The position numbers were made by a program, and so were the translations under genes. Shown here piece by piece: positions 1-64,000 of a stretch of 64,000 nucleotides of DNA; position 1 is the first letter of the stretch, and every line of letters begins with the position of its first letter. Below the pieces are notes generated by a model, which was not told the DNA's origin, did no database searches, and saw nothing but the letters and a program-made list of their open reading frames with translations. The stretch is from Ylistrum balloti (lineage: Eukaryota): positions 434,001-498,000 of the forward strand of contig NW_026782110.1 in NCBI RefSeq assembly GCF_031769215.1. The letters run 5' to 3'.

Positions 1-370
1 TCACACAGGGAAACCTTATGTTTTCAAGAAATACTGATACTGGACATATCCGATCATATCAAAGCAAACATAGTGTGTTGGAATTTTCTGTCTTAAAGTA
101 GAACATTTACGATACGGAAATCATACAGCTTGGCGTCCATGTTGGTTTTACGGTAGGGAAAGGGATAAGAAGCTGATGTAGATGAGTGTGTTGTGTCTTT
201 GATTTCTAATTCTGATATATACAATGTTCAGTGGGCAATAAATCTCATTGTTACTTACAGACACCACATCATCAATATATCGACCACTGAAATTGAGTAC
301 TCTGCAAGGCGTTTATAACCTGTTTTTATCAACTTTTTGATGAATTCAACAAGTATTGTTAATGCTTTTC
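1..370 (-). mobile_element. Degenerate Penelope-like (PLE) reverse transcriptase remnant
   Basis: Manual minus-strand translation gives EFIKKLIK..KRLA, RYIDDVVSVSN (~258-282), ELEIKDTT..SASY (~175-212) and KLYD..IVN, the motif order of PLE RTs; broken by frameshifts and deletions; runs off the window edge. Confidence 0.6.
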
Positions 371-1825
371 ATTTCTTCGTCGATGTAATATTCACAAGTT
401 GATTAAATTGTCTTTACAAAAAGAGTACGATTAGACTCTAGTGCTAAGACATTATGTTTATATGTACCTAAAAAGCCAGTGATTAGCCTTGACGTTGATA
501 TTTTATTATGTGCGTTTTGGAGGTCATTATTTCATTGTTTGATGTGTTTCTTATGATCATCATCATTTTCACTTATCTCATTTTACCTTTCGTAAGTTAT
601 ATTTCACATCCATATATTGTCGGAACATAATATCTGTATGAATTACAAAACATCAGACATATTTAACAGACGCCCTTGTATTGTACTGGAGAAGATAATA
701 CAAAGACACATGATGCTTGCCTAGCTAAGCACTCCTACGTTCTTCGCTAACTCTATAATGTAGAACAGCGGAAAAGAAATAATACCAGTTGCTATTACAC
801 GACCAGACACAGATAAACTAAGTAGTCGAATCATTTGCGTTAATTATTGTTTCTGATTTCAGTTGGAGGAATTATGAGGGGAATACCCAGTACATTTATT
901 ATAATGGTTCTTTCTAAGAAAACAACAAAGGAGCTTATAAAGGTGAGAAAATGGGAGGTGATTATATAAATTACAAACGTCAGCAAGTTCTATCTATGTA
1001 TAATAAAGATATATTTGGGATACTTCCCATTTATTTTTATTTTTTATATAAGTATCATTCCATTTCATTTCAATAAAAGGGGAAATTAATTTAAAACAGG
1101 ATCGACCCGAAAATTTAAAAAAAAAAAGAATGCCTGTTATTTAGGACAAAATGAAAGCTAATAAAAGATATATTTCCATTATTTATACTCATAAAAACCA
1201 ATTTAACAAAGGAAACATACGTTTGGCCCAGGAAACCTTCAGCTGATGCAAGATGTCGACGGCTGACACATGATCTCACTGACAGTATCGCTGAATACAA
1301 AATACCCTTCCGCAACACCAAATATATTCTGGTTGTACTTTCTCCGTGTCAAACTTTCCGTCGTTTATATATTCCTCTAGTTATATAAAATCTAAATTTG
1401 AATCAATATTCCAGTATAAACGAAGGAGGTTCATAACGTCCAGTCATTGGCAACCTGAGTAATAATAAGTTTAAAGCATGTTTGAAGAGTATTTCTTCCT
1501 TGTCTATCTGGCAAGTCTAGTTCATTTTGTGTACAGGAAAAGTAAATAATATGTGATCATATAATTGGCCAGTATAGTGATTAAAATACTATATACTATA
1601 TACTAAATAAAACAGTTTTAGCATCAGTACCTCTGTATTGTCTTTTGAGTTTAGATTCCATTACTTTATGATACATAAGATCAGCGTGTGAATCTGCATT
1701 TTATTAAGTATAAAATATTTCAGTATTTCACTATTTCAATTTAACCATTCTCCATATTTTCTTAAAATTCTTTGTAAAATCATCGACAGACCTTTGACTG
1801 TTAACTAATAATATTAACTTCAATA

Positions 1826-3490
1826 GATGCATTAAAACTAAGTTGGGTAAGGAGACTTTATCATAGAGCAGGTAAGTGGTCTGCAATATTACAGACTAAT
1901 GTAGACATTGACATCCTACTGAATACTGGAGGTGAGTATATACAAAACTGCAAAAATGAAATCAAAAATAAATTTTGGAAAGATGTTTTCAGAGTATGGT
2001 ACAAACTACAAACAACAATTGAAATGTGTACAGGAAAGGAAAAATCAGTTTTGGAAATACCTATATGGTTTAATAGAAATATCACTCTATCTGGAAAGTC
2101 ATTTTTTTATAAGCAATGGTATAGAAAAGGGATAAGAACAATAGCAGACTTACTAGAAGCTGGTAATACTAATAATTTTCTTAGTTTTCAAGACTTTCAG
2201 AGAATATACAATGTGACAACTAACTTTTTGAACTATCAAGGTATCATTTCTGCAGTTAAAAAATTCCTAAGAGATAATCCACCTGTGAAGAATGACTCTC
2301 AACGGCTGACTCTCAACGGCCTGTAATACCATTATATATAAAGATGTTTTTCGAGCATTTAAAAGGTTCAAAAATATTTTATAATATTTTAAATACAACT
2401 CGGACAGAGCCAACTGGTAAAGCTAAATGGGAAGAGCAGTTTGATTTAACAAATAGTGATTGGGGAATTTTCTACAAAATGCCATTTCAAATTACAAAAA
2501 ATACCAAACTTCAATGGTTCCAGTATAGGGTCTCTCATCACATTCTGACAACTAATAGTAGGCTTTTTAAGGCAAAACTTGTGTCCAGTCCACTTTGTAA
2601 TCTATGCAACTCAGAAAGAGAATCGATCACTCATCTCCTTTGGGAATGTCAGGAAGTGCAAAACTTTTTACAATCATTTGAAACACTAACAGATATTAAT
2701 ACCATTCTCAGTCAACAAACAGTCTTTTATACTTGGAATTAAAAGGAACAATAGCCCTAGCTTTAGAGTTGACAATGAAGTAATTCTTATTATTAAACAT
2801 TATATATATAAAACAAGATGCCTCCATGCTACTCTCAATATCAACGCCATTGTAAAGATTATACAAAATCACTATTCTGTTCAAAAATATATTTCAAATA
2901 GCAAAAACATGTCTTACAAACAAAATTTCACAAATGATTGGAAAAAATGGGAAAACCTTATCCAATTGAATATTTAAATAATTATAATACTTTTTATCCT
3001 TGACAGTGCTGTCATATCTTTGTTTCACTGTCTTTAGCAAAAAAATTGTTTCAAAATCCCATGGACTTCTTATGTCATTCCCCCCTCCCCATCCCTTATC
3101 TTCCTATTTCCGTTTTCATCGCTTTGTCTGTTTCTGTAATTGTAGAGAATGATTCAGTGAGAGAGAGCAATCTATGTATAATGTAAATTATTGATATTTC
3201 CTCTATGCTATCATTTAGTCTGGCTGTACTATGCTCTGTGTAATCTTTGACAACAAGGGCAGATAACAAAGAATCATCACCAGCTATTCACACCTCAATT
3301 ATTTACAAAGGTTTTTTTTCTTTTTTTTTTTATGTTTTTTTAAAATGTGAATTACACTTTGTTTCAAACAAGCAGAAGTTGCAGCATGGAAAGGCTGTTA
3401 TGTGGGGCGTATCTCGCTACTCCTAATCCATGCTTGCACTTCTGGTTTGGGATTACACTATTGAAAACATATAATTTTGAATAAAGTTTG
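1826..3490 (+). mobile_element. 5'-truncated, frameshifted non-LTR retrotransposon (L1/Tx1-like ORF2 C-terminus with zf-RVT, plus 3' UTR)
   Basis: ALKLSWVRRL..FWKDV..IPIWFN (1826-2070), WYRKGI..IADLL, zf-RVT LQWFQYR..HHILTTN..CNLCNSERESITHLLWEC (ORF 2344-2742), terminal DWKKWENL* with stop at 2975-2977; a 14-bp tandem duplication (2293-2320) breaks the frame; AATAAA at 3480-3485. Confidence 0.8.
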
Positions 3491-3554
3491 GAGATAGGTG
3501 TGAATAGATGATGATGAGGCAAGACACTAATAATAATAAACAGCTCTGTTGTTG

Positions 3555-3739
3555 ATCAGTGTATGATGTGATAATGAGGATGAAAGGTTGATGATGGAGT
3601 GGTGGTGATGATGATATGATGATTGCGATGCTGAATATGTGTTACTGTTGATGATGATATGATAGTGATGATGATGATGATATGGTGATGATCATGATAA
3701 TGAAGTGATGATGATACGATGATCATGACGATAACTATG

Positions 3740-3807
<68 letters not shown>
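3555..3807. repeat. (GAT)n microsatellite with degenerate left flank
   Basis: About 22 perfect GAT units at 3741-3806, preceded by ~185 bp of degenerate GAT/GGT repeats. Confidence 0.95.
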
Positions 3808-4945
3808 TATTATTATTGGGGCTTGTGAATGAAACACAGTAGTACATTGTATGTCATGTCAGCAAAGAGGAACGAGTAGGAAATAATGAGTGCATGTTTT
3901 GAGTGAGTGTACATGGGTGTAGTGTGATATGTGCCAGGGTGTGTATGTGTATGTGAGTCTAGTATATATCGTGTGTTGCATACCTTTGTAAAATCTTGAA
4001 AAACAAAATAAAAAAAAAACATTTCAATAGATTTATTGTTGTGGTCATAATTACCACTACTTCCTATTCACAAAGATAATGAACGTATCAAATAACACTT
4101 ACGATGGGGGGATTCAATTTAACAACATATATTGATTATATTCGCATATAGATAGGAATACGACACGCACATATAAGCAAATACTCTATTGTGCTTATGT
4201 TAATGGAATTACAGAAGGCATTTTTTATAATTCACAGCAGAGTGTTTATTCATGAACGCCGTCTAAATAACATTAAATCTGTTATCTGTATTGATACGGA
4301 TAGGTAAGTGTGACAGATAAATAACTAACAAATAAAACTCGTGTTATCATGTTAAACATCATAGAGTCAAATAGAGTCACGTCAACACTAGTTGTAACAT
4401 TAAATGACAAGAAATATTGAAACAATGGAAAATAAAAAGCCAATGTTATAGTAAACAAAGAAGTGTGACGAGATATGAATGAAAATATTGGTATTAAATT
4501 GTTATATATTGCCATGAAAAGTCTTTGTCTAAAACAGCAGAAATTATACAAAGACTTGCTTTATTTCACATTATCACTTTTTGTCTCTAAACATAAGAAA
4601 GGTGTGTCTAGTTGAAATGTTAGCGCGTTTCGGCTGTGTCACTCAACTACACATATTTGATCTAGCTTGGTACTTATTCGGCAGATCTTTATTCCTGAAC
4701 GCAATACAAGACTTGAGCTACCTTTGGCATTTATCAAATATTGACTTTCTCAGAAACGCCTTCGTTATGTCTAGTAGTTTTTATATTCGAACACATAAGT
4801 TCGTAATTCAGATGTTATTAACAGTGAAATAGAATAAGAGGGGTAATACTCTACGTGAAAGTTAAATCCCAAGTATCTAAAGTTTGACATAAAATGATAT
4901 ATGATTGTTTTCAAATGATATCTCTTATATTAACTTTCACAGAGT

Positions 4946-5051
4946 CAATAACAATTGATCTTTGATCTTTCTTATCTCAAATTCCACAAAGGCAATAACA
5001 ATTGATCTTTGATCTTTCTTATCTCAAATTCCACAAAGGCAATAACAATTG
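4946..5051. repeat. 47-bp tandem duplication (2.2 copies)
   Basis: caataacaattgatctttgatctttcttatctcaaattccacaaagg at 4946 and 4993, partial third copy at 5040. Confidence 0.9.
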
Positions 5052-5868
5052 CATTTCCGATTCCACAAAATCAATAAAACTGATGTTTTTTACTTCAAAT
5101 TCAAATACACAATGTACAATAACAATTCGTGTTGCTTCGAATTTCATCATTACAATAACAATTTGTATTTTGTCAAAAACATAAAATGCTTACACATTTT
5201 CTTTGTTTTATTATACACGTTTATATAATAAAAAAGGTAATTGAATAAGGTCGGTAGAATCATCTTGATGTCTGCTGTACTTTATAAAATGTTAATAAAA
5301 ACAAAAATCTAATATTAAACCAGGAAGATAAAACATCGCTCTATGGAAACAAAAAAAAGGTCGTAGTAACGGGTTTCTTCCTTGTTTGTGAAAGCACACG
5401 CTTGCAATTCAATGCAGTCAACAGTGTTCGAGATTTATTATACCATCTGTATATTGTCGTGTGGTCAATCGAACTTAATTCATCAATCTGTAAAATTTTG
5501 TAGCAGTGTTAATTGGAATAATCAAGGTGTCTATTACGCCGCTGTTACATATAATCCTGGATTAACCTAACAGATGAAGCAGTGTTCTAATTCACAAAAT
5601 TAACAAGGTATGTAAATGTGTTTCCTTTATTAAATATTATATTACAAGCATACAATTCTTTTTAACAAAATATGGCATGGACCTACTACACTGAACAAGG
5701 GAATAATATTTTTATCATAAGAAAGAGGATAGCAAATGACCAGTATTTAAATACAAACTATTTACTTTGATATTATTTAGATGCGACTTTCAATTATCTC
5801 TATATATAAGTGAATAACACATTTAAAAACGAACTTAGATACAGTAATGTCAAACAATGATTTAACTG

Positions 5869-6046
5869 CATCAAACAACTGTTTCGTCCCTTTAAGACTC
5901 ATCAGTGATGCCACATCATACAACGGTTTCGTCCTTTTAGGACTCATCAGTGATGCTACATCATACAACGGTTTCGTTCTTTTAGGACTCATCAGTGATG
6001 CTACATCATACAACTGTTTCGTCCTTCTAGGACTCATCAGTGATGC
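5869..6046. repeat. 45-bp minisatellite, ~4 copies
   Basis: Unit catcatacaacggtttcgtccttttaggactcatcagtgatgcta repeated with 2-4 substitutions per copy. Confidence 0.92.
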
Positions 6047-6424
6047 ACAGGGCCTTTTGTTTGAAACCTGGAAGGCACTGAAGAAAATCCAATGTCACCA
6101 CAAGAAATCTTAAAACCTAGACTAGAAAGTGTATTAACCCTATAAACAAAGCTAAACTGTTACCGAGTATATACTGCATACAGTATTTCAGTATCTTGTC
6201 GAATGTAAAATAAGTAGATAACTTTCATGATCGAAAAGAAACTTGTCACATTAAATGAGAAGAATAAGTGGTTAAGTCTTTTATTGATCAGATCTACATT
6301 GACTTCGACCTGATATTGTGAGTTTCCGAGACATAATGCACCGTGTTATGTAATTCTAAAAAACCATAGATGTTTTAACGCAGTGGTATATTGTGTTCGT
6401 GAGTATGTAACCATAGTGTTTTAT

Positions 6425-7023
6425 GTATCATACAGGATTTCTCCTGGTGTTGTATCATACAGGATTTCTCCTGGTGTTGTATCATACAGGATTTCTCCTG
6501 GTGTTGCAGCATACAGGATTTCTCCTGATGTGGTATCGTACAGGATTTCTCCTGGTGTTGTATCATACAGGATTTCTCCTGGTGTTGCATCATACAGGAT
6601 TTCTCCTGATGTGGTATCGTACAGGATTTCTCCTGGTGTTGTATCATACAGGATTTCTCCTGGTGTTGTATCGTACAGGATTTCTCCTGGTGTTGTATCA
6701 TACAGGATTTCTCCTGGTGTTGCATCATACAGGATTTCTCCTGATGTGGTATCGTACAGGATTTCTCCTGGTGTTGTATCATACAGGATTTCTCCTGATG
6801 TGGTATCGTACAGGATTTCTCCTGGTGTTGTATCATACAGGATTTCTCCTGATGTTGTATCGTACAGGATTTCTCCTGGTGTTGCATCATACAGGATTTC
6901 TCCTGATGTGGTATCGTACAGGATTTCTCCTGGTGTTGTATCATACAGGATTTCTCCTGGTGTTGTATCGTACAGGATTTCTCCTGGTGTTGCATCATAC
7001 AGGATTTCTCCTGGTATTGTATG
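6425..7023. repeat. 27-bp minisatellite, ~22 copies
   Basis: Unit gtatcatacaggatttctcctggtgtt with recurring variants (gcatc, gatgtg, tcgtac). Confidence 0.95.
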
Positions 7024-7916
7024 ATACGGTCTTTGTCACGGAGATCAATTGGTAATATTTTATCGTACCAGTTTGTCTTTACACAGATTACCAGATTGCT
7101 GAAAACTCCGTTAATAACATAAATCTGTATCATTGTCTATAAGATATCATACCAACAAATAAACATACTGATACATATATTCTATATAATGTACAACAAA
7201 TAAGGAATGCAACATTTTTGAGTCAACGTAAATAGAGGCAATACACAAGATAACTGGTTTGAGGTGGAAGTAATGTTATTCTATATAATGGCCTGCTTCC
7301 ACAGGTAGGCGAATACTCTTGCATAAAAATATCCATTTAATAAAGATTGCAAACAGCAGATGCCTTCCTCACGTAATTCATCTAATTGATTATCAATAAT
7401 ACTAATGATCATTATCCTCTTCGACAAAATGTACTCCTTGATGTAAGCCTAGCCATAACTCGTTATTATAACACTAATTTTTGGCACATCCTATGACAGA
7501 TGTTCATCATCAGTGTGTATTTGTTTGGAAAATTACGGCAACAGAAAAGGAAAATTAATTCTATGCTAACCTAGAAACTCTGCTTGTAAATCAGATTTAT
7601 TTACTTTCCACCGACTTAATAGCCCTGGGATTGTGGTCATTCTGTAGAGAATTGTCCTCAACTCTTCTTCCTCCATTGTCCTCTTTTCACTATTCAAAGA
7701 CAACTCGTCCTTAACTCCCTCCCTACACCAACAGATTCTACACTTCTAAAGAATAAATCCGACTTTTTTTATTAATATATCCATTACCGATACTGGAGTC
7801 TTTTTTAAGTAAACTTGACTTTTCATTTATTCATTCTACAATATTTTGGATCTGCTTGTCAATTTCATGGAGCCAGCATATGATTGTGAGTGTGTATGGA
7901 TAGTTGATAGACTCTG

Positions 7917-8382
7917 TGTGGTGTCTCAAACTTTTATTTATCTGTTTATCATGCAAGAGTTGTCTCCGGGGAGGACAGCAGTATCACACACAGAACCTCC
8001 GGAGAGGGTAAGAAACTGAAATTAATAAAATGTTCGACTTATAACAGAAATCTCAATGCATTAGAAGGCTTACCAAGCAAACACGTGTTCCGGTTTACAA
8101 ATCACGCTTCGAATAAATCCCAGTTCTAGGTAAGATTATCGACTTTGACACAGTTAATGCACTAAATTACTGTTATGTACATACATCTTACATGGTACTT
8201 ACTCAATGGTTAGCACTAGATCTAAATGACACATGAAGATAATTGTGTAAAACAGCTCCTAGCTGTACTGAAAAACACAAGTAAACAAACTGGAAATCAC
8301 AACAAGTCCGATAACTCTTGCAGAACTTTAAAGATGCGCGTTCCATAATACAGCAGAAAATATAAACTTTTATAACATCACA
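7917..8382 (-). repeat. 3' LTR (466 bp, TG...CA)
   Basis: On the minus strand it begins TGTGATG right after the PPT and ends CACCACA; AATAAA at 7933-7938, 16 nt from the end. Confidence 0.93.
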
Positions 8383-8392
8383 CTCCCCTCCT
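8383..8392 (-). promoter_or_regulatory. Polypurine tract (AGGAGGGGAG)
   Basis: Plus-strand ctcccctcct immediately internal to the 3' LTR. Confidence 0.88.
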
Positions 8393-8555
8393 GGCGTGTG
8401 AAACACGTCACTAATATATTGTCATACAATTGCATGTATTACTACACAAATATGATGAACGTGTCTTTCGATAAACACAACTACAATAAAATTCAAATGT
8501 TGCTTGCACGTATCACTTATCTTGCACAATCCATGTTGAGAGATCAATGAACACC

Positions 8556-11500
8556 TCACTCTGTGGAAATTAGTGGTACCAACTGGGTAATTGGCCTTAT
8601 GTAGGTCGTTCTTACACCATCACGGCACACTGCTACTTCGACTTTCCGAACCTTGCCGTCATCGCTTAGAAATGTTCTTTGCACCAAAGCCAGAGGCCAC
8701 TCAACACGAGGGCTCTGATCATCCCGCATCAATGCTATGTCCCCCATTTGGAAGTTCGGAAGTCCCTGACGCCATTTAGGCCTCACCTGCAAACCGACAA
8801 GGTACTCTTTTTTCCACCTATCCCAGAAGTTGTTGGCAAGATTTTGAACCTGTTTCCATTGGATCCTGTAAGAATCCTTCAAATTGACATCCGTGAGTTG
8901 ACATGTGGGTAATTCTGGTGATTTTTGTGTCAACAACACGGAAGGTGAGAGTACACCTGGATCCTCTGGATCCGTTGAAACAGCGACAATGGGTCTAGAG
9001 TTTATGATAGCTGTGACCTCTGCCATGAGTGTTGTCAGTACCTCGTGTGTGAGCTCCTTTCCTTTCACGTCGAGTAACATGGAGTCAAGTATTCTGCGCG
9101 TAGTACCGATCATCCTCTCCCAGATGCCACCCATATGTGAAGCATGAGGTGGGTTGAACCGCCAAACAGTGCCGATGTTGACAAGATGATTAGACATCTC
9201 CATGTCTTCGACGTTGATAGCTTGGATTCCGACAGCATCGGTGGATCCGACGAAATTTGTCCCCCTGTCCGACCGAAAAACACTGACAGGTCCACGAATC
9301 GAATAGAACCTGCGAAGGGCATTGATAAACGAGGATGACGACATATCTTCAATGACCTCGATGTGTACCGCCCGTATGACTAGGCACGTAAATAGCGCAG
9401 CCCATCTTTTCTGCTGGGAATGGGATCCTCTGGTTCGACGAAAGGAGATATACCATGGTCCAAAAATGTCCACTCCAACGTATGTAAATGGGGGCGAAGG
9501 AGTGAGGCGATCTGCTGGCAGATCAGCCATGAGCTGAACAGCGGTCTTTCCACGTAAACGACGACAACGAACGCACTTATGGATGAGAGATGAGATTAGC
9601 CTCTTGGACCCGGTGATCCAGAAACCGGCGGAGCGGACAGCGCCTGCAGTGAAGTGTCGACCTTGGTGATGAACCTTGGCATGGAAGTGAAGAACGATCA
9701 ACTTCGCTGTATGGTGTTTGCCAGGAAGAATAACTGGGTTCTTCTCCAATGAATTGTATCCAGATTTGTTCAGTCGACCCCCTACCCTCAAAATCCCTTC
9801 CTCGTCCAAATAAGGTGAAAGTGATGAAATGTGACTGTCTTTAGGAATAGGTTTTGAATTTTGTAGGTTCCGGATTTCCTTTGGGAAAGCCTCTTTCTGG
9901 GTCTCTCTAAGTATGACTCGTTTTGCTCTCTCCAGATTCGAAAGTTTTCCAGTTCCCGCGCTCCCCTCCTTGGAATCGAAACTCCCCTCCTTAGTTTTGA
10001 AACGCTGAACAAACCAGAGCAGATTCCCTATGGCACGGGTAAGGGATGTCCAGCCAGAAAACCTCTGGAATCTCTCTGAACCAAGACTATCGTGGCTGTT
10101 AGAAGTCAACGACTTAAGCGCGACAACATTCCGGACTTCGGCGTCCGTCTGAGGACTGATAAGAGGAAAATCCTGGTTGCAAAGAATTTCACAGTCAAGA
10201 AGAAGCGAAGGGCCCCTCAACCAAGGACTTTGATCAAGTTGACCTGCATCAATACATCTGGTTCCGATATCCGCCGGGTTCATGTTGGTAGGAACATGAT
10301 GCCATTGTGTTGGTTTGCTGACGTTCAAAATTCTGTCAATACGGTTGGCCACATACGTGTAGAAGCGACGAACTCTGTTATTTATGTAGCCGAGGACGAC
10401 ATTGCTATCAGAGTGGTAACGGATATCTGCTGGGTTGACATCTAATTGATCAGCGATGATCTGTCCAAGCTCGGTAGCAAGGACAGCGGAACAAAGTTCT
10501 AATCGTGGAATAGTATGCCCATGATGAGGGGCTACTTTGGCCTTTCCTAGAACAAAGCAGACGTGAGAGTTTCCATCGTCTTCCGTGATCTTAAAATACG
10601 CTACTGCTGCAATGGCGTCCTTGGACGCATCACAAAATACGTGCAGACATTGTTTCATTCCTTGATGAAGTCGTACCTCACAGTATGACCTACGGACCTT
10701 ACAGTAGTTTAACTCCTTCAGGGACCTTTTCCACAACTCCCAGTCCCGTCGACTGTCTTCGGGAAGCGGATCGTCCCAACCCAATGTTGATGAAATGAGA
10801 TCCCTAAAGAGCAGCTTCCCTTTGAGGACAACAGGAGCTGCAAAGCCGAGTGGATCATATAGACCGTTTATCGTTGCTAAGATCCCACGTCGGGTATATG
10901 GCTTATCCTCAAGATGTGAGTTGAATGTAAAGAAGTCCCCTGCCAGGTTCCAGGAGAGCCCTAGACTTCTCTGTACAGGTTGGGAGTCGACGCTCATGTT
11001 CAAGTTCTTAATATCTCCCGCAAGCTCGTCTGGGCCGAAAGCCTCAAGCACATCCCTCCTGTTGGATGCGACCTTGTGAAGTCTTATATTACCATTTGTT
11101 CGTAATGTATGCTGAGTGCGTTTCATCAAGGACACAGCTGTATCGGCGTCATAAGTCGATGTCAGACCATCATCGACATAGAAGTTACGATGAACAAATT
11201 CCTTCACATCAGCATCCGCTCCCTCGACAGCTTGTCTGAGACCATAAGTGGCCACTGCAGGTGATGGCGAATTTCCAAAGACATGTGCTGTCATACGGTA
11301 TTCGATAAGCTGTTTTGATGTGTTATTGTCTTCATGCCAGAAGAACCGGAGAAAATTCCGATGTGATTTATCCACCTTAAAACAGTAGAACATCTGCTCG
11401 ACGTCACCTGTAATGGCTACAGGCTTAGTGCGGAACCTCAAAAGTACACCAAGTAAACTGTTGACTAAGTCTGGCCCTGTCATAAGTACGCTGTTGAGCG

Positions 11501-14500
11501 AGATGCCATTACATCGAGCAGATGAGTCAAATACTGCTCTTATCTTATCAGGCTTTTTGGGGTGGTATATGCCGAAGAGAGGAAGGTACCAACGTTCTTC
11601 ACCATCCTTCAGAGGAGGAGCGACTTCGGCATGCCCTTTGTTCAATATCTTGGCCATAAACTCAGTCATGTGAGCACGCTTTACAGCGTCTCTGTGTAGA
11701 CTCCTGTCCAAGGACATTGCTCTTTGTAAGGCCTGAGATCTGTTGTCAGGAAGTCTAGGTCGATCTGGCTTGAATGGAAGGGGAGCTGACCAGTTTCCCT
11801 CTGAATTCTTTTTCATGCAGGAATCCATTATATGAAGAAACTCCTTGTCCTCCACTGAGAAGCCTGGCACATCATCGTTTGGTCCTTTGAGGTAAACAGG
11901 GAAACAGGGCTCTGGGCTGTCCGCCTTTACCTCAAAGCAATTAGGACAGGGTTCCATCAAGGAAGGACGTCCATTTCTCAGGGTGTAAGTCTTGTTGCTA
12001 GTGACGAAAGGTGTCTGATGAACACTTCCAAGACAGACTTCACCAATAATTACCCATCCAAGTTTGAGTCTTTGCCCATAAGGCCCATCAGGTGGACCAA
12101 TCTTCTGGTCTTCCACATGGTGTGCAGTGGGGAGGTCTCGCCCTATGAGCATCATAATATCGGCTTTAGGATCTAATGCCGGAAGGTAATCTGCTATCTC
12201 ACGTAAATGGGGGTGATGAAAGGCAGCCTCCGGAGTCGGTATCTCATCCCGGGCATCTGGTATCATGTCACACTCAATCAAATCTGGTAGATCAATAGCC
12301 GTTGTGCCATCAAGAGACTCAACAACATATCCTCTTGCTTTTCTTCCTGAAGCTGAAATGTAGCCTGAGCATGAGGATAGCGTATACTCGGTGTGGTTGC
12401 CTTCTTCGCCAAAGTAGTCAAAGAAACTAGTCCTAGCAAGTGTTTGGTTACTCTGATCGTCAATGATGGCATAGAGTCTGAGAGCTTGGTCTGGCTGGCC
12501 AGTAGGGTACACCTTCACAAGGACAGTCTTCGCGCAGGATTTACTCATGCCCAAGGGATTCTTGCACACCTGTGTACATGTTGAATTAACAGGGTTTGTA
12601 GGAGTTGTTTTAGCCTGTTCTTTATCTGGAACTGATGACTTGCTAAGAGGAGTTGTAATGTGTAGAGCTGACGGGTGTCGGTTACTGTTGCAAATTTCAC
12701 ATTTTATGGCTATATCACAATCCTTGGCCAAGTGTTTTCCAGGGCCACAGCACCTAAAGCAGAGAGAGTTCTCACGAAGAAACTTCTTCCTTTCCTCTAT
12801 AGGCTTCGATCTGAAACCTCTACATTTGTTGAGCGTGTGTTTTGTCTTATGTAAAGGACAGGACAGGGCAAGCTCTGATGGTTTTTCCACCTCAGTTTTT
12901 CTTGCAGATACCAAAACCTTGGGAGGTCTGTTTCCTGTTTTGACAGGTTTTGACATTGTGGTAGACGCATCTGGCTGGTCATATTTGAACCCAGGGTCAT
13001 TTCTCGCCCTTGCAATGTCGCGCAGGAATTCTATGAAAACAGTGAAAGGAGGGTATGACGCACCATGGTTTTTCTTGTACTTGATGCCATGTGTAGTCCA
13101 CCTTTGCTGTATACTAACAGGTAACTTGGCCACTATAGGGTTTACTCCAGAAGATGAGTCATAGTATGCCAACAAAGTAGAGTATTGTTTGTCTGCTTTC
13201 CTAGCAGCAATCTCGGATACAAGGTCAACAAGTTCGAACAATCGACTACTGTCTTTGTTTGAAATATTGGGGAAAGCAGCGACACGGGCTTTCAGACAAG
13301 CCTCCACCATCTCTGGACCAGCATAACGATCCTCTAATCTTTCCCAGATTCTTGCCACCCCTACCTTAGGGTCCTCAGGGTATGCAGATCTTATGTTCAG
13401 GGCTTGCCTGCTGGAATCTGCACCTAGCCATTTTACCAGGAGGTCCATTTCCTCTGTAGCAGAAGCTCCAAGCTCTGTTATGATACCTCTGAAGCTAGAT
13501 TTCCATACAGCATAGGTCTCTGGGCAGTCTGTGAACTTAGTGAGTCTAGAGAGGAGTAAATCCTTTTTCAAGAGGTACTTTGAGAACTCAGCACACATAT
13601 CAAAATGATGATTTGTAGGTGATGGGTGAAATTCTTGCGCATCCGGGTTCAAGGCATTTGTCGTTGGTGAGGTAATTGCATATGATATATTGTTGGTTGA
13701 AGTGACTGATGATATGTCTAACAATGGCAATGGACCCGGAGTGGACGACATTTGTTTACCTTGTTTTGAAGGCTGTAGCGTACGTGGTTCGGGGTTTCCA
13801 GGCAACGTATTGGCATTGGAGGTACATGTAGGTAACTCAAAATGAGGTAAGTATCCTTGGGAGGATTGTAACAAAGTGGGTGAACAGTCAAACCTGACCT
13901 GAGTTAAAGGTATATGGCTATAACACCCTGATGCTTCATCGATACATGACTCAGATCCCTTATGAGACGACACGCTACTCCCTCTGACAAACTTACTTAC
14001 TGGTTCAGGTTCTGAGGAGAGATTAAGCCTCAAGTTCTGTTCCTCGACAAATCGTGTCACTCTAGTTGACCTTTCTCCTGACTCATACGACAAACTGCTG
14101 TCATCACTGTCACTTTGTTGTTCTAGCATAGTTCTAAGCTTGGCCTCAGCTTCCTTAACTTCCCTTTTTACCGCCAATACATCAAGTTCCGCTTGGAGCA
14201 CAGCTTGTTGTTTTTTAATTGAAGCCTCTTCCTCTGCGAGCTTTAGTCGCTCCCTCTTAATCTCGGTGTCAGTCCTCTGTTGTTTAACCATGGACCTTGT
14301 AGATGAGGCTGATGTCCTCGACCTATGTTTTGATGATACATGTGTGTTCACAGATCCCTGTGTTGATTTCATAGACTTATGTTTTGATGGCACATGTGCG
14401 TTAACAGACCCTTGTGCTGATAAAGTTGGTTTACTTTCTGCTAATCCAGCGTTGATCATTGATAAGGCTCTTTGGTACTTGTCTGTCAAAACATTTAGAA

Positions 14501-14864
14501 TAAGTAACTGTGATGAGTATTCCCTGCTACTCTGGTTACATGGGTTTCTGGACAGGAAGGACATGAACTCTGTCGAGACCTTTTTAAAATCTGCGAAGGT
14601 GCTGGTGAGGTCATCCTTAATGTTGCTGATGTCGGCCAGTGGGCTGGTGGCTGCGTTAAACAACGCAGATAATACTGATTCTAGATTTTTTCGTTTGTTT
14701 GACATGTTTCTATGGTATTTAAGAACAGCATGCTCAAATTGTTCCATACCTTTGGTGCTTTTTGTCCGGGGACGGGAGCCTGTGACTGATGACGTCATTT
14801 GCATGCCGGTCGTTGATTTCTTACTGTGGTGTCTCAAACTTTTATTTATCTGTTTATCATGCAA
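8556..14864 (-). CDS. BEL/Pao Gag-Pol polyprotein (Gag with zinc knuckles, aspartic protease, RT, RNase H, integrase); 2,102 aa from the ATG inside the LTR R region, alternative start at 14804
   Basis: CPLH..H..NKC, CFRC..KH..KDC, CEIC..RH; protease IIDDQS (12450-12461); RT WYLP..KIRAVFD and FYVDD (11169-11180); RNase H VFCDAS and DSNVVLGYI; integrase H..VHHQG..CVRC, GVDIFGP, SDRGTNF, WERMIG. No stop or frameshift; no env. Confidence 0.96.
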   Translation of the reverse strand: MHDKQINKSLRHHSKKSTTGMQMTSSVTGSRPRTKSTKGMEQFEHAVLKYHRNMSNKRKNLESVLSALFNAATSPLADISNIKDDLTSTFADFKKVSTEFMSFLSRNPCNQSSREYSSQLLILNVLTDKYQRALSMINAGLAESKPTLSAQGSVNAHVPSKHKSMKSTQGSVNTHVSSKHRSRTSASSTRSMVKQQRTDTEIKRERLKLAEEEASIKKQQAVLQAELDVLAVKREVKEAEAKLRTMLEQQSDSDDSSLSYESGERSTRVTRFVEEQNLRLNLSSEPEPVSKFVRGSSVSSHKGSESCIDEASGCYSHIPLTQVRFDCSPTLLQSSQGYLPHFELPTCTSNANTLPGNPEPRTLQPSKQGKQMSSTPGPLPLLDISSVTSTNNISYAITSPTTNALNPDAQEFHPSPTNHHFDMCAEFSKYLLKKDLLLSRLTKFTDCPETYAVWKSSFRGIITELGASATEEMDLLVKWLGADSSRQALNIRSAYPEDPKVGVARIWERLEDRYAGPEMVEACLKARVAAFPNISNKDSSRLFELVDLVSEIAARKADKQYSTLLAYYDSSSGVNPIVAKLPVSIQQRWTTHGIKYKKNHGASYPPFTVFIEFLRDIARARNDPGFKYDQPDASTTMSKPVKTGNRPPKVLVSARKTEVEKPSELALSCPLHKTKHTLNKCRGFRSKPIEERKKFLRENSLCFRCCGPGKHLAKDCDIAIKCEICNSNRHPSALHITTPLSKSSVPDKEQAKTTPTNPVNSTCTQVCKNPLGMSKSCAKTVLVKVYPTGQPDQALRLYAIIDDQSNQTLARTSFFDYFGEEGNHTEYTLSSCSGYISASGRKARGYVVESLDGTTAIDLPDLIECDMIPDARDEIPTPEAAFHHPHLREIADYLPALDPKADIMMLIGRDLPTAHHVEDQKIGPPDGPYGQRLKLGWVIIGEVCLGSVHQTPFVTSNKTYTLRNGRPSLMEPCPNCFEVKADSPEPCFPVYLKGPNDDVPGFSVEDKEFLHIMDSCMKKNSEGNWSAPLPFKPDRPRLPDNRSQALQRAMSLDRSLHRDAVKRAHMTEFMAKILNKGHAEVAPPLKDGEERWYLPLFGIYHPKKPDKIRAVFDSSARCNGISLNSVLMTGPDLVNSLLGVLLRFRTKPVAITGDVEQMFYCFKVDKSHRNFLRFFWHEDNNTSKQLIEYRMTAHVFGNSPSPAVATYGLRQAVEGADADVKEFVHRNFYVDDGLTSTYDADTAVSLMKRTQHTLRTNGNIRLHKVASNRRDVLEAFGPDELAGDIKNLNMSVDSQPVQRSLGLSWNLAGDFFTFNSHLEDKPYTRRGILATINGLYDPLGFAAPVVLKGKLLFRDLISSTLGWDDPLPEDSRRDWELWKRSLKELNYCKVRRSYCEVRLHQGMKQCLHVFCDASKDAIAAVAYFKITEDDGNSHVCFVLGKAKVAPHHGHTIPRLELCSAVLATELGQIIADQLDVNPADIRYHSDSNVVLGYINNRVRRFYTYVANRIDRILNVSKPTQWHHVPTNMNPADIGTRCIDAGQLDQSPWLRGPSLLLDCEILCNQDFPLISPQTDAEVRNVVALKSLTSNSHDSLGSERFQRFSGWTSLTRAIGNLLWFVQRFKTKEGSFDSKEGSAGTGKLSNLERAKRVILRETQKEAFPKEIRNLQNSKPIPKDSHISSLSPYLDEEGILRVGGRLNKSGYNSLEKNPVILPGKHHTAKLIVLHFHAKVHHQGRHFTAGAVRSAGFWITGSKRLISSLIHKCVRCRRLRGKTAVQLMADLPADRLTPSPPFTYVGVDIFGPWYISFRRTRGSHSQQKRWAALFTCLVIRAVHIEVIEDMSSSSFINALRRFYSIRGPVSVFRSDRGTNFVGSTDAVGIQAINVEDMEMSNHLVNIGTVWRFNPPHASHMGGIWERMIGTTRRILDSMLLDVKGKELTHEVLTTLMAEVTAIINSRPIVAVSTDPEDPGVLSPSVLLTQKSPELPTCQLTDVNLKDSYRIQWKQVQNLANNFWDRWKKEYLVGLQVRPKWRQGLPNFQMGDIALMRDDQSPRVEWPLALVQRTFLSDDGKVRKVEVAVCRDGVRTTYIRPITQLVPLISTE
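14816..14824 (-). promoter_or_regulatory. PBS position, non-canonical (GTAAGAAAT); candidate self-priming site
   Basis: Directly abuts the 5' LTR end, lacks the TGG of tRNA-primed PBSs, and is complementary to LTR sequence GTTTCTTAC (14924-14916). Confidence 0.55.
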
Positions 14865-15264
14865 GAGTTGTCTCCGGGGAGGACAGCAGTATCACACACA
14901 GAACCTCCGGAGAGGGTAAGAAACTGAAATTAATAAAATGTTCGACTTATAACAGAAATCTCAATGCATTAGAAGGCTTACCAAGCAAACACGTGTTCCG
15001 GTTTACAAATCACGCTTCGAATAAATCCCAGTTCTAGGTAAGATTATCGACTTTGACACAGTTAATGCACTAAATTACTGTTATGTACATACATCTTACA
15101 TGGTACTTACTCAATGGTTAGCACTATATCTAAATGACACATGAAGATAATTGTGTAAAACAGCTCCTAGCTGTACTGAAAAACACAAGTAAACAAACTG
15201 GAAATCACAACAAGTCCGATAACTCTTGCAGAACTTTAAAGATGCGCGTTCCATAATACAGCAG
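14825..15264 (-). repeat. 5' LTR, missing its outer 26 bp
   Basis: Identical to 7917-8356 except one substitution (G8219 vs T15127); homology stops at 15264, where the 1.8-kb array begins. Confidence 0.93.
14922..14952 (-). promoter_or_regulatory. LTR core promoter: TATAA (14951-14947) and initiator TCAGTT (14927-14922), predicted +1 = A14925
   Basis: TATA start to Inr A spacing of 26 nt; TCAGTT matches the invertebrate TCAKTY initiator consensus. Confidence 0.6.
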
Positions 15265-16396
15265 TATAATTAAAATTTCCATCAATCGGTGCTTGTGATT
15301 AGTAAACTGTAACACAATATATATCGATACAGGTCAGTGTACAACGTCATTGAACACTAATGGTCAACGCAAATGGTCGAACACAATGTTTAACTTGTCT
15401 ATAACAATATATGCGTACATTTTTATTCAAACCACATACACGTTATTCATGTATAGAACTTGATTGAACTGGTTTTGTGAATTTTATATCATACCGGATA
15501 TTCACGTAGTTTCTATATCTCCGGTGTGTATCGAAAACACTTTTATAATTTTTACGAGCTAACGTCGAACTGGTCACGCGACACGGGTCAGAGTACATCG
15601 CTACTGTCGTATTTAAGAGTTGAACGAAAAAACAATTAAAATCAATATAAACATATGCAGTGGGTATAATTAAAGCCCTCATCGAACGGAAGTTGAGTTT
15701 AGTAGATTTTACTGTTGCACCTATTTTTCCATATCGAACTGCCGTTACTGAACACTTAAGAGCCATCAAAATGGCCGAAACACTGCCTTATATGACCTGT
15801 GCGTTGGCATGGAGCTTGACCAGATTAATGAAGTGACCTGTAAACCGGTCGGACGTTTTCATTAAACATATTTAATTAATTACTTGTGATGACGAGAAAT
15901 GTGTTGTTTTTTTAACTGTTTTAATTAGTACGAGGAAAACTTGAACGCCTTTTTGTATACGTGCATGTAAACCATTTAATTGATGTATAGCTTGACCGAA
16001 ATGCACGACTGCATGCTGTTTTAGGGGAAGAAGAGTTTCAAACTTTATATCATACATGGTATACACGTATGTAAATTTAAACGTCGACGTGCAAATTTGA
16101 TTGACAAGCTGATGCATGTGTATCAAAGTAGGGGTGGGGAGTGTATAACGATATACTGAATGTCGAAAAAGGACGACGCACGGGCCAGAGAAATTATCAT
16201 TTCGAGAGGACAATATACGATACGATGGAAAAGAAAAAGAAAGAAAAATGACTTTTGTGTCAGTGCTGGACATCGAATCCGTTTATCTGAAAGCATCGTT
16301 ACATTTACGTAATTCTATATATATCTAAATAAGAACAAAACCCAATTTCTTTGCGTATATTCGAGTGAAATGGACACTTGTTGAGAAGAAGTGGGT

Positions 16397-16412
16397 GGCT
16401 CTGAAAAGAGCC
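16397..16412 (-). terminator. Histone-type 3' stem-loop, copy 1
   Basis: Minus strand ACAAC-GGCTCTTTTCAGAGCC-ACCCA: 6-bp stem, TTTC loop, canonical flanks, 26 nt after the ORF stop. Confidence 0.88.
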
Positions 16413-16438
16413 GTTGTTAGGGTTTAGGACTGTCATCG

Positions 16439-16765
16439 TCACTCTTCATCTTCGTCTTCTGATCCCGAAACAACGTCTACAATTTCGCCATACAGGTCCT
16501 TTCGGAGTGCGGAGATGTCTTCGGCTTTTTGGTGAGCGTAGTCGTAATACATGTTTCGGAGGCCTTCGACAACCGACATTCGAAGTCTGTAACTGTAGCG
16601 AAATGTGCGTAGTCCGTGTCTCTTGGCGCCGAGGTAACGAGACTGCATGTCGTCCAGTTTGTAATTCAGTTGTACGATCTGTTCACAAGCCCTTCGGAAT
16701 CGACGTTCATTGTCGAGCAGGATGAAGCGTTGGTCAAGTGGAGAGTTTCGTGCTATGGCCTTCAT
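16439..16765 (-). CDS. 108-aa uncharacterised helical protein, copy 1
   Basis: MKAIARNSPLDQRF...FRYSYRLRMSVVEGLRNMYYDYA...SGSEDEDEE; intact; histone-type stem-loop 26 nt after the stop. The ORF track starts 3 codons earlier at a TTG. Confidence 0.7.
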   Translation of the reverse strand: MKAIARNSPLDQRFILLDNERRFRRACEQIVQLNYKLDDMQSRYLGAKRHGLRTFRYSYRLRMSVVEGLRNMYYDYAHQKAEDISALRKDLYGEIVDVVSGSEDEDEE

Positions 16766-16779
16766 GCTTTTCAAGAGTA

Positions 16780-16821
16780 TGAATGGTGAATGCAGAATGT
16801 TCGTCGGTCACCTAGATATAG
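16780..16821 (-). promoter_or_regulatory. Putative core promoter of the 108-aa gene (unit 1 shown; present in every unit): CTATATC plus three CATTC motifs
   Basis: CTATATC at 16821-16815; ACATTCT 16800-16794, GCATTCA 16793-16787, CCATTCA 16786-16780 (exact YCATTCR); ATG at 16765. Confidence 0.45.
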
Positions 16822-18199
16822 CCGAGTGTCATCTCTTGAAACGAGAAACTCGTATATACTTTTCTGACGCGTGTCATGTCCTTTTGTATATTGAGCTGAA
16901 GACAGCCCACTGATTCCTTGTATAAACACTTGTTACCGTTACGATCGAACGTCGAACGGGTCACGGACACGGGTCCGTGCACACACCCTGTAATTACGTA
17001 TATATAAGACCAGAACGAAATCAGTTGTAATTAATATAAACACTTACAGAAGGTATAATTAAAATTTCCATCAATCGGTGCTTGTGATTAGTAGAGTTTA
17101 CTGTAACACAATATATATCGATACAGGTCAGTGTACAACGTCATTGAACACTAATGGTCAACGCAAATGGTCGAACACAATGTTTAACTTGTCTATAACA
17201 ATATATGCGTACATTTTTATTCAAACCACATACACGTTATTCATGTATAGAACTTGATTGAACTGGTTTTGTGAATTTTATATCATACCGGATATTCACG
17301 TAGTTTCTATATCTCCGGTGTGTATCGAAAACACTTTTATAATTTTTACGAGCTAACGTCGAACTGGTCACGCGACACGGGTCAGAGTACATCGCTACTG
17401 TCCTTTTACGTGTATTTAAGAGTTGAACGAAAAAACAATTAAAATCAATATAAACATATGCAGTGGGTATAATTAAAGCCCTCATCGAACGGAAGTTGAG
17501 TTTAGTAGATTTTACTGTTGCACCTATTTTTCCATATCGAACTGCCGTTACTGAACACTTAAGAGCCATCAAAATGGCCGAAACACTGCCTTATATGACC
17601 TGTGCGTTGGCATGGAGCTTGACCAGATTAATGAAGTGACCTGTAAACCGGTCGGACGTTTTCATTAAACATATTTAATTAATTACTTGTGATGACGAGA
17701 AATGTGTTGTTTTTTTAACTGTTTTAATTAGTACGAGGAAAACTTGAACGCCTTTTTGTATACGTGCATGTAAACCATTTAATTGATGTATAGCTTGACC
17801 GAAATGCACGACTGCATGCTGTTTTAGGGGAAGAAGAGTTTCAAACTTTATATCATACATGGTATACACGTATGTAAATTTAAACTTGGACGTGCAAATT
17901 TGATTGACAAGCTGATGCATGTGTATCAAAGTAGGGGTGGGGAGTGTATAACGATATACTGAATGTCGAAAAAGGACGACGCACGGGCCAGAGAAATTAT
18001 CATTTCGAGAGGACAATATACGATACGATGGAAAAGAAAAAGAAAGAAAAATGACTTTTGTGTCAGTGCTGGACATCGAATCCGTTTATCTGAAAGCATC
18101 GTTACATTTACGTAATTCTATATATATCTAAATAAGAACAAAACCCAATTTCTTTGCGTATATTCGAGTGAAATGGACACTTGTTGAGAAGAAGTGGGT

Positions 18200-18215
18200 G
18201 GCTCTGAAAAGAGCC
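18200..18215 (-). terminator. Histone-type 3' stem-loop, copy 2
   Basis: Identical to copy 1. Confidence 0.88.
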
Positions 18216-18241
18216 GTTGTTAGGGTTTAGGACTGTCATCG

Positions 18242-18568
18242 TCACTCTTCATCTTCGTCTTCTGATCCCGAAACAACGTCTACAATTTCGCCATACAGGT
18301 CCTTTCGGAGTGCGGAGATGTCTTCGGCTTTTTGGTGAGCGTAGTCGTAATACATGTTTCGGAGGCCTTCGACAACCGACATTCGAAGTCTGTAACTGTA
18401 GCGAAATGTGCGTAGTCCGTGTCTCTTGGCGCCGAGGTAACGAGACTGCATGTCGTCCAGTTTGTAATTCAGTTGTACGATCTGTTCACAAGCCCTTCGG
18501 AATCGACGTTCATTGTCGAGCAGGATGAAGCGTTGGTCAAGTGGAGAGTTTCGTGCTATGGCCTTCAT
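18242..18568 (-). CDS. 108-aa protein, copy 2
   Basis: Protein identical to copy 1. Confidence 0.7.
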   Translation of the reverse strand: MKAIARNSPLDQRFILLDNERRFRRACEQIVQLNYKLDDMQSRYLGAKRHGLRTFRYSYRLRMSVVEGLRNMYYDYAHQKAEDISALRKDLYGEIVDVVSGSEDEDEE

Positions 18569-20002
18569 GCTTTTCAAGAGTATGAATGGTGAATGCAGAA
18601 TGTTCGTCGGTCACCTAGATATAGCCGAGTGTCATCTCTTGAAACGAGAAACTCGTATATACTTTTCTGACGCGTGTCATGTCCTTTTGTATATTGAGCT
18701 GAAGACAGCCCACTGATTCCTTGTATAAACACTTGTTACCGTTACGATCGAACGTCGAACGGGTCACGGACACGGGTCCGTGCACACACCCTGTAATTAC
18801 GTATATATAAGACCAGAACGAAATCAGTTGTAATTAATATAAACACTTACAGAAGGTATAATTAAAATTTCCATCAATCGGTGCTTGTGATTAGTAGAGT
18901 TTACTGTAACACAATATATATCGATACAGGTCAGTGTACAACGTCATTGAACACTAATGGTCAACGCAAATGGTCGAACACAATGTTTAACTTGTCTATA
19001 ACAATATATGCGTACATTTTTATTCAAACCACATACACGTTATTCATGTATAGAACTTGATTGAACTGGTTTTGTGAATTTTATATCATACCGGATATTC
19101 ACGTAGTTTCTATATCTCCGGTGTGTATCGAAAACACTTTTATAATTTTTACGAGCTAACGTCGAACTGGTCACGCGACACGGGTCAGAGTACATCGCTA
19201 CTGTCCTTTTACGTGTATTTAAGAGTTGAACGAAAAAACAATTAAAATCAATATAAACATATGCAGTGGGTATAATTAAAGCCCTCATCGAACGGAAGTT
19301 GAGTTTAGTAGATTTTACTGTTGCACCTATTTTTCCATATCGAACTGCCGTTACTGAACACTTAAGAGCCATCAAAATGGCCGAAACACTGCCTTATATG
19401 ACCTGTGCGTTGGCATGGAGCTTGACCAGATTAATGAAGTGACCTGTAAACCGGTCGGACGTTTTCATTAAACATATTTAATTAATTACTTGTGATGACG
19501 AGAAATGTGTTGTTTTTTTAACTGTTTTAATTAGTACGAGGAAAACTTGAACGCCTTTTTGTATACGTGCATGTAAACCATTTAATTGATGTATAGCTTG
19601 ACCGAAATGCACGACTGCATGCTGTTTTAGGGGAAGAAGAGTTTCAAACTTTATATCATACATGGTATACACGTATGTAAATTTAAACGTCGACGTGCAA
19701 ATTTGATTGACAAGCTGATGCATGTGTATCAAAGTAGGGGTGGGGAGTGTATAACGATATACTGAATGTCGAAAAAGGACGACGCACGGGCCAGAGAAAT
19801 TATCATTTCGAGAGGACAATATACGATACGATGGAAAAGAAAAAGAAAGAAAAATGACTTTTGTGTCAGTGCTGGACATCGAATCCGTTTATCTGAAAGC
19901 ATCGTTACATTTACGTAATTCTATATATATCTAAATAAGAACAAAACCCAATTTCTTTGCGTATATTCGAGTGAAATGGACACTTGTTGAGAAGAAGTGG
20001 GT

Positions 20003-20018
20003 GGCTCTGAAAAGAGCC
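20003..20018 (-). terminator. Histone-type 3' stem-loop, copy 3
   Basis: Identical to copy 1. Confidence 0.88.
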
Positions 20019-20044
20019 GTTGTTAGGGTTTAGGACTGTCATCG

Positions 20045-20371
20045 TCACTCTTCATCTTCGTCTTCTGATCCCGAAACAACGTCTACAATTTCGCCATACA
20101 GGTCCTTTCGGAGTGCGGAGATGTCTTCGGCTTTTTGGTGAGCGTAGTCGTAATACATGTTTCGGAGGCCTTCGACAACCGACATTCGAAGTCTGTAACT
20201 GTAGCGAAATGTGCGTAGTCCGTGTCTCTTGGCGCCGAGGTAACGAGACTGCATGTCGTCCAGTTTGTAATTCAGTTGTACGATCTGTTCACAAGCCCTT
20301 CGGAATCGACGTTCATTGTCGAGCAGGATGAAGCGTTGGTCAAGTGGAGAGTTTCGTGCTATGGCCTTCAT
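20045..20371 (-). CDS. 108-aa protein, copy 3
   Basis: Protein identical to copy 1. Confidence 0.7.
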   Translation of the reverse strand: MKAIARNSPLDQRFILLDNERRFRRACEQIVQLNYKLDDMQSRYLGAKRHGLRTFRYSYRLRMSVVEGLRNMYYDYAHQKAEDISALRKDLYGEIVDVVSGSEDEDEE

Positions 20372-21805
20372 GCTTTTCAAGAGTATGAATGGTGAATGCA
20401 GAATGTTCGTCGGTCACCTAGATATAGCCGAGTGTCATCTCTTGAAACGAGAAACTCGTATATACTTTTCTGACGCGTGTCATGTCCTTTTGTATATTGA
20501 GCTGAAGACAGCCCACTGATTCCTTGTATAAACACTTGTTACCGTTACGATCGAACGTCGAACGGGTCACGGACACGGGTCCGTGCACACACCCTGTAAT
20601 TACGTATATATAAGACCAGAACGAAATCAGTTGTAATTAATATAAACACTTACAGAAGGTATAATTAAAATTTCCATCAATCGGTGCTTGTGATTAGTAG
20701 AGTTTACTGTAACACAATATATATCGATACAGGTCAGTGTACAACGTCATTGAACACTAATGGTCAACGCAAATGGTCGAACACAATGTTTAACTTGTCT
20801 ATAACAATATATGCGTACATTTTTATTCAAACCACATACACGTTATTCATGTATAGAACTTGATTGAACTGGTTTTGTGAATTTTATATCATACCGGATA
20901 TTCACGTAGTTTCTATATCTCCGGTGTGTATCGAAAACACTTTTATAATTTTTACGAGCTAACGTCGAACTGGTCACGCGACACGGGTCAGAGTACATCG
21001 CTACTGTCCTTTTACGTGTATTTAAGAGTTGAACGAAAAAACAATTAAAATCAATATAAACATATGCAGTGGGTATAATTAAAGCCCTCATCGAACGGAA
21101 GTTGAGTTTAGTAGATTTTACTGTTGCACCTATTTTTCCATATCGAACTGCCGTTACTGAACACTTAAGAGCCATCAAAATGGCCGAAACACTGCCTTAT
21201 ATGACCTGTGCGTTGGCATGGAGCTTGACCAGATTAATGAAGTGACCTGTAAACCGGTCGGACGTTTTCATTAAACATATTTAATTAATTACTTGTGATG
21301 ACGAGAAATGTGTTGTTTTTTTAACTGTTTTAATTAGTACGAGGAAAACTTGAACGCCTTTTTGTATACGTGCATGTAAACCATTTAATTGATGTATAGC
21401 TTGACCGAAATGCACGACTGCATGCTGTTTTAGGGGAAGAAGAGTTTCAAACTTTATATCATACATGGTATACACGTATGTAAATTTAAACTTGGACGTG
21501 CAAATTTGATTGACAAGCTGATGCATGTGTATCAAAGTAGGGGTGGGGAGTGTATAACGATATACTGAATGTCGAAAAAGGACGACGCACGGGCCAGAGA
21601 AATTATCATTTCGAGAGGACAATATACGATACGATGGAAAAGAAAAAGAAAGAAAAATGACTTTTGTGTCAGTGCTGGACATCGAATCCGTTTATCTGAA
21701 AGCATCGTTACATTTACGTAATTCTATATATATCTAAATAAGAACAAAACCCAATTTCTTTGCGTATATTCGAGTGAAATGGACACTTGTTGAGAAGAAG
21801 TGGGT

Positions 21806-21821
21806 GGCTCTGAAAAGAGCC
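21806..21821 (-). terminator. Histone-type 3' stem-loop, copy 4
   Basis: Identical to copy 1. Confidence 0.88.
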
Positions 21822-21847
21822 GTTGTTAGGGTTTAGGACTGTCATCG

Positions 21848-22174
21848 TCACTCTTCATCTTCGTCTTCTGATCCCGAAACAACGTCTACAATTTCGCCAT
21901 ACAGGTCCTTTCGGAGTGCGGAGATGTCTTCGGCTTTTTGGTGAGCGTAGTCGTAATACATGTTTCGGAGGCCTTCGACAACCGACATTCGAAGTCTGTA
22001 ACTGTAGCGAAATGTGCGTAGTCCGTGTCTCTTGGCGCCGAGGTAACGAGACTGCATGTCGTCCAGTTTGTAATTCAGTTGTACGATCTGTTCACAAGCC
22101 CTTCGGAATCGACGTTCATTGTCGAGCAGGATGAAGCGTTGGTCAAGTGGAGAGTTTCGTGCTATGGCCTTCAT
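21848..22174 (-). CDS. 108-aa protein, copy 4
   Basis: Protein identical to copy 1. Confidence 0.7.
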   Translation of the reverse strand: MKAIARNSPLDQRFILLDNERRFRRACEQIVQLNYKLDDMQSRYLGAKRHGLRTFRYSYRLRMSVVEGLRNMYYDYAHQKAEDISALRKDLYGEIVDVVSGSEDEDEE

Positions 22175-23608
22175 GCTTTTCAAGAGTATGAATGGTGAAT
22201 GCAGAATGTTCGTCGGTCACCTAGATATAGCCGAGTGTCATCTCTTGAAACGAGAAACTCGTATATACTTTTCTGACGCGTGTCATGTCCTTTTGTATAT
22301 TGAGCTGAAGACAGCCCACTGATTCCTTGTATAAACACTTGTTACCGTTACGATCGAACGTCGAACGGGTCACGGACACGGGTCCGTGCACACACCCTGT
22401 AATTACGTATATATAAGACCAGAACGAAATCAGTTGTAATTAATATAAACACTTACAGAAGGTATAATTAAAATTTCCATCAATCGGTGCTTGTGATTAG
22501 TAGAGTTTACTGTAACACAATATATATCGATACAGGTCAGTGTACAACGTCATTGAACACTAATGGTCAACGCAAATGGTCGAACACAATGTTTAACTTG
22601 TCTATAACAATATATGCGTACATTTTTATTCAAACCACATACACGTTATTCATGTATAGAACTTGATTGAACTGGTTTTGTGAATTTTATATCATACCGG
22701 ATATTCACGTAGTTTCTATATCTCCGGTGTGTATCGAAAACACTTTTATAATTTTTACGAGCTAACGTCGAACTGGTCACGCGACACGGGTCAGAGTACA
22801 TCGCTACTGTCCTTTTACGTGTATTTAAGAGTTGAACGAAAAAACAATTAAAATCAATATAAACATATGCAGTGGGTATAATTAAAGCCCTCATCGAACG
22901 GAAGTTGAGTTTAGTAGATTTTACTGTTGCACCTATTTTTCCATATCGAACTGCCGTTACTGAACACTTAAGAGCCATCAAAATGGCCGAAACACTGCCT
23001 TATATGACCTGTGCGTTGGCATGGAGCTTGACCAGATTAATGAAGTGACCTGTAAACCGGTCGGACGTTTTCATTAAACATATTTAATTAATTACTTGTG
23101 ATGACGAGAAATGTGTTGTTTTTTTAACTGTTTTAATTAGTACGAGGAAAACTTGAACGCCTTTTTGTATACGTGCATGTAAACCATTTAATTGATGTAT
23201 AGCTTGACCGAAATGCACGACTGCATGCTGTTTTAGGGGAAGAAGAGTTTCAAACTTTATATCATACATGGTATACACGTATGTAAATTTAAACTTGGAC
23301 GTGCAAATTTGATTGACAAGCTGATGCATGTGTATCAAAGTAGGGGTGGGGAGTGTATAACGATATACTGAATGTCGAAAAAGGACGACGCACGGGCCAG
23401 AGAAATTATCATTTCGAGAGGACAATATACGATACGATGGAAAAGAAAAAGAAAGAAAAATGACTTTTGTGTCAGTGCTGGACATCGAATCCGTTTATCT
23501 GAAAGCATCGTTACATTTACGTAATTCTATATATATCTAAATAAGAACAAAACCCAATTTCTTTGCGTATATTCGAGTGAAATGGACACTTGTTGAGAAG
23601 AAGTGGGT

Positions 23609-23624
23609 GGCTCTGAAAAGAGCC
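23609..23624 (-). terminator. Histone-type 3' stem-loop, copy 5
   Basis: Identical to copy 1. Confidence 0.88.
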
Positions 23625-23650
23625 GTTGTTAGGGTTTAGGACTGTCATCG

Positions 23651-23977
23651 TCACTCTTCATCTTCGTCTTCTGATCCCGAAACAACGTCTACAATTTCGC
23701 CATACAGGTCCTTTCGGAGTGCGGAGATGTCTTCGGCTTTTTGGTGAGCGTAGTCGTAATACATGTTTCGGAGGCCTTCGACAACCGACATTCGAAGTCT
23801 GTAACTGTAGCGAAATGTGCGTAGTCCGTGTCTCTTGGCGCCGAGGTAACGAGACTGCATGTCGTCCAGTTTGTAATTCAGTTGTACGATCTGTTCACAA
23901 GCCCTTCGGAATCGACGTTCATTGTCGAGCAGGATGAAGCGTTGGTCAAGTGGAGAGTTTCGTGCTATGGCCTTCAT
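23651..23977 (-). CDS. 108-aa protein, copy 5
   Basis: Protein identical to copy 1. Confidence 0.7.
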   Translation of the reverse strand: MKAIARNSPLDQRFILLDNERRFRRACEQIVQLNYKLDDMQSRYLGAKRHGLRTFRYSYRLRMSVVEGLRNMYYDYAHQKAEDISALRKDLYGEIVDVVSGSEDEDEE

Positions 23978-25411
23978 GCTTTTCAAGAGTATGAATGGTG
24001 AATGCAGAATGTTCGTCGGTCACCTAGATATAGCCGAGTGTCATCTCTTGAAACGAGAAACTCGTATATACTTTTCTGACGCGTGTCATGTCCTTTTGTA
24101 TATTGAGCTGAAGACAGCCCACTGATTCCTTGTATAAACACTTGTTACCGTTACGATCGAACGTCGAACGGGTCACGGACACGGGTCCGTGCACACACCC
24201 TGTAATTACGTATATATAAGACCAGAACGAAATCAGTTGTAATTAATATAAACACTTACAGAAGGTATAATTAAAATTTCCATCAATCGGTGCTTGTGAT
24301 TAGTAGAGTTTACTGTAACACAATATATATCGATACAGGTCAGTGTACAACGTCATTGAACACTAATGGTCAACGCAAATGGTCGAACACAATGTTTAAC
24401 TTGTCTATAACAATATATGCGTACATTTTTATTCAAACCACATACACGTTATTCATGTATAGAACTTGATTGAACTGGTTTTGTGAATTTTATATCATAC
24501 CGGATATTCACGTAGTTTCTATATCTCCGGTGTGTATCGAAAACACTTTTATAATTTTTACGAGCTAACGTCGAACTGGTCACGCGACACGGGTCAGAGT
24601 ACATCGCTACTGTCCTTTTACGTGTATTTAAGAGTTGAACGAAAAAACAATTAAAATCAATATAAACATATGCAGTGGGTATAATTAAAGCCCTCATCGA
24701 ACGGAAGTTGAGTTTAGTAGATTTTACTGTTGCACCTATTTTTCCATATCGAACTGCCGTTACTGAACACTTAAGAGCCATCAAAATGGCCGAAACACTG
24801 CCTTATATGACCTGTGCGTTGGCATGGAGCTTGACCAGATTAATGAAGTGACCTGTAAACCGGTCGGACGTTTTCATTAAACATATTTAATTAATTACTT
24901 GTGATGACGAGAAATGTGTTGTTTTTTTAACTGTTTTAATTAGTACGAGGAAAACTTGAACGCCTTTTTGTATACGTGCATGTAAACCATTTAATTGATG
25001 TATAGCTTGACCGAAATGCACGACTGCATGCTGTTTTAGGGGAAGAAGAGTTTCAAACTTTATATCATACATGGTATACACGTATGTAAATTTAAACTTG
25101 GACGTGCAAATTTGATTGACAAGCTGATGCATGTGTATCAAAGTAGGGGTGGGGAGTGTATAACGATATACTGAATGTCGAAAAAGGACGACGCACGGGC
25201 CAGAGAAATTATCATTTCGAGAGGACAATATACGATACGATGGAAAAGAAAAAGAAAGAAAAATGCCTTTTGTGTCAGTGCTGGACATCGAATCCGTTTA
25301 TCTGAAAGCATCGTTACATTTACGTAATTCTATATATATCTAAATAAGAACAAAACCCAATTTCTTTGCGTATATTCGAGTGAAATGGACACTTGTTGAG
25401 AAGAAGTGGGT

Positions 25412-25427
25412 GGCTCTGAAAAGAGCC
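25412..25427 (-). terminator. Histone-type 3' stem-loop, copy 6
   Basis: Identical to copy 1. Confidence 0.88.
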
Positions 25428-25453
25428 GTTGTTAGGGTTTAGGACTGTCATCG

Positions 25454-25780
25454 TCACTCTTCATCTTCGTCTTCTGATCCCGAAACAACGTCTACAATTT
25501 CGCCATACAGGTCCTTTCGGAGTGCGGAGATGTCTTCGGCTTTTTGGTGAGCGTAGTCGTAATACATGTTTCGGAGGCCTTCGACAACCGACATTCGAAG
25601 TCTGTAACTGTAGCGAAATGTGCGTAGTCCGTGTCTCTTGGCGCCGAGGTAACGAGACTGCATGTCGTCCAGTTTGTAATTCAGTTGTACGATCTGTTCA
25701 CAAGCCCTTCGGAATCGACGTTCATTGTCGAGCAGGATGAAGCGTTGGTCAAGTGGAGAGTTTCGTGCTATGGCCTTCAT
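25454..25780 (-). CDS. 108-aa protein, copy 6
   Basis: Protein identical to copy 1. Confidence 0.7.
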   Translation of the reverse strand: MKAIARNSPLDQRFILLDNERRFRRACEQIVQLNYKLDDMQSRYLGAKRHGLRTFRYSYRLRMSVVEGLRNMYYDYAHQKAEDISALRKDLYGEIVDVVSGSEDEDEE

Positions 25781-27214
25781 GCTTTTCAAGAGTATGAATG
25801 GTGAATGCAGAATGTTCGTCGGTCACCTAGATATAGCCGAGTGTCATCTCTTGAAACGAGAAACTCGTATATACTTTTCTGACGCGTGTCATGTCATTTT
25901 GTATATTGAGCTGAAGACAGCCCACTGATTCCTTGTATAAACACTTGTTACCGTTACGATCGAACGTCGAACGGGTCACGGACACGGGTCCGTGCACACA
26001 CCCTGTAATTACGTATATATAAGACCAGAACGAAATCAGTTGTAATTAATATAAACACTTACAGAAGGTATAATTAAAATTTCCATCAATCGGTGCTTGT
26101 GATTAGTAGAGTTTACTGTAACACAATATATATCGATACAGGTCAGTGTACAACGTCATTGAACACTAATGGTCAACGCAAATGGTCGAACACAATGTTT
26201 AACTTGTCTATAACAATATATGCGTACATTTTTATTCAAACCACATACACGTTATTCATGTATAGAACTTGATTGAACTGGTTTTGTGAATTTTATATCA
26301 TACCGGATATTCACGTAGTTTCTATATCTCCGGTGTGTATCGAAAACACTTTTATAATTTTTACGAGCTAACGTCGAACTGGTCACGCGACACGGGTCAG
26401 AGTACATCGCTACTGTCCTTTTACGTGTATTTAAGAGTTGAACGAAAAAACAATTAAAATCAATATAAACATATGCAGTGGGTATAATTAAAGCCCTCAT
26501 CGAACGGAAGTTGAGTTTAGTAGATTTTACTGTTGCACCTATTTTTCCATATCGAACTGCCGTTACTGAACACTTAAGAGCCATCAAAATGGCCGAAACA
26601 CTGCCTTATATGACCTGTGCGTTGGCATGGAGCTTGACCAGATTAATGAAGTGACCTGTAAACCGGTCGGACGTTTTCATTAAACATATTTAATTAATTA
26701 CTTGTGATGACGAGAAATGTGTTGTTTTTTTAACTGTTTTAATTAGTACGAGGAAAACTTGAACGCCTTTTTGTATACGTGCATGTAAACCATTTAATTG
26801 ATGTATAGCTTGACCGAAATGCACGACTGCATGCTGTTTTAGGGGAAGAAGAGTTTCAAACTTTATATCATACATGGTATACACGTATGTAAATTTAAAC
26901 GTCGACGTGCAAATTTGATTGACAAGCTGATGCATGTGTATCAAAGTAGGGGTGGGGAGTGTATAACGATATACTGAATGTCGAAAAAGGACGACGCACG
27001 GGCCAGAGAAATTATCATTTCGAGAGGACAATATACGATACGATGGAAAAGAAAAAGAAAGAAAAATGCCTTTTGTGTCAGTGCTGGACATCGAATCCGT
27101 TTATCTGAAAGCATCGTTACATTTACGTAATTCTATATATATCTAAATAAGAACAAAACCCAATTTCTTTGCGTATATTCGAGTGAAATGGACACTTGTT
27201 GAGAAGAAGTGGGT

Positions 27215-27230
27215 GGCTCTGAAAAGAGCC
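27215..27230 (-). terminator. Histone-type 3' stem-loop, copy 7
   Basis: Identical to copy 1. Confidence 0.88.
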
Positions 27231-27256
27231 GTTGTTAGGGTTTAGGACTGTCATCG

Positions 27257-27583
27257 TCACTCTTCATCTTCGTCTTCTGATCCCGAAACAACGTCTACAA
27301 TTTCGCCATACAGGTCCTTTCGGAGTGCGGAGATGTCTTCGGCTTTTTGGTGAGCGTAGTCGTAATACATGTTTCGGAGGCCTTCGACAACCGACATTCG
27401 AAGTCTGTAACTGTAGCGAAATGTGCGTAGTCCGTGTCTCTTGGCGCCGAGGTAACGAGACTGCATGTCGTCCAGTTTGTAATTCAGTTGTACGATCTGT
27501 TCACAAGCCCTTCGGAATCGACGTTCATTGTCGAGCAGGATGAAGCGTTGGTCAAGTGGAGAGTTTCGTGCTATGGCCTTCAT
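27257..27583 (-). CDS. 108-aa protein, copy 7
   Basis: Protein identical to copy 1. Confidence 0.7.
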   Translation of the reverse strand: MKAIARNSPLDQRFILLDNERRFRRACEQIVQLNYKLDDMQSRYLGAKRHGLRTFRYSYRLRMSVVEGLRNMYYDYAHQKAEDISALRKDLYGEIVDVVSGSEDEDEE

Positions 27584-29012
27584 GCTTTTCAAGAGTATGA
27601 ATGGTGAATGCAGAATGTTCGTCGGTCACCTAGATATAGCCGAGTGTCATCTCTTGAAACGAGAAACTCGTATATACTTTTCTGACGCGTGTCATGTCAT
27701 TTTGTATATTGAGCTGAAGACAGCCCACTGATTCCTTGTATAAACACTTGTTACCGTTACGATCGAACGTCGAACGGGTCACGGACACGGGTCCGTGCAC
27801 ACACCCTGTAATTACGTATATATAAGACCAGAACGAAATCAGTTGTAATTAATATAAACACTTACAGAAGGTATAATTAAAATTTCCATCAATCGGTGCT
27901 TGTGATTAGTAGAGTTTACTGTAACACAATATATATCGATACAGGTCAGTGTACAACGTCATTGAACACTAATGGTCAACGCAAATGGTCGAACACAATG
28001 TTTAACTTGTCTATAACAATATATGCGTACATTTTTATTCAAACCACATACACGTTATTCATGTATAGAACTTGATTGAACTGGTTTTGTGAATTTTATA
28101 TCATACCGGATATTCACGTAGTTTCTATATCTCCGGTGTGTATCGAAAACACTTTTATAATTTTTACGAGCTAACGTCGAACTGGTCACGCGACACGGGT
28201 CAGAGTACATCGCTACTGTCCTTTTACGTGTATTTAAGAGTTGAACGAAAAAACAATTAAAATCAATATAAACATATGCAGTGGGTATAATTAAAGCCCT
28301 CATCGAACGGAAGTTGAGTTTAGTAGATTTTACTGTTGCACCTATTTTTCCATATCGAACTGCCGTTACTGAACACTTAAGAGCCATCAAAATGGCCGAA
28401 ACACTGCCTTATATGACCTGTGCGTTGGCATGGAGCTTGACCAGATTAATGAAGTGACCTGTAAACCGGTCGGACGTTTTCATTAAACATATTTAATTAA
28501 TTACTTGTGATGACGAGAAATGTGTTGTTTTTTTAACTGTTTTAATTAGTACGAGGAAAACTTGAACGCCTTTTTGTATACGTGCATGTAAACCATTTAA
28601 TTGATGTATAGCTTGACCGAAATGCACGACTGCATGCTGTTTTAGGGGAAGAAGAGTTTCAAACTTTATATCATACATGGTATACACGTATGTAAATTTA
28701 AACGTCGACGTGCAAATTTGATTGACAAGCTGATGCATGTGTATCAAAGTAGGGGTGGGGAGTGTATAACGATATACTGAATGTCGAAAAAGGACGACGC
28801 ACGGGCCAGAGAAATTATCGTTTCGAGAGGACAATATACGATAGAAAAGAAAAAGAAAGAAAAATGCCTTTTGTGTCAGTGCTGGACATCGAATCCGTTT
28901 ATCTGAAAGCATCGTTACATTTACGTAATTCTATATATATCTAAATAAGAACAAAACCCAATTTCTTTGCGTATATTCGAGTGAAATGGACACTTGTTGA
29001 GAAGAAGTGGGT

Positions 29013-29028
29013 GGCTCTGAAAAGAGCC
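29013..29028 (-). terminator. Histone-type 3' stem-loop, copy 8
   Basis: Identical to copy 1. Confidence 0.88.
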
Positions 29029-29054
29029 GTTGTTAGGGTTTAGGACTGTCATCG

Positions 29055-29381
29055 TCACTCTTCATCTTCGTCTTCTGATCCCGAAACAACGTCTACAATT
29101 TCGCCATACAGGTCCTTTCGGAGTGCGGAGATGTCTTCGGCTTTTTGGTGAGCGTAGTCGTAATACATGTTTCGGAGGCCTTCGACAACCGACATTCGAA
29201 GTCTGTAACTGTAGCGAAAAGTGCGTAGTCCGTGTCTCTTGGCGCCGAGGTAACGAGACTGCATGTCGTCCAGTTTGTAATTCAGTTGTACGATCTGTTC
29301 ACAAGCCCTTCGGAATCGACGTTCATTGTCGAGCAGGACGAAGCGTTGGTGAAGTGGAGAGTTTCGTGCTATGGCCTTCAT
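29055..29381 (-). CDS. 108-aa protein, copy 8
   Basis: Intact; LHQRFV variant. Confidence 0.7.
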   Translation of the reverse strand: MKAIARNSPLHQRFVLLDNERRFRRACEQIVQLNYKLDDMQSRYLGAKRHGLRTFRYSYRLRMSVVEGLRNMYYDYAHQKAEDISALRKDLYGEIVDVVSGSEDEDEE

Positions 29382-30816
29382 GCTTTTCAAGAGTATGAAT
29401 GGTGAATGCAGAATGTTCGTCGGTCACCTAGATATAGCCGAGTGTCATCTCTTGAAACGAGAAACTCGTACACACGGATATACACATTCTGACGCGTGTC
29501 ATGTCATTTTGTATATTGAGCTGAAGGCAGCCCACTGATTCCTTGTATAAACACTTGTTACCGTTACGATCGAACGTCGAACGGGTCGCGGACACGGGTC
29601 CGTGCACACACCTGTAATTACGAATGTATAGGACCAGAACGAAATCAATTATAATTAATATAAACACGTACAGAAGTTATCATTAAAATTTCCATCAATC
29701 GGTGCTTGTGATTTGTTTACTGTAACACAATATATATCGCTACAGGTCAGTGTATCACGTCATTGAACATTATTGGTCATACGCAAATGGTCGAACACAT
29801 TGTATAACTTGTATATAACAATATGCGTACATTTTTATTCAAACCACATACACGTTATTGATGTATATAACTTGATCGAACTGGTTTTGTGAATTTTATA
29901 TCATACCGGATATACACGTAGTTTCTATATCTCCGGCGTGTATGGAAAACACGTTTATAATTTTTACGAGCTAACGTCGAACTGGTCACGCGACACGGGT
30001 CAGAGCATATCGCTACTGTCCTTTTACGTGTATTTAAGAGTTGAACGAAAAAGCAATTAAAATCATTATAAACATATGCAGTGGGTATAATTATTAAAGC
30101 CCTCATCGAACGGAAGTTGAGTTTAGTAGACTTTACTGTTGCACCTATTTTTCCATATCGAACTGCCGTTACTGAACACTTAAGAGCCATCAAAATGGCC
30201 GAAACACTGCCTTATATGACCTGTGCGTTGGCATGGAGCTTGACCAGAATAATGAAGTGACCTGTAAACCGGTCGGACGTTTTCATTAAACATATTTAAT
30301 CAATTACTTGTGATGACGAGAAATGTGTTGTTTTTTTAAACTGTTTTAATTAGTACTAGGAAAACTTGAACGCCTTTTTGTATACGTGCATGTAAACCAT
30401 TTAATTGATGTTTTGCTTGACCGAAATGCACGACTGCATGCTGTTTTAGGGGAAGAAGAGTTTCAAACTTTATATCATACATGGTATACACGTATGTAAA
30501 TTTAAACGTCGACGTGCAAATTTGATTGACAAGCTGATGCATGTGTATCAAAGTAGGGGTTGGGAGTGTATAACGATATACTGAATGTCGAAAAAGGACG
30601 ACGCACGGGCCAGAGAAATTATCGTTTCGAGAGGACAATATACGATAGAAAAGAAAAAGAAAGAAAAATGCCTTTTGTGTCAGTGCTGGACATCGAATCC
30701 GTTTATCTGAAAGCATCGTTACGTTTACGTAATTCTATATATATCTAAATAAGAACAAAACCCAATTTCTTTGCGTATATTCGAGTGAAATGGACACTTG
30801 TTGAGAAGAAGTGGGT

Positions 30817-30832
30817 GGCTCTGAAAAGAGCC
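30817..30832 (-). terminator. Histone-type 3' stem-loop, copy 9
   Basis: Identical to copy 1. Confidence 0.88.
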
Positions 30833-30858
30833 GTTGTTAGGGTTTAGGACTGTCATCG

Positions 30859-31185
30859 TCACTCTTCATCTTCGTCTTCTGATCCCGAAACAACGTCTAC
30901 AATTTCGCCATACAGGTCCTTTCGGAGTGCGGAGATGTCTTCGGCTTTTTGGTGAGCGTAGTCGTAATACATGTTTCGGAGGCCTTCGACAACCGACATT
31001 CGAAGTCTGTAACTGTAGCGAAAAGTGCGTAGTCCGTGTCTCTTGGCGCCGAGGTAACGAGACTGCATGTCGTCCAGTTTGTAATTCAGTTGTACGATCT
31101 GTTCACAAGCCCTTCGGAATCGACGTTCATTGTCGAGCAGGACGAAGCGTTGGTGAAGTGGAGAGTTTCGTGCTATGACCTTCAT
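30859..31185 (-). CDS. 108-aa protein, copy 9
   Basis: Intact; MKVI and LHQRFV variant. Confidence 0.7.
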   Translation of the reverse strand: MKVIARNSPLHQRFVLLDNERRFRRACEQIVQLNYKLDDMQSRYLGAKRHGLRTFRYSYRLRMSVVEGLRNMYYDYAHQKAEDISALRKDLYGEIVDVVSGSEDEDEE

Positions 31186-32622
31186 GCTTTTTTTTCAAGA
31201 GTATGAATGGTGAATGCAGAATGTTCGTCGGTCACCTAGATATAGCCGAGTGTCATCTCTTGAAACGAGAAACTCGTACACACGGATATACACATTCTGA
31301 CGCGTGTCATGTCATTTTGTATATTGAGCTGAAGGCAGCCCACTGATTCCTTGTATAAACACTTGTTACCGTTACGATCGAACGTCGAACGGGTCGCGGA
31401 CACGGGTCCGTGCACACACCTGTAAACACGAATGTATAGGACCAGAACGAAATCAATTATAATTAATATAAACACGTACAGAAGTTATCATTAAAATTTC
31501 CATCAATCGGTGCTTGTGATTTGTTTACTGTAACACAATATATATCGCTACAGGTCAGTGTATCACGTCATTGAACATTATTGGTCATACGCAAATGGTC
31601 GAACACATTGTATAACTTGTATATAACAATATGCGTACATTTTTATTCAAACCACATACACGTTATTGATGTATATAACTTGATCGAACTGGTTTTGTGA
31701 ATTTTATATCATACCGGATATACACGTAGTTTCTATATCTCCGGCGTGTATGGAAAACACGTTTATAATTTTTACGAGTTCACGTCGAACTGGTCACGCG
31801 ACACGGGTCAGAGCATATCGCTACTGTCCTTTTACGTGTATTTAAGAGTTGAACGAAAAAGCAATTAAAATCATTATAAACATATGCAGTGGGTATAATT
31901 ATTAAAGCCCTCATCGAACGGAAGTTGAGTTTAGTAGACTTTACTGTTGCACCTATTTTTCCATATCGAACTGCCGTTACTGAACACTTAAGAGCCATCA
32001 AAATGGCCGAAACACTGCCTTATATGACCTGTGCGTTGGCATGGAGCTTGACCAGAATAATGAAGTGACCTGTAAACCGGTCGGACGTTTTCATTAAACA
32101 TATTTAATCAATTACTTGTGATGACGAGAAATGTGTTGTTTTTAAACTGTTTTAATTAGTACTAGGAAAACTTGAACGCCTTTTTGTATACGTGCATGTA
32201 AACCATTTAATTGATGTTTTGCTTGACCGAAATGCACGACTGCATGCTGTTTTAGGGGAAGAAGAGTTTCAAACTTTATATCATACATGGTATACACGTA
32301 TGTAAATTTAAACGTCGACGTGCAAATTTGATTGACAAGCTGATGCATGTGTATCAAAGTAGGGGTTGGGAGTGTATAACGATATACTGAATGTCGAAAA
32401 AGGACGACGCACGGGCCAGAGAAATTATCGTTTCGAGAGGACAATATACGATAGAAAAGAAAAAGAAAGAAAAATGCCTTTTGTGTCAGTGCTGGACATC
32501 GAATCCGTTTATCTGAAAGCATCGTTACGTTTACGTAATTCTATATGTATCTAAATAAGAACAAAACCCAATTTCTTTGCGTATATTCGAGTGAAATGGA
32601 CACTTGTTGAGAAGAAGTGGGT

Positions 32623-32638
32623 GGCTCTGAAAAGAGCC
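32623..32638 (-). terminator. Histone-type 3' stem-loop, copy 10
   Basis: Identical to copy 1. Confidence 0.88.
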
Positions 32639-32664
32639 GTTGTTAGGGTTTAGGACTGTCATCG

Positions 32665-32991
32665 TCACTCTTCATCTTCGTCTTCTGATCCCGAAACAAC
32701 GTCTACAATTTCGCCATACAGGTCCTTTCGGAGTGCGGAGATGTCTTCGGCTTTTTGGTGAGCGTAGTCGTAATACATGTTTCGGAGGCCTTCGACAACC
32801 GACAATCGAAGTCTGTAACTGTAGCGAAAAGTGCGTAGTCCGTGTCTCTTGGCGCCGAGGTAACGAGACTGCATGTCGTCCAGTTTGTAATTCAGTTGTA
32901 CGATCTGTTCACAAGCCCTTCGGAATCGACGTTCATTGTCGAGCAGGACGAAGCGTTGGTGAAGTGGAGAGTTTCGTGCTATGACCTTCAT
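32665..32991 (-). CDS. 108-aa protein, copy 10
   Basis: Intact; adds RLRLS variant. Confidence 0.7.
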   Translation of the reverse strand: MKVIARNSPLHQRFVLLDNERRFRRACEQIVQLNYKLDDMQSRYLGAKRHGLRTFRYSYRLRLSVVEGLRNMYYDYAHQKAEDISALRKDLYGEIVDVVSGSEDEDEE

Positions 32992-34428
32992 GCTTTTTTT
33001 TCAAGAGTATGAATGGTGAATGCAGAATGTTCGTCGGTCACCTAGATATAGCCGAGTGTCATCTCTTGAAACGAGAAACTCGTACACACGGATATACACA
33101 TTCTGACGCGTGTCATGTCATTTTGTATATTGAGCTGAAGGCAGCCCACTGATTCCTTGTATAAACACTTGTTACCGTTACGATCGAACGTCGAACGGGT
33201 CGCGGACACGGGTCCGTGCACACACCTGTAAACACGAATGTATAGGACCAGAACGAAATCAATTATAATTAATATAAACACGTACAGAAGTTATCATTAA
33301 AATTTCCATCAATCGGTGCTTGTGATTTGTTTACTGTAACACAATATATATCGCTACAGGTCAGTGTATCACGTCATTGAACATTATTGGTCATACGCAA
33401 ATGGTCGAACACATTGTATAACTTGTATATAACAATATGCGTACATTTTTATTCAAACCACATACACGTTATTGATGTATATAACTTGATCGAACTGGTT
33501 TTGTGAATTTTATATCATACCGGATATACACGTAGTTTCTATATCTCCGGCGTGTATGGAAAACACGTTTATAATTTTTACGAGTTCACGTCGAACTGGT
33601 CACGCGACACGGGTCAGAGCATATCGCTACTGTCCTTTTACGTGTATTTAAGAGTTGAACGAAAAAGCAATTAAAATCATTATAAACATATGCAGTGGGT
33701 ATAATTATTAAAGCCCTCATCGAACGGAAGTTGAGTTTAGTAGACTTTACTGTTGCACCTATTTTTCCATATCGAACTGCCGTTACTGAACACTTAAGAG
33801 CCATCAAAATGGCCGAAACACTGCCTTATATGACCTGTGCGTTGGCATGGAGCTTGACCAGAATAATGAAGTGACCTGTAAACCGGTCGGACGTTTTCAT
33901 TAAACATATTTAATCAATTACTTGTGATGACGAGAAATGTGTTGTTTTTAAACTGTTTTAATTAGTACTAGGAAAACTTGAACGCCTTTTTGTATACGTG
34001 CATGTAAACCATTTAATTGATGTTTTGCTTGACCGAAATGCACGACTGCATGCTGTTTTAGGGGAAGAAGAGTTTCAAACTTTATATCATACATGGTATA
34101 CACGTATGTAAATTTAAACGTCGACGTGCAAATTTGATTGACAAGCTGATGCATGTGTATCAAAGTAGGGGTTGGGAGTGTATAACGATATACTGAATGT
34201 CGAAAAAGGACGACGCACGGGCCAGAGAAATTATCGTTTCGAGAGGACAATATACGATAGAAAAGAAAAAGAAAGAAAAATGCCTTTTGTGTCAGTGCTG
34301 GACATCGAATCCGTTTATCTGAAAGCATCGTTACGTTTACGTAATTCTATATATATCTAAATAAGAACAAAACCCAATTTCTTTGCGTATATTCGAGTGA
34401 AATGGACACTTGTTGAGAAGAAGTGGGT

Positions 34429-34444
34429 GGCTCTGAAAAGAGCC
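34429..34444 (-). terminator. Histone-type 3' stem-loop, copy 11
   Basis: Identical to copy 1. Confidence 0.88.
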
Positions 34445-34470
34445 GTTGTTAGGGTTTAGGACTGTCATCG

Positions 34471-34797
34471 TCACTCTTCATCTTCGTCTTCTGATCCCGA
34501 AACAACGTCTACAATTTCGCCATACAGGTCCTTTCGGAGTGCGGAGATGTCTTCGGCTTTTTGGTGAGCGTAGTCGTAATACATGTTTCGGAGGCCTTCG
34601 ACAACCGACAATCGAAGTCTGTAACTGTAGCGAAAAGTGCGTAGTCCGTGTCTCTTGGCGCCGAGGTAACGAGACTGCATGTCGTCCAGTTTGTAATTCA
34701 GTTGTACGATCTGTTCACAAGCCCTTCGGAATCGACGTTCATTGTCGAGCAGGACGAAGCGTTGGTGAAGTGGAGAGTTTCGTGCTATGACCTTCAT
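34471..34797 (-). CDS. 108-aa protein, copy 11
   Basis: Same protein as copy 10. Confidence 0.7.
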   Translation of the reverse strand: MKVIARNSPLHQRFVLLDNERRFRRACEQIVQLNYKLDDMQSRYLGAKRHGLRTFRYSYRLRLSVVEGLRNMYYDYAHQKAEDISALRKDLYGEIVDVVSGSEDEDEE

Positions 34798-36234
34798 GCT
34801 TTTTTTTCAAGAGTATGAATGGTGAATGCAGAATGTTCGTCGGTCACCTAGATATAGCCGAGTGTCATCTCTTGAAACGAGAAACTCGTACACACGGATA
34901 TACACATTCTGACGCGTGTCATGTCATTTTGTATATTGAGCTGAAGGCAGCCCACTGATTCCTTGTATAAACACTTGTTACCGTTACGATCGAACGTCGA
35001 ACGGGTCGCGGACACGGGTCCGTGCACACACCTGTAAACACGAATGTATAGGACCAGAACGAAATCAATTATAATTAATATAAACACGTACAGAAGTTAT
35101 CATTAAAATTTCCATCAATCGGTGCTTGTGATTTGTTTACTGTAACACAATATATATCGCTACAGGTCAGTGTATCACGTCATTGAACATTATTGGTCAT
35201 ACGCAAATGGTCGAACACATTGTATAACTTGTATATAACAATATGCGTACATTTTTATTCAAACCACATACACGTTATTGATGTATATAACTTGATCGAA
35301 CTGGTTTTGTGAATTTTATATCATACCGGATATACACGTAGTTTCTATATCTCCGGCGTGTATGGAAAACACGTTTATAATTTTTACGAGTTCACGTCGA
35401 ACTGGTCACGCGACACGGGTCAGAGCATATCGCTACTGTCCTTTTACGTGTATTTAAGAGTTGAACGAAAAAGCAATTAAAATCATTATAAACATATGCA
35501 GTGGGTATAATTATTAAAGCCCTCATCGAACGGAAGTTGAGTTTAGTAGACTTTACTGTTGCACCTATTTTTCCATATCGAACTGCCGTTACTGAACACT
35601 TAAGAGCCATCAAAATGGCCGAAACACTGCCTTATATGACCTGTGCGTTGGCATGGAGCTTGACCAGAATAATGAAGTGACCTGTAAACCGGTCGGACGT
35701 TTTCATTAAACATATTTAATCAATTACTTGTGATGACGAGAAATGTGTTGTTTTTAAACTGTTTTAATTAGTACTAGGAAAACTTGAACGCCTTTTTGTA
35801 TACGTGCATGTAAACCATTTAATTGATGTTTTGCTTGACCGAAATGCACGACTGCATGCTGTTTTAGGGGAAGAAGAGTTTCAAACTTTATATCATACAT
35901 GGTATACACGTATGTAAATTTAAACGTCGACGTGCAAATTTGATTGACAAGCTGATGCATGTGTATCAAAGTAGGGGTTGGGAGTGTATAACGATATACT
36001 GAATGTCGAAAAAGGACGACGCACGGGCCAGAGAAATTATCGTTTCGAGAGGACAATATACGATAGAAAAGAAAAAGAAAGAAAAATGCCTTTTGTGTCA
36101 GTGCTGGACATCGAATCCGTTTATCTGAAAGCATCGTTACGTTTACGTAATTCTATATATATCTAAATAAGAACAAAACCCAATTTCTTTGCGTATATTC
36201 GAGTGAAATGGACACTTGTTGAGAAGAAGTGGGT

Positions 36235-36250
36235 GGCTCTGAAAAGAGCC
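36235..36250 (-). terminator. Histone-type 3' stem-loop, copy 12
   Basis: Identical to copy 1. Confidence 0.88.
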
Positions 36251-36276
36251 GTTGTTAGGGTTTAGGACTGTCATCG

Positions 36277-36603
36277 TCACTCTTCATCTTCGTCTTCTGA
36301 TCCCGAAACAACGTCTACAATTTCGCCATACAGGTCCTTTCGGAGTGCGGAGATGTCTTCGGCTTTTTGGTGAGCGTAGTCGTAATACATGTTTCGGAGG
36401 CCTTCGACAACCGACAATCGAAGTCTGTAACTGTAGCGAAAAGTGCGTAGTCCGTCTCTCTTGGCGCCGAGGTAACGAGACTGCATGTCGTCCAGTTTGT
36501 AATTCAGTTGTACGATCTGTTCACAAGCCCTTCGGAATCGACGTTCATTGTCGAGCAGGACGAAGCGTTGGTGAAGTGGAGAGTTTCGTGCTATGACCTT
36601 CAT
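36277..36603 (-). CDS. 108-aa protein, copy 12
   Basis: Intact; adds AKRDG variant. Confidence 0.7.
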   Translation of the reverse strand: MKVIARNSPLHQRFVLLDNERRFRRACEQIVQLNYKLDDMQSRYLGAKRDGLRTFRYSYRLRLSVVEGLRNMYYDYAHQKAEDISALRKDLYGEIVDVVSGSEDEDEE

Positions 36604-38036
36604 GCTTTTCAAGAGTATGAATGGTGAATGCAGAATGTTCGTCGGTCACCTAGATATAGCCGAGTGTCATCTCTTGAAACGAGAAACTCGTACACACGGA
36701 TATACACATTCTGACGCGTGTCATGTCATTTTGTATATTGAGCTGAAGGCAGCCCACTGATTCCTTGTATAAACACTTGTTACCGTTACGATCGAACGTC
36801 GAACGGGTCGCGGACACGGGTCCGTGCACACACCTGTAAACACGAATGTATAGGACCAGAACGAAATCAATTATAATTAATATAAACACGTACAGAAGTT
36901 ATCATTAAAATTTCCATCAATCGGTGCTTGTGATTTGTTTACTGTAACACAATATATATCGCTACAGGTCAGTGTATCACGTCATTGAACATTATTGGTC
37001 ATACGCAAATGGTCGAACACATTGTATAACTTGTATATAACAATATGCGTACATTTTTATTCAAACCACATACACGTTATTGATGTATATAACTTGATCG
37101 AACTGGTTTTGTGAATTTTATATCATACCGGATATACACGTAGTTTCTATATCTCCGGCGTGTATGGAAAACACGTTTATAATTTTTACGAGTTCACGTC
37201 GAACTGGTCACGCGACACGGGTCAGAGCATATCGCTACTGTCCTTTTACGTGTATTTAAGAGTTGAACGAAAAAGCAATTAAAATCATTATAAACATATG
37301 CAGTGGGTATAATTATTAAAGCCCTCATCGAACGGAAGTTGAGTTTAGTAGACTTTACTGTTGCACCTATTTTTCCATATCGAACTGCCGTTACTGAACA
37401 CTTAAGAGCCATCAAAATGGCCGAAACACTGCCTTATATGACCTGTGCGTTGGCATGGAGCTTGACCAGAATAATGAAGTGACCTGTAAACCGGTCGGAC
37501 GTTTTCATTAAACATATTTAATCAATTACTTGTGATGACGAGAAATGTGTTGTTTTTAAACTGTTTTAATTAGTACTAGGAAAACTTGAACGCCTTTTTG
37601 TATACGTGCATGTAAACCATTTAATTGATGTTTTGCTTGACCGAAATGCACGACTGCATGCTGTTTTAGGGGAAGAAGAGTTTCAAACTTTATATCATAC
37701 ATGGTATACACGTATGTAAATTTAAACGTCGACGTGCAAATTTGATTGACAAGCTGATGCATGTGTATCAAAGTAGGGGTTGGGAGTGTATAACGATATA
37801 CTGAATGTCGAAAAAGGACGACGCACGGGCCAGAGAAATTATCGTTTCGAGAGGACAATATACGATAGAAAAGAAAAAGAAAGAAAAATGCCTTTTGTGT
37901 CAGTGCTGGACATCGAATCCGTTTATCTGAAAGCATCGTTACGTTTACGTAATTCTATATATATCTAAATAAGAACAAAACCCAATTTCTTTGCGTATAT
38001 TCGAGTGAAATGGACACTTGTTGAGAAGAAGTGGGT

Positions 38037-38052
38037 GGCTCTGAAAAGAGCC
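38037..38052 (-). terminator. Histone-type 3' stem-loop, copy 13
   Basis: Identical to copy 1. Confidence 0.88.
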
Positions 38053-38078
38053 GTTGTTAGGGTTTAGGACTGTCATCG

Positions 38079-38405
38079 TCACTCTTCATCTTCGTCTTCT
38101 GATCCCGAAACAACGTCTACAATTTCGCCATACAGGTCCTTTCGGAGTGCGGAGATGTCTTCGGCTTTTTGGTGAGCGTAGTCGTAATACATGTTTCGGA
38201 GGCCTTCGACAACCGACAATCGAAGTCTGTAACTGTAGCGAAAAGTGCGTAGTCCGTCTCTCTTGGCGCCGAGGTAACGAGACTGCATGTCGTCCAGTTT
38301 GTAATTCAGTTGTACGATCTGTTCACAAGCCCTTCGGAATCGACGTTCATTGTCGAGCAGGACGAAGCGTTGGTGAAGTGGAGAGTTTCGTGCTATGACC
38401 TTCAT
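38079..38405 (-). CDS. 108-aa protein, copy 13
   Basis: Same protein as copy 12. Confidence 0.7.
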   Translation of the reverse strand: MKVIARNSPLHQRFVLLDNERRFRRACEQIVQLNYKLDDMQSRYLGAKRDGLRTFRYSYRLRLSVVEGLRNMYYDYAHQKAEDISALRKDLYGEIVDVVSGSEDEDEE

Positions 38406-39840
38406 GCTTTTTTTTCAAGAGTATGAATGGTGAATGCAGAATGTTCGTCGGTCACCTAGATATAGCCGAGTGTCATCTCTTGAAACGAGAAACTCGTACA
38501 CACGGATATACACATTCTGACGCGTGTCATGTCATTTTGTATATTGAGCTGAAGGCAGCCCACTGATTCCTTGTATAAACACTTGTTACCGTTACGATCG
38601 AACGTCGAACGGGTCGCGGACACGGGTCCGTGCACACACCTGTAAACACGAATGTATAGGACCAGAACGAAATCAATTATAATTAATATAAACACGTACA
38701 GAAGTTATCATTAAAATTTCCATCAATCGGTGCTTGTGATTTGTTTACTGTAACACAATATATATCGCTACAGGTCAGTGTATCACGTCATTGAACATTA
38801 TTGGTCATACGCAAATGGTCGAACACATTGTATAACTTGTATATAACAATATGCGTACATTTTTATTCAAACCACATACACGTTATTGATGTATATAACT
38901 TGATCGAACTGGTTTTGTGAATTTTATATCATACCGGATATACACGTAGTTTCTATATCTCCGGCGTGTATGGAAAACACGTTTATAATTTTTACGAGTT
39001 CACGTCGAACTGGTCACGCGACACGGGTCAGAGCATATCGCTACTGTCCTTTTACGTGTATTTAAGAGTTGAACGAAAAAGCAATTAAAATCATTATAAA
39101 CATGCAGTGGGTATAATTATTAAAGCCCTCATCGAACGGAAGTTGAGTTTAGTAGACTTTACTGTTGCACCTATTTTTCCATATCGAACTGCCGTTACTG
39201 AACACTTAAGAGCCATCAAAATGGCCGAAACACTGCCTTATATGACCTGTGCGTTGGCATGGAGCTTGACCAGAATAATGAAGTGACCTGTAAACCGGTC
39301 GGACGTTTTCATTAAACATATTTAATCAATTACTTGTGATGACGAGAAATGTGTTGTTTTTAAACTGTTTTAATTAGTACTAGGAAAACTTGAACGCCTT
39401 TTTGTATACGTGCATGTAAACCATTTAATTGATGTTTTGCTTGACCGAAATGCACGACTGCATGCTGTTTTAGGGGAAGAAGAGTTTCAAACTTTATATC
39501 ATACATGGTATACACGTATGTAAATTTAAACGTCGACGTGCAAATTTGATTGACAAGCTGATGCATGTGTATCAAAGTAGGGGTTGGGAGTGTATAACGA
39601 TATACTGAATGTCGAAAAAGGACGACGCACGGGCCAGAGAAATTATCGTTTCGAGAGGACAATATACGATAGAAAAGAAAAAGAAAGAAAAATGCCTTTT
39701 GTGTCAGTGCTGGACATCGAATCCGTTTATCTGAAAGCATCGTTACGTTTACGTAATTCTATATGTATCTAAATAAGAACAAAACCCAATTTCTTTGCGT
39801 ATATTCGAGTGAAATGGACACTTGTTGAGAAGAAGTGGGT

Positions 39841-39856
39841 GGCTCTGAAAAGAGCC
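39841..39856 (-). terminator. Histone-type 3' stem-loop, copy 14
   Basis: Identical to copy 1. Confidence 0.88.
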
Positions 39857-39882
39857 GTTGTTAGGGTTTAGGACTGTCATCG

Positions 39883-40209
39883 TCACTCTTCATCTTCGTC
39901 TTCTGATCCCGAAACAACGTCTACAATTTCGCCATACAGGTCCTTTCGGAGTGCGGAGATGTCTTCGGCTTTTTGGTGAGCGTAGTCGTAATACATGTTT
40001 CGGAGGCCTTCGACAACCGACAATCGAAGTCTGTAACTGTAGCGAAAAGTGCGTAGTCCGTCTCTCTTGGCGCCGAGGTAACGAGACTGCATGTCGTCCA
40101 GTTTGTAATTCAGTTGTACGATCTGTTCACAAGCCCTTCGGAATCGACGTTCATTGTCGAGCAGGACGAAGCGTTGGTGAAGTGGAGAGTTTCGTGCTAT
40201 GACCTTCAT
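39883..40209 (-). CDS. 108-aa protein, copy 14
   Basis: Same protein as copy 12. Confidence 0.7.
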   Translation of the reverse strand: MKVIARNSPLHQRFVLLDNERRFRRACEQIVQLNYKLDDMQSRYLGAKRDGLRTFRYSYRLRLSVVEGLRNMYYDYAHQKAEDISALRKDLYGEIVDVVSGSEDEDEE

Positions 40210-41646
40210 GCTTTTTTTTCAAGAGTATGAATGGTGAATGCAGAATGTTCGTCGGTCACCTAGATATAGCCGAGTGTCATCTCTTGAAACGAGAAACTCG
40301 TACACACGGATATACACATTCTGACGCGTGTCATGTCATTTTGTATATTGAGCTGAAGGCAGCCCACTGATTCCTTGTATAAACACTTGTTACCGTTACG
40401 ATCGAACGTCGAACGGGTCGCGGACACGGGTCCGTGCACACACCTGTAAACACGAATGTATAGGACCAGAACGAAATCAATTATAATTAATATAAACACG
40501 TACAGAAGTTATCATTAAAATTTCCATCAATCGGTGCTTGTGATTTGTTTACTGTAACACAATATATATCGCTACAGGTCAGTGTATCACGTCATTGAAC
40601 ATTATTGGTCATACGCAAATGGTCGAACACATTGTATAACTTGTATATAACAATATGCGTACATTTTTATTCAAACCACATACACGTTATTGATGTATAT
40701 AACTTGATCGAACTGGTTTTGTGAATTTTATATCATACCGGATATACACGTAGTTTCTATATCTCCGGCGTGTATGGAAAACACGTTTATAATTTTTACG
40801 AGTTCACGTCGAACTGGTCACGCGACACGGGTCAGAGCATATCGCTACTGTCCTTTTACGTGTATTTAAGAGTTGAACGAAAAAGCAATTAAAATCATTA
40901 TAAACATATGCAGTGGGTATAATTATTAAAGCCCTCATCGAACGGAAGTTGAGTTTAGTAGACTTTACTGTTGCACCTATTTTTCCATATCGAACTGCCG
41001 TTACTGAACACTTAAGAGCCATCAAAATGGCCGAAACACTGCCTTATATGACCTGTGCGTTGGCATGGAGCTTGACCAGAATAATGAAGTGACCTGTAAA
41101 CCGGTCGGACGTTTTCATTAAACATATTTAATCAATTACTTGTGATGACGAGAAATGTGTTGTTTTTAAACTGTTTTAATTAGTACTAGGAAAACTTGAA
41201 CGCCTTTTTGTATACGTGCATGTAAACCATTTAATTGATGTTTTGCTTGACCGAAATGCACGACTGCATGCTGTTTTAGGGGAAGAAGAGTTTCAAACTT
41301 TATATCATACATGGTATACACGTATGTAAATTTAAACGTCGACGTGCAAATTTGATTGACAAGCTGATGCATGTGTATCAAAGTAGGGGTTGGGAGTGTA
41401 TAACGATATACTGAATGTCGAAAAAGGACGACGCACGGGCCAGAGAAATTATCGTTTCGAGAGGACAATATACGATAGAAAAGAAAAAGAAAGAAAAATG
41501 CCTTTTGTGTCAGTGCTGGACATCGAATCCGTTTATCTGAAAGCATCGTTACGTTTACGTAATTCTATATATATCTAAATAAGAACAAAACCCAATTTCT
41601 TTGCGTATATTCGAGTGAAATGGACACTTGTTGAGAAGAAGTGGGT

Positions 41647-41662
41647 GGCTCTGAAAAGAGCC
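41647..41662 (-). terminator. Histone-type 3' stem-loop, copy 15
   Basis: Identical to copy 1. Confidence 0.88.
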
Positions 41663-41688
41663 GTTGTTAGGGTTTAGGACTGTCATCG

Positions 41689-42015
41689 TCACTCTTCATC
41701 TTCGTCTTCTGATCCCGAAACAACGTCTACAATTTCGCCATACAGGTCCTTTCGGAGTGCGGAGATGTCTTCGGCTTTTTGGTGAGCGTAGTCGTAATAC
41801 ATGTTTCGGAGGCCTTCGACAACCGACAATCGAAGTCTGTAACTGTAGCGAAAAGTGCGTAGTCCGTCTCTCTTGGCGCCGAGGTAACGAGACTGCATGT
41901 CGTCCAGTTTGTAATTCAGTTGTACGATCTGTTCACAAGCCCTTCGGAATCGACGTTCATTGTCGAGCAGGACGAAGCGTTGGTGAAGTGGAGAGTTTCG
42001 TGCTATGACCTTCAT
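41689..42015 (-). CDS. 108-aa protein, copy 15
   Basis: Same protein as copy 12. Confidence 0.7.
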   Translation of the reverse strand: MKVIARNSPLHQRFVLLDNERRFRRACEQIVQLNYKLDDMQSRYLGAKRDGLRTFRYSYRLRLSVVEGLRNMYYDYAHQKAEDISALRKDLYGEIVDVVSGSEDEDEE

Positions 42016-43452
42016 GCTTTTTTTTCAAGAGTATGAATGGTGAATGCAGAATGTTCGTCGGTCACCTAGATATAGCCGAGTGTCATCTCTTGAAACGAGA
42101 AACTCGTACACACGGATATACACATTCTGACGCGTGTCATGTCATTTTGTATATTGAGCTGAAGGCAGCCCACTGATTCCTTGTATAAACACTTGTTACC
42201 GTTACGATCGAACGTCGAACGGGTCGCGGACACGGGTCCGTGCACACACCTGTAAACACGAATGTATAGGACCAGAACGAAATCAATTATAATTAATATA
42301 AACACGTACAGAAGTTATCATTAAAATTTCCATCAATCGGTGCTTGTGATTTGTTTACTGTAACACAATATATATCGCTACAGGTCAGTGTATCACGTCA
42401 TTGAACATTATTGGTCATACGCAAATGGTCGAACACATTGTATAACTTGTATATAACAATATGCGTACATTTTTATTCAAACCACATACACGTTATTGAT
42501 GTATATAACTTGATCGAACTGGTTTTGTGAATTTTATATCATACCGGATATACACGTAGTTTCTATATCTCCGGCGTGTATGGAAAACACGTTTATAATT
42601 TTTACGAGTTCACGTCGAACTGGTCACGCGACACGGGTCAGAGCATATCGCTACTGTCCTTTTACGTGTATTTAAGAGTTGAACGAAAAAGCAATTAAAA
42701 TCATTATAAACATATGCAGTGGGTATAATTATTAAAGCCCTCATCGAACGGAAGTTGAGTTTAGTAGACTTTACTGTTGCACCTATTTTTCCATATCGAA
42801 CTGCCGTTACTGAACACTTAAGAGCCATCAAAATGGCCGAAACACTGCCTTATATGACCTGTGCGTTGGCATGGAGCTTGACCAGAATAATGAAGTGACC
42901 TGTAAACCGGTCGGACGTTTTCATTAAACATATTTAATCAATTACTTGTGATGACGAGAAATGTGTTGTTTTTAAACTGTTTTAATTAGTACTAGGAAAA
43001 CTTGAACGCCTTTTTGTATACGTGCATGTAAACCATTTAATTGATGTTTTGCTTGACCGAAATGCACGACTGCATGCTGTTTTAGGGGAAGAAGAGTTTC
43101 AAACTTTATATCATACATGGTATACACGTATGTAAATTTAAACGTCGACGTGCAAATTTGATTGACAAGCTGATGCATGTGTATCAAAGTAGGGGTTGGG
43201 AGTGTATAACGATATACTGAATGTCGAAAAAGGACGACGCACGGGCCAGAGAAATTATCGTTTCGAGAGGACAATATACGATAGAAAAGAAAAAGAAAGA
43301 AAAATGCCTTTTGTGTCAGTGCTGGACATCGAATCCGTTTATCTGAAAGCATCGTTACGTTTACGTAATTCTATATATATCTAAATAAGAACAAAACCCA
43401 ATTTCTTTGCGTATATTCGAGTGAAATGGACACTTGTTGAGAAGAAGTGGGT

Positions 43453-43468
43453 GGCTCTGAAAAGAGCC
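43453..43468 (-). terminator. Histone-type 3' stem-loop, copy 16
   Basis: Identical to copy 1. Confidence 0.88.
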
Positions 43469-43494
43469 GTTGTTAGGGTTTAGGACTGTCATCG

Positions 43495-43821
43495 TCACTC
43501 TTCATCTTCGTCTTCTGATCCCGAAACAACGTCTACAATTTCGCCATACAGGTCCTTTCGGAGTGCGGAGATGTCTTCGGCTTTTTGGTGAGCGTAGTCG
43601 TAATACATGTTTCGGAGGCCTTCGACAACCGACAATCGAAGTCTGTAACTGTAGCGAAAAGTGCGTAGTCCGTCTCTCTTGGCGCCGAGGTAACGAGACT
43701 GCATGTCGTCCAGTTTGTAATTCAGTTGTACGATCTGTTCACAAGCCCTTCGGAATCGACGTTCATTGTCGAGCAGGACGAAGCGTTGGTGAAGTGGAGA
43801 GTTTCGTGCTATGACCTTCAT
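43495..43821 (-). CDS. 108-aa protein, copy 16
   Basis: Same protein as copy 12. Confidence 0.7.
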   Translation of the reverse strand: MKVIARNSPLHQRFVLLDNERRFRRACEQIVQLNYKLDDMQSRYLGAKRDGLRTFRYSYRLRLSVVEGLRNMYYDYAHQKAEDISALRKDLYGEIVDVVSGSEDEDEE

Positions 43822-44117
43822 GCTTTTTTTTCAAGAGTATGAATGGTGAATGCAGAATGTTCGTCGGTCACCTAGATATAGCCGAGTGTCATCTCTTGAA
43901 ACGAGAAACTCGTACACACGGATATACACATTCTGACGCGTGTCATGTCATTTTGTATATTGAGCTGAAGGCAGCCCACTGATTCCTTGTATAAACACTT
44001 GTTACCGTTACGATCGAACGTCGAACGGGTCGCGGACACGGGTCCGTGCACACACCTGTAAACACGAATGTATAGGACCAGAACGAAATCAATTAATAAT
44101 ATAAACACGTACAGAAG

Positions 44118-44705
44118 TTATCATTAAAATTTCCATCAATCGGTGCTTGTGATTTGTTTACTGTAACACAATATATATCGCTACAGGTCAGTGTATCACG
44201 TCATTGAACATTATTGGTCATACGCAAATGGTCGAACACATTGTATAACTTGTATATAACAATATGCGTACATTTTTATTCAAACCACATACACGTTATT
44301 GATGTATATAACTTGATCGAACTGGTTTTGTGAATTTTATATCATACCGGATATACACGTAGTTTCTATATCTCCGGCGTGTATGGAAAACACGTTTATA
44401 ATTTTTACGAGTTCACGTCGAACTGGTCACGCGACACGGGTCAGAGCATATCGCTACTGTCCTTTTACGTGTATTTAAGAGTTGAACGAAAAAGCAATTA
44501 AAATCATTATAAACATATGCAGTGGGTATAATTATTAAAGCCCTCATCGAACGGAAGTTGAGTTTAGTAGACTTTACTGTTGCACCTATTTTTCCATATC
44601 GAACTGCCGTTACTGAACACTTAAGAGCACACAAAACCTGTAAACAATATGCCTTATATGACCTGTCACATACACGTTGGCAAGCTTATAATTAATTAAC
44701 TACGT
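44118..44705. repeat. Partial array unit ending in a scrambled junction
   Basis: ORF spacing 43495 to 45876 is 2,381 bp = 1,806 + 575; this unit lacks the 108-aa gene. Confidence 0.85.
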
Positions 44706-45833
44706 TTATCATTAAAATTTCCATCAATCGGTGCTTGTGATTTGTTTATAACACAATATATATCGCTACAGGTCAGTGTATCACGTCATTATTGGTCATA
44801 CGCAAATGGTCGAACACATTGTATAACTTGTATATAACAATATGCGTACATTTTTATTCAAACCACATACACGTTATTGATGTATATAACTTGATCGAAC
44901 TGGTTTTGTGAATTTTATATCATACCGGATATACACGTAGTTTCTATATCTCCGGCGTGTATGGAAAACACGTTTATAATTTTTACGAGTTCACGTCGAA
45001 CTGGTCACGCGACACGGGTCAGAGCATATCGCTACTGTCCTTTTACGTGTATTTAAGAGTTGAACGAAAAAGCAATTAAAATCATTATAAACATATGCAG
45101 TGGGTATAATTATTAAAGCCCTCATCGAACGGAAGTTGAGTTTAGTAGACTTTACTGTTGCACCTATTTTTCCATATCGAACTGCCGTTACTGAACACTT
45201 AAGAGCCATCAAAATGGCCGAAACACTGCCTTATATGACCTGTGCGTTGGCATGGAGCTTGACCAGAATAATGAAGTGACCTGTAAACCGGTCGGACGTT
45301 TTCATTAAACATATTTAATCAATTACTTGTGATGACGAGAAATGTGTTGTTTTTAAACTGTTTTAATTAGTACTAGGAAAACTTGAACGCCTTTTTGTAT
45401 ACGTGCATGTAAACCATTTAATTGATGTTTTGCTTGACCGAAATGCACGACTGCATGCTGTTTTAGGGGAAGAAGAGTTTCAAACTTTATATCATACATG
45501 GTATACACGTATGTAAATTTAAACGTCGACGTGCAAATTTGATTGACAAGCTGATGCATGTGTATCAAAGTAGGGGTTGGGAGTGTATAACGATATACTG
45601 AATGTCGAAAAAGGACGACGCACGGGCCAGAGAAATTATCGTTTCGAGAGGACAATATACGATAGAAAAGAAAAAGAAAGAAAAATGCCTTTTGTGTCAG
45701 TGCTGGACATCGAATCCGTTTATCTGAAAGCATCGTTACGTTTACGTAATTCTATATATATCTAAATAAGAACAAAACCCAATTTCTTTGCGTATATTCG
45801 AGTGAAATGGACACTTGTTGAGAAGAAGTGGGT

Positions 45834-45849
45834 GGCTCTGAAAAGAGCC
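45834..45849 (-). terminator. Histone-type 3' stem-loop, copy 17
   Basis: Identical to copy 1. Confidence 0.88.
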
Positions 45850-45875
45850 GTTGTTAGGGTTTAGGACTGTCATCG

Positions 45876-46202
45876 TCACTCTTCATCTTCGTCTTCTGAT
45901 CCCGAAACAACGTCTACAATTTCGCCATACAGGTCCTTTCGGAGTGCGGAGATGTCTTCGGCTTTTTGGTGAGCGTAGTCGTAATACATGTTTCGGAGGC
46001 CTTCGACAACCGACAATCGAAGTCTGTAACTGTAGCGAAAAGTGCGTAGTCCGTCTCTCTTGGCGCCGAGGTAACGAGACTGCATGTCGTCCAGTTTGTA
46101 ATTCAGTTGTACGATCTGTTCACAAGCCCTTCGGAATCGACGTTCATTGTCGAGCAGGACGAAGCGTTGGTGAAGTGGAGAGTTTCGTGCTATGACCTTC
46201 AT
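45876..46202 (-). CDS. 108-aa protein, copy 17
   Basis: Same protein as copy 12. Confidence 0.7.
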   Translation of the reverse strand: MKVIARNSPLHQRFVLLDNERRFRRACEQIVQLNYKLDDMQSRYLGAKRDGLRTFRYSYRLRLSVVEGLRNMYYDYAHQKAEDISALRKDLYGEIVDVVSGSEDEDEE

Positions 46203-47639
46203 GCTTTTTTTTCAAGAGTATGAATGGTGAATGCAGAATGTTCGTCGGTCACCTAGATATAGCCGAGTGTCATCTCTTGAAACGAGAAACTCGTACACAC
46301 GGATATACACATTCTGACGCGTGTCATGTCATTTTGTATATTGAGCTGAAGGCAGCCCACTGATTCCTTGTATAAACACTTGTTACCGTTACGATCGAAC
46401 GTCGAACGGGTCGCGGACACGGGTCCGTGCACACACCTGTAAACACGAATGTATAGGACCAGAACGAAATCAATTATAATTAATATAAACACGTACAGAA
46501 GTTATCATTAAAATTTCCATCAATCGGTGCTTGTGATTTGTTTACTGTAACACAATATATATCGCTACAGGTCAGTGTATCACGTCATTGAACATTATTG
46601 GTCATACGCAAATGGTCGAACACATTGTATAACTTGTATATAACAATATGCGTACATTTTTATTCAAACCACATACACGTTATTGATGTATATAACTTGA
46701 TCGAACTGGTTTTGTGAATTTTATATCATACCGGATATACACGTAGTTTCTATATCTCCGGCGTGTATGGAAAACACGTTTATAATTTTTACGAGTTCAC
46801 GTCGAACTGGTCACGCGACACGGGTCAGAGCATATCGCTACTGTCCTTTTACGTGTATTTAAGAGTTGAACGAAAAAGCAATTAAAATCATTATAAACAT
46901 ATGCAGTGGGTATAATTATTAAAGCCCTCATCGAACGGAAGTTGAGTTTAGTAGACTTTACTGTTGCACCTATTTTTCCATATCGAACTGCCGTTACTGA
47001 ACACTTAAGAGCCATCAAAATGGCCGAAACACTGCCTTATATGACCTGTGCGTTGGCATGGAGCTTGACCAGAATAATGAAGTGACCTGTAAACCGGTCG
47101 GACGTTTTCATTAAACATATTTAATCAATTACTTGTGATGACGAGAAATGTGTTGTTTTTTAACTGTTTTAATTAGTACTAGGAAAACTTGAACGCCTTT
47201 TTGTATACGTGCATGTAAACCATTTAATTGATGTTTTGCTTGACCGAAATGCACGACTGCATGCTGTTTTAGGGGAAGAAGAGTTTCAAACTTTATATCA
47301 TACATTGTATACACGTATGTAAATTTAAACGTCGACGTGCAAATTTGATTGACAAGCTGATGCATGTGTATCAAAGTAGGGGTTGGGAGTGTATAACGAT
47401 ATACTGAATGTCGAAAAAGGACGACGCACGGGCCAGAGAAATTATCGTTTCGAGAGGACAATATACGATAGAAAAGAAAAAGAAAGAAAAATGCCTTTTG
47501 TGTCAGTGCTGGACATCGAATCCGTTTATCTGAAAGCATCGTTACGTTTACGTAATTCTATATATATCTAAATAAGAACAAAACACAATTTCTTTGCGTA
47601 TATTCGAGTGAAATGGACACTTGTTGAGAAGAAGTGGGT

Positions 47640-47655
47640 GGCTCTGAAAAGAGCC
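47640..47655 (-). terminator. Histone-type 3' stem-loop, copy 18
   Basis: Identical to copy 1. Confidence 0.88.
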
Positions 47656-47681
47656 GTTGTTAGGGTTTAGGACTGTCATCG

Positions 47682-48008
47682 TCACTCTTCATCTTCGTCT
47701 TCTGATCCCGAAACAACGTCTACAATTTCGCCATACAGGTCCTTTCGGAGTGCGGAGATGTCTTCGGCTTTTTGGTGAGCGTAGTCGTAATACATGTTTC
47801 GGAGGCCTTCGACAACCGACAATCGAAGTCTGTAACTGTAGCGAAAAGTGCGTAGTCCGTCTCTCTTGGCGCCGAGGTAACGAGACTGCATGTCGTCCAG
47901 TTTGTAATTCAGTTGTACGATCTGTTCACAAGCCCTTCGGAATCGACGTTCATTGTCGAGCAGGACGAAGCGTTGGTGAAGTGGAGAGTTTCGTGCTATG
48001 ACCTTCAT
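47682..48008 (-). CDS. 108-aa protein, copy 18
   Basis: Same protein as copy 12. Confidence 0.7.
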   Translation of the reverse strand: MKVIARNSPLHQRFVLLDNERRFRRACEQIVQLNYKLDDMQSRYLGAKRDGLRTFRYSYRLRLSVVEGLRNMYYDYAHQKAEDISALRKDLYGEIVDVVSGSEDEDEE

Positions 48009-49446
48009 GCTTTTTTTTCAAGAGTATGAATGGTGAATGCAGAATGTTCGTCGGTCACCTAGATATAGCCGAGTGTCATCTCTTGAAACGAGAAACTCGT
48101 ACACACGGATATACACATTCTGACGCGTGTCATGTCATTTTGTATATTGAGCTGAAGGCAGCCCACTGATTCCTTGTATAAACACTTGTTACCGTTACGA
48201 TCGAACGTCGAACGGGTCGCGGACACGGGTCCGTGCACACACCTGTAAACACGAATGTATAGGACCAGAACGAAATCAATTATAATTAATATAAACACGT
48301 ACAGAAGTTATCATTAAGATTTCCATCAATCGGTGCTTGTGATTTGTTTACTGTAACACAATATATATCGCTACAGGTCAGTGTATCACGTCATTGAACA
48401 TTATTGGTCATACGCAAATGGTCGAACACATTGTATAACTTGTATATAACAATATTCGTACATTTTTATTTAAACCACATACACGTTATTGATGTATATA
48501 ACTTGATCGAACTGGTTTTGTGAATTTTATATCATACCGGATATACACGTAGTTTCTATATTTCCGGCGTGTATGGAAAACACGTTTATAATTTTTACGA
48601 GTTCACGTCGAACTGGTCACGCGACACGGGTCAGAGCATATCGCTACTGTCCTTTTACGTGTATTTAAGAGTTGAACGAAAAAGCCATTATAATCATTAT
48701 AAACATATGCAGTGGGTATAATTATTAAAGCCCTCATCGAACGGAAGTTGAGTTTAGTAGACTTTACTGTTGCACCTATTTTTCCATATCGAACTGCCGT
48801 TACTGAACACTTAAGAGCCATCAAAATGGCCGAAACACTGCCTTATATGACCTGTGCGTTGGCATGGAGCTTGACCAGAGTAATTAAGTGCCCTGTAAAC
48901 CGGTCGGACGTTTTCATTAAACATATTTAATCAATTACTTGTGATGACGAGAAATGTGTTGTTTTTTTAACTGTTTTAATTAGTACGAGGAAAACTTGAA
49001 CGCCTTTTTGTACACGTGCATGTAAACCATTTAATTGATGTTTTGCTTGACCGAAATGCACGACTGCATGCTGTTTTAGGGGAAGAAGAGTTTCAAACTT
49101 TATATCATACATTGTATACACGTATGTAAATTTAAACGTCGACGTGCAAATTTGATTGACAAGCTGATGCAGGTGTATCAAAGTAGGGGTTGGGAGTGTA
49201 TAACGATATACTGAATGTCGAAAAAGGACGACGCACGGGCCAGAGAAATTATCGTTTCGAGAGGACAATATACGATAGAAAGGAAAAAGAAAGAAAAATG
49301 CCTTTTGTGTCAGTGCTGGACATCGAATCCGTTTATCTGAAAGCATCGTTACGTTTACGTAATTCTATATATATCTAAATAAGAACAAAACACAATTTCT
49401 TTGCGTATATTCGAGTGAAATGGACACTTGTTGAGAAGAAGTGGGT

Positions 49447-49462
49447 GGCTCTGAAAAGAGCC
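49447..49462 (-). terminator. Histone-type 3' stem-loop, copy 19
   Basis: Identical to copy 1. Confidence 0.88.
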
Positions 49463-49488
49463 GTTGTTAGGGTTTAGGACTGTCATCG

Positions 49489-49815
49489 TCACTCTTCATC
49501 TTCGTCTTCTGATCCCGAAACAACGTCTACAATTTCGCCATACAGGTCCTTTCGGAGTGCGGAGATGTCTTCGGCTTTTTGGTGAGCGTAGTCGTAATAC
49601 ATGTTTCGGAGGCCTTCGACAACCGACAATCGAAGTCTGTAACTGTAGCGAAAAGTGCGTAGTCCGTCTCTCTTGGCGCCGAGGTAACGAGACTGCATGT
49701 CGTCCAGTTTGTAATTCAGTTGTACGATCTGTTCACAAGCCCTTCGGAATCGACGTTCATTGTCGAGCAGGACGAAGCGTTGGTGAAGTGGAGAGTTTCG
49801 TGCTATGACCTTCAT
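49489..49815 (-). CDS. 108-aa protein, copy 19
   Basis: Same protein as copy 12. Confidence 0.7.
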   Translation of the reverse strand: MKVIARNSPLHQRFVLLDNERRFRRACEQIVQLNYKLDDMQSRYLGAKRDGLRTFRYSYRLRLSVVEGLRNMYYDYAHQKAEDISALRKDLYGEIVDVVSGSEDEDEE

Positions 49816-51253
49816 GCTTTTTTTTCAAGAGTATGAATGGTGAATGCAGAATGTTCGTCGGTCACCTAGATATAGCCGAGTGTCATCTCTTGAAACGAGA
49901 AACTCGTACACACGGATATACACATTCTGACGCGTGTCATGTCATTTTGTATATTGAGCTGAAGGCAGCCCACTGATTCCTTGTATAAACACTTGTTACC
50001 GTTACGATCGAACGTCGAACGGGTCGCGGACACGGGTCCGTGCACACACCTGTAAACACGAATGTATAGGACCAGAACGAAATCAATTATAATTAATATA
50101 AACACGTACAGAAGTTATCATTAAGATTTCCATCAATCGGTGCTTGTGATTTGTTTACTGTAACACAATATATATCGCTACAGGTCAGTGTATCACGTCA
50201 TTGAACATTATTGGTCATACGCAAATGGTCGAACACATTGTATAACTTGTATATAACAATATTCGTACATTTTTATTTAAACCACATACACGTTATTGAT
50301 GTATATAACTTGATCGAACTGGTTTTGTGAATTTTATATCATACCGGATATACACGTAGTTTCTATATTTCCGGCGTGTATGGAAAACACGTTTATAATT
50401 TTTACGAGTTCACGTCGAACTGGTCACGCGACACGGGTCAGAGCATATCGCTACTGTCCTTTTACGTGTATTTAAGAGTTGAACGAAAAAGCCATTATAA
50501 TCATTATAAACATATGCAGTGGGTATAATTATTAAAGCCCTCATCGAACGGAAGTTGAGTTTAGTAGACTTTACTGTTGCACCTATTTTTCCATATCGAA
50601 CTGCCGTTACTGAACACTTAAGAGCCATCAAAATGGCCGAAACACTGCCTTATATGACCTGTGCGTTGGCATGGAGCTTGACCAGAGTAATTAAGTGCCC
50701 TGTAAACCGGTCGGACGTTTTCATTAAACATATTTAATCAATTACTTGTGATGACGAGAAATGTGTTGTTTTTTTAACTGTTTTAATTAGTACGAGGAAA
50801 ACTTGAACGCCTTTTTGTACACGTGCATGTAAACCATTTAATTGATGTTTTGCTTGACCGAAATGCACGACTGCATGCTGTTTTAGGGGAAGAAGAGTTT
50901 CAAACTTTATATCATACATTGTATACACGTATGTAAATTTAAACGTCGACGTGCAAATTTGATTGACAAGCTGATGCAGGTGTATCAAAGTAGGGGTTGG
51001 GAGTGTATAACGATATACTGAATGTCGAAAAAGGACGACGCACGGGCCAGAGAAATTATCGTTTCGAGAGGACAATATACGATAGAAAAGAAAAAGAAAG
51101 AAAAATGCCTTTTGTGTCAGTGCTGGACATCGAATCCGTTTATCTGAAAGCATCGTTACGTTTACGTAATTCTATATATATCTAAATAAGAACAAAACAC
51201 AATTTCTTTGCGTATATTCGAGTGAAATGGACACTTGTTGAGAAGAAGTGGGT

Positions 51254-51269
51254 GGCTCTGAAAAGAGCC
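51254..51269 (-). terminator. Histone-type 3' stem-loop, copy 20
   Basis: Identical to copy 1. Confidence 0.88.
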
Positions 51270-51295
51270 GTTGTTAGGGTTTAGGACTGTCATCG

Positions 51296-51622
51296 TCACT
51301 CTTCATCTTCGTCTTCTGATCCCGAAACAACGTCTACAATTTCGCCATACAGGTCCTTTCGGAGTGCGGAGATGTCTTCGGCTTTTTGGTGAGCGTAGTC
51401 GTAATACATGTTTCGGAGGCCTTCGACAACCGACAATCGAAGTCTGTAACTGTAGCGAAAAGTGCGTAGTCCGTCTCTCTTGGCGCCGAGGTAACGAGAC
51501 TGCATGTCGTCCAGTTTGTAATTCAGTTGTACGATCTGTTCACAAGCCCTTCGGAATCGACGTTCATTGTCGAGCAGGACGAAGCGTTGGTGAAGTGGAG
51601 AGTTTCGTGCTATGACCTTCAT
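51296..51622 (-). CDS. 108-aa protein, copy 20
   Basis: Same protein as copy 12. Confidence 0.7.
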   Translation of the reverse strand: MKVIARNSPLHQRFVLLDNERRFRRACEQIVQLNYKLDDMQSRYLGAKRDGLRTFRYSYRLRLSVVEGLRNMYYDYAHQKAEDISALRKDLYGEIVDVVSGSEDEDEE

Positions 51623-53060
51623 GCTTTTTTTTCAAGAGTATGAATGGTGAATGCAGAATGTTCGTCGGTCACCTAGATATAGCCGAGTGTCATCTCTTGA
51701 AACGAGAAACTCGTACACACGGATATACACATTCTGACGCGTGTCATGTCATTTTGTATATTGAGCTGAAGGCAGCCCACTGATTCCTTGTATAAACACT
51801 TGTTACCGTTACGATCGAACGTCGAACGGGTCGCGGACACGGGTCCGTGCACACACCTGTAAACACGAATGTATAGGACCAGAACGAAATCAATTATAAT
51901 TAATATAAACACGTACAGAAGTTATCATTAAGATTTCCATCAATCGGTGCTTGTGATTTGTTTACTGTAACACAATATATATCGCTACAGGTCAGTGTAT
52001 CACGTCATTGAACATTATTGGTCATACGCAAATGGTCGAACACATTGTATAACTTGTATATAACAATATGCGTACATTTTTATTCAAACCACATACACGT
52101 TATTGATGTATATAACTTGATCGAACTGGTTTTGTGAATTTTATATCATACCGGATATACACGTAGTTTCTATATCTCCGGCGTGTATGGAAAACACGTT
52201 TATAATTTTTACGAGTTCACGTCGAACTGGTCACGCGACACGGGTCAGAGCATATCGCTACTGTCCTTTTACGTGTATTTAAGAGTTGAACGAAAAAGCC
52301 ATTATAATCATTATAAACATATGCAGTGGGTATAATTATTAAAGCCCTCATCGAACGGAAGTTGAGTTTAGTAGACTTTACTGTTGCACCTATTTTTCCA
52401 TATCGAACTGCCGTTACTGAACACTTAAGAGCCATCAAAATGGCCGAAACACTGCCTTATATGACCTGTGCGTTGGCATGGAGCTTGACCAGAATAATGA
52501 AGTGACCTGTAAACCGGTCGGACGTTTTCATTAAACATATTTAATCAATTACTTGTGATGACGAGAAATGTGTTGTTTTTTTAACTGTTTTAATTAGTAC
52601 GAGGAAAACTTGAACGCCTTTTTGTATACGTGCATGTAAACCATTTAATTGATGTTTTGCTTGACCGAAATGCACGACTGCATGCTGTTTTAGGGGAAGA
52701 AGAGTTTCAAACTTTATATCATACATTGTATACACGTATGTAAATTTAAACGTCGACGTGCAAATTTGATTGACAAGCTGATGCATGTGTATCAAAGTAG
52801 GGGTTGGGAGTGTATAACGATATACTGAATGTCGAAAAAGGACGACGCACGGGCCAGAGAAATTATCGTTTCGAGAGGACAATATACGATAGAAAAGAAA
52901 AAGAAAGAAAAATGCCTTTTGTGTCAGTGCTGGACATCGAATCCGTTTATCTGAAAGCATCGTTACGTTTACGTAATTCTATATATATCTAAATAAGAAC
53001 AAAACCCAATTTCTTTGCGTATATTCGAGTGAAATGGACACTTGTTGAGAAGAAGTGGGT

Positions 53061-53076
53061 GGCTCTGAAAAGAGCC
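53061..53076 (-). terminator. Histone-type 3' stem-loop, copy 21
   Basis: Identical to copy 1. Confidence 0.88.
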
Positions 53077-53102
53077 GTTGTTAGGGTTTAGGACTGTCAT
53101 CG

Positions 53103-53423
53103 TCACTCTTCATCTTCGTCTTCTGATCCCGAAACAACGTCTACAATTTCGCCATACAGGTCCTTTCGGAGTGCGGAGATGTCTTCGGCTTTTTGGTGAG
53201 CGTAGTCGTAATACATGTTTCGGAGGCCTTCGACAACCGACATTCGAAGTCTGTAACTGTAGCGAAATGTGCGTAGTCCGTTGGCGCCGAGGTAACGAGA
53301 CTGCATGTCGTCCAGTTTGTAATTCAGTTGTACGATCTGTTCACAAGCCCTTCGGAATCGACGTTCATTGTCGAGCAGGACGAAGCGTTGGTCAAGTGGA
53401 GAGTTTCGTGCTATGACCTTCAT
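53103..53423 (-). CDS. 106-aa variant, copy 21
   Basis: In-frame 6-bp deletion (tgtctc lost at ~53280; AKRHG becomes ANG). Confidence 0.68.
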   Translation of the reverse strand: MKVIARNSPLDQRFVLLDNERRFRRACEQIVQLNYKLDDMQSRYLGANGLRTFRYSYRLRMSVVEGLRNMYYDYAHQKAEDISALRKDLYGEIVDVVSGSEDEDEE

Positions 53424-54859
53424 GCTTTTCAAGAGTATGAATGGTGAATGCAGAATGTTCGTCGGTCACCTAGATATAGCCGAGTGTCATCTCTTGAAAC
53501 GAGAAACTCGTACACACGGATATACACATTCTGACGCGTGTCATGTCATTTTGTATATTGAGCTGAAGGCAGCCCACTGATTCCTTGTATAAACACTTGT
53601 TACCGTTACGATCGAACGTCGAACGGGTCGCGGACACGGGTCCGTGCACACACCTGTAATTACGATTGTATAGGACCAGAACGAAATCAATTATAATTAA
53701 TATAAACACGTACAGAAGTTATCATTAAAATTTCCATCAATCGGTGCTTGTGATTTGTTTACTGTAACACAATATATATCGCTACAGGTCAGTGTATCAC
53801 GTCATTGAACATTATTGGTCATACGCAAATGGTCGAACACATTGTATAACTTGTATATAACAATATGCGTACATTTTTATTCAAACCACATACACGTTAT
53901 TGATGTATATAACTTGATCGAACTGGTTTTGTGAATTTTATATCATACCGGATATACACGTAGTTTCTATATCTCCGGCGTGTATGGAAAACACGTTCAT
54001 AATTTTTACGAGCTAACGTCGAACTGGTCACGCGACACGGGTCAGAGCATATCGCTACTGTCCTTTTACGTGTATTTAAGAGTTGAACGAAAAAGCAATT
54101 AAAATCATTATAAACATATGCAGTGGGTATCATTAAAGCCCTCATCGAACGGAAGTTGAGTTTACTAGACTTTAGTGTTGCACCTATTTTTCCATATCGA
54201 ACTGCCGTTACTGAACACTTAAGAGCCATCAAAATGGCCGAAACACTGCCTTATATGACCTGTGCGTTGGCATGGAGCTTGACCAGAATAATGAAGTGAC
54301 CTGTAAACCGGTCGGACGTTTTCATTAAACATATTTAATCAATTACTTGTGATGACGAGAAATGTGTTGTTTTTTTAACTGTTTTAATTAGTACTAGGAA
54401 AACTTGAACGCCTTTTTGTATACGTGCATGTAAACCATTTAATTGATGTATTGCTTGACCGAAATGCACGACTGCATGCTATTTTAGGGGAAGAAGAGTT
54501 TCAAACTTTATATCATACATGGTATACACGTATGTAAATTTAAACGTCGACGTGCAAATTTGATTGACAAGCTGATGCATGTGTATCAAAGTAGGGGTGG
54601 AGAGTGTATAACGATATACTGAATGTCGAAAAAGGACGACGCACGGGTCAGAGAAATTATCATTTCGAGAGGACAATAAACGATACGATAGAAAAGAAAA
54701 AGAAAGAAAAATGCCTTTTGTGTCAGTGCTGGACATCGAATCCGTTTATCTGAAAGCATCGTTACATTTACGTAATTCTATATATATCTAAATAAGAACA
54801 AAACCCAATTTCTTTGCGTATATTCGAGTGAAATGGACACTTGTTGAGAAGAAGTGGGT

Positions 54860-54875
54860 GGCTCTGAAAAGAGCC
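54860..54875 (-). terminator. Histone-type 3' stem-loop, copy 22
   Basis: Identical to copy 1. Confidence 0.88.
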
Positions 54876-54901
54876 GTTGTTAGGGTTTAGGACTGTCATC
54901 G

Positions 54902-55228
54902 TCACTCTTCATCTTCGTCTTCTGATCCCGAAACAACGTCTACAATTTCGCCATACAGGTCCTTTCGGAGTGCGGAGATGTCTTCGGCTTTTTGGTGAGC
55001 GTAGTCGTAATACATGTTTCGGAGGCCTTCGACAACCGACATTCGAAGTCTGTAACTGTAGCGAAAAGTGCGTAGTCCGTGTCTCTTGGCGCCGAGATAA
55101 CGAGACTGCATGTCGTCCAGTTTGTAATTCAGTTGTACGATCTGTTCACAAGCCCTTCGGAATCGACGTTCATTGTCGAGCAGGACGAAGCGTTGGTGAA
55201 GTGGAGAGTTTCGTGCTATGGCCTTCAT
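54902..55228 (-). CDS. 108-aa protein, copy 22
   Basis: Same protein as copy 8. Confidence 0.7.
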   Translation of the reverse strand: MKAIARNSPLHQRFVLLDNERRFRRACEQIVQLNYKLDDMQSRYLGAKRHGLRTFRYSYRLRMSVVEGLRNMYYDYAHQKAEDISALRKDLYGEIVDVVSGSEDEDEE

Positions 55229-56658
55229 GCTTTTCAAGAGTATGAATGGTGAATGCAGAATGTTCGTCGGTCACCTAGATATAGCCGAGTGTCATCTCTT
55301 GAAACGAGAAACTCGTACACACGGATATACACATTCTGACGCGTGTCATGTCATTTTGTATATTCAGCTGAAGGCAGCCCACTGATTCCTTGTATAAACA
55401 CTTGTTACCGTTACGATCGAACGTCGAACGGGTCGCGGACACGGGTCCGTGCACACACCTGTAATTACGAATGTATAGGACCAGAACGAAATCAATTATA
55501 ATTAATATAAACACGTACAGAAGTTATCATTAAAATGTCCATCAATCGGTGCTTGTGATTTGTTTACTGTAACACAATATATATCGCTACAGGTCAGTGT
55601 ATCACGTCATTGAACATTATTGGTCATACGCAAATGGTCGAACACATTGTATAACTTGTATATAACAATATGCGTACATTTTTATTCAAACCACATACAC
55701 GTTATTGATGTATATAACTTGATCGAACTGGTTTTGTGAATTTTATATCATACCGGATATACACGTAGTTTCTATATCTCCGGCGTGTATGGAAAACACT
55801 TTTATAATTTTGACGAGCTAACGTCGAACTGGTCACGCGACACGGGTCAGAGCATATCGCTACTGTCCTTTTACGTGTATTTAAGAGTTGAACGAAAAAG
55901 CAATTAAAATCATTATAAACATATGCAGTGGGTATCATTAAAGCCCTCATCGAACGGAAGTTGAGTTTAGTAGACTTTACTGTTGCACCTATTTTTCCAT
56001 ATCGAACTGCCGTTACTGAACACTTAAGAGCCATCAAAATGGCCGAAACACTGCCTTATATGACCTGTGCGTTGGCATGGAGCTTGACCAGAATAATGAA
56101 GTGACCTGTAAACCGGTCGGACGTTTTCATGAAACATATTTAATCAATTACTTGTGATGACGAGAAATGTGTTGTTTTTTAACTGTTTTAATTAGTACTA
56201 GGAAAACTTGAACGCCTTTTTGTATACGTGCATGTAAACCATTTAATTGATGTTTTGCTTGACCGAAATGCACGACTGCATGCTGTTTTAGGGGAAGAAG
56301 AGTTTCAAACTTTATATCATACATGGTATACACGTATGTAAATTTAAACGTCGACGTGCAAATTTGATTGACAAGCTGATGCATGTGTATCAAAGTAGGG
56401 GTTGGGAGTGTATAACGATATACTGAATGTCGAAAAAGGACGACGCACGGGCCAGAGAAATTATCGTTTCGAGAGGACAATATACGATAGAAAAGAAAAA
56501 GAAAGAAAAATGCCTTTTGTGTCAGTGCTGGACATCGAATCCGTTTATCTGAAAGCATCGTTACATTTACGTAATTCTATATATATCTAAATAAGAACAA
56601 AACCCAATTTCTTTGCGTATATTCGAGTGAAATGGACACTTGTTGAGAAGAAGTGGGT

Positions 56659-56674
56659 GGCTCTGAAAAGAGCC
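56659..56674 (-). terminator. Histone-type 3' stem-loop, copy 23
   Basis: Identical to copy 1. Confidence 0.88.
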
Positions 56675-56700
56675 GTTGTTAGGGTTTAGGACTGTCATCG

Positions 56701-57027
56701 TCACTCTTCATCTTCGTCTTCTGATCCCGAAACAACGTCTACAATTTCGCCATACAGGTCCTTTCGGAGTGCGGAGATGTCTTCGGCTTTTTGGTGAGCG
56801 TAGTCGTAATACATGTTTCGGAGGCCTTCGACAACCGACATTCGAAGTCTGTAACTGTAGCGAAATGTTCGTAGTCCGTGTCTCTTGGCGCCGAGATAAC
56901 GAGACTGCATGTCGTCCAGTTTGTAATTCAGTTGTACGATCTGTTCACAAGCCCTTCGGAATCGACGTTCATTGTCGAGCAGGACGAAGCGTTGGTGAAG
57001 TGGAGAGTTTCGTGCTATGGCCTTCAT
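56701..57027 (-). CDS. 108-aa protein, copy 23
   Basis: Same protein as copy 8; synonymous changes only. Confidence 0.7.
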   Translation of the reverse strand: MKAIARNSPLHQRFVLLDNERRFRRACEQIVQLNYKLDDMQSRYLGAKRHGLRTFRYSYRLRMSVVEGLRNMYYDYAHQKAEDISALRKDLYGEIVDVVSGSEDEDEE

Positions 57028-58460
57028 GCTTTTCAAGAGTATGAATGGTGAATGCAGAATGTTCGTCGGTCACCTAGATATAGCCGAGTGTCATCTCTTG
57101 AAACGAGAAACTCGTACACACGGATATACACATTCTGACGCGTGTCATGTCATTTTGTATATTCAGCTGAAGGCAGTCCACTGATTCCTTCTATAAACAC
57201 TTGTTACCGTTACGATCGAACGTCGAACGGGTCGCGGACACGGGTCCGTGTACACACCTGTAATTACGAATGTATAGGACCAGAACGAAATCAATGATAA
57301 TTAATATAAACACGTACAGAAGTTATCATTAAAATGTCCATCAATCGGTGCTTGTGATTTGTTTACTGTAACACAATATATATCGCTACAGGTCAGTGTA
57401 TCACGTCATTGAACATTATTGGTCATACGCAAATGGTCGAACACATTGTATAACTTGTATATAACAATATGCGTACATTTTTATTCAAACCACATACACG
57501 TTATTGATGTATATAACTTGATCGAACTGGTTTTGTGAATATTCTATCATACCGGATGTACACGTAGTTTCTATATCTCCGGCGTGTATGGAAAACACTT
57601 TTATAATTTTGACGAGCTAACGTCGAACTGGTCACGCGACACGGGTCAGAGCATATCGCTACTGTCCTTTTACGTGTATTTAAGAGTTGAACGAAAAAGC
57701 AATTAAAATCATTATAAACATATGCAGTGGGTATAATTATTAAAGCCCTCATCGAACGGAAGTTGAGTTTAGTAGACTTTATTGTTGCACCTATTGTTCC
57801 ATATCGAACTGCCGTTACTGAACACTTAAGAGCCATCAAAATGGCCGAAACACTGCCTTATATGACCTGTGCGTTGGCATGGAGCTTGACCAGAATAATG
57901 AAGTGCCCTGTAAACCGGTCGGACGTTTTCATGAAACATATTTAATCAATTAATTGTGATGACGAGAAATGTGTTGTTTTTTAACTGTTTTAATTAGTAC
58001 TAGGAAAACTTGAACGCCTTTTTGTATATGTGCATGTAAACCATTTAATTGATGTATTGCTTGACCGAAATGCACGACTGCATGCTATTTTAGGGGAAGA
58101 AGAGTTTCAAACTTTATATCATACATGGTATACACGTATGTAAATTTAAACGTCGACGTGCAAATTTGATTGACAAGCTGATGCATGTGTATCAAAGAAG
58201 GGGTGGAGAGTGTATAACGATATACTGAATGTCGAAAAAGGACGACGCACGGGCCAGAGAAATTATCGTTTCGAGAGGACAATATACGATAGAAAAGAAA
58301 AAGAAAGAAAAATGCCTTTTGTATCAGTGCTGGACATCGAATCCGTTTATCTGAAAGCATCGTTACGTTTACGTAATTCTATATATATCTAAATAAGAAC
58401 AAAACCCAATTTCTTTGCGTATATTCGAGTGAAATGGACACTTGTTGAGAAGAAGTGGGT

Positions 58461-58476
58461 GGCTCTGAAAAGAGCC
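58461..58476 (-). terminator. Histone-type 3' stem-loop, copy 24
   Basis: Identical to copy 1. Confidence 0.88.
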
Positions 58477-58502
58477 GTTGTTAGGGTTTAGGACTGTCAT
58501 CG

Positions 58503-58829
58503 TCACTCTTCATCTTCGTCTTCTGATCCCGAAACAACGTCTACAATTTCGCCATACAGGTCCTTTCGGAGTGCGGAGATGTCTTCGGCTTTTTGGTGAG
58601 CGTAGTCGTAATACATGTTTCGGAGGCCTTCGACAACCGACATTCGAAGTCTGTAACTGTAGCGAAATGTTCGTAGTCCGTGTCTCTTGGCGCCGAGATA
58701 ACGAGACTGCATGTCGTCCAGTTTGTAATTCAGTTGTACGATCTGTTCACAAGCCCTTCGGAATCGACGTTCATTGTCGAGCAGGACGAAGCGTTGGTGA
58801 AGTGGAGAGTTTCGTGCTATGACCTTCAT
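58503..58829 (-). CDS. 108-aa protein, copy 24
   Basis: Same protein as copy 9. Confidence 0.7.
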   Translation of the reverse strand: MKVIARNSPLHQRFVLLDNERRFRRACEQIVQLNYKLDDMQSRYLGAKRHGLRTFRYSYRLRMSVVEGLRNMYYDYAHQKAEDISALRKDLYGEIVDVVSGSEDEDEE

Positions 58830-60273
58830 GCTTTTTTTTTTCAAGAGTATGAATGGTGAATGCAGAATGTTCGTCGGTCACCTAGATATAGCCGAGTGTC
58901 ATCTCTTGAAACGAGAAACTCGTACACACGGATATACACATTCTGACGCGTGTCATGTCATTTTGTATATTGAGCTGAAGGCAGCCCACTGATTCCTTGT
59001 ATAAACACTTGTTACCGTTACGATCGAACGTCGAACGGGTCGCGGACACGGGTCCGTGCACACACCTGTACACACGAATGTATAGGACCAGAACGAAATC
59101 AATTATAATTAATATAAACACGTACAGAAGTTATCATTAAAATTTCCATCAATCGGTGCTTGTGATTTGTTTACTGTAACACAATATATATCGCTACAGG
59201 TCAGTGTATCACGTCATTGAACATTATTGGTCATACGCAAATGGTCGAACACATTGTATAACTTGTATATAACAATATGCGTACATTTTTATTCAAACCA
59301 CATACACGTTATTGATGTATATAACTTGATCGAACTGGTTTTGTGAATTTTATATCATACCGGATATACACGTAGTTTCTATATCTCCGGCGTGTATGGA
59401 AAACACGTTTATAATTTTTACGAGTTAACGTCGAACTGGTCACGCGACACGGGTCAGAGCATATCGCTACTGTCCTTTTACGTGTATTTAAGAGTTGAAC
59501 GAAAAACGTATTAAAATCAATATAAAGATATGCAGTGGGTATAATTATTAAAGCCCTCATCGAACGGAAGTTGAGTTTAGTAGACTTTACTGTTGCACCT
59601 ATTTTTCCATATCGAACTGCCGTTACTGAACACTTAAGAGCCATCAAAATGGCCGAAACACTGCCTTATATGACCTGTGCGTTGGCATGGAGCTTGACCA
59701 GAATAATGAAGTGACCTGTAAACCGGTCGGACGTTTTCATTAAACATATTTAATCAATTAATTGTGATGACGAGAAATGTGTTGTTTTTAAACTGTTTTA
59801 ATTAGTACTAGGAAAACTTGAACGCCTTTTTGTATACGTGCATGTAAACCATTTAATTGATGTTTTGCTTGACCGAAATGCACGACTGCATGCTGTTTTA
59901 GGGGAAGAAGAGTTTCAAACTTTATATCATACATTGTATACACGTATGTAAATTTAAACGTCGACGTGCAAATTTGATTGACAAGCTGATGCATGTGTAT
60001 CAAAGTAGGGGTTGGGAGTGTATAACGATATACTGAATGTCGAAAAAGGACGACGCACGGGCCAGAGAAATTATCATTTCGAGAGGACAATATACGATAC
60101 GATGGAAAAGAAAAAGAAAGAAAAATGCCTTTTGTGTCAGTGCTGGACATCGAATCCGTTTATCTGAAAGCATCGTTACGTTTACGTAATTCTATATATA
60201 TCTAAATAAGAAGAAAACCCAATTTCTTTGCGTATATTCGAGTGAAATGGACACTTGTTGAGAAGAAGTGGGT

Positions 60274-60289
60274 GGCTCTGAAAAGAGCC
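60274..60289 (-). terminator. Histone-type 3' stem-loop, copy 25
   Basis: Identical to copy 1. Confidence 0.88.
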
Positions 60290-60315
60290 GTTGTTAGGGT
60301 TTAGGACTGTCATCG

Positions 60316-60642
60316 TCACTCTTCATCTTCGTCTTCTGATCCCGAAACAACGTCTACAATTTCGCCATACAGGTCCTTTCGGAGTGCGGAGATGTCTTCG
60401 GCTTTTTGGTGAGCGTAGTCGTAATACATGTTTCGGAGGCCTTCGACAACCGACATTCGAAGTCTGTAACTGTAGCGAAATGTGCGTAGTCCGTGTCTCT
60501 TGGCGCCGAGGTAACGAGACTGCATGTCGTCCAGTTTGTAATTCAGTTGTACGATCTGTTCACAAGCCCTTCGGAATCGACGTTCATTGTCGAGCAGGAT
60601 GAAGCGTTGGTCAAGTGGAGAGTTTCGTGCTATGGCCTTCAT
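60316..60642 (-). CDS. 108-aa protein, copy 25
   Basis: Protein identical to copies 1-7. Confidence 0.7.
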   Translation of the reverse strand: MKAIARNSPLDQRFILLDNERRFRRACEQIVQLNYKLDDMQSRYLGAKRHGLRTFRYSYRLRMSVVEGLRNMYYDYAHQKAEDISALRKDLYGEIVDVVSGSEDEDEE

Positions 60643-62060
60643 GCTTTTCAAGAGTATGAATGGTGAATGCAGAATGTTCGTCGGTCACCTAGATATAGCC
60701 GAGTGTCATCTCTTGAAACGAGAAACTCGTATATACTTTTCTGACGCGTGTCATGTCATTTTGTATATTGAGCTGAAGACAGCCCACTGATTCCTTGTAT
60801 AAACACTTGGTACCGTTACGATCGAACGTCGAACGGGTCACGGACACGGGTCCGTGCACACACCCTGTAATTACGTATATATAAGACCAGAACGAAATCA
60901 GTTATAATTAATATAAACACTTACAGAAGGTATAATTAAAATTTCCATCAATCGGTGCTTGTGATTAGTAGAGTTTACTGTAACACAATATATATCGATA
61001 CAGGTCAGTGTACAACGTCATTGAACACTAATGGTCAACGCAAATGGTCGAACACAATGTTTAACTTGTCTATAACAATATATGCGTACATTTTTATTCA
61101 AACCACATACACGTTATTCATGTATAGAACTTGATCGAACTGGTTTTGTGAATTTTATATCATACCGGATATACACGTAGCTTCTATATCTCCGGCGTGT
61201 ATGGAAAACACGTTTATAATTTTTACGAGCTAACGTCGAACTGGTCACGCGACATGGGTCAGAGCATATCGCTACTGTCCTTTTACGTGTATTTAAGAGT
61301 TGAACGAAAAAACAATTAAAATCAATATAAACATATGCAGTGGGTATAATTAAAGCCCTCATCGAACGGAAGTTGAGTTTAGTAGATTTTACTGTTGCAC
61401 CTATTTTTCCATATCGAACTGCCGTTACTGAACACTTAAGAGCCATCAAAATGGCCGAAACACTGCCTTATATGACCTGTGCGTTGGCATGGAGCTTGAC
61501 CAGAATAATGAAGTGACCTGTAAACCGGTCGGACGTTTTCATTGAACACATTTTATCAGTTACTTGTGATGACGAGAAATGTGTTGTTTTTTTAACTGTT
61601 TTAATTAGTACGGGGAAAACTTGAACGCCTTTTTGTATACGTGCATGTAAACCATTTAATTGATGTATAGCTTGACCTTTTAGGGGCAGAAGAGTTTCAA
61701 ACTTTATATCATACATGGTATACACGTATGTAAATTTAAACGTCGACGTGCAAATTTGATTGACAAGCTAATGCATGTGTATCAAAGTAGGGGTGGGGAG
61801 TGTATAACGATATACTGAATGTCGAAAAAGGACGACGCACGGGCCAGAGAAATTATGAGAAATTATCATTTCGAGAGGACAATATACGATAGAAAAGAAA
61901 AAGAAAGAAAAATGCCTTTTGTGTCAGTGCTGGACATCGAATCCGTTTATCTGAAAGCATCGTTACATTTACGTAATTCTATATATATCTAAATAAGAAG
62001 AAAACCCAATTTCTTTGCGTATATTCGAGTGAAATGGACACTTGTTGAGAAGAAGTGGGT

Positions 62061-62076
62061 GGCTCTGAAAAGAGCC
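62061..62076 (-). terminator. Histone-type 3' stem-loop, copy 26
   Basis: Identical to copy 1. Confidence 0.88.
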
Positions 62077-62102
62077 GTTGTTAGGGTTTAGGACTGTCAT
62101 CG

Positions 62103-62429
62103 TCACTCTTCATCTTCGTCTTCTGATCCCGAAACAACGTCTACAATTTCGCCATACAGGTCCTTTCGGAGTGCGGAGATGTCTTCGGCTTTTTGGTGAG
62201 CGTAGTCGTAATACATGTTTCGGAGGCCTTCGACAACCGACATTCGAAGTCTGTAACTGTAGCGAAATGATCGTAGTCCGTGTCTCTTGGCGCCGAGGTA
62301 ACGAGACTGCATGTCGTCCAGTTTGTAATTCAGTAGTACGATCTGTTCACAAGCCCTTCGGAATCGACGTTCATTGTCGAGCAGGACGAAGCGTTGGTCA
62401 AGTGGAGAGTTTCGTGCTATGGCCTTCAT
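62103..62429 (-). CDS. 108-aa protein, copy 26
   Basis: Intact; private IVLLN and LRSF changes. Confidence 0.68.
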   Translation of the reverse strand: MKAIARNSPLDQRFVLLDNERRFRRACEQIVLLNYKLDDMQSRYLGAKRHGLRSFRYSYRLRMSVVEGLRNMYYDYAHQKAEDISALRKDLYGEIVDVVSGSEDEDEE

Positions 62430-64000
62430 GCTTTTCAAGAGTATGAATGGTGAATGCAGAATGTTCGTCGGTCACCTAGATATAGCCGAGTGTCATCTCT
62501 TGAAACGAGAAACTCGTATATACTTTTCTGACGCGTGTCATGTCATTTTGTATATTGAGCTGAAGGCAGCCCACTGATTCCTTGTATAAACACTTGTTAC
62601 CGTTACGATCGAACGTCGAACGGGTCGCGGACACGGGTCCGTGCACACACCTGTAAACACGAATGTATAGGACCAGAACGAAATCAATTATAATTAATAT
62701 AAACACGTACAGAAGTTATCATTAAAATGTCCATCAATCGGTGCTTGTGATTTGTTTACTGTAACACAATATATATCGCTACAGGTCATTGTATCACGTC
62801 ATTGAACATTATTGGTCATACCCAAATGGCCGAACACATTTTATGATGGATTATCCCAATATACGCTCACGTGCATTTTCCTGGTTTTTCTTTTCTTTTT
62901 TTTTTTTTTGATAATTTTTTTTATTTTTCAAGATTTTACATGTTGTCCTGTTTCCTGGTTTTCCTTTTCAAACTTCTTTACCTTTCATGTCCCGTTGCAC
63001 ATTCAACTGAATTCCAGGTTGACTCGGCCAAATACTTTGCTTCATGATAACCTCAATATGAGTAGCCAGCGGTCTATAAGTGGAAGTATGGATGAAATGA
63101 AGCCTATTTAAATCTATTGTCTGTAAATGAAAGAATTTACATAATGCTATTGTGGTACCAGAATCTGTTACTCAAGATGATATTTATAATAGCGTTAGTA
63201 ACTATACTGGTGTATTACTACGTACCATGGAGTCATTCATTTTACATTTACGTCGTAATAGCAACTTTGATAATGAGTCTTGTTTAAATACTGTCGATAG
63301 AAACACTGGCAAACCTTGGTCCTATCAAAATCTCGTCATATATCCTATAAACATGTTTTTTACGTTCAAAAAGAAGAAAACTGTTTCCAATCATACTTTA
63401 AAAGAGTTCGATAAAAATAAGAAAAAATATACAAGACATGAAGGTGACATGATGGAATATATGAAAATAAATAAAGAAAAATCTTCACAGTCCTGTTAAA
63501 AAAATATCAACAAGTCGGTCTTTCGCTTATATATTAAAAAATGACGACTGTTAAAGCTATGCCGTGAATGCCATTAATCGGACATACCAAGAGAATAAAG
63601 TTCACGTTTAATAGATGCAACCCATTTTTTACAGTGTGGGTTTGCTGCACACTCAATGTAACTAGTATCTTGATGGCATACATTTAGTACACAAATACGT
63701 GAATTTAGAAGTTTGCACCAATACTTCGTAATTCTTAGTTTTCTTGCAATTAAGGAAATCTACCTAACTCAAAATAAACCATTGAGTTCCAAGTTGAAGT
63801 CCAGGCAAAAAATCAGACGGAGTCGTTCAATTTCCTGTGAAAGCCCCAAACCTCACAGGCGTAGTTACACTGTCAACATAAATATCAAAAACTGACAACA
63901 ACGTACACAATTTTATCAGCATATTCTTATATATCCGTATAGTGAGCTTCCCTACCCTGTGCAGCGAACTGCTTCAATTCATTTTAAATTTATTCCCTAA

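Follow-up and report, generated by a model that had tools for sequence, protein, structure and literature searches.

A tandem array of a small non-histone gene with histone-type stem-loops after its stop codons in a scallop-like bivalve, and its conservation in related bivalves

Organization of the array

The hairpin found at the 3' end of replication-dependent histone messages is otherwise known only from those messages, and the locus described here raises the question of whether a gene that does not encode a histone can make use of the same signal. The window analysed was a 64,000-nucleotide stretch of Ylistrum balloti DNA (GCF_031769215.1, contig NW_026782110.1, positions 434,001 to 498,000). 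An earlier note, made from the sequence alone, had proposed that it contains a non-histone gene amplified 26 times in tandem and ending in a canonical histone stem-loop. This observation was confirmed. The exact 16-mer GGCTCTTTTCAGAGCC occurs 26 times in the window, always on the minus strand and with a period of about 1803 nt, except for one unit of 2381 nt, whereas dinucleotide-preserving shuffles gave 0 matches. All 26 copies were hit by the Rfam Histone3 model (RF00032) with 36.7 bits, above the gathering score of 34. The extent of the array was determined by blastn of one unit against the window, which revealed that it covers 47.6 kb in head-to-tail orientation, beyond the span given in the note (16392-62429). 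The main features are as follows:

15257-62838, minus strand: whole tandem array, with 26 complete units of about 1.8 kb plus a truncated spacer at the low-coordinate end.
16413-18215, minus strand: one representative repeat unit (1803 nt), running on this strand from spacer to promoter, CDS and then 3' UTR up to the next stem-loop.
16439-16765, minus strand: CDS of the lowest-coordinate copy (108 aa plus stop); the other 25 copies sit at the same offset in their units, and the highest runs 62103-62429.
53103-53423, minus strand: the single 106-aa copy, with an in-frame 6-nt deletion that removes two residues around K48-H50.
16413-16438, minus strand: 26-nt C/A-rich 3' UTR linker between the stop codon and the stem-loop, identical in all 26 units.
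16397-16412, minus strand: histone-type stem-loop (stem GGCTCT/AGAGCC, loop TTTC), the first of 26; the last is at 62061-62076.
16392-16396, minus strand: ACCCA 3' flank; the predicted cleavage site, inferred from established histone pre-mRNA processing, lies after the final A.
16344-16579, minus strand: 236-nt block without variable sites among 25 units.

In every unit the stop codon is followed by the same linker, CGATGACAGTCCTAAACCCTAACAAC, then by the stem-loop with its CAAC and ACCCA flanks. The positions of the first copy were as indicated in the note. However, the ORF, which the note gave as 108 aa, has this length in 25 units only, the remaining one being of 106 aa, and there are 7 protein variants. 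All 26 ORFs are intact and uninterrupted.

The invariant stretch was also larger than noted. It comprises the last 141 nt of the CDS, the linker, the stem-loop and 53 nt downstream, and no site in it varies among the 25 complete units, whereas 10.3% of the columns vary in the spacer. Under a simple independent-sites estimate, the chance of such a run at the spacer rate is about 3e-11. Tandem arrays homogenise, and identity among the 26 copies does not prove selection by itself. In addition, the few CDS differences within the array are mostly non-synonymous (about 7 against 3).

The encoded protein is predicted to be a two-helix hairpin

In order to test whether the protein is simply a very divergent histone, in which case the stem-loop would be where it belongs, its sequence and predicted structure were analysed. 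The 327-nt CDS encodes a 12.9-kDa protein with a pI of about 9.8 and an acidic SGSEDEDEE tail. This protein is small and has a basic core, its gene is intronless and tandemly arrayed, and its best, although non-significant, structural neighbours are chromatin proteins (the ING4 N-terminal domain and the LSD1 tower). Nevertheless, the AlphaFold2 model (mean pLDDT 88.6) consists of two antiparallel helices of roughly 40 residues, and not of the short-long-short three helices of the histone fold. No hit was obtained in Pfam at E<=10, neither the sequence nor the profile hit any histone in the PDB, and no histone chain is among the top 50 Foldseek PDB matches listed, none of which is significant (best E 0.66). 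This makes the divergent-histone reading very unlikely.

The protein belongs to a large family (978 clusters), in which every named member is a mollusc. No viral relative was found, and no transposase or terminal repeats were seen in the unit. Hence, of the two origins considered in the note, host innovation fits better than a selfish or viral element.

Conservation of the stem-loop in other bivalves

To find out whether the stem-loop had been captured only once, orthologues of the gene were searched for and the region after their stop codons was inspected. Orthologues with 43-90% identity, from other pectinids, Pinctada, mytilids, two unidentified metagenome loci and Dreissena, all keep a stem-loop with a 6-bp stem and a 4-nt loop 18-58 nt after the stop codon, several of them in tandem repeats. 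Six stem-loops (37.6-40.2 bits) were found in Pinctada imbricata, 3 of them behind intact 115-aa ORFs, and 9 in Mytilus edulis at about 1.28 kb spacing, 7 of them behind ORFs of 111-122 aa. Stem-loops were also present in other mytilid contigs (32-33 bits), in two pectinid contigs, in the loci designated L018, L019 and L022, and, as the variant GGTCCTTGTAAGGACC, in Dreissena polymorpha. Those of mytilids, L018, L022 and Dreissena fall below the Rfam gathering score, at 33, 27, 23 and 19 bits, respectively.

The pattern of change fits an RNA read by SLBP. In the alignment 98.6% of cells are paired, and the second G-C pair, the top U-A pair and loop U1 and U3 are invariant in 12 of 12 sequences. 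Stem changes are U.G wobbles or double compensatory changes (C-G to U-A, U-A to C-G), and only loop positions 2 and 4 vary, which are the tolerant positions according to established SLBP biochemistry. The covariation controls were not extreme, since 26 of 500 shuffles reached the observed values, because only Dreissena supplies double changes.

These data also bear on the possibility that the element works at the DNA level, as a recombination, replication or protein-binding site that maintains the array, or as a transcription terminator. The 16-mer is a near-perfect DNA palindrome and a second imperfect palindrome (TTTTCTCGAAAAG-type) follows it in several species. However, the U.G wobble pairs of Mytilus (GGTTCT/AGAGCC) and of locus L016 (GGCTCT/AGGGCC) keep RNA pairing on the sense strand only and break the DNA palindrome. 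Moreover, the element is always on the sense strand 18-58 nt after the stop codon, including in Dreissena, where the repeat unit is 4.7 kb and holds another ORF, and RNAalifold found no consensus second hairpin. A DNA-level role is therefore regarded as very improbable.

Between species, dN/dS is 0.04-0.2, indicating that the coding sequence is under purifying selection. The orphan Mizuhopecten copy shows relaxed constraint (dN/dS 0.19, against 0.04 for the other pectinid) and also has a broken first stem pair, suggesting coupled decay. An alternative is that the array is an essentially neutral satellite, in which an ORF was captured into a former histone repeat and the stem-loop is an inert relic copied along by unequal crossing-over and gene conversion. 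The homogenisation of tandem arrays, the mostly non-synonymous differences within this one and the frameshifts in several Pinctada edge copies are in line with this view. Against it, the linkage of ORF and stem-loop is kept between bivalve lineages whose synonymous sites are saturated, the coding sequence is constrained, the stem keeps pairing through wobble and compensatory changes, invariance is confined to the 3' half of the gene plus the processing signals while the spacer varies, and promoter motifs are shared across orders. This alternative is considered improbable.

The stem-loop is a property of part of the family, not of all of it. More distant homologues in Magallana gigas, Ostrea and Littorina, and other Dreissena paralogues, lack it, and the protein evidently works without it.

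Candidate downstream element, poly(A) signals and promoter

The downstream and upstream regions were compared among species. The following elements were located in the first unit:

16372-16382, minus strand: candidate histone downstream element, AACAAGTGTCC in this species and TCGAAAAGTGTCC-type in relatives, with a purine core that starts about 14-15 nt after the stem.
16815-16820, minus strand: TATA-like box (TATATC within GGCTATATCTAGG), about 50 nt upstream of the ATG.
16843-16852, minus strand: promoter-proximal element CGAGTTTCTC, shared with Pinctada and L018.

A purine-rich box (GAAAAGT, AAAAAGA or GAAAGAT) is conserved 12-15 nt after the stem, where a histone downstream element would be. 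Its assignment rests on position and conservation only, and its function is inferred. In the window the box (AACAAGTG) is less purine-rich than in relatives. TATA boxes are present in Pinctada (CTGTATAAAAG) and Mytilus (GCTATATAACC), and the promoter-proximal element has the form CGAGTATCTC in L016 and GACGTTTCTC in Mytilus, although this promoter-proximal element was recognized by eye, without a statistical test.

No AATAAA or ATTAAA occurs for about 400 nt downstream of the stem-loop. ATTAAA motifs lie 400-520 nt after it and AATAAA at about 970 nt. It is possible, although rather unlikely, that the stem-loop is a functional RNA element but not the end of the mRNA, with transcripts that read through and are polyadenylated further downstream. 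In that case it might act as an internal SLBP-binding 3' UTR element controlling translation or stability, or the gene might have dual 3' ends used in different tissues. SLBP-dependent polyadenylated maternal histone mRNAs are reported in Drosophila (PMC11997800). Mytilus H1 'orphon' genes are reported to carry a polyadenylation signal (PMC6210712), so that a dual 3' end in other tissues cannot be excluded. Paralogues without the stem-loop presumably use poly(A), and one of them, in locus L005, is followed by an encoded A27 tract. On the other hand, the box conserved at a fixed +14 nt and the ACCCA flank are what cleavage needs, not what binding alone needs, and conservation drops to spacer level after the 53 invariant nt that follow the stem-loop.

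Proposed processing of the transcripts

Taken together, the computational tests proposed in the note that could be run came out in favour of its interpretation. The array is best explained as a multi-copy, protein-coding host gene family, in which each 1.8-kb unit is an independent, intronless transcription unit with a TATA promoter and a short 5' UTR. We infer, from genomic and metagenomic DNA and without RNA evidence, that its pre-mRNA is probably processed like a replication-dependent histone pre-mRNA: SLBP would bind the 16-nt stem-loop, U7 snRNP would pair with the purine-rich box about 14 nt downstream of the stem, and cleavage after ACCCA would leave a non-polyadenylated mRNA of roughly 0.4 kb ending in the stem-loop. 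That would tie the synthesis of the protein to SLBP availability, meaning S phase and/or the maternal store of eggs and cleavage embryos, and the 26-fold tandem amplification would supply the bulk output, as in histone arrays. As for the function of the protein, our guess is a chromatin- or nucleic-acid-associated dimerising hairpin. The stem-loop was probably acquired early in bivalve evolution by one branch of a family known so far only from molluscs, and has been kept by selection since then. As related bivalves keep the same arrangement, this looks like an ancient co-option of the histone mRNA 3'-end pathway by a non-histone gene, and an old, selected exception to the "histones only" rule, of which we found no published description.

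Comparison with known systems

The closest structural look-alikes of the predicted protein are the ING4 N-terminal dimerisation domain, the LSD1 tower and ROP or ESCRT-III/Vipp1 hairpins, which are antiparallel two-helix hairpins of similar length (TM 0.68-0.73, rmsd 1-2.5 A). However, all E-values exceed 0.6 and identity is 9-16%, which corresponds to a generic fold with no evidence of homology.

Members of the protein's own family, such as Magallana gigas K1PRP6, Littorina saxatilis XP_070194631, Dreissena DPMN_062929 and Mactra antiquata KAL4222745, share the same domain of roughly 90 residues with the invariant motif ERRFRRACEQI...FRY...RNMYYDYA, often have an acidic tail and are often clustered or tandem, but these homologues have no histone stem-loop. 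The oyster gene is single-copy and convergent with GRIM-19, the Littorina gene sits inside an intron of an Ank/CAP-Gly gene, and in the Ostrea protein the domain is the C-terminus of a SWIM-finger protein.

The Mytilus H1 'orphon' genes (PMC6210712) and the SLBP-dependent polyadenylated maternal histone mRNAs of Drosophila (PMC11997800) show that stem-loop-type and poly(A)-type 3' ends can both occur among such genes, and that their usage can depend on tissue or stage. Those are still histones, and in the array no poly(A) signal lies within 400 nt of the stem-loop.

With replication-dependent histone genes and their tandem arrays, for example sea-urchin early histone repeats and bivalve histone clusters, the locus shares small intronless genes in head-to-tail arrays, each with its own TATA promoter, a short 3' UTR, a 16-nt stem-loop with an A-rich 5' flank and an ACCCA 3' flank, a purine-rich element at a fixed distance downstream and the absence of a nearby poly(A) signal. 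Human SLBP CLIP is reported to recover no genuine non-histone target (PMC4604434). In contrast to those arrays, the unit described here holds a single gene, not a quintet or quartet, and its product is not H1, H2A, H2B, H3 or H4 and has no histone fold in the predicted structure.

Organisation of the array units

The 16-mer GGCTCTTTTCAGAGCC was found 26 times in the window, always on the minus strand, with a period of about 1803 nt except for one unit of 2381 nt, whereas dinucleotide-preserving shuffles gave none. All 26 copies were reported by the Rfam Histone3 model (RF00032) at 36.7 bits, above the curated gathering score of 34, and they were the only Rfam hits in the window. Reading of the minus strand and a scripted analysis over all units gave the same layout in every case, namely an ORF, a stop codon, the identical 26-nt linker CGATGACAGTCCTAAACCCTAACAAC, the stem-loop and ACCCA. 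This confirms the observation made in the earlier note, which had placed the first copy at 16412-16392 and whose coordinates were right. Three points were corrected. The note had given the ORF as 108 aa, but one of the 26 ORFs (53103-53423) is 106 aa because of an in-frame 6-nt deletion, the other 25 being 108 aa, and there are seven protein variants. The note had placed the array at 16392-62429, whereas array homology runs from 15257 to 62838. Finally, the invariant zone is larger than the stem-loop.

Among the 25 complete units, the spacer has 10.3% variable columns (pi 0.024), the promoter 5.3% and the CDS 4% (pi 0.0115), whereas the 3' UTR, the stem-loop and the first 53 nt downstream have none. 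The longest invariant run is 236 nt and comprises the last 141 nt of the CDS, the linker, the stem-loop and 53 nt downstream. At the spacer rate it has a probability of about 3e-11 under a simple independent-sites estimate. Within-array CDS differences are mostly non-synonymous and lie in the N-terminal two-thirds of the protein. Protein variants are arranged in blocks (16439-62429), with the A3/D11/I15 type at 16-27 kb and 60 kb and the V3/H11/V15 types in the middle (30-53 kb), which fits local homogenisation within the array.

Each unit has a TATA-like box about 50 nt upstream of the ATG. A promoter element, CGAGTTTCTC (16843-16852 on the minus strand), lies about 25-40 nt upstream of the TATA box in the window, in Pinctada and in the unidentified locus L018, with GACGTTTCTC in Mytilus. 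The pectinid contig L016 has CGAGTATCTC and Mytilus has GACGTTTCTCAAT. In the window the element reads AGTTTCTCGTTTC, which loosely resembles an IRF/ISRE-type site, and the pectinid sequences (window, L016) also share TGACACGCGTCAGAA. These promoter motifs were read by eye, without a statistical test. The ORF is uninterrupted, although an intron in the 5' UTR cannot be excluded. No AATAAA or ATTAAA lies within about 400 nt after the stem-loop; the first ATTAAA is about 400 nt and the first AATAAA about 970 nt after it.

In order to assess a viral or transposable element origin, relatives were searched for in IMG/VR and the unit was analysed for terminal repeats and additional ORFs. No relative was found in IMG/VR. 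The unit has no inverted repeats and only an internal direct sub-repeat of about 410 bp. The only other long ORF of the spacer (133 aa) is intact in only 7 of 26 units and broken in 19, and a second gene in the spacer was therefore rejected. A viral or transposable element origin is thus not supported. The features noted in the spacer and in the flank of the array were the following:

16939-17109 vs 17346-17523 (every unit): diverged internal direct sub-repeat of about 410 bp, whose promoter-proximal copy carries the real promoter region.
43469-45849: the one long unit (2381 nt), with an extra copy of this sub-repeat.
8556-14864, minus strand: intact 2102-aa gag-pol ORF of a BEL/Pao LTR retrotransposon (Pfam Peptidase_A17 at 1e-43, DUF5641), a separate insertion directly next to the low-coordinate end of the array, where array homology stops at 15257; it may have truncated a 27th unit.
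2344-2742, plus strand: 132-aa ORF with the zf-RVT domain, which is the C-terminal tail of a LINE reverse transcriptase, probably a fragment.
3563-3807, 4916-5051, 5869-6046, 6424-7027: cluster of simple repeats and minisatellites (a TGA run, a 47-nt unit x2.9, a 45-nt unit x4 and a 27-nt unit x22) in the AT-rich flank.

Predicted structure of the encoded protein

The 108-aa protein has no Pfam match even at E<=10, and it has no sequence or profile match in the PDB. AlphaFold2, run with a 35-sequence alignment, gave a confident model (mean pLDDT 88.6, pTM 0.72) with two long antiparallel helices (residues 9-50 and 53-92) followed by a disordered acidic tail, which is not the three-helix (short-long-short) histone fold. 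The helical core is basic (pI about 9.8) and the tail is SGSEDEDEE. Foldseek found only generic hairpins (the ING4 dimerisation domain, the LSD1 tower, ROP, and Vipp1/ESCRT-III), all with E>0.6 and 9-16% identity, and no histone chain was among the top matches. The AlphaFold DB matches with E below about 0.01 were unnamed or uncharacterised proteins at 23-80% identity, evidently family members. With regard to function, the language-model atlas and the AlphaFold DB clusters gave nothing useful, since only uncharacterised mollusc proteins and generic hairpins were returned. The predicted fold and all sequence and profile searches argue against a divergent histone, and this explanation was therefore rejected.

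The protein family and purifying selection

A word-indexed search found 94 relatives, of which the named ones are Mizuhopecten yessoensis (80% identity), Pinctada imbricata and Mytilus edulis. A profile search of 1.84 billion cluster representatives found 978 clusters at E<=1e-3 and 530 at E<=1e-10. Every named member is a mollusc: Ostrea edulis, Magallana gigas (K1PRP6), Dreissena polymorpha (with several clusters), Mactra antiquata, and the gastropods Nucella lapillus and Littorina saxatilis. The motif ERRFRRACEQI...FRY...RNMYYDYA is nearly invariant. Between species, the CDS is under purifying selection.

Table. dN/dS of the CDS between species.
Comparison: dN/dS
Window vs pectinid contig L016: 0.04
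Within mytilids: 0.06-0.07
L016 vs Mizuhopecten L001: 0.09
Deeper comparisons where dS is not saturated: about 0.2

Conservation of the stem-loop in orthologues

One important question is whether the stem-loop represents a one-off capture. It does not, and this is the main new result. Wherever DNA downstream of an orthologue (43-90% identity) was available, a 6-bp/4-nt stem-loop follows the stop codon by 18-58 nt.

Table. Stem-loops downstream of orthologues.
Source: stem-loop; context
Pectinid contigs L016, L017: GGCTCT TTTC AGGGCC (L016), GGCTCT TTTC AGAGCC (L017); in L016, two copies 1569 nt apart
Pinctada imbricata L002: as in the window, 37.6-40.2 bits; six stem-loops at 1.27-1.36 kb spacing (one 2.7-kb gap), three behind intact 115-aa ORFs, the later copies being frameshifted
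Mytilus edulis L003: GGTTCT TTTC AGAGCC; nine stem-loops at about 1.28 kb spacing, seven behind ORFs of 111-122 aa
Other mytilid contigs L007-L015, L020, L021: as Mytilus edulis, L020 scoring 32-33 bits (E about 5e-6); several contigs show the start of a next repeat unit
Unidentified L018, L019: loop TCTC; L019 shows stem-loop-to-gene spacing of about 1.4 kb
Unidentified L022: loop TTTA
Dreissena polymorpha L004: GGTCCT TGTA AGGACC; two copies 4.7 kb apart

Whereas the Pinctada orthologues score above the Rfam cut-off, other orthologues fall below it (mytilids 32-33, L018 27, L022 23 and Dreissena 19 bits). In the mytilid contig L020 two modules, each a stem-loop plus downstream box, lie 255 nt apart (653 and 908) behind a single gene. 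The ACCCA flank present in all 26 units of the window is replaced by ACACA, AAACA or AATCA in relatives and by GCATA in Dreissena.

On the 12-sequence alignment, 98.6% of stem cells are paired. Three pairs never vary, two pairs show changes on both sides (C-G to U-A and U-A to C-G, both in Dreissena), and four sequences have U.G wobbles. The shuffle control was only moderately extreme, with 26 of 500 shuffles reaching the observed values, because the double changes come from one lineage. RNAalifold recovered exactly this hairpin as the only consensus structure. The invariant columns (12 of 12 sequences) are the second G-C pair, the C-G and U-A pairs at the top of the stem, and loop positions 1 and 3, and only loop positions 2 and 4 change. 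To judge from SLBP biochemistry and structure, these would be the contacted and the tolerant positions, respectively. The A-rich 5' flank, which would also be contacted, is present in the window and is conserved in at least 90% of the 12 sequences, L022 being different. The U.G wobbles keep the RNA hairpin on the sense strand while breaking the DNA palindrome, which argues for an RNA-level function.

A candidate histone downstream element

A purine-rich box (GAAAAGT, AAAAAGA or GAAAGAT; the TCGAAAAGTGTCC or AACAAGTGTCC box) sits 12-15 nt after the stem in every lineage. Apart from the stem-loop, it is the only conserved stretch in otherwise unalignable flanks. Its fixed spacing is in keeping with what the U7 'molecular ruler' would require, and it may be regarded as a candidate histone downstream element on the basis of position and conservation only. 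A second conserved hairpin after the stem-loop, suggested by TTTTCTCGAAAAG-type palindromes, was not supported by RNAalifold, and we read this region as a pyrimidine tract plus a purine-rich box.

Table. Sequence downstream of the stem-loop.
Lineage: downstream sequence
Window: TCAACAAGTGTCC
Other pectinids: TCGAAAAGTGTCC
Pinctada: TAGAAAAGTAGCC
Mytilids: TCAAAAAGAATCT
L018: TCGAAAAGTTGC
L022: ATGAAAGTGG
Dreissena: TCGAAAGATTG

Homologues lacking the stem-loop

In Magallana gigas the homologue is a single-copy gene convergent with the last exon of GRIM-19, with no Histone3 hit even at E<=5. In Ostrea edulis (L006, protein P0106) the domain is the C-terminus of a multi-exon, 401-aa protein with a SWIM zinc finger, whose gene model overlaps an ALS2CR8-domain gene model. 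The Littorina saxatilis gene encodes 214 aa with a long acidic extension, sits inside an intron of an Ank/CAP-Gly gene and has no stem-loop. In a second Dreissena polymorpha cluster (L035, 3888-19356) a 9-kb repeat carries three different paralogues of the family (127, 112 and 108 aa), none with a histone-type stem-loop; the 108-aa gene is followed by another hairpin, GCAGACGAC-N13-GTCGTCTGC, and then by AGAAAGAA. One distant family member (L005, 8001-8390) is followed 52 nt after its stop by an encoded A27 tract and then a CA microsatellite, with retroelement integrase genes nearby; it looks like a retrocopy of a polyadenylated mRNA.

In order to decide between gain and loss of the stem-loop, a tree of 20 sequences (111 columns) was built, but it was poorly resolved, with 8 of 17 inner branches open. 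The C. gigas gene without a stem-loop falls in the same polytomy as the Pteriomorphia genes that have one, and the Ostrea domain pairs with Pinctada at 90/90 support. This hints at loss in oysters rather than separate origin, but it is not decisive. The Mizuhopecten orphan copy shows relaxed constraint and also a broken first stem pair, which is consistent with the two features being selected together. The earlier note had taken the absence of the stem-loop from distant homologues as the mark of a one-off capture. This absence was observed only for distant branches, and across scallops, pearl oysters, mussels and, in variant form, Dreissena the linkage is conserved. The interpretation of the note, that a non-histone gene has co-opted the histone mRNA pathway, is supported by independent comparative evidence, although it is not proven at the RNA level.

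Inferred processing of the mRNA

The Logan, ENA or JGI contigs that we read closely were genomic or metagenomic DNA, and transcription and processing of the mRNA are inferred. We infer that SLBP binds the stem-loop, that U7 snRNP binds the downstream box and that cleavage after ACCCA yields a roughly 0.4-kb non-polyadenylated mRNA. Its level would then follow SLBP, in S phase or in the egg and cleavage stages, and the array would supply bulk expression, as in histone repeats. We consider it probable, although not proven at the RNA level, that the mRNAs really end at the stem-loop. The main alternative is read-through to a downstream poly(A) site, with the stem-loop as an internal regulatory element, or dual ends as reported for some histone genes. 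A basic dimerising hairpin with a CK2-type acidic tail, made in step with histones, suggests a chromatin- or nucleic-acid-associated protein, but this is speculation.

A more far-reaching possibility, which we regard as unlikely but which is not excluded, is that bivalves have a genuine extra client of the histone mRNA pathway. In this case the predicted helical-hairpin protein would be transcribed from histone-like arrays, possibly inside the histone locus body, and its message would be cleaved by SLBP and U7 and made only in step with DNA replication or as a maternal store. That would make it a replication-coupled chromatin component, a new non-histone-fold partner or packager of newly made chromatin, and it would also show that the 'histones only' rule for stem-loop mRNAs is lineage-specific and not universal.

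Comparison with known histone-type mRNAs

No report of a non-histone gene with a histone stem-loop, in molluscs or elsewhere, was found in the full-text literature examined, which included a 2026 preprint on the evolution of the pathway and two papers on mollusc histone genes but not most subscription journals. The stem-loop, SLBP and U7 pathway is taught as serving one gene class only. Replication-dependent histone mRNAs have been described as the only known non-polyadenylated cellular mRNAs, and human SLBP CLIP and RIP have been reported to recover no genuine non-histone target (PMC4604434; PMC3763545). A non-histone gene family that keeps a canonical stem-loop and a downstream element, often in tandem arrays, across distantly related bivalve lineages would be a natural experiment, which could show what this 3' end buys a gene (S-phase coupling, maternal storage, or high output from arrays). 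It also offers a handle on how genes enter the pathway or the histone locus body, and it points to an uncharacterised, probably abundant, mollusc protein. The machinery is known, whereas the putative client, a non-histone gene, appears to be new.
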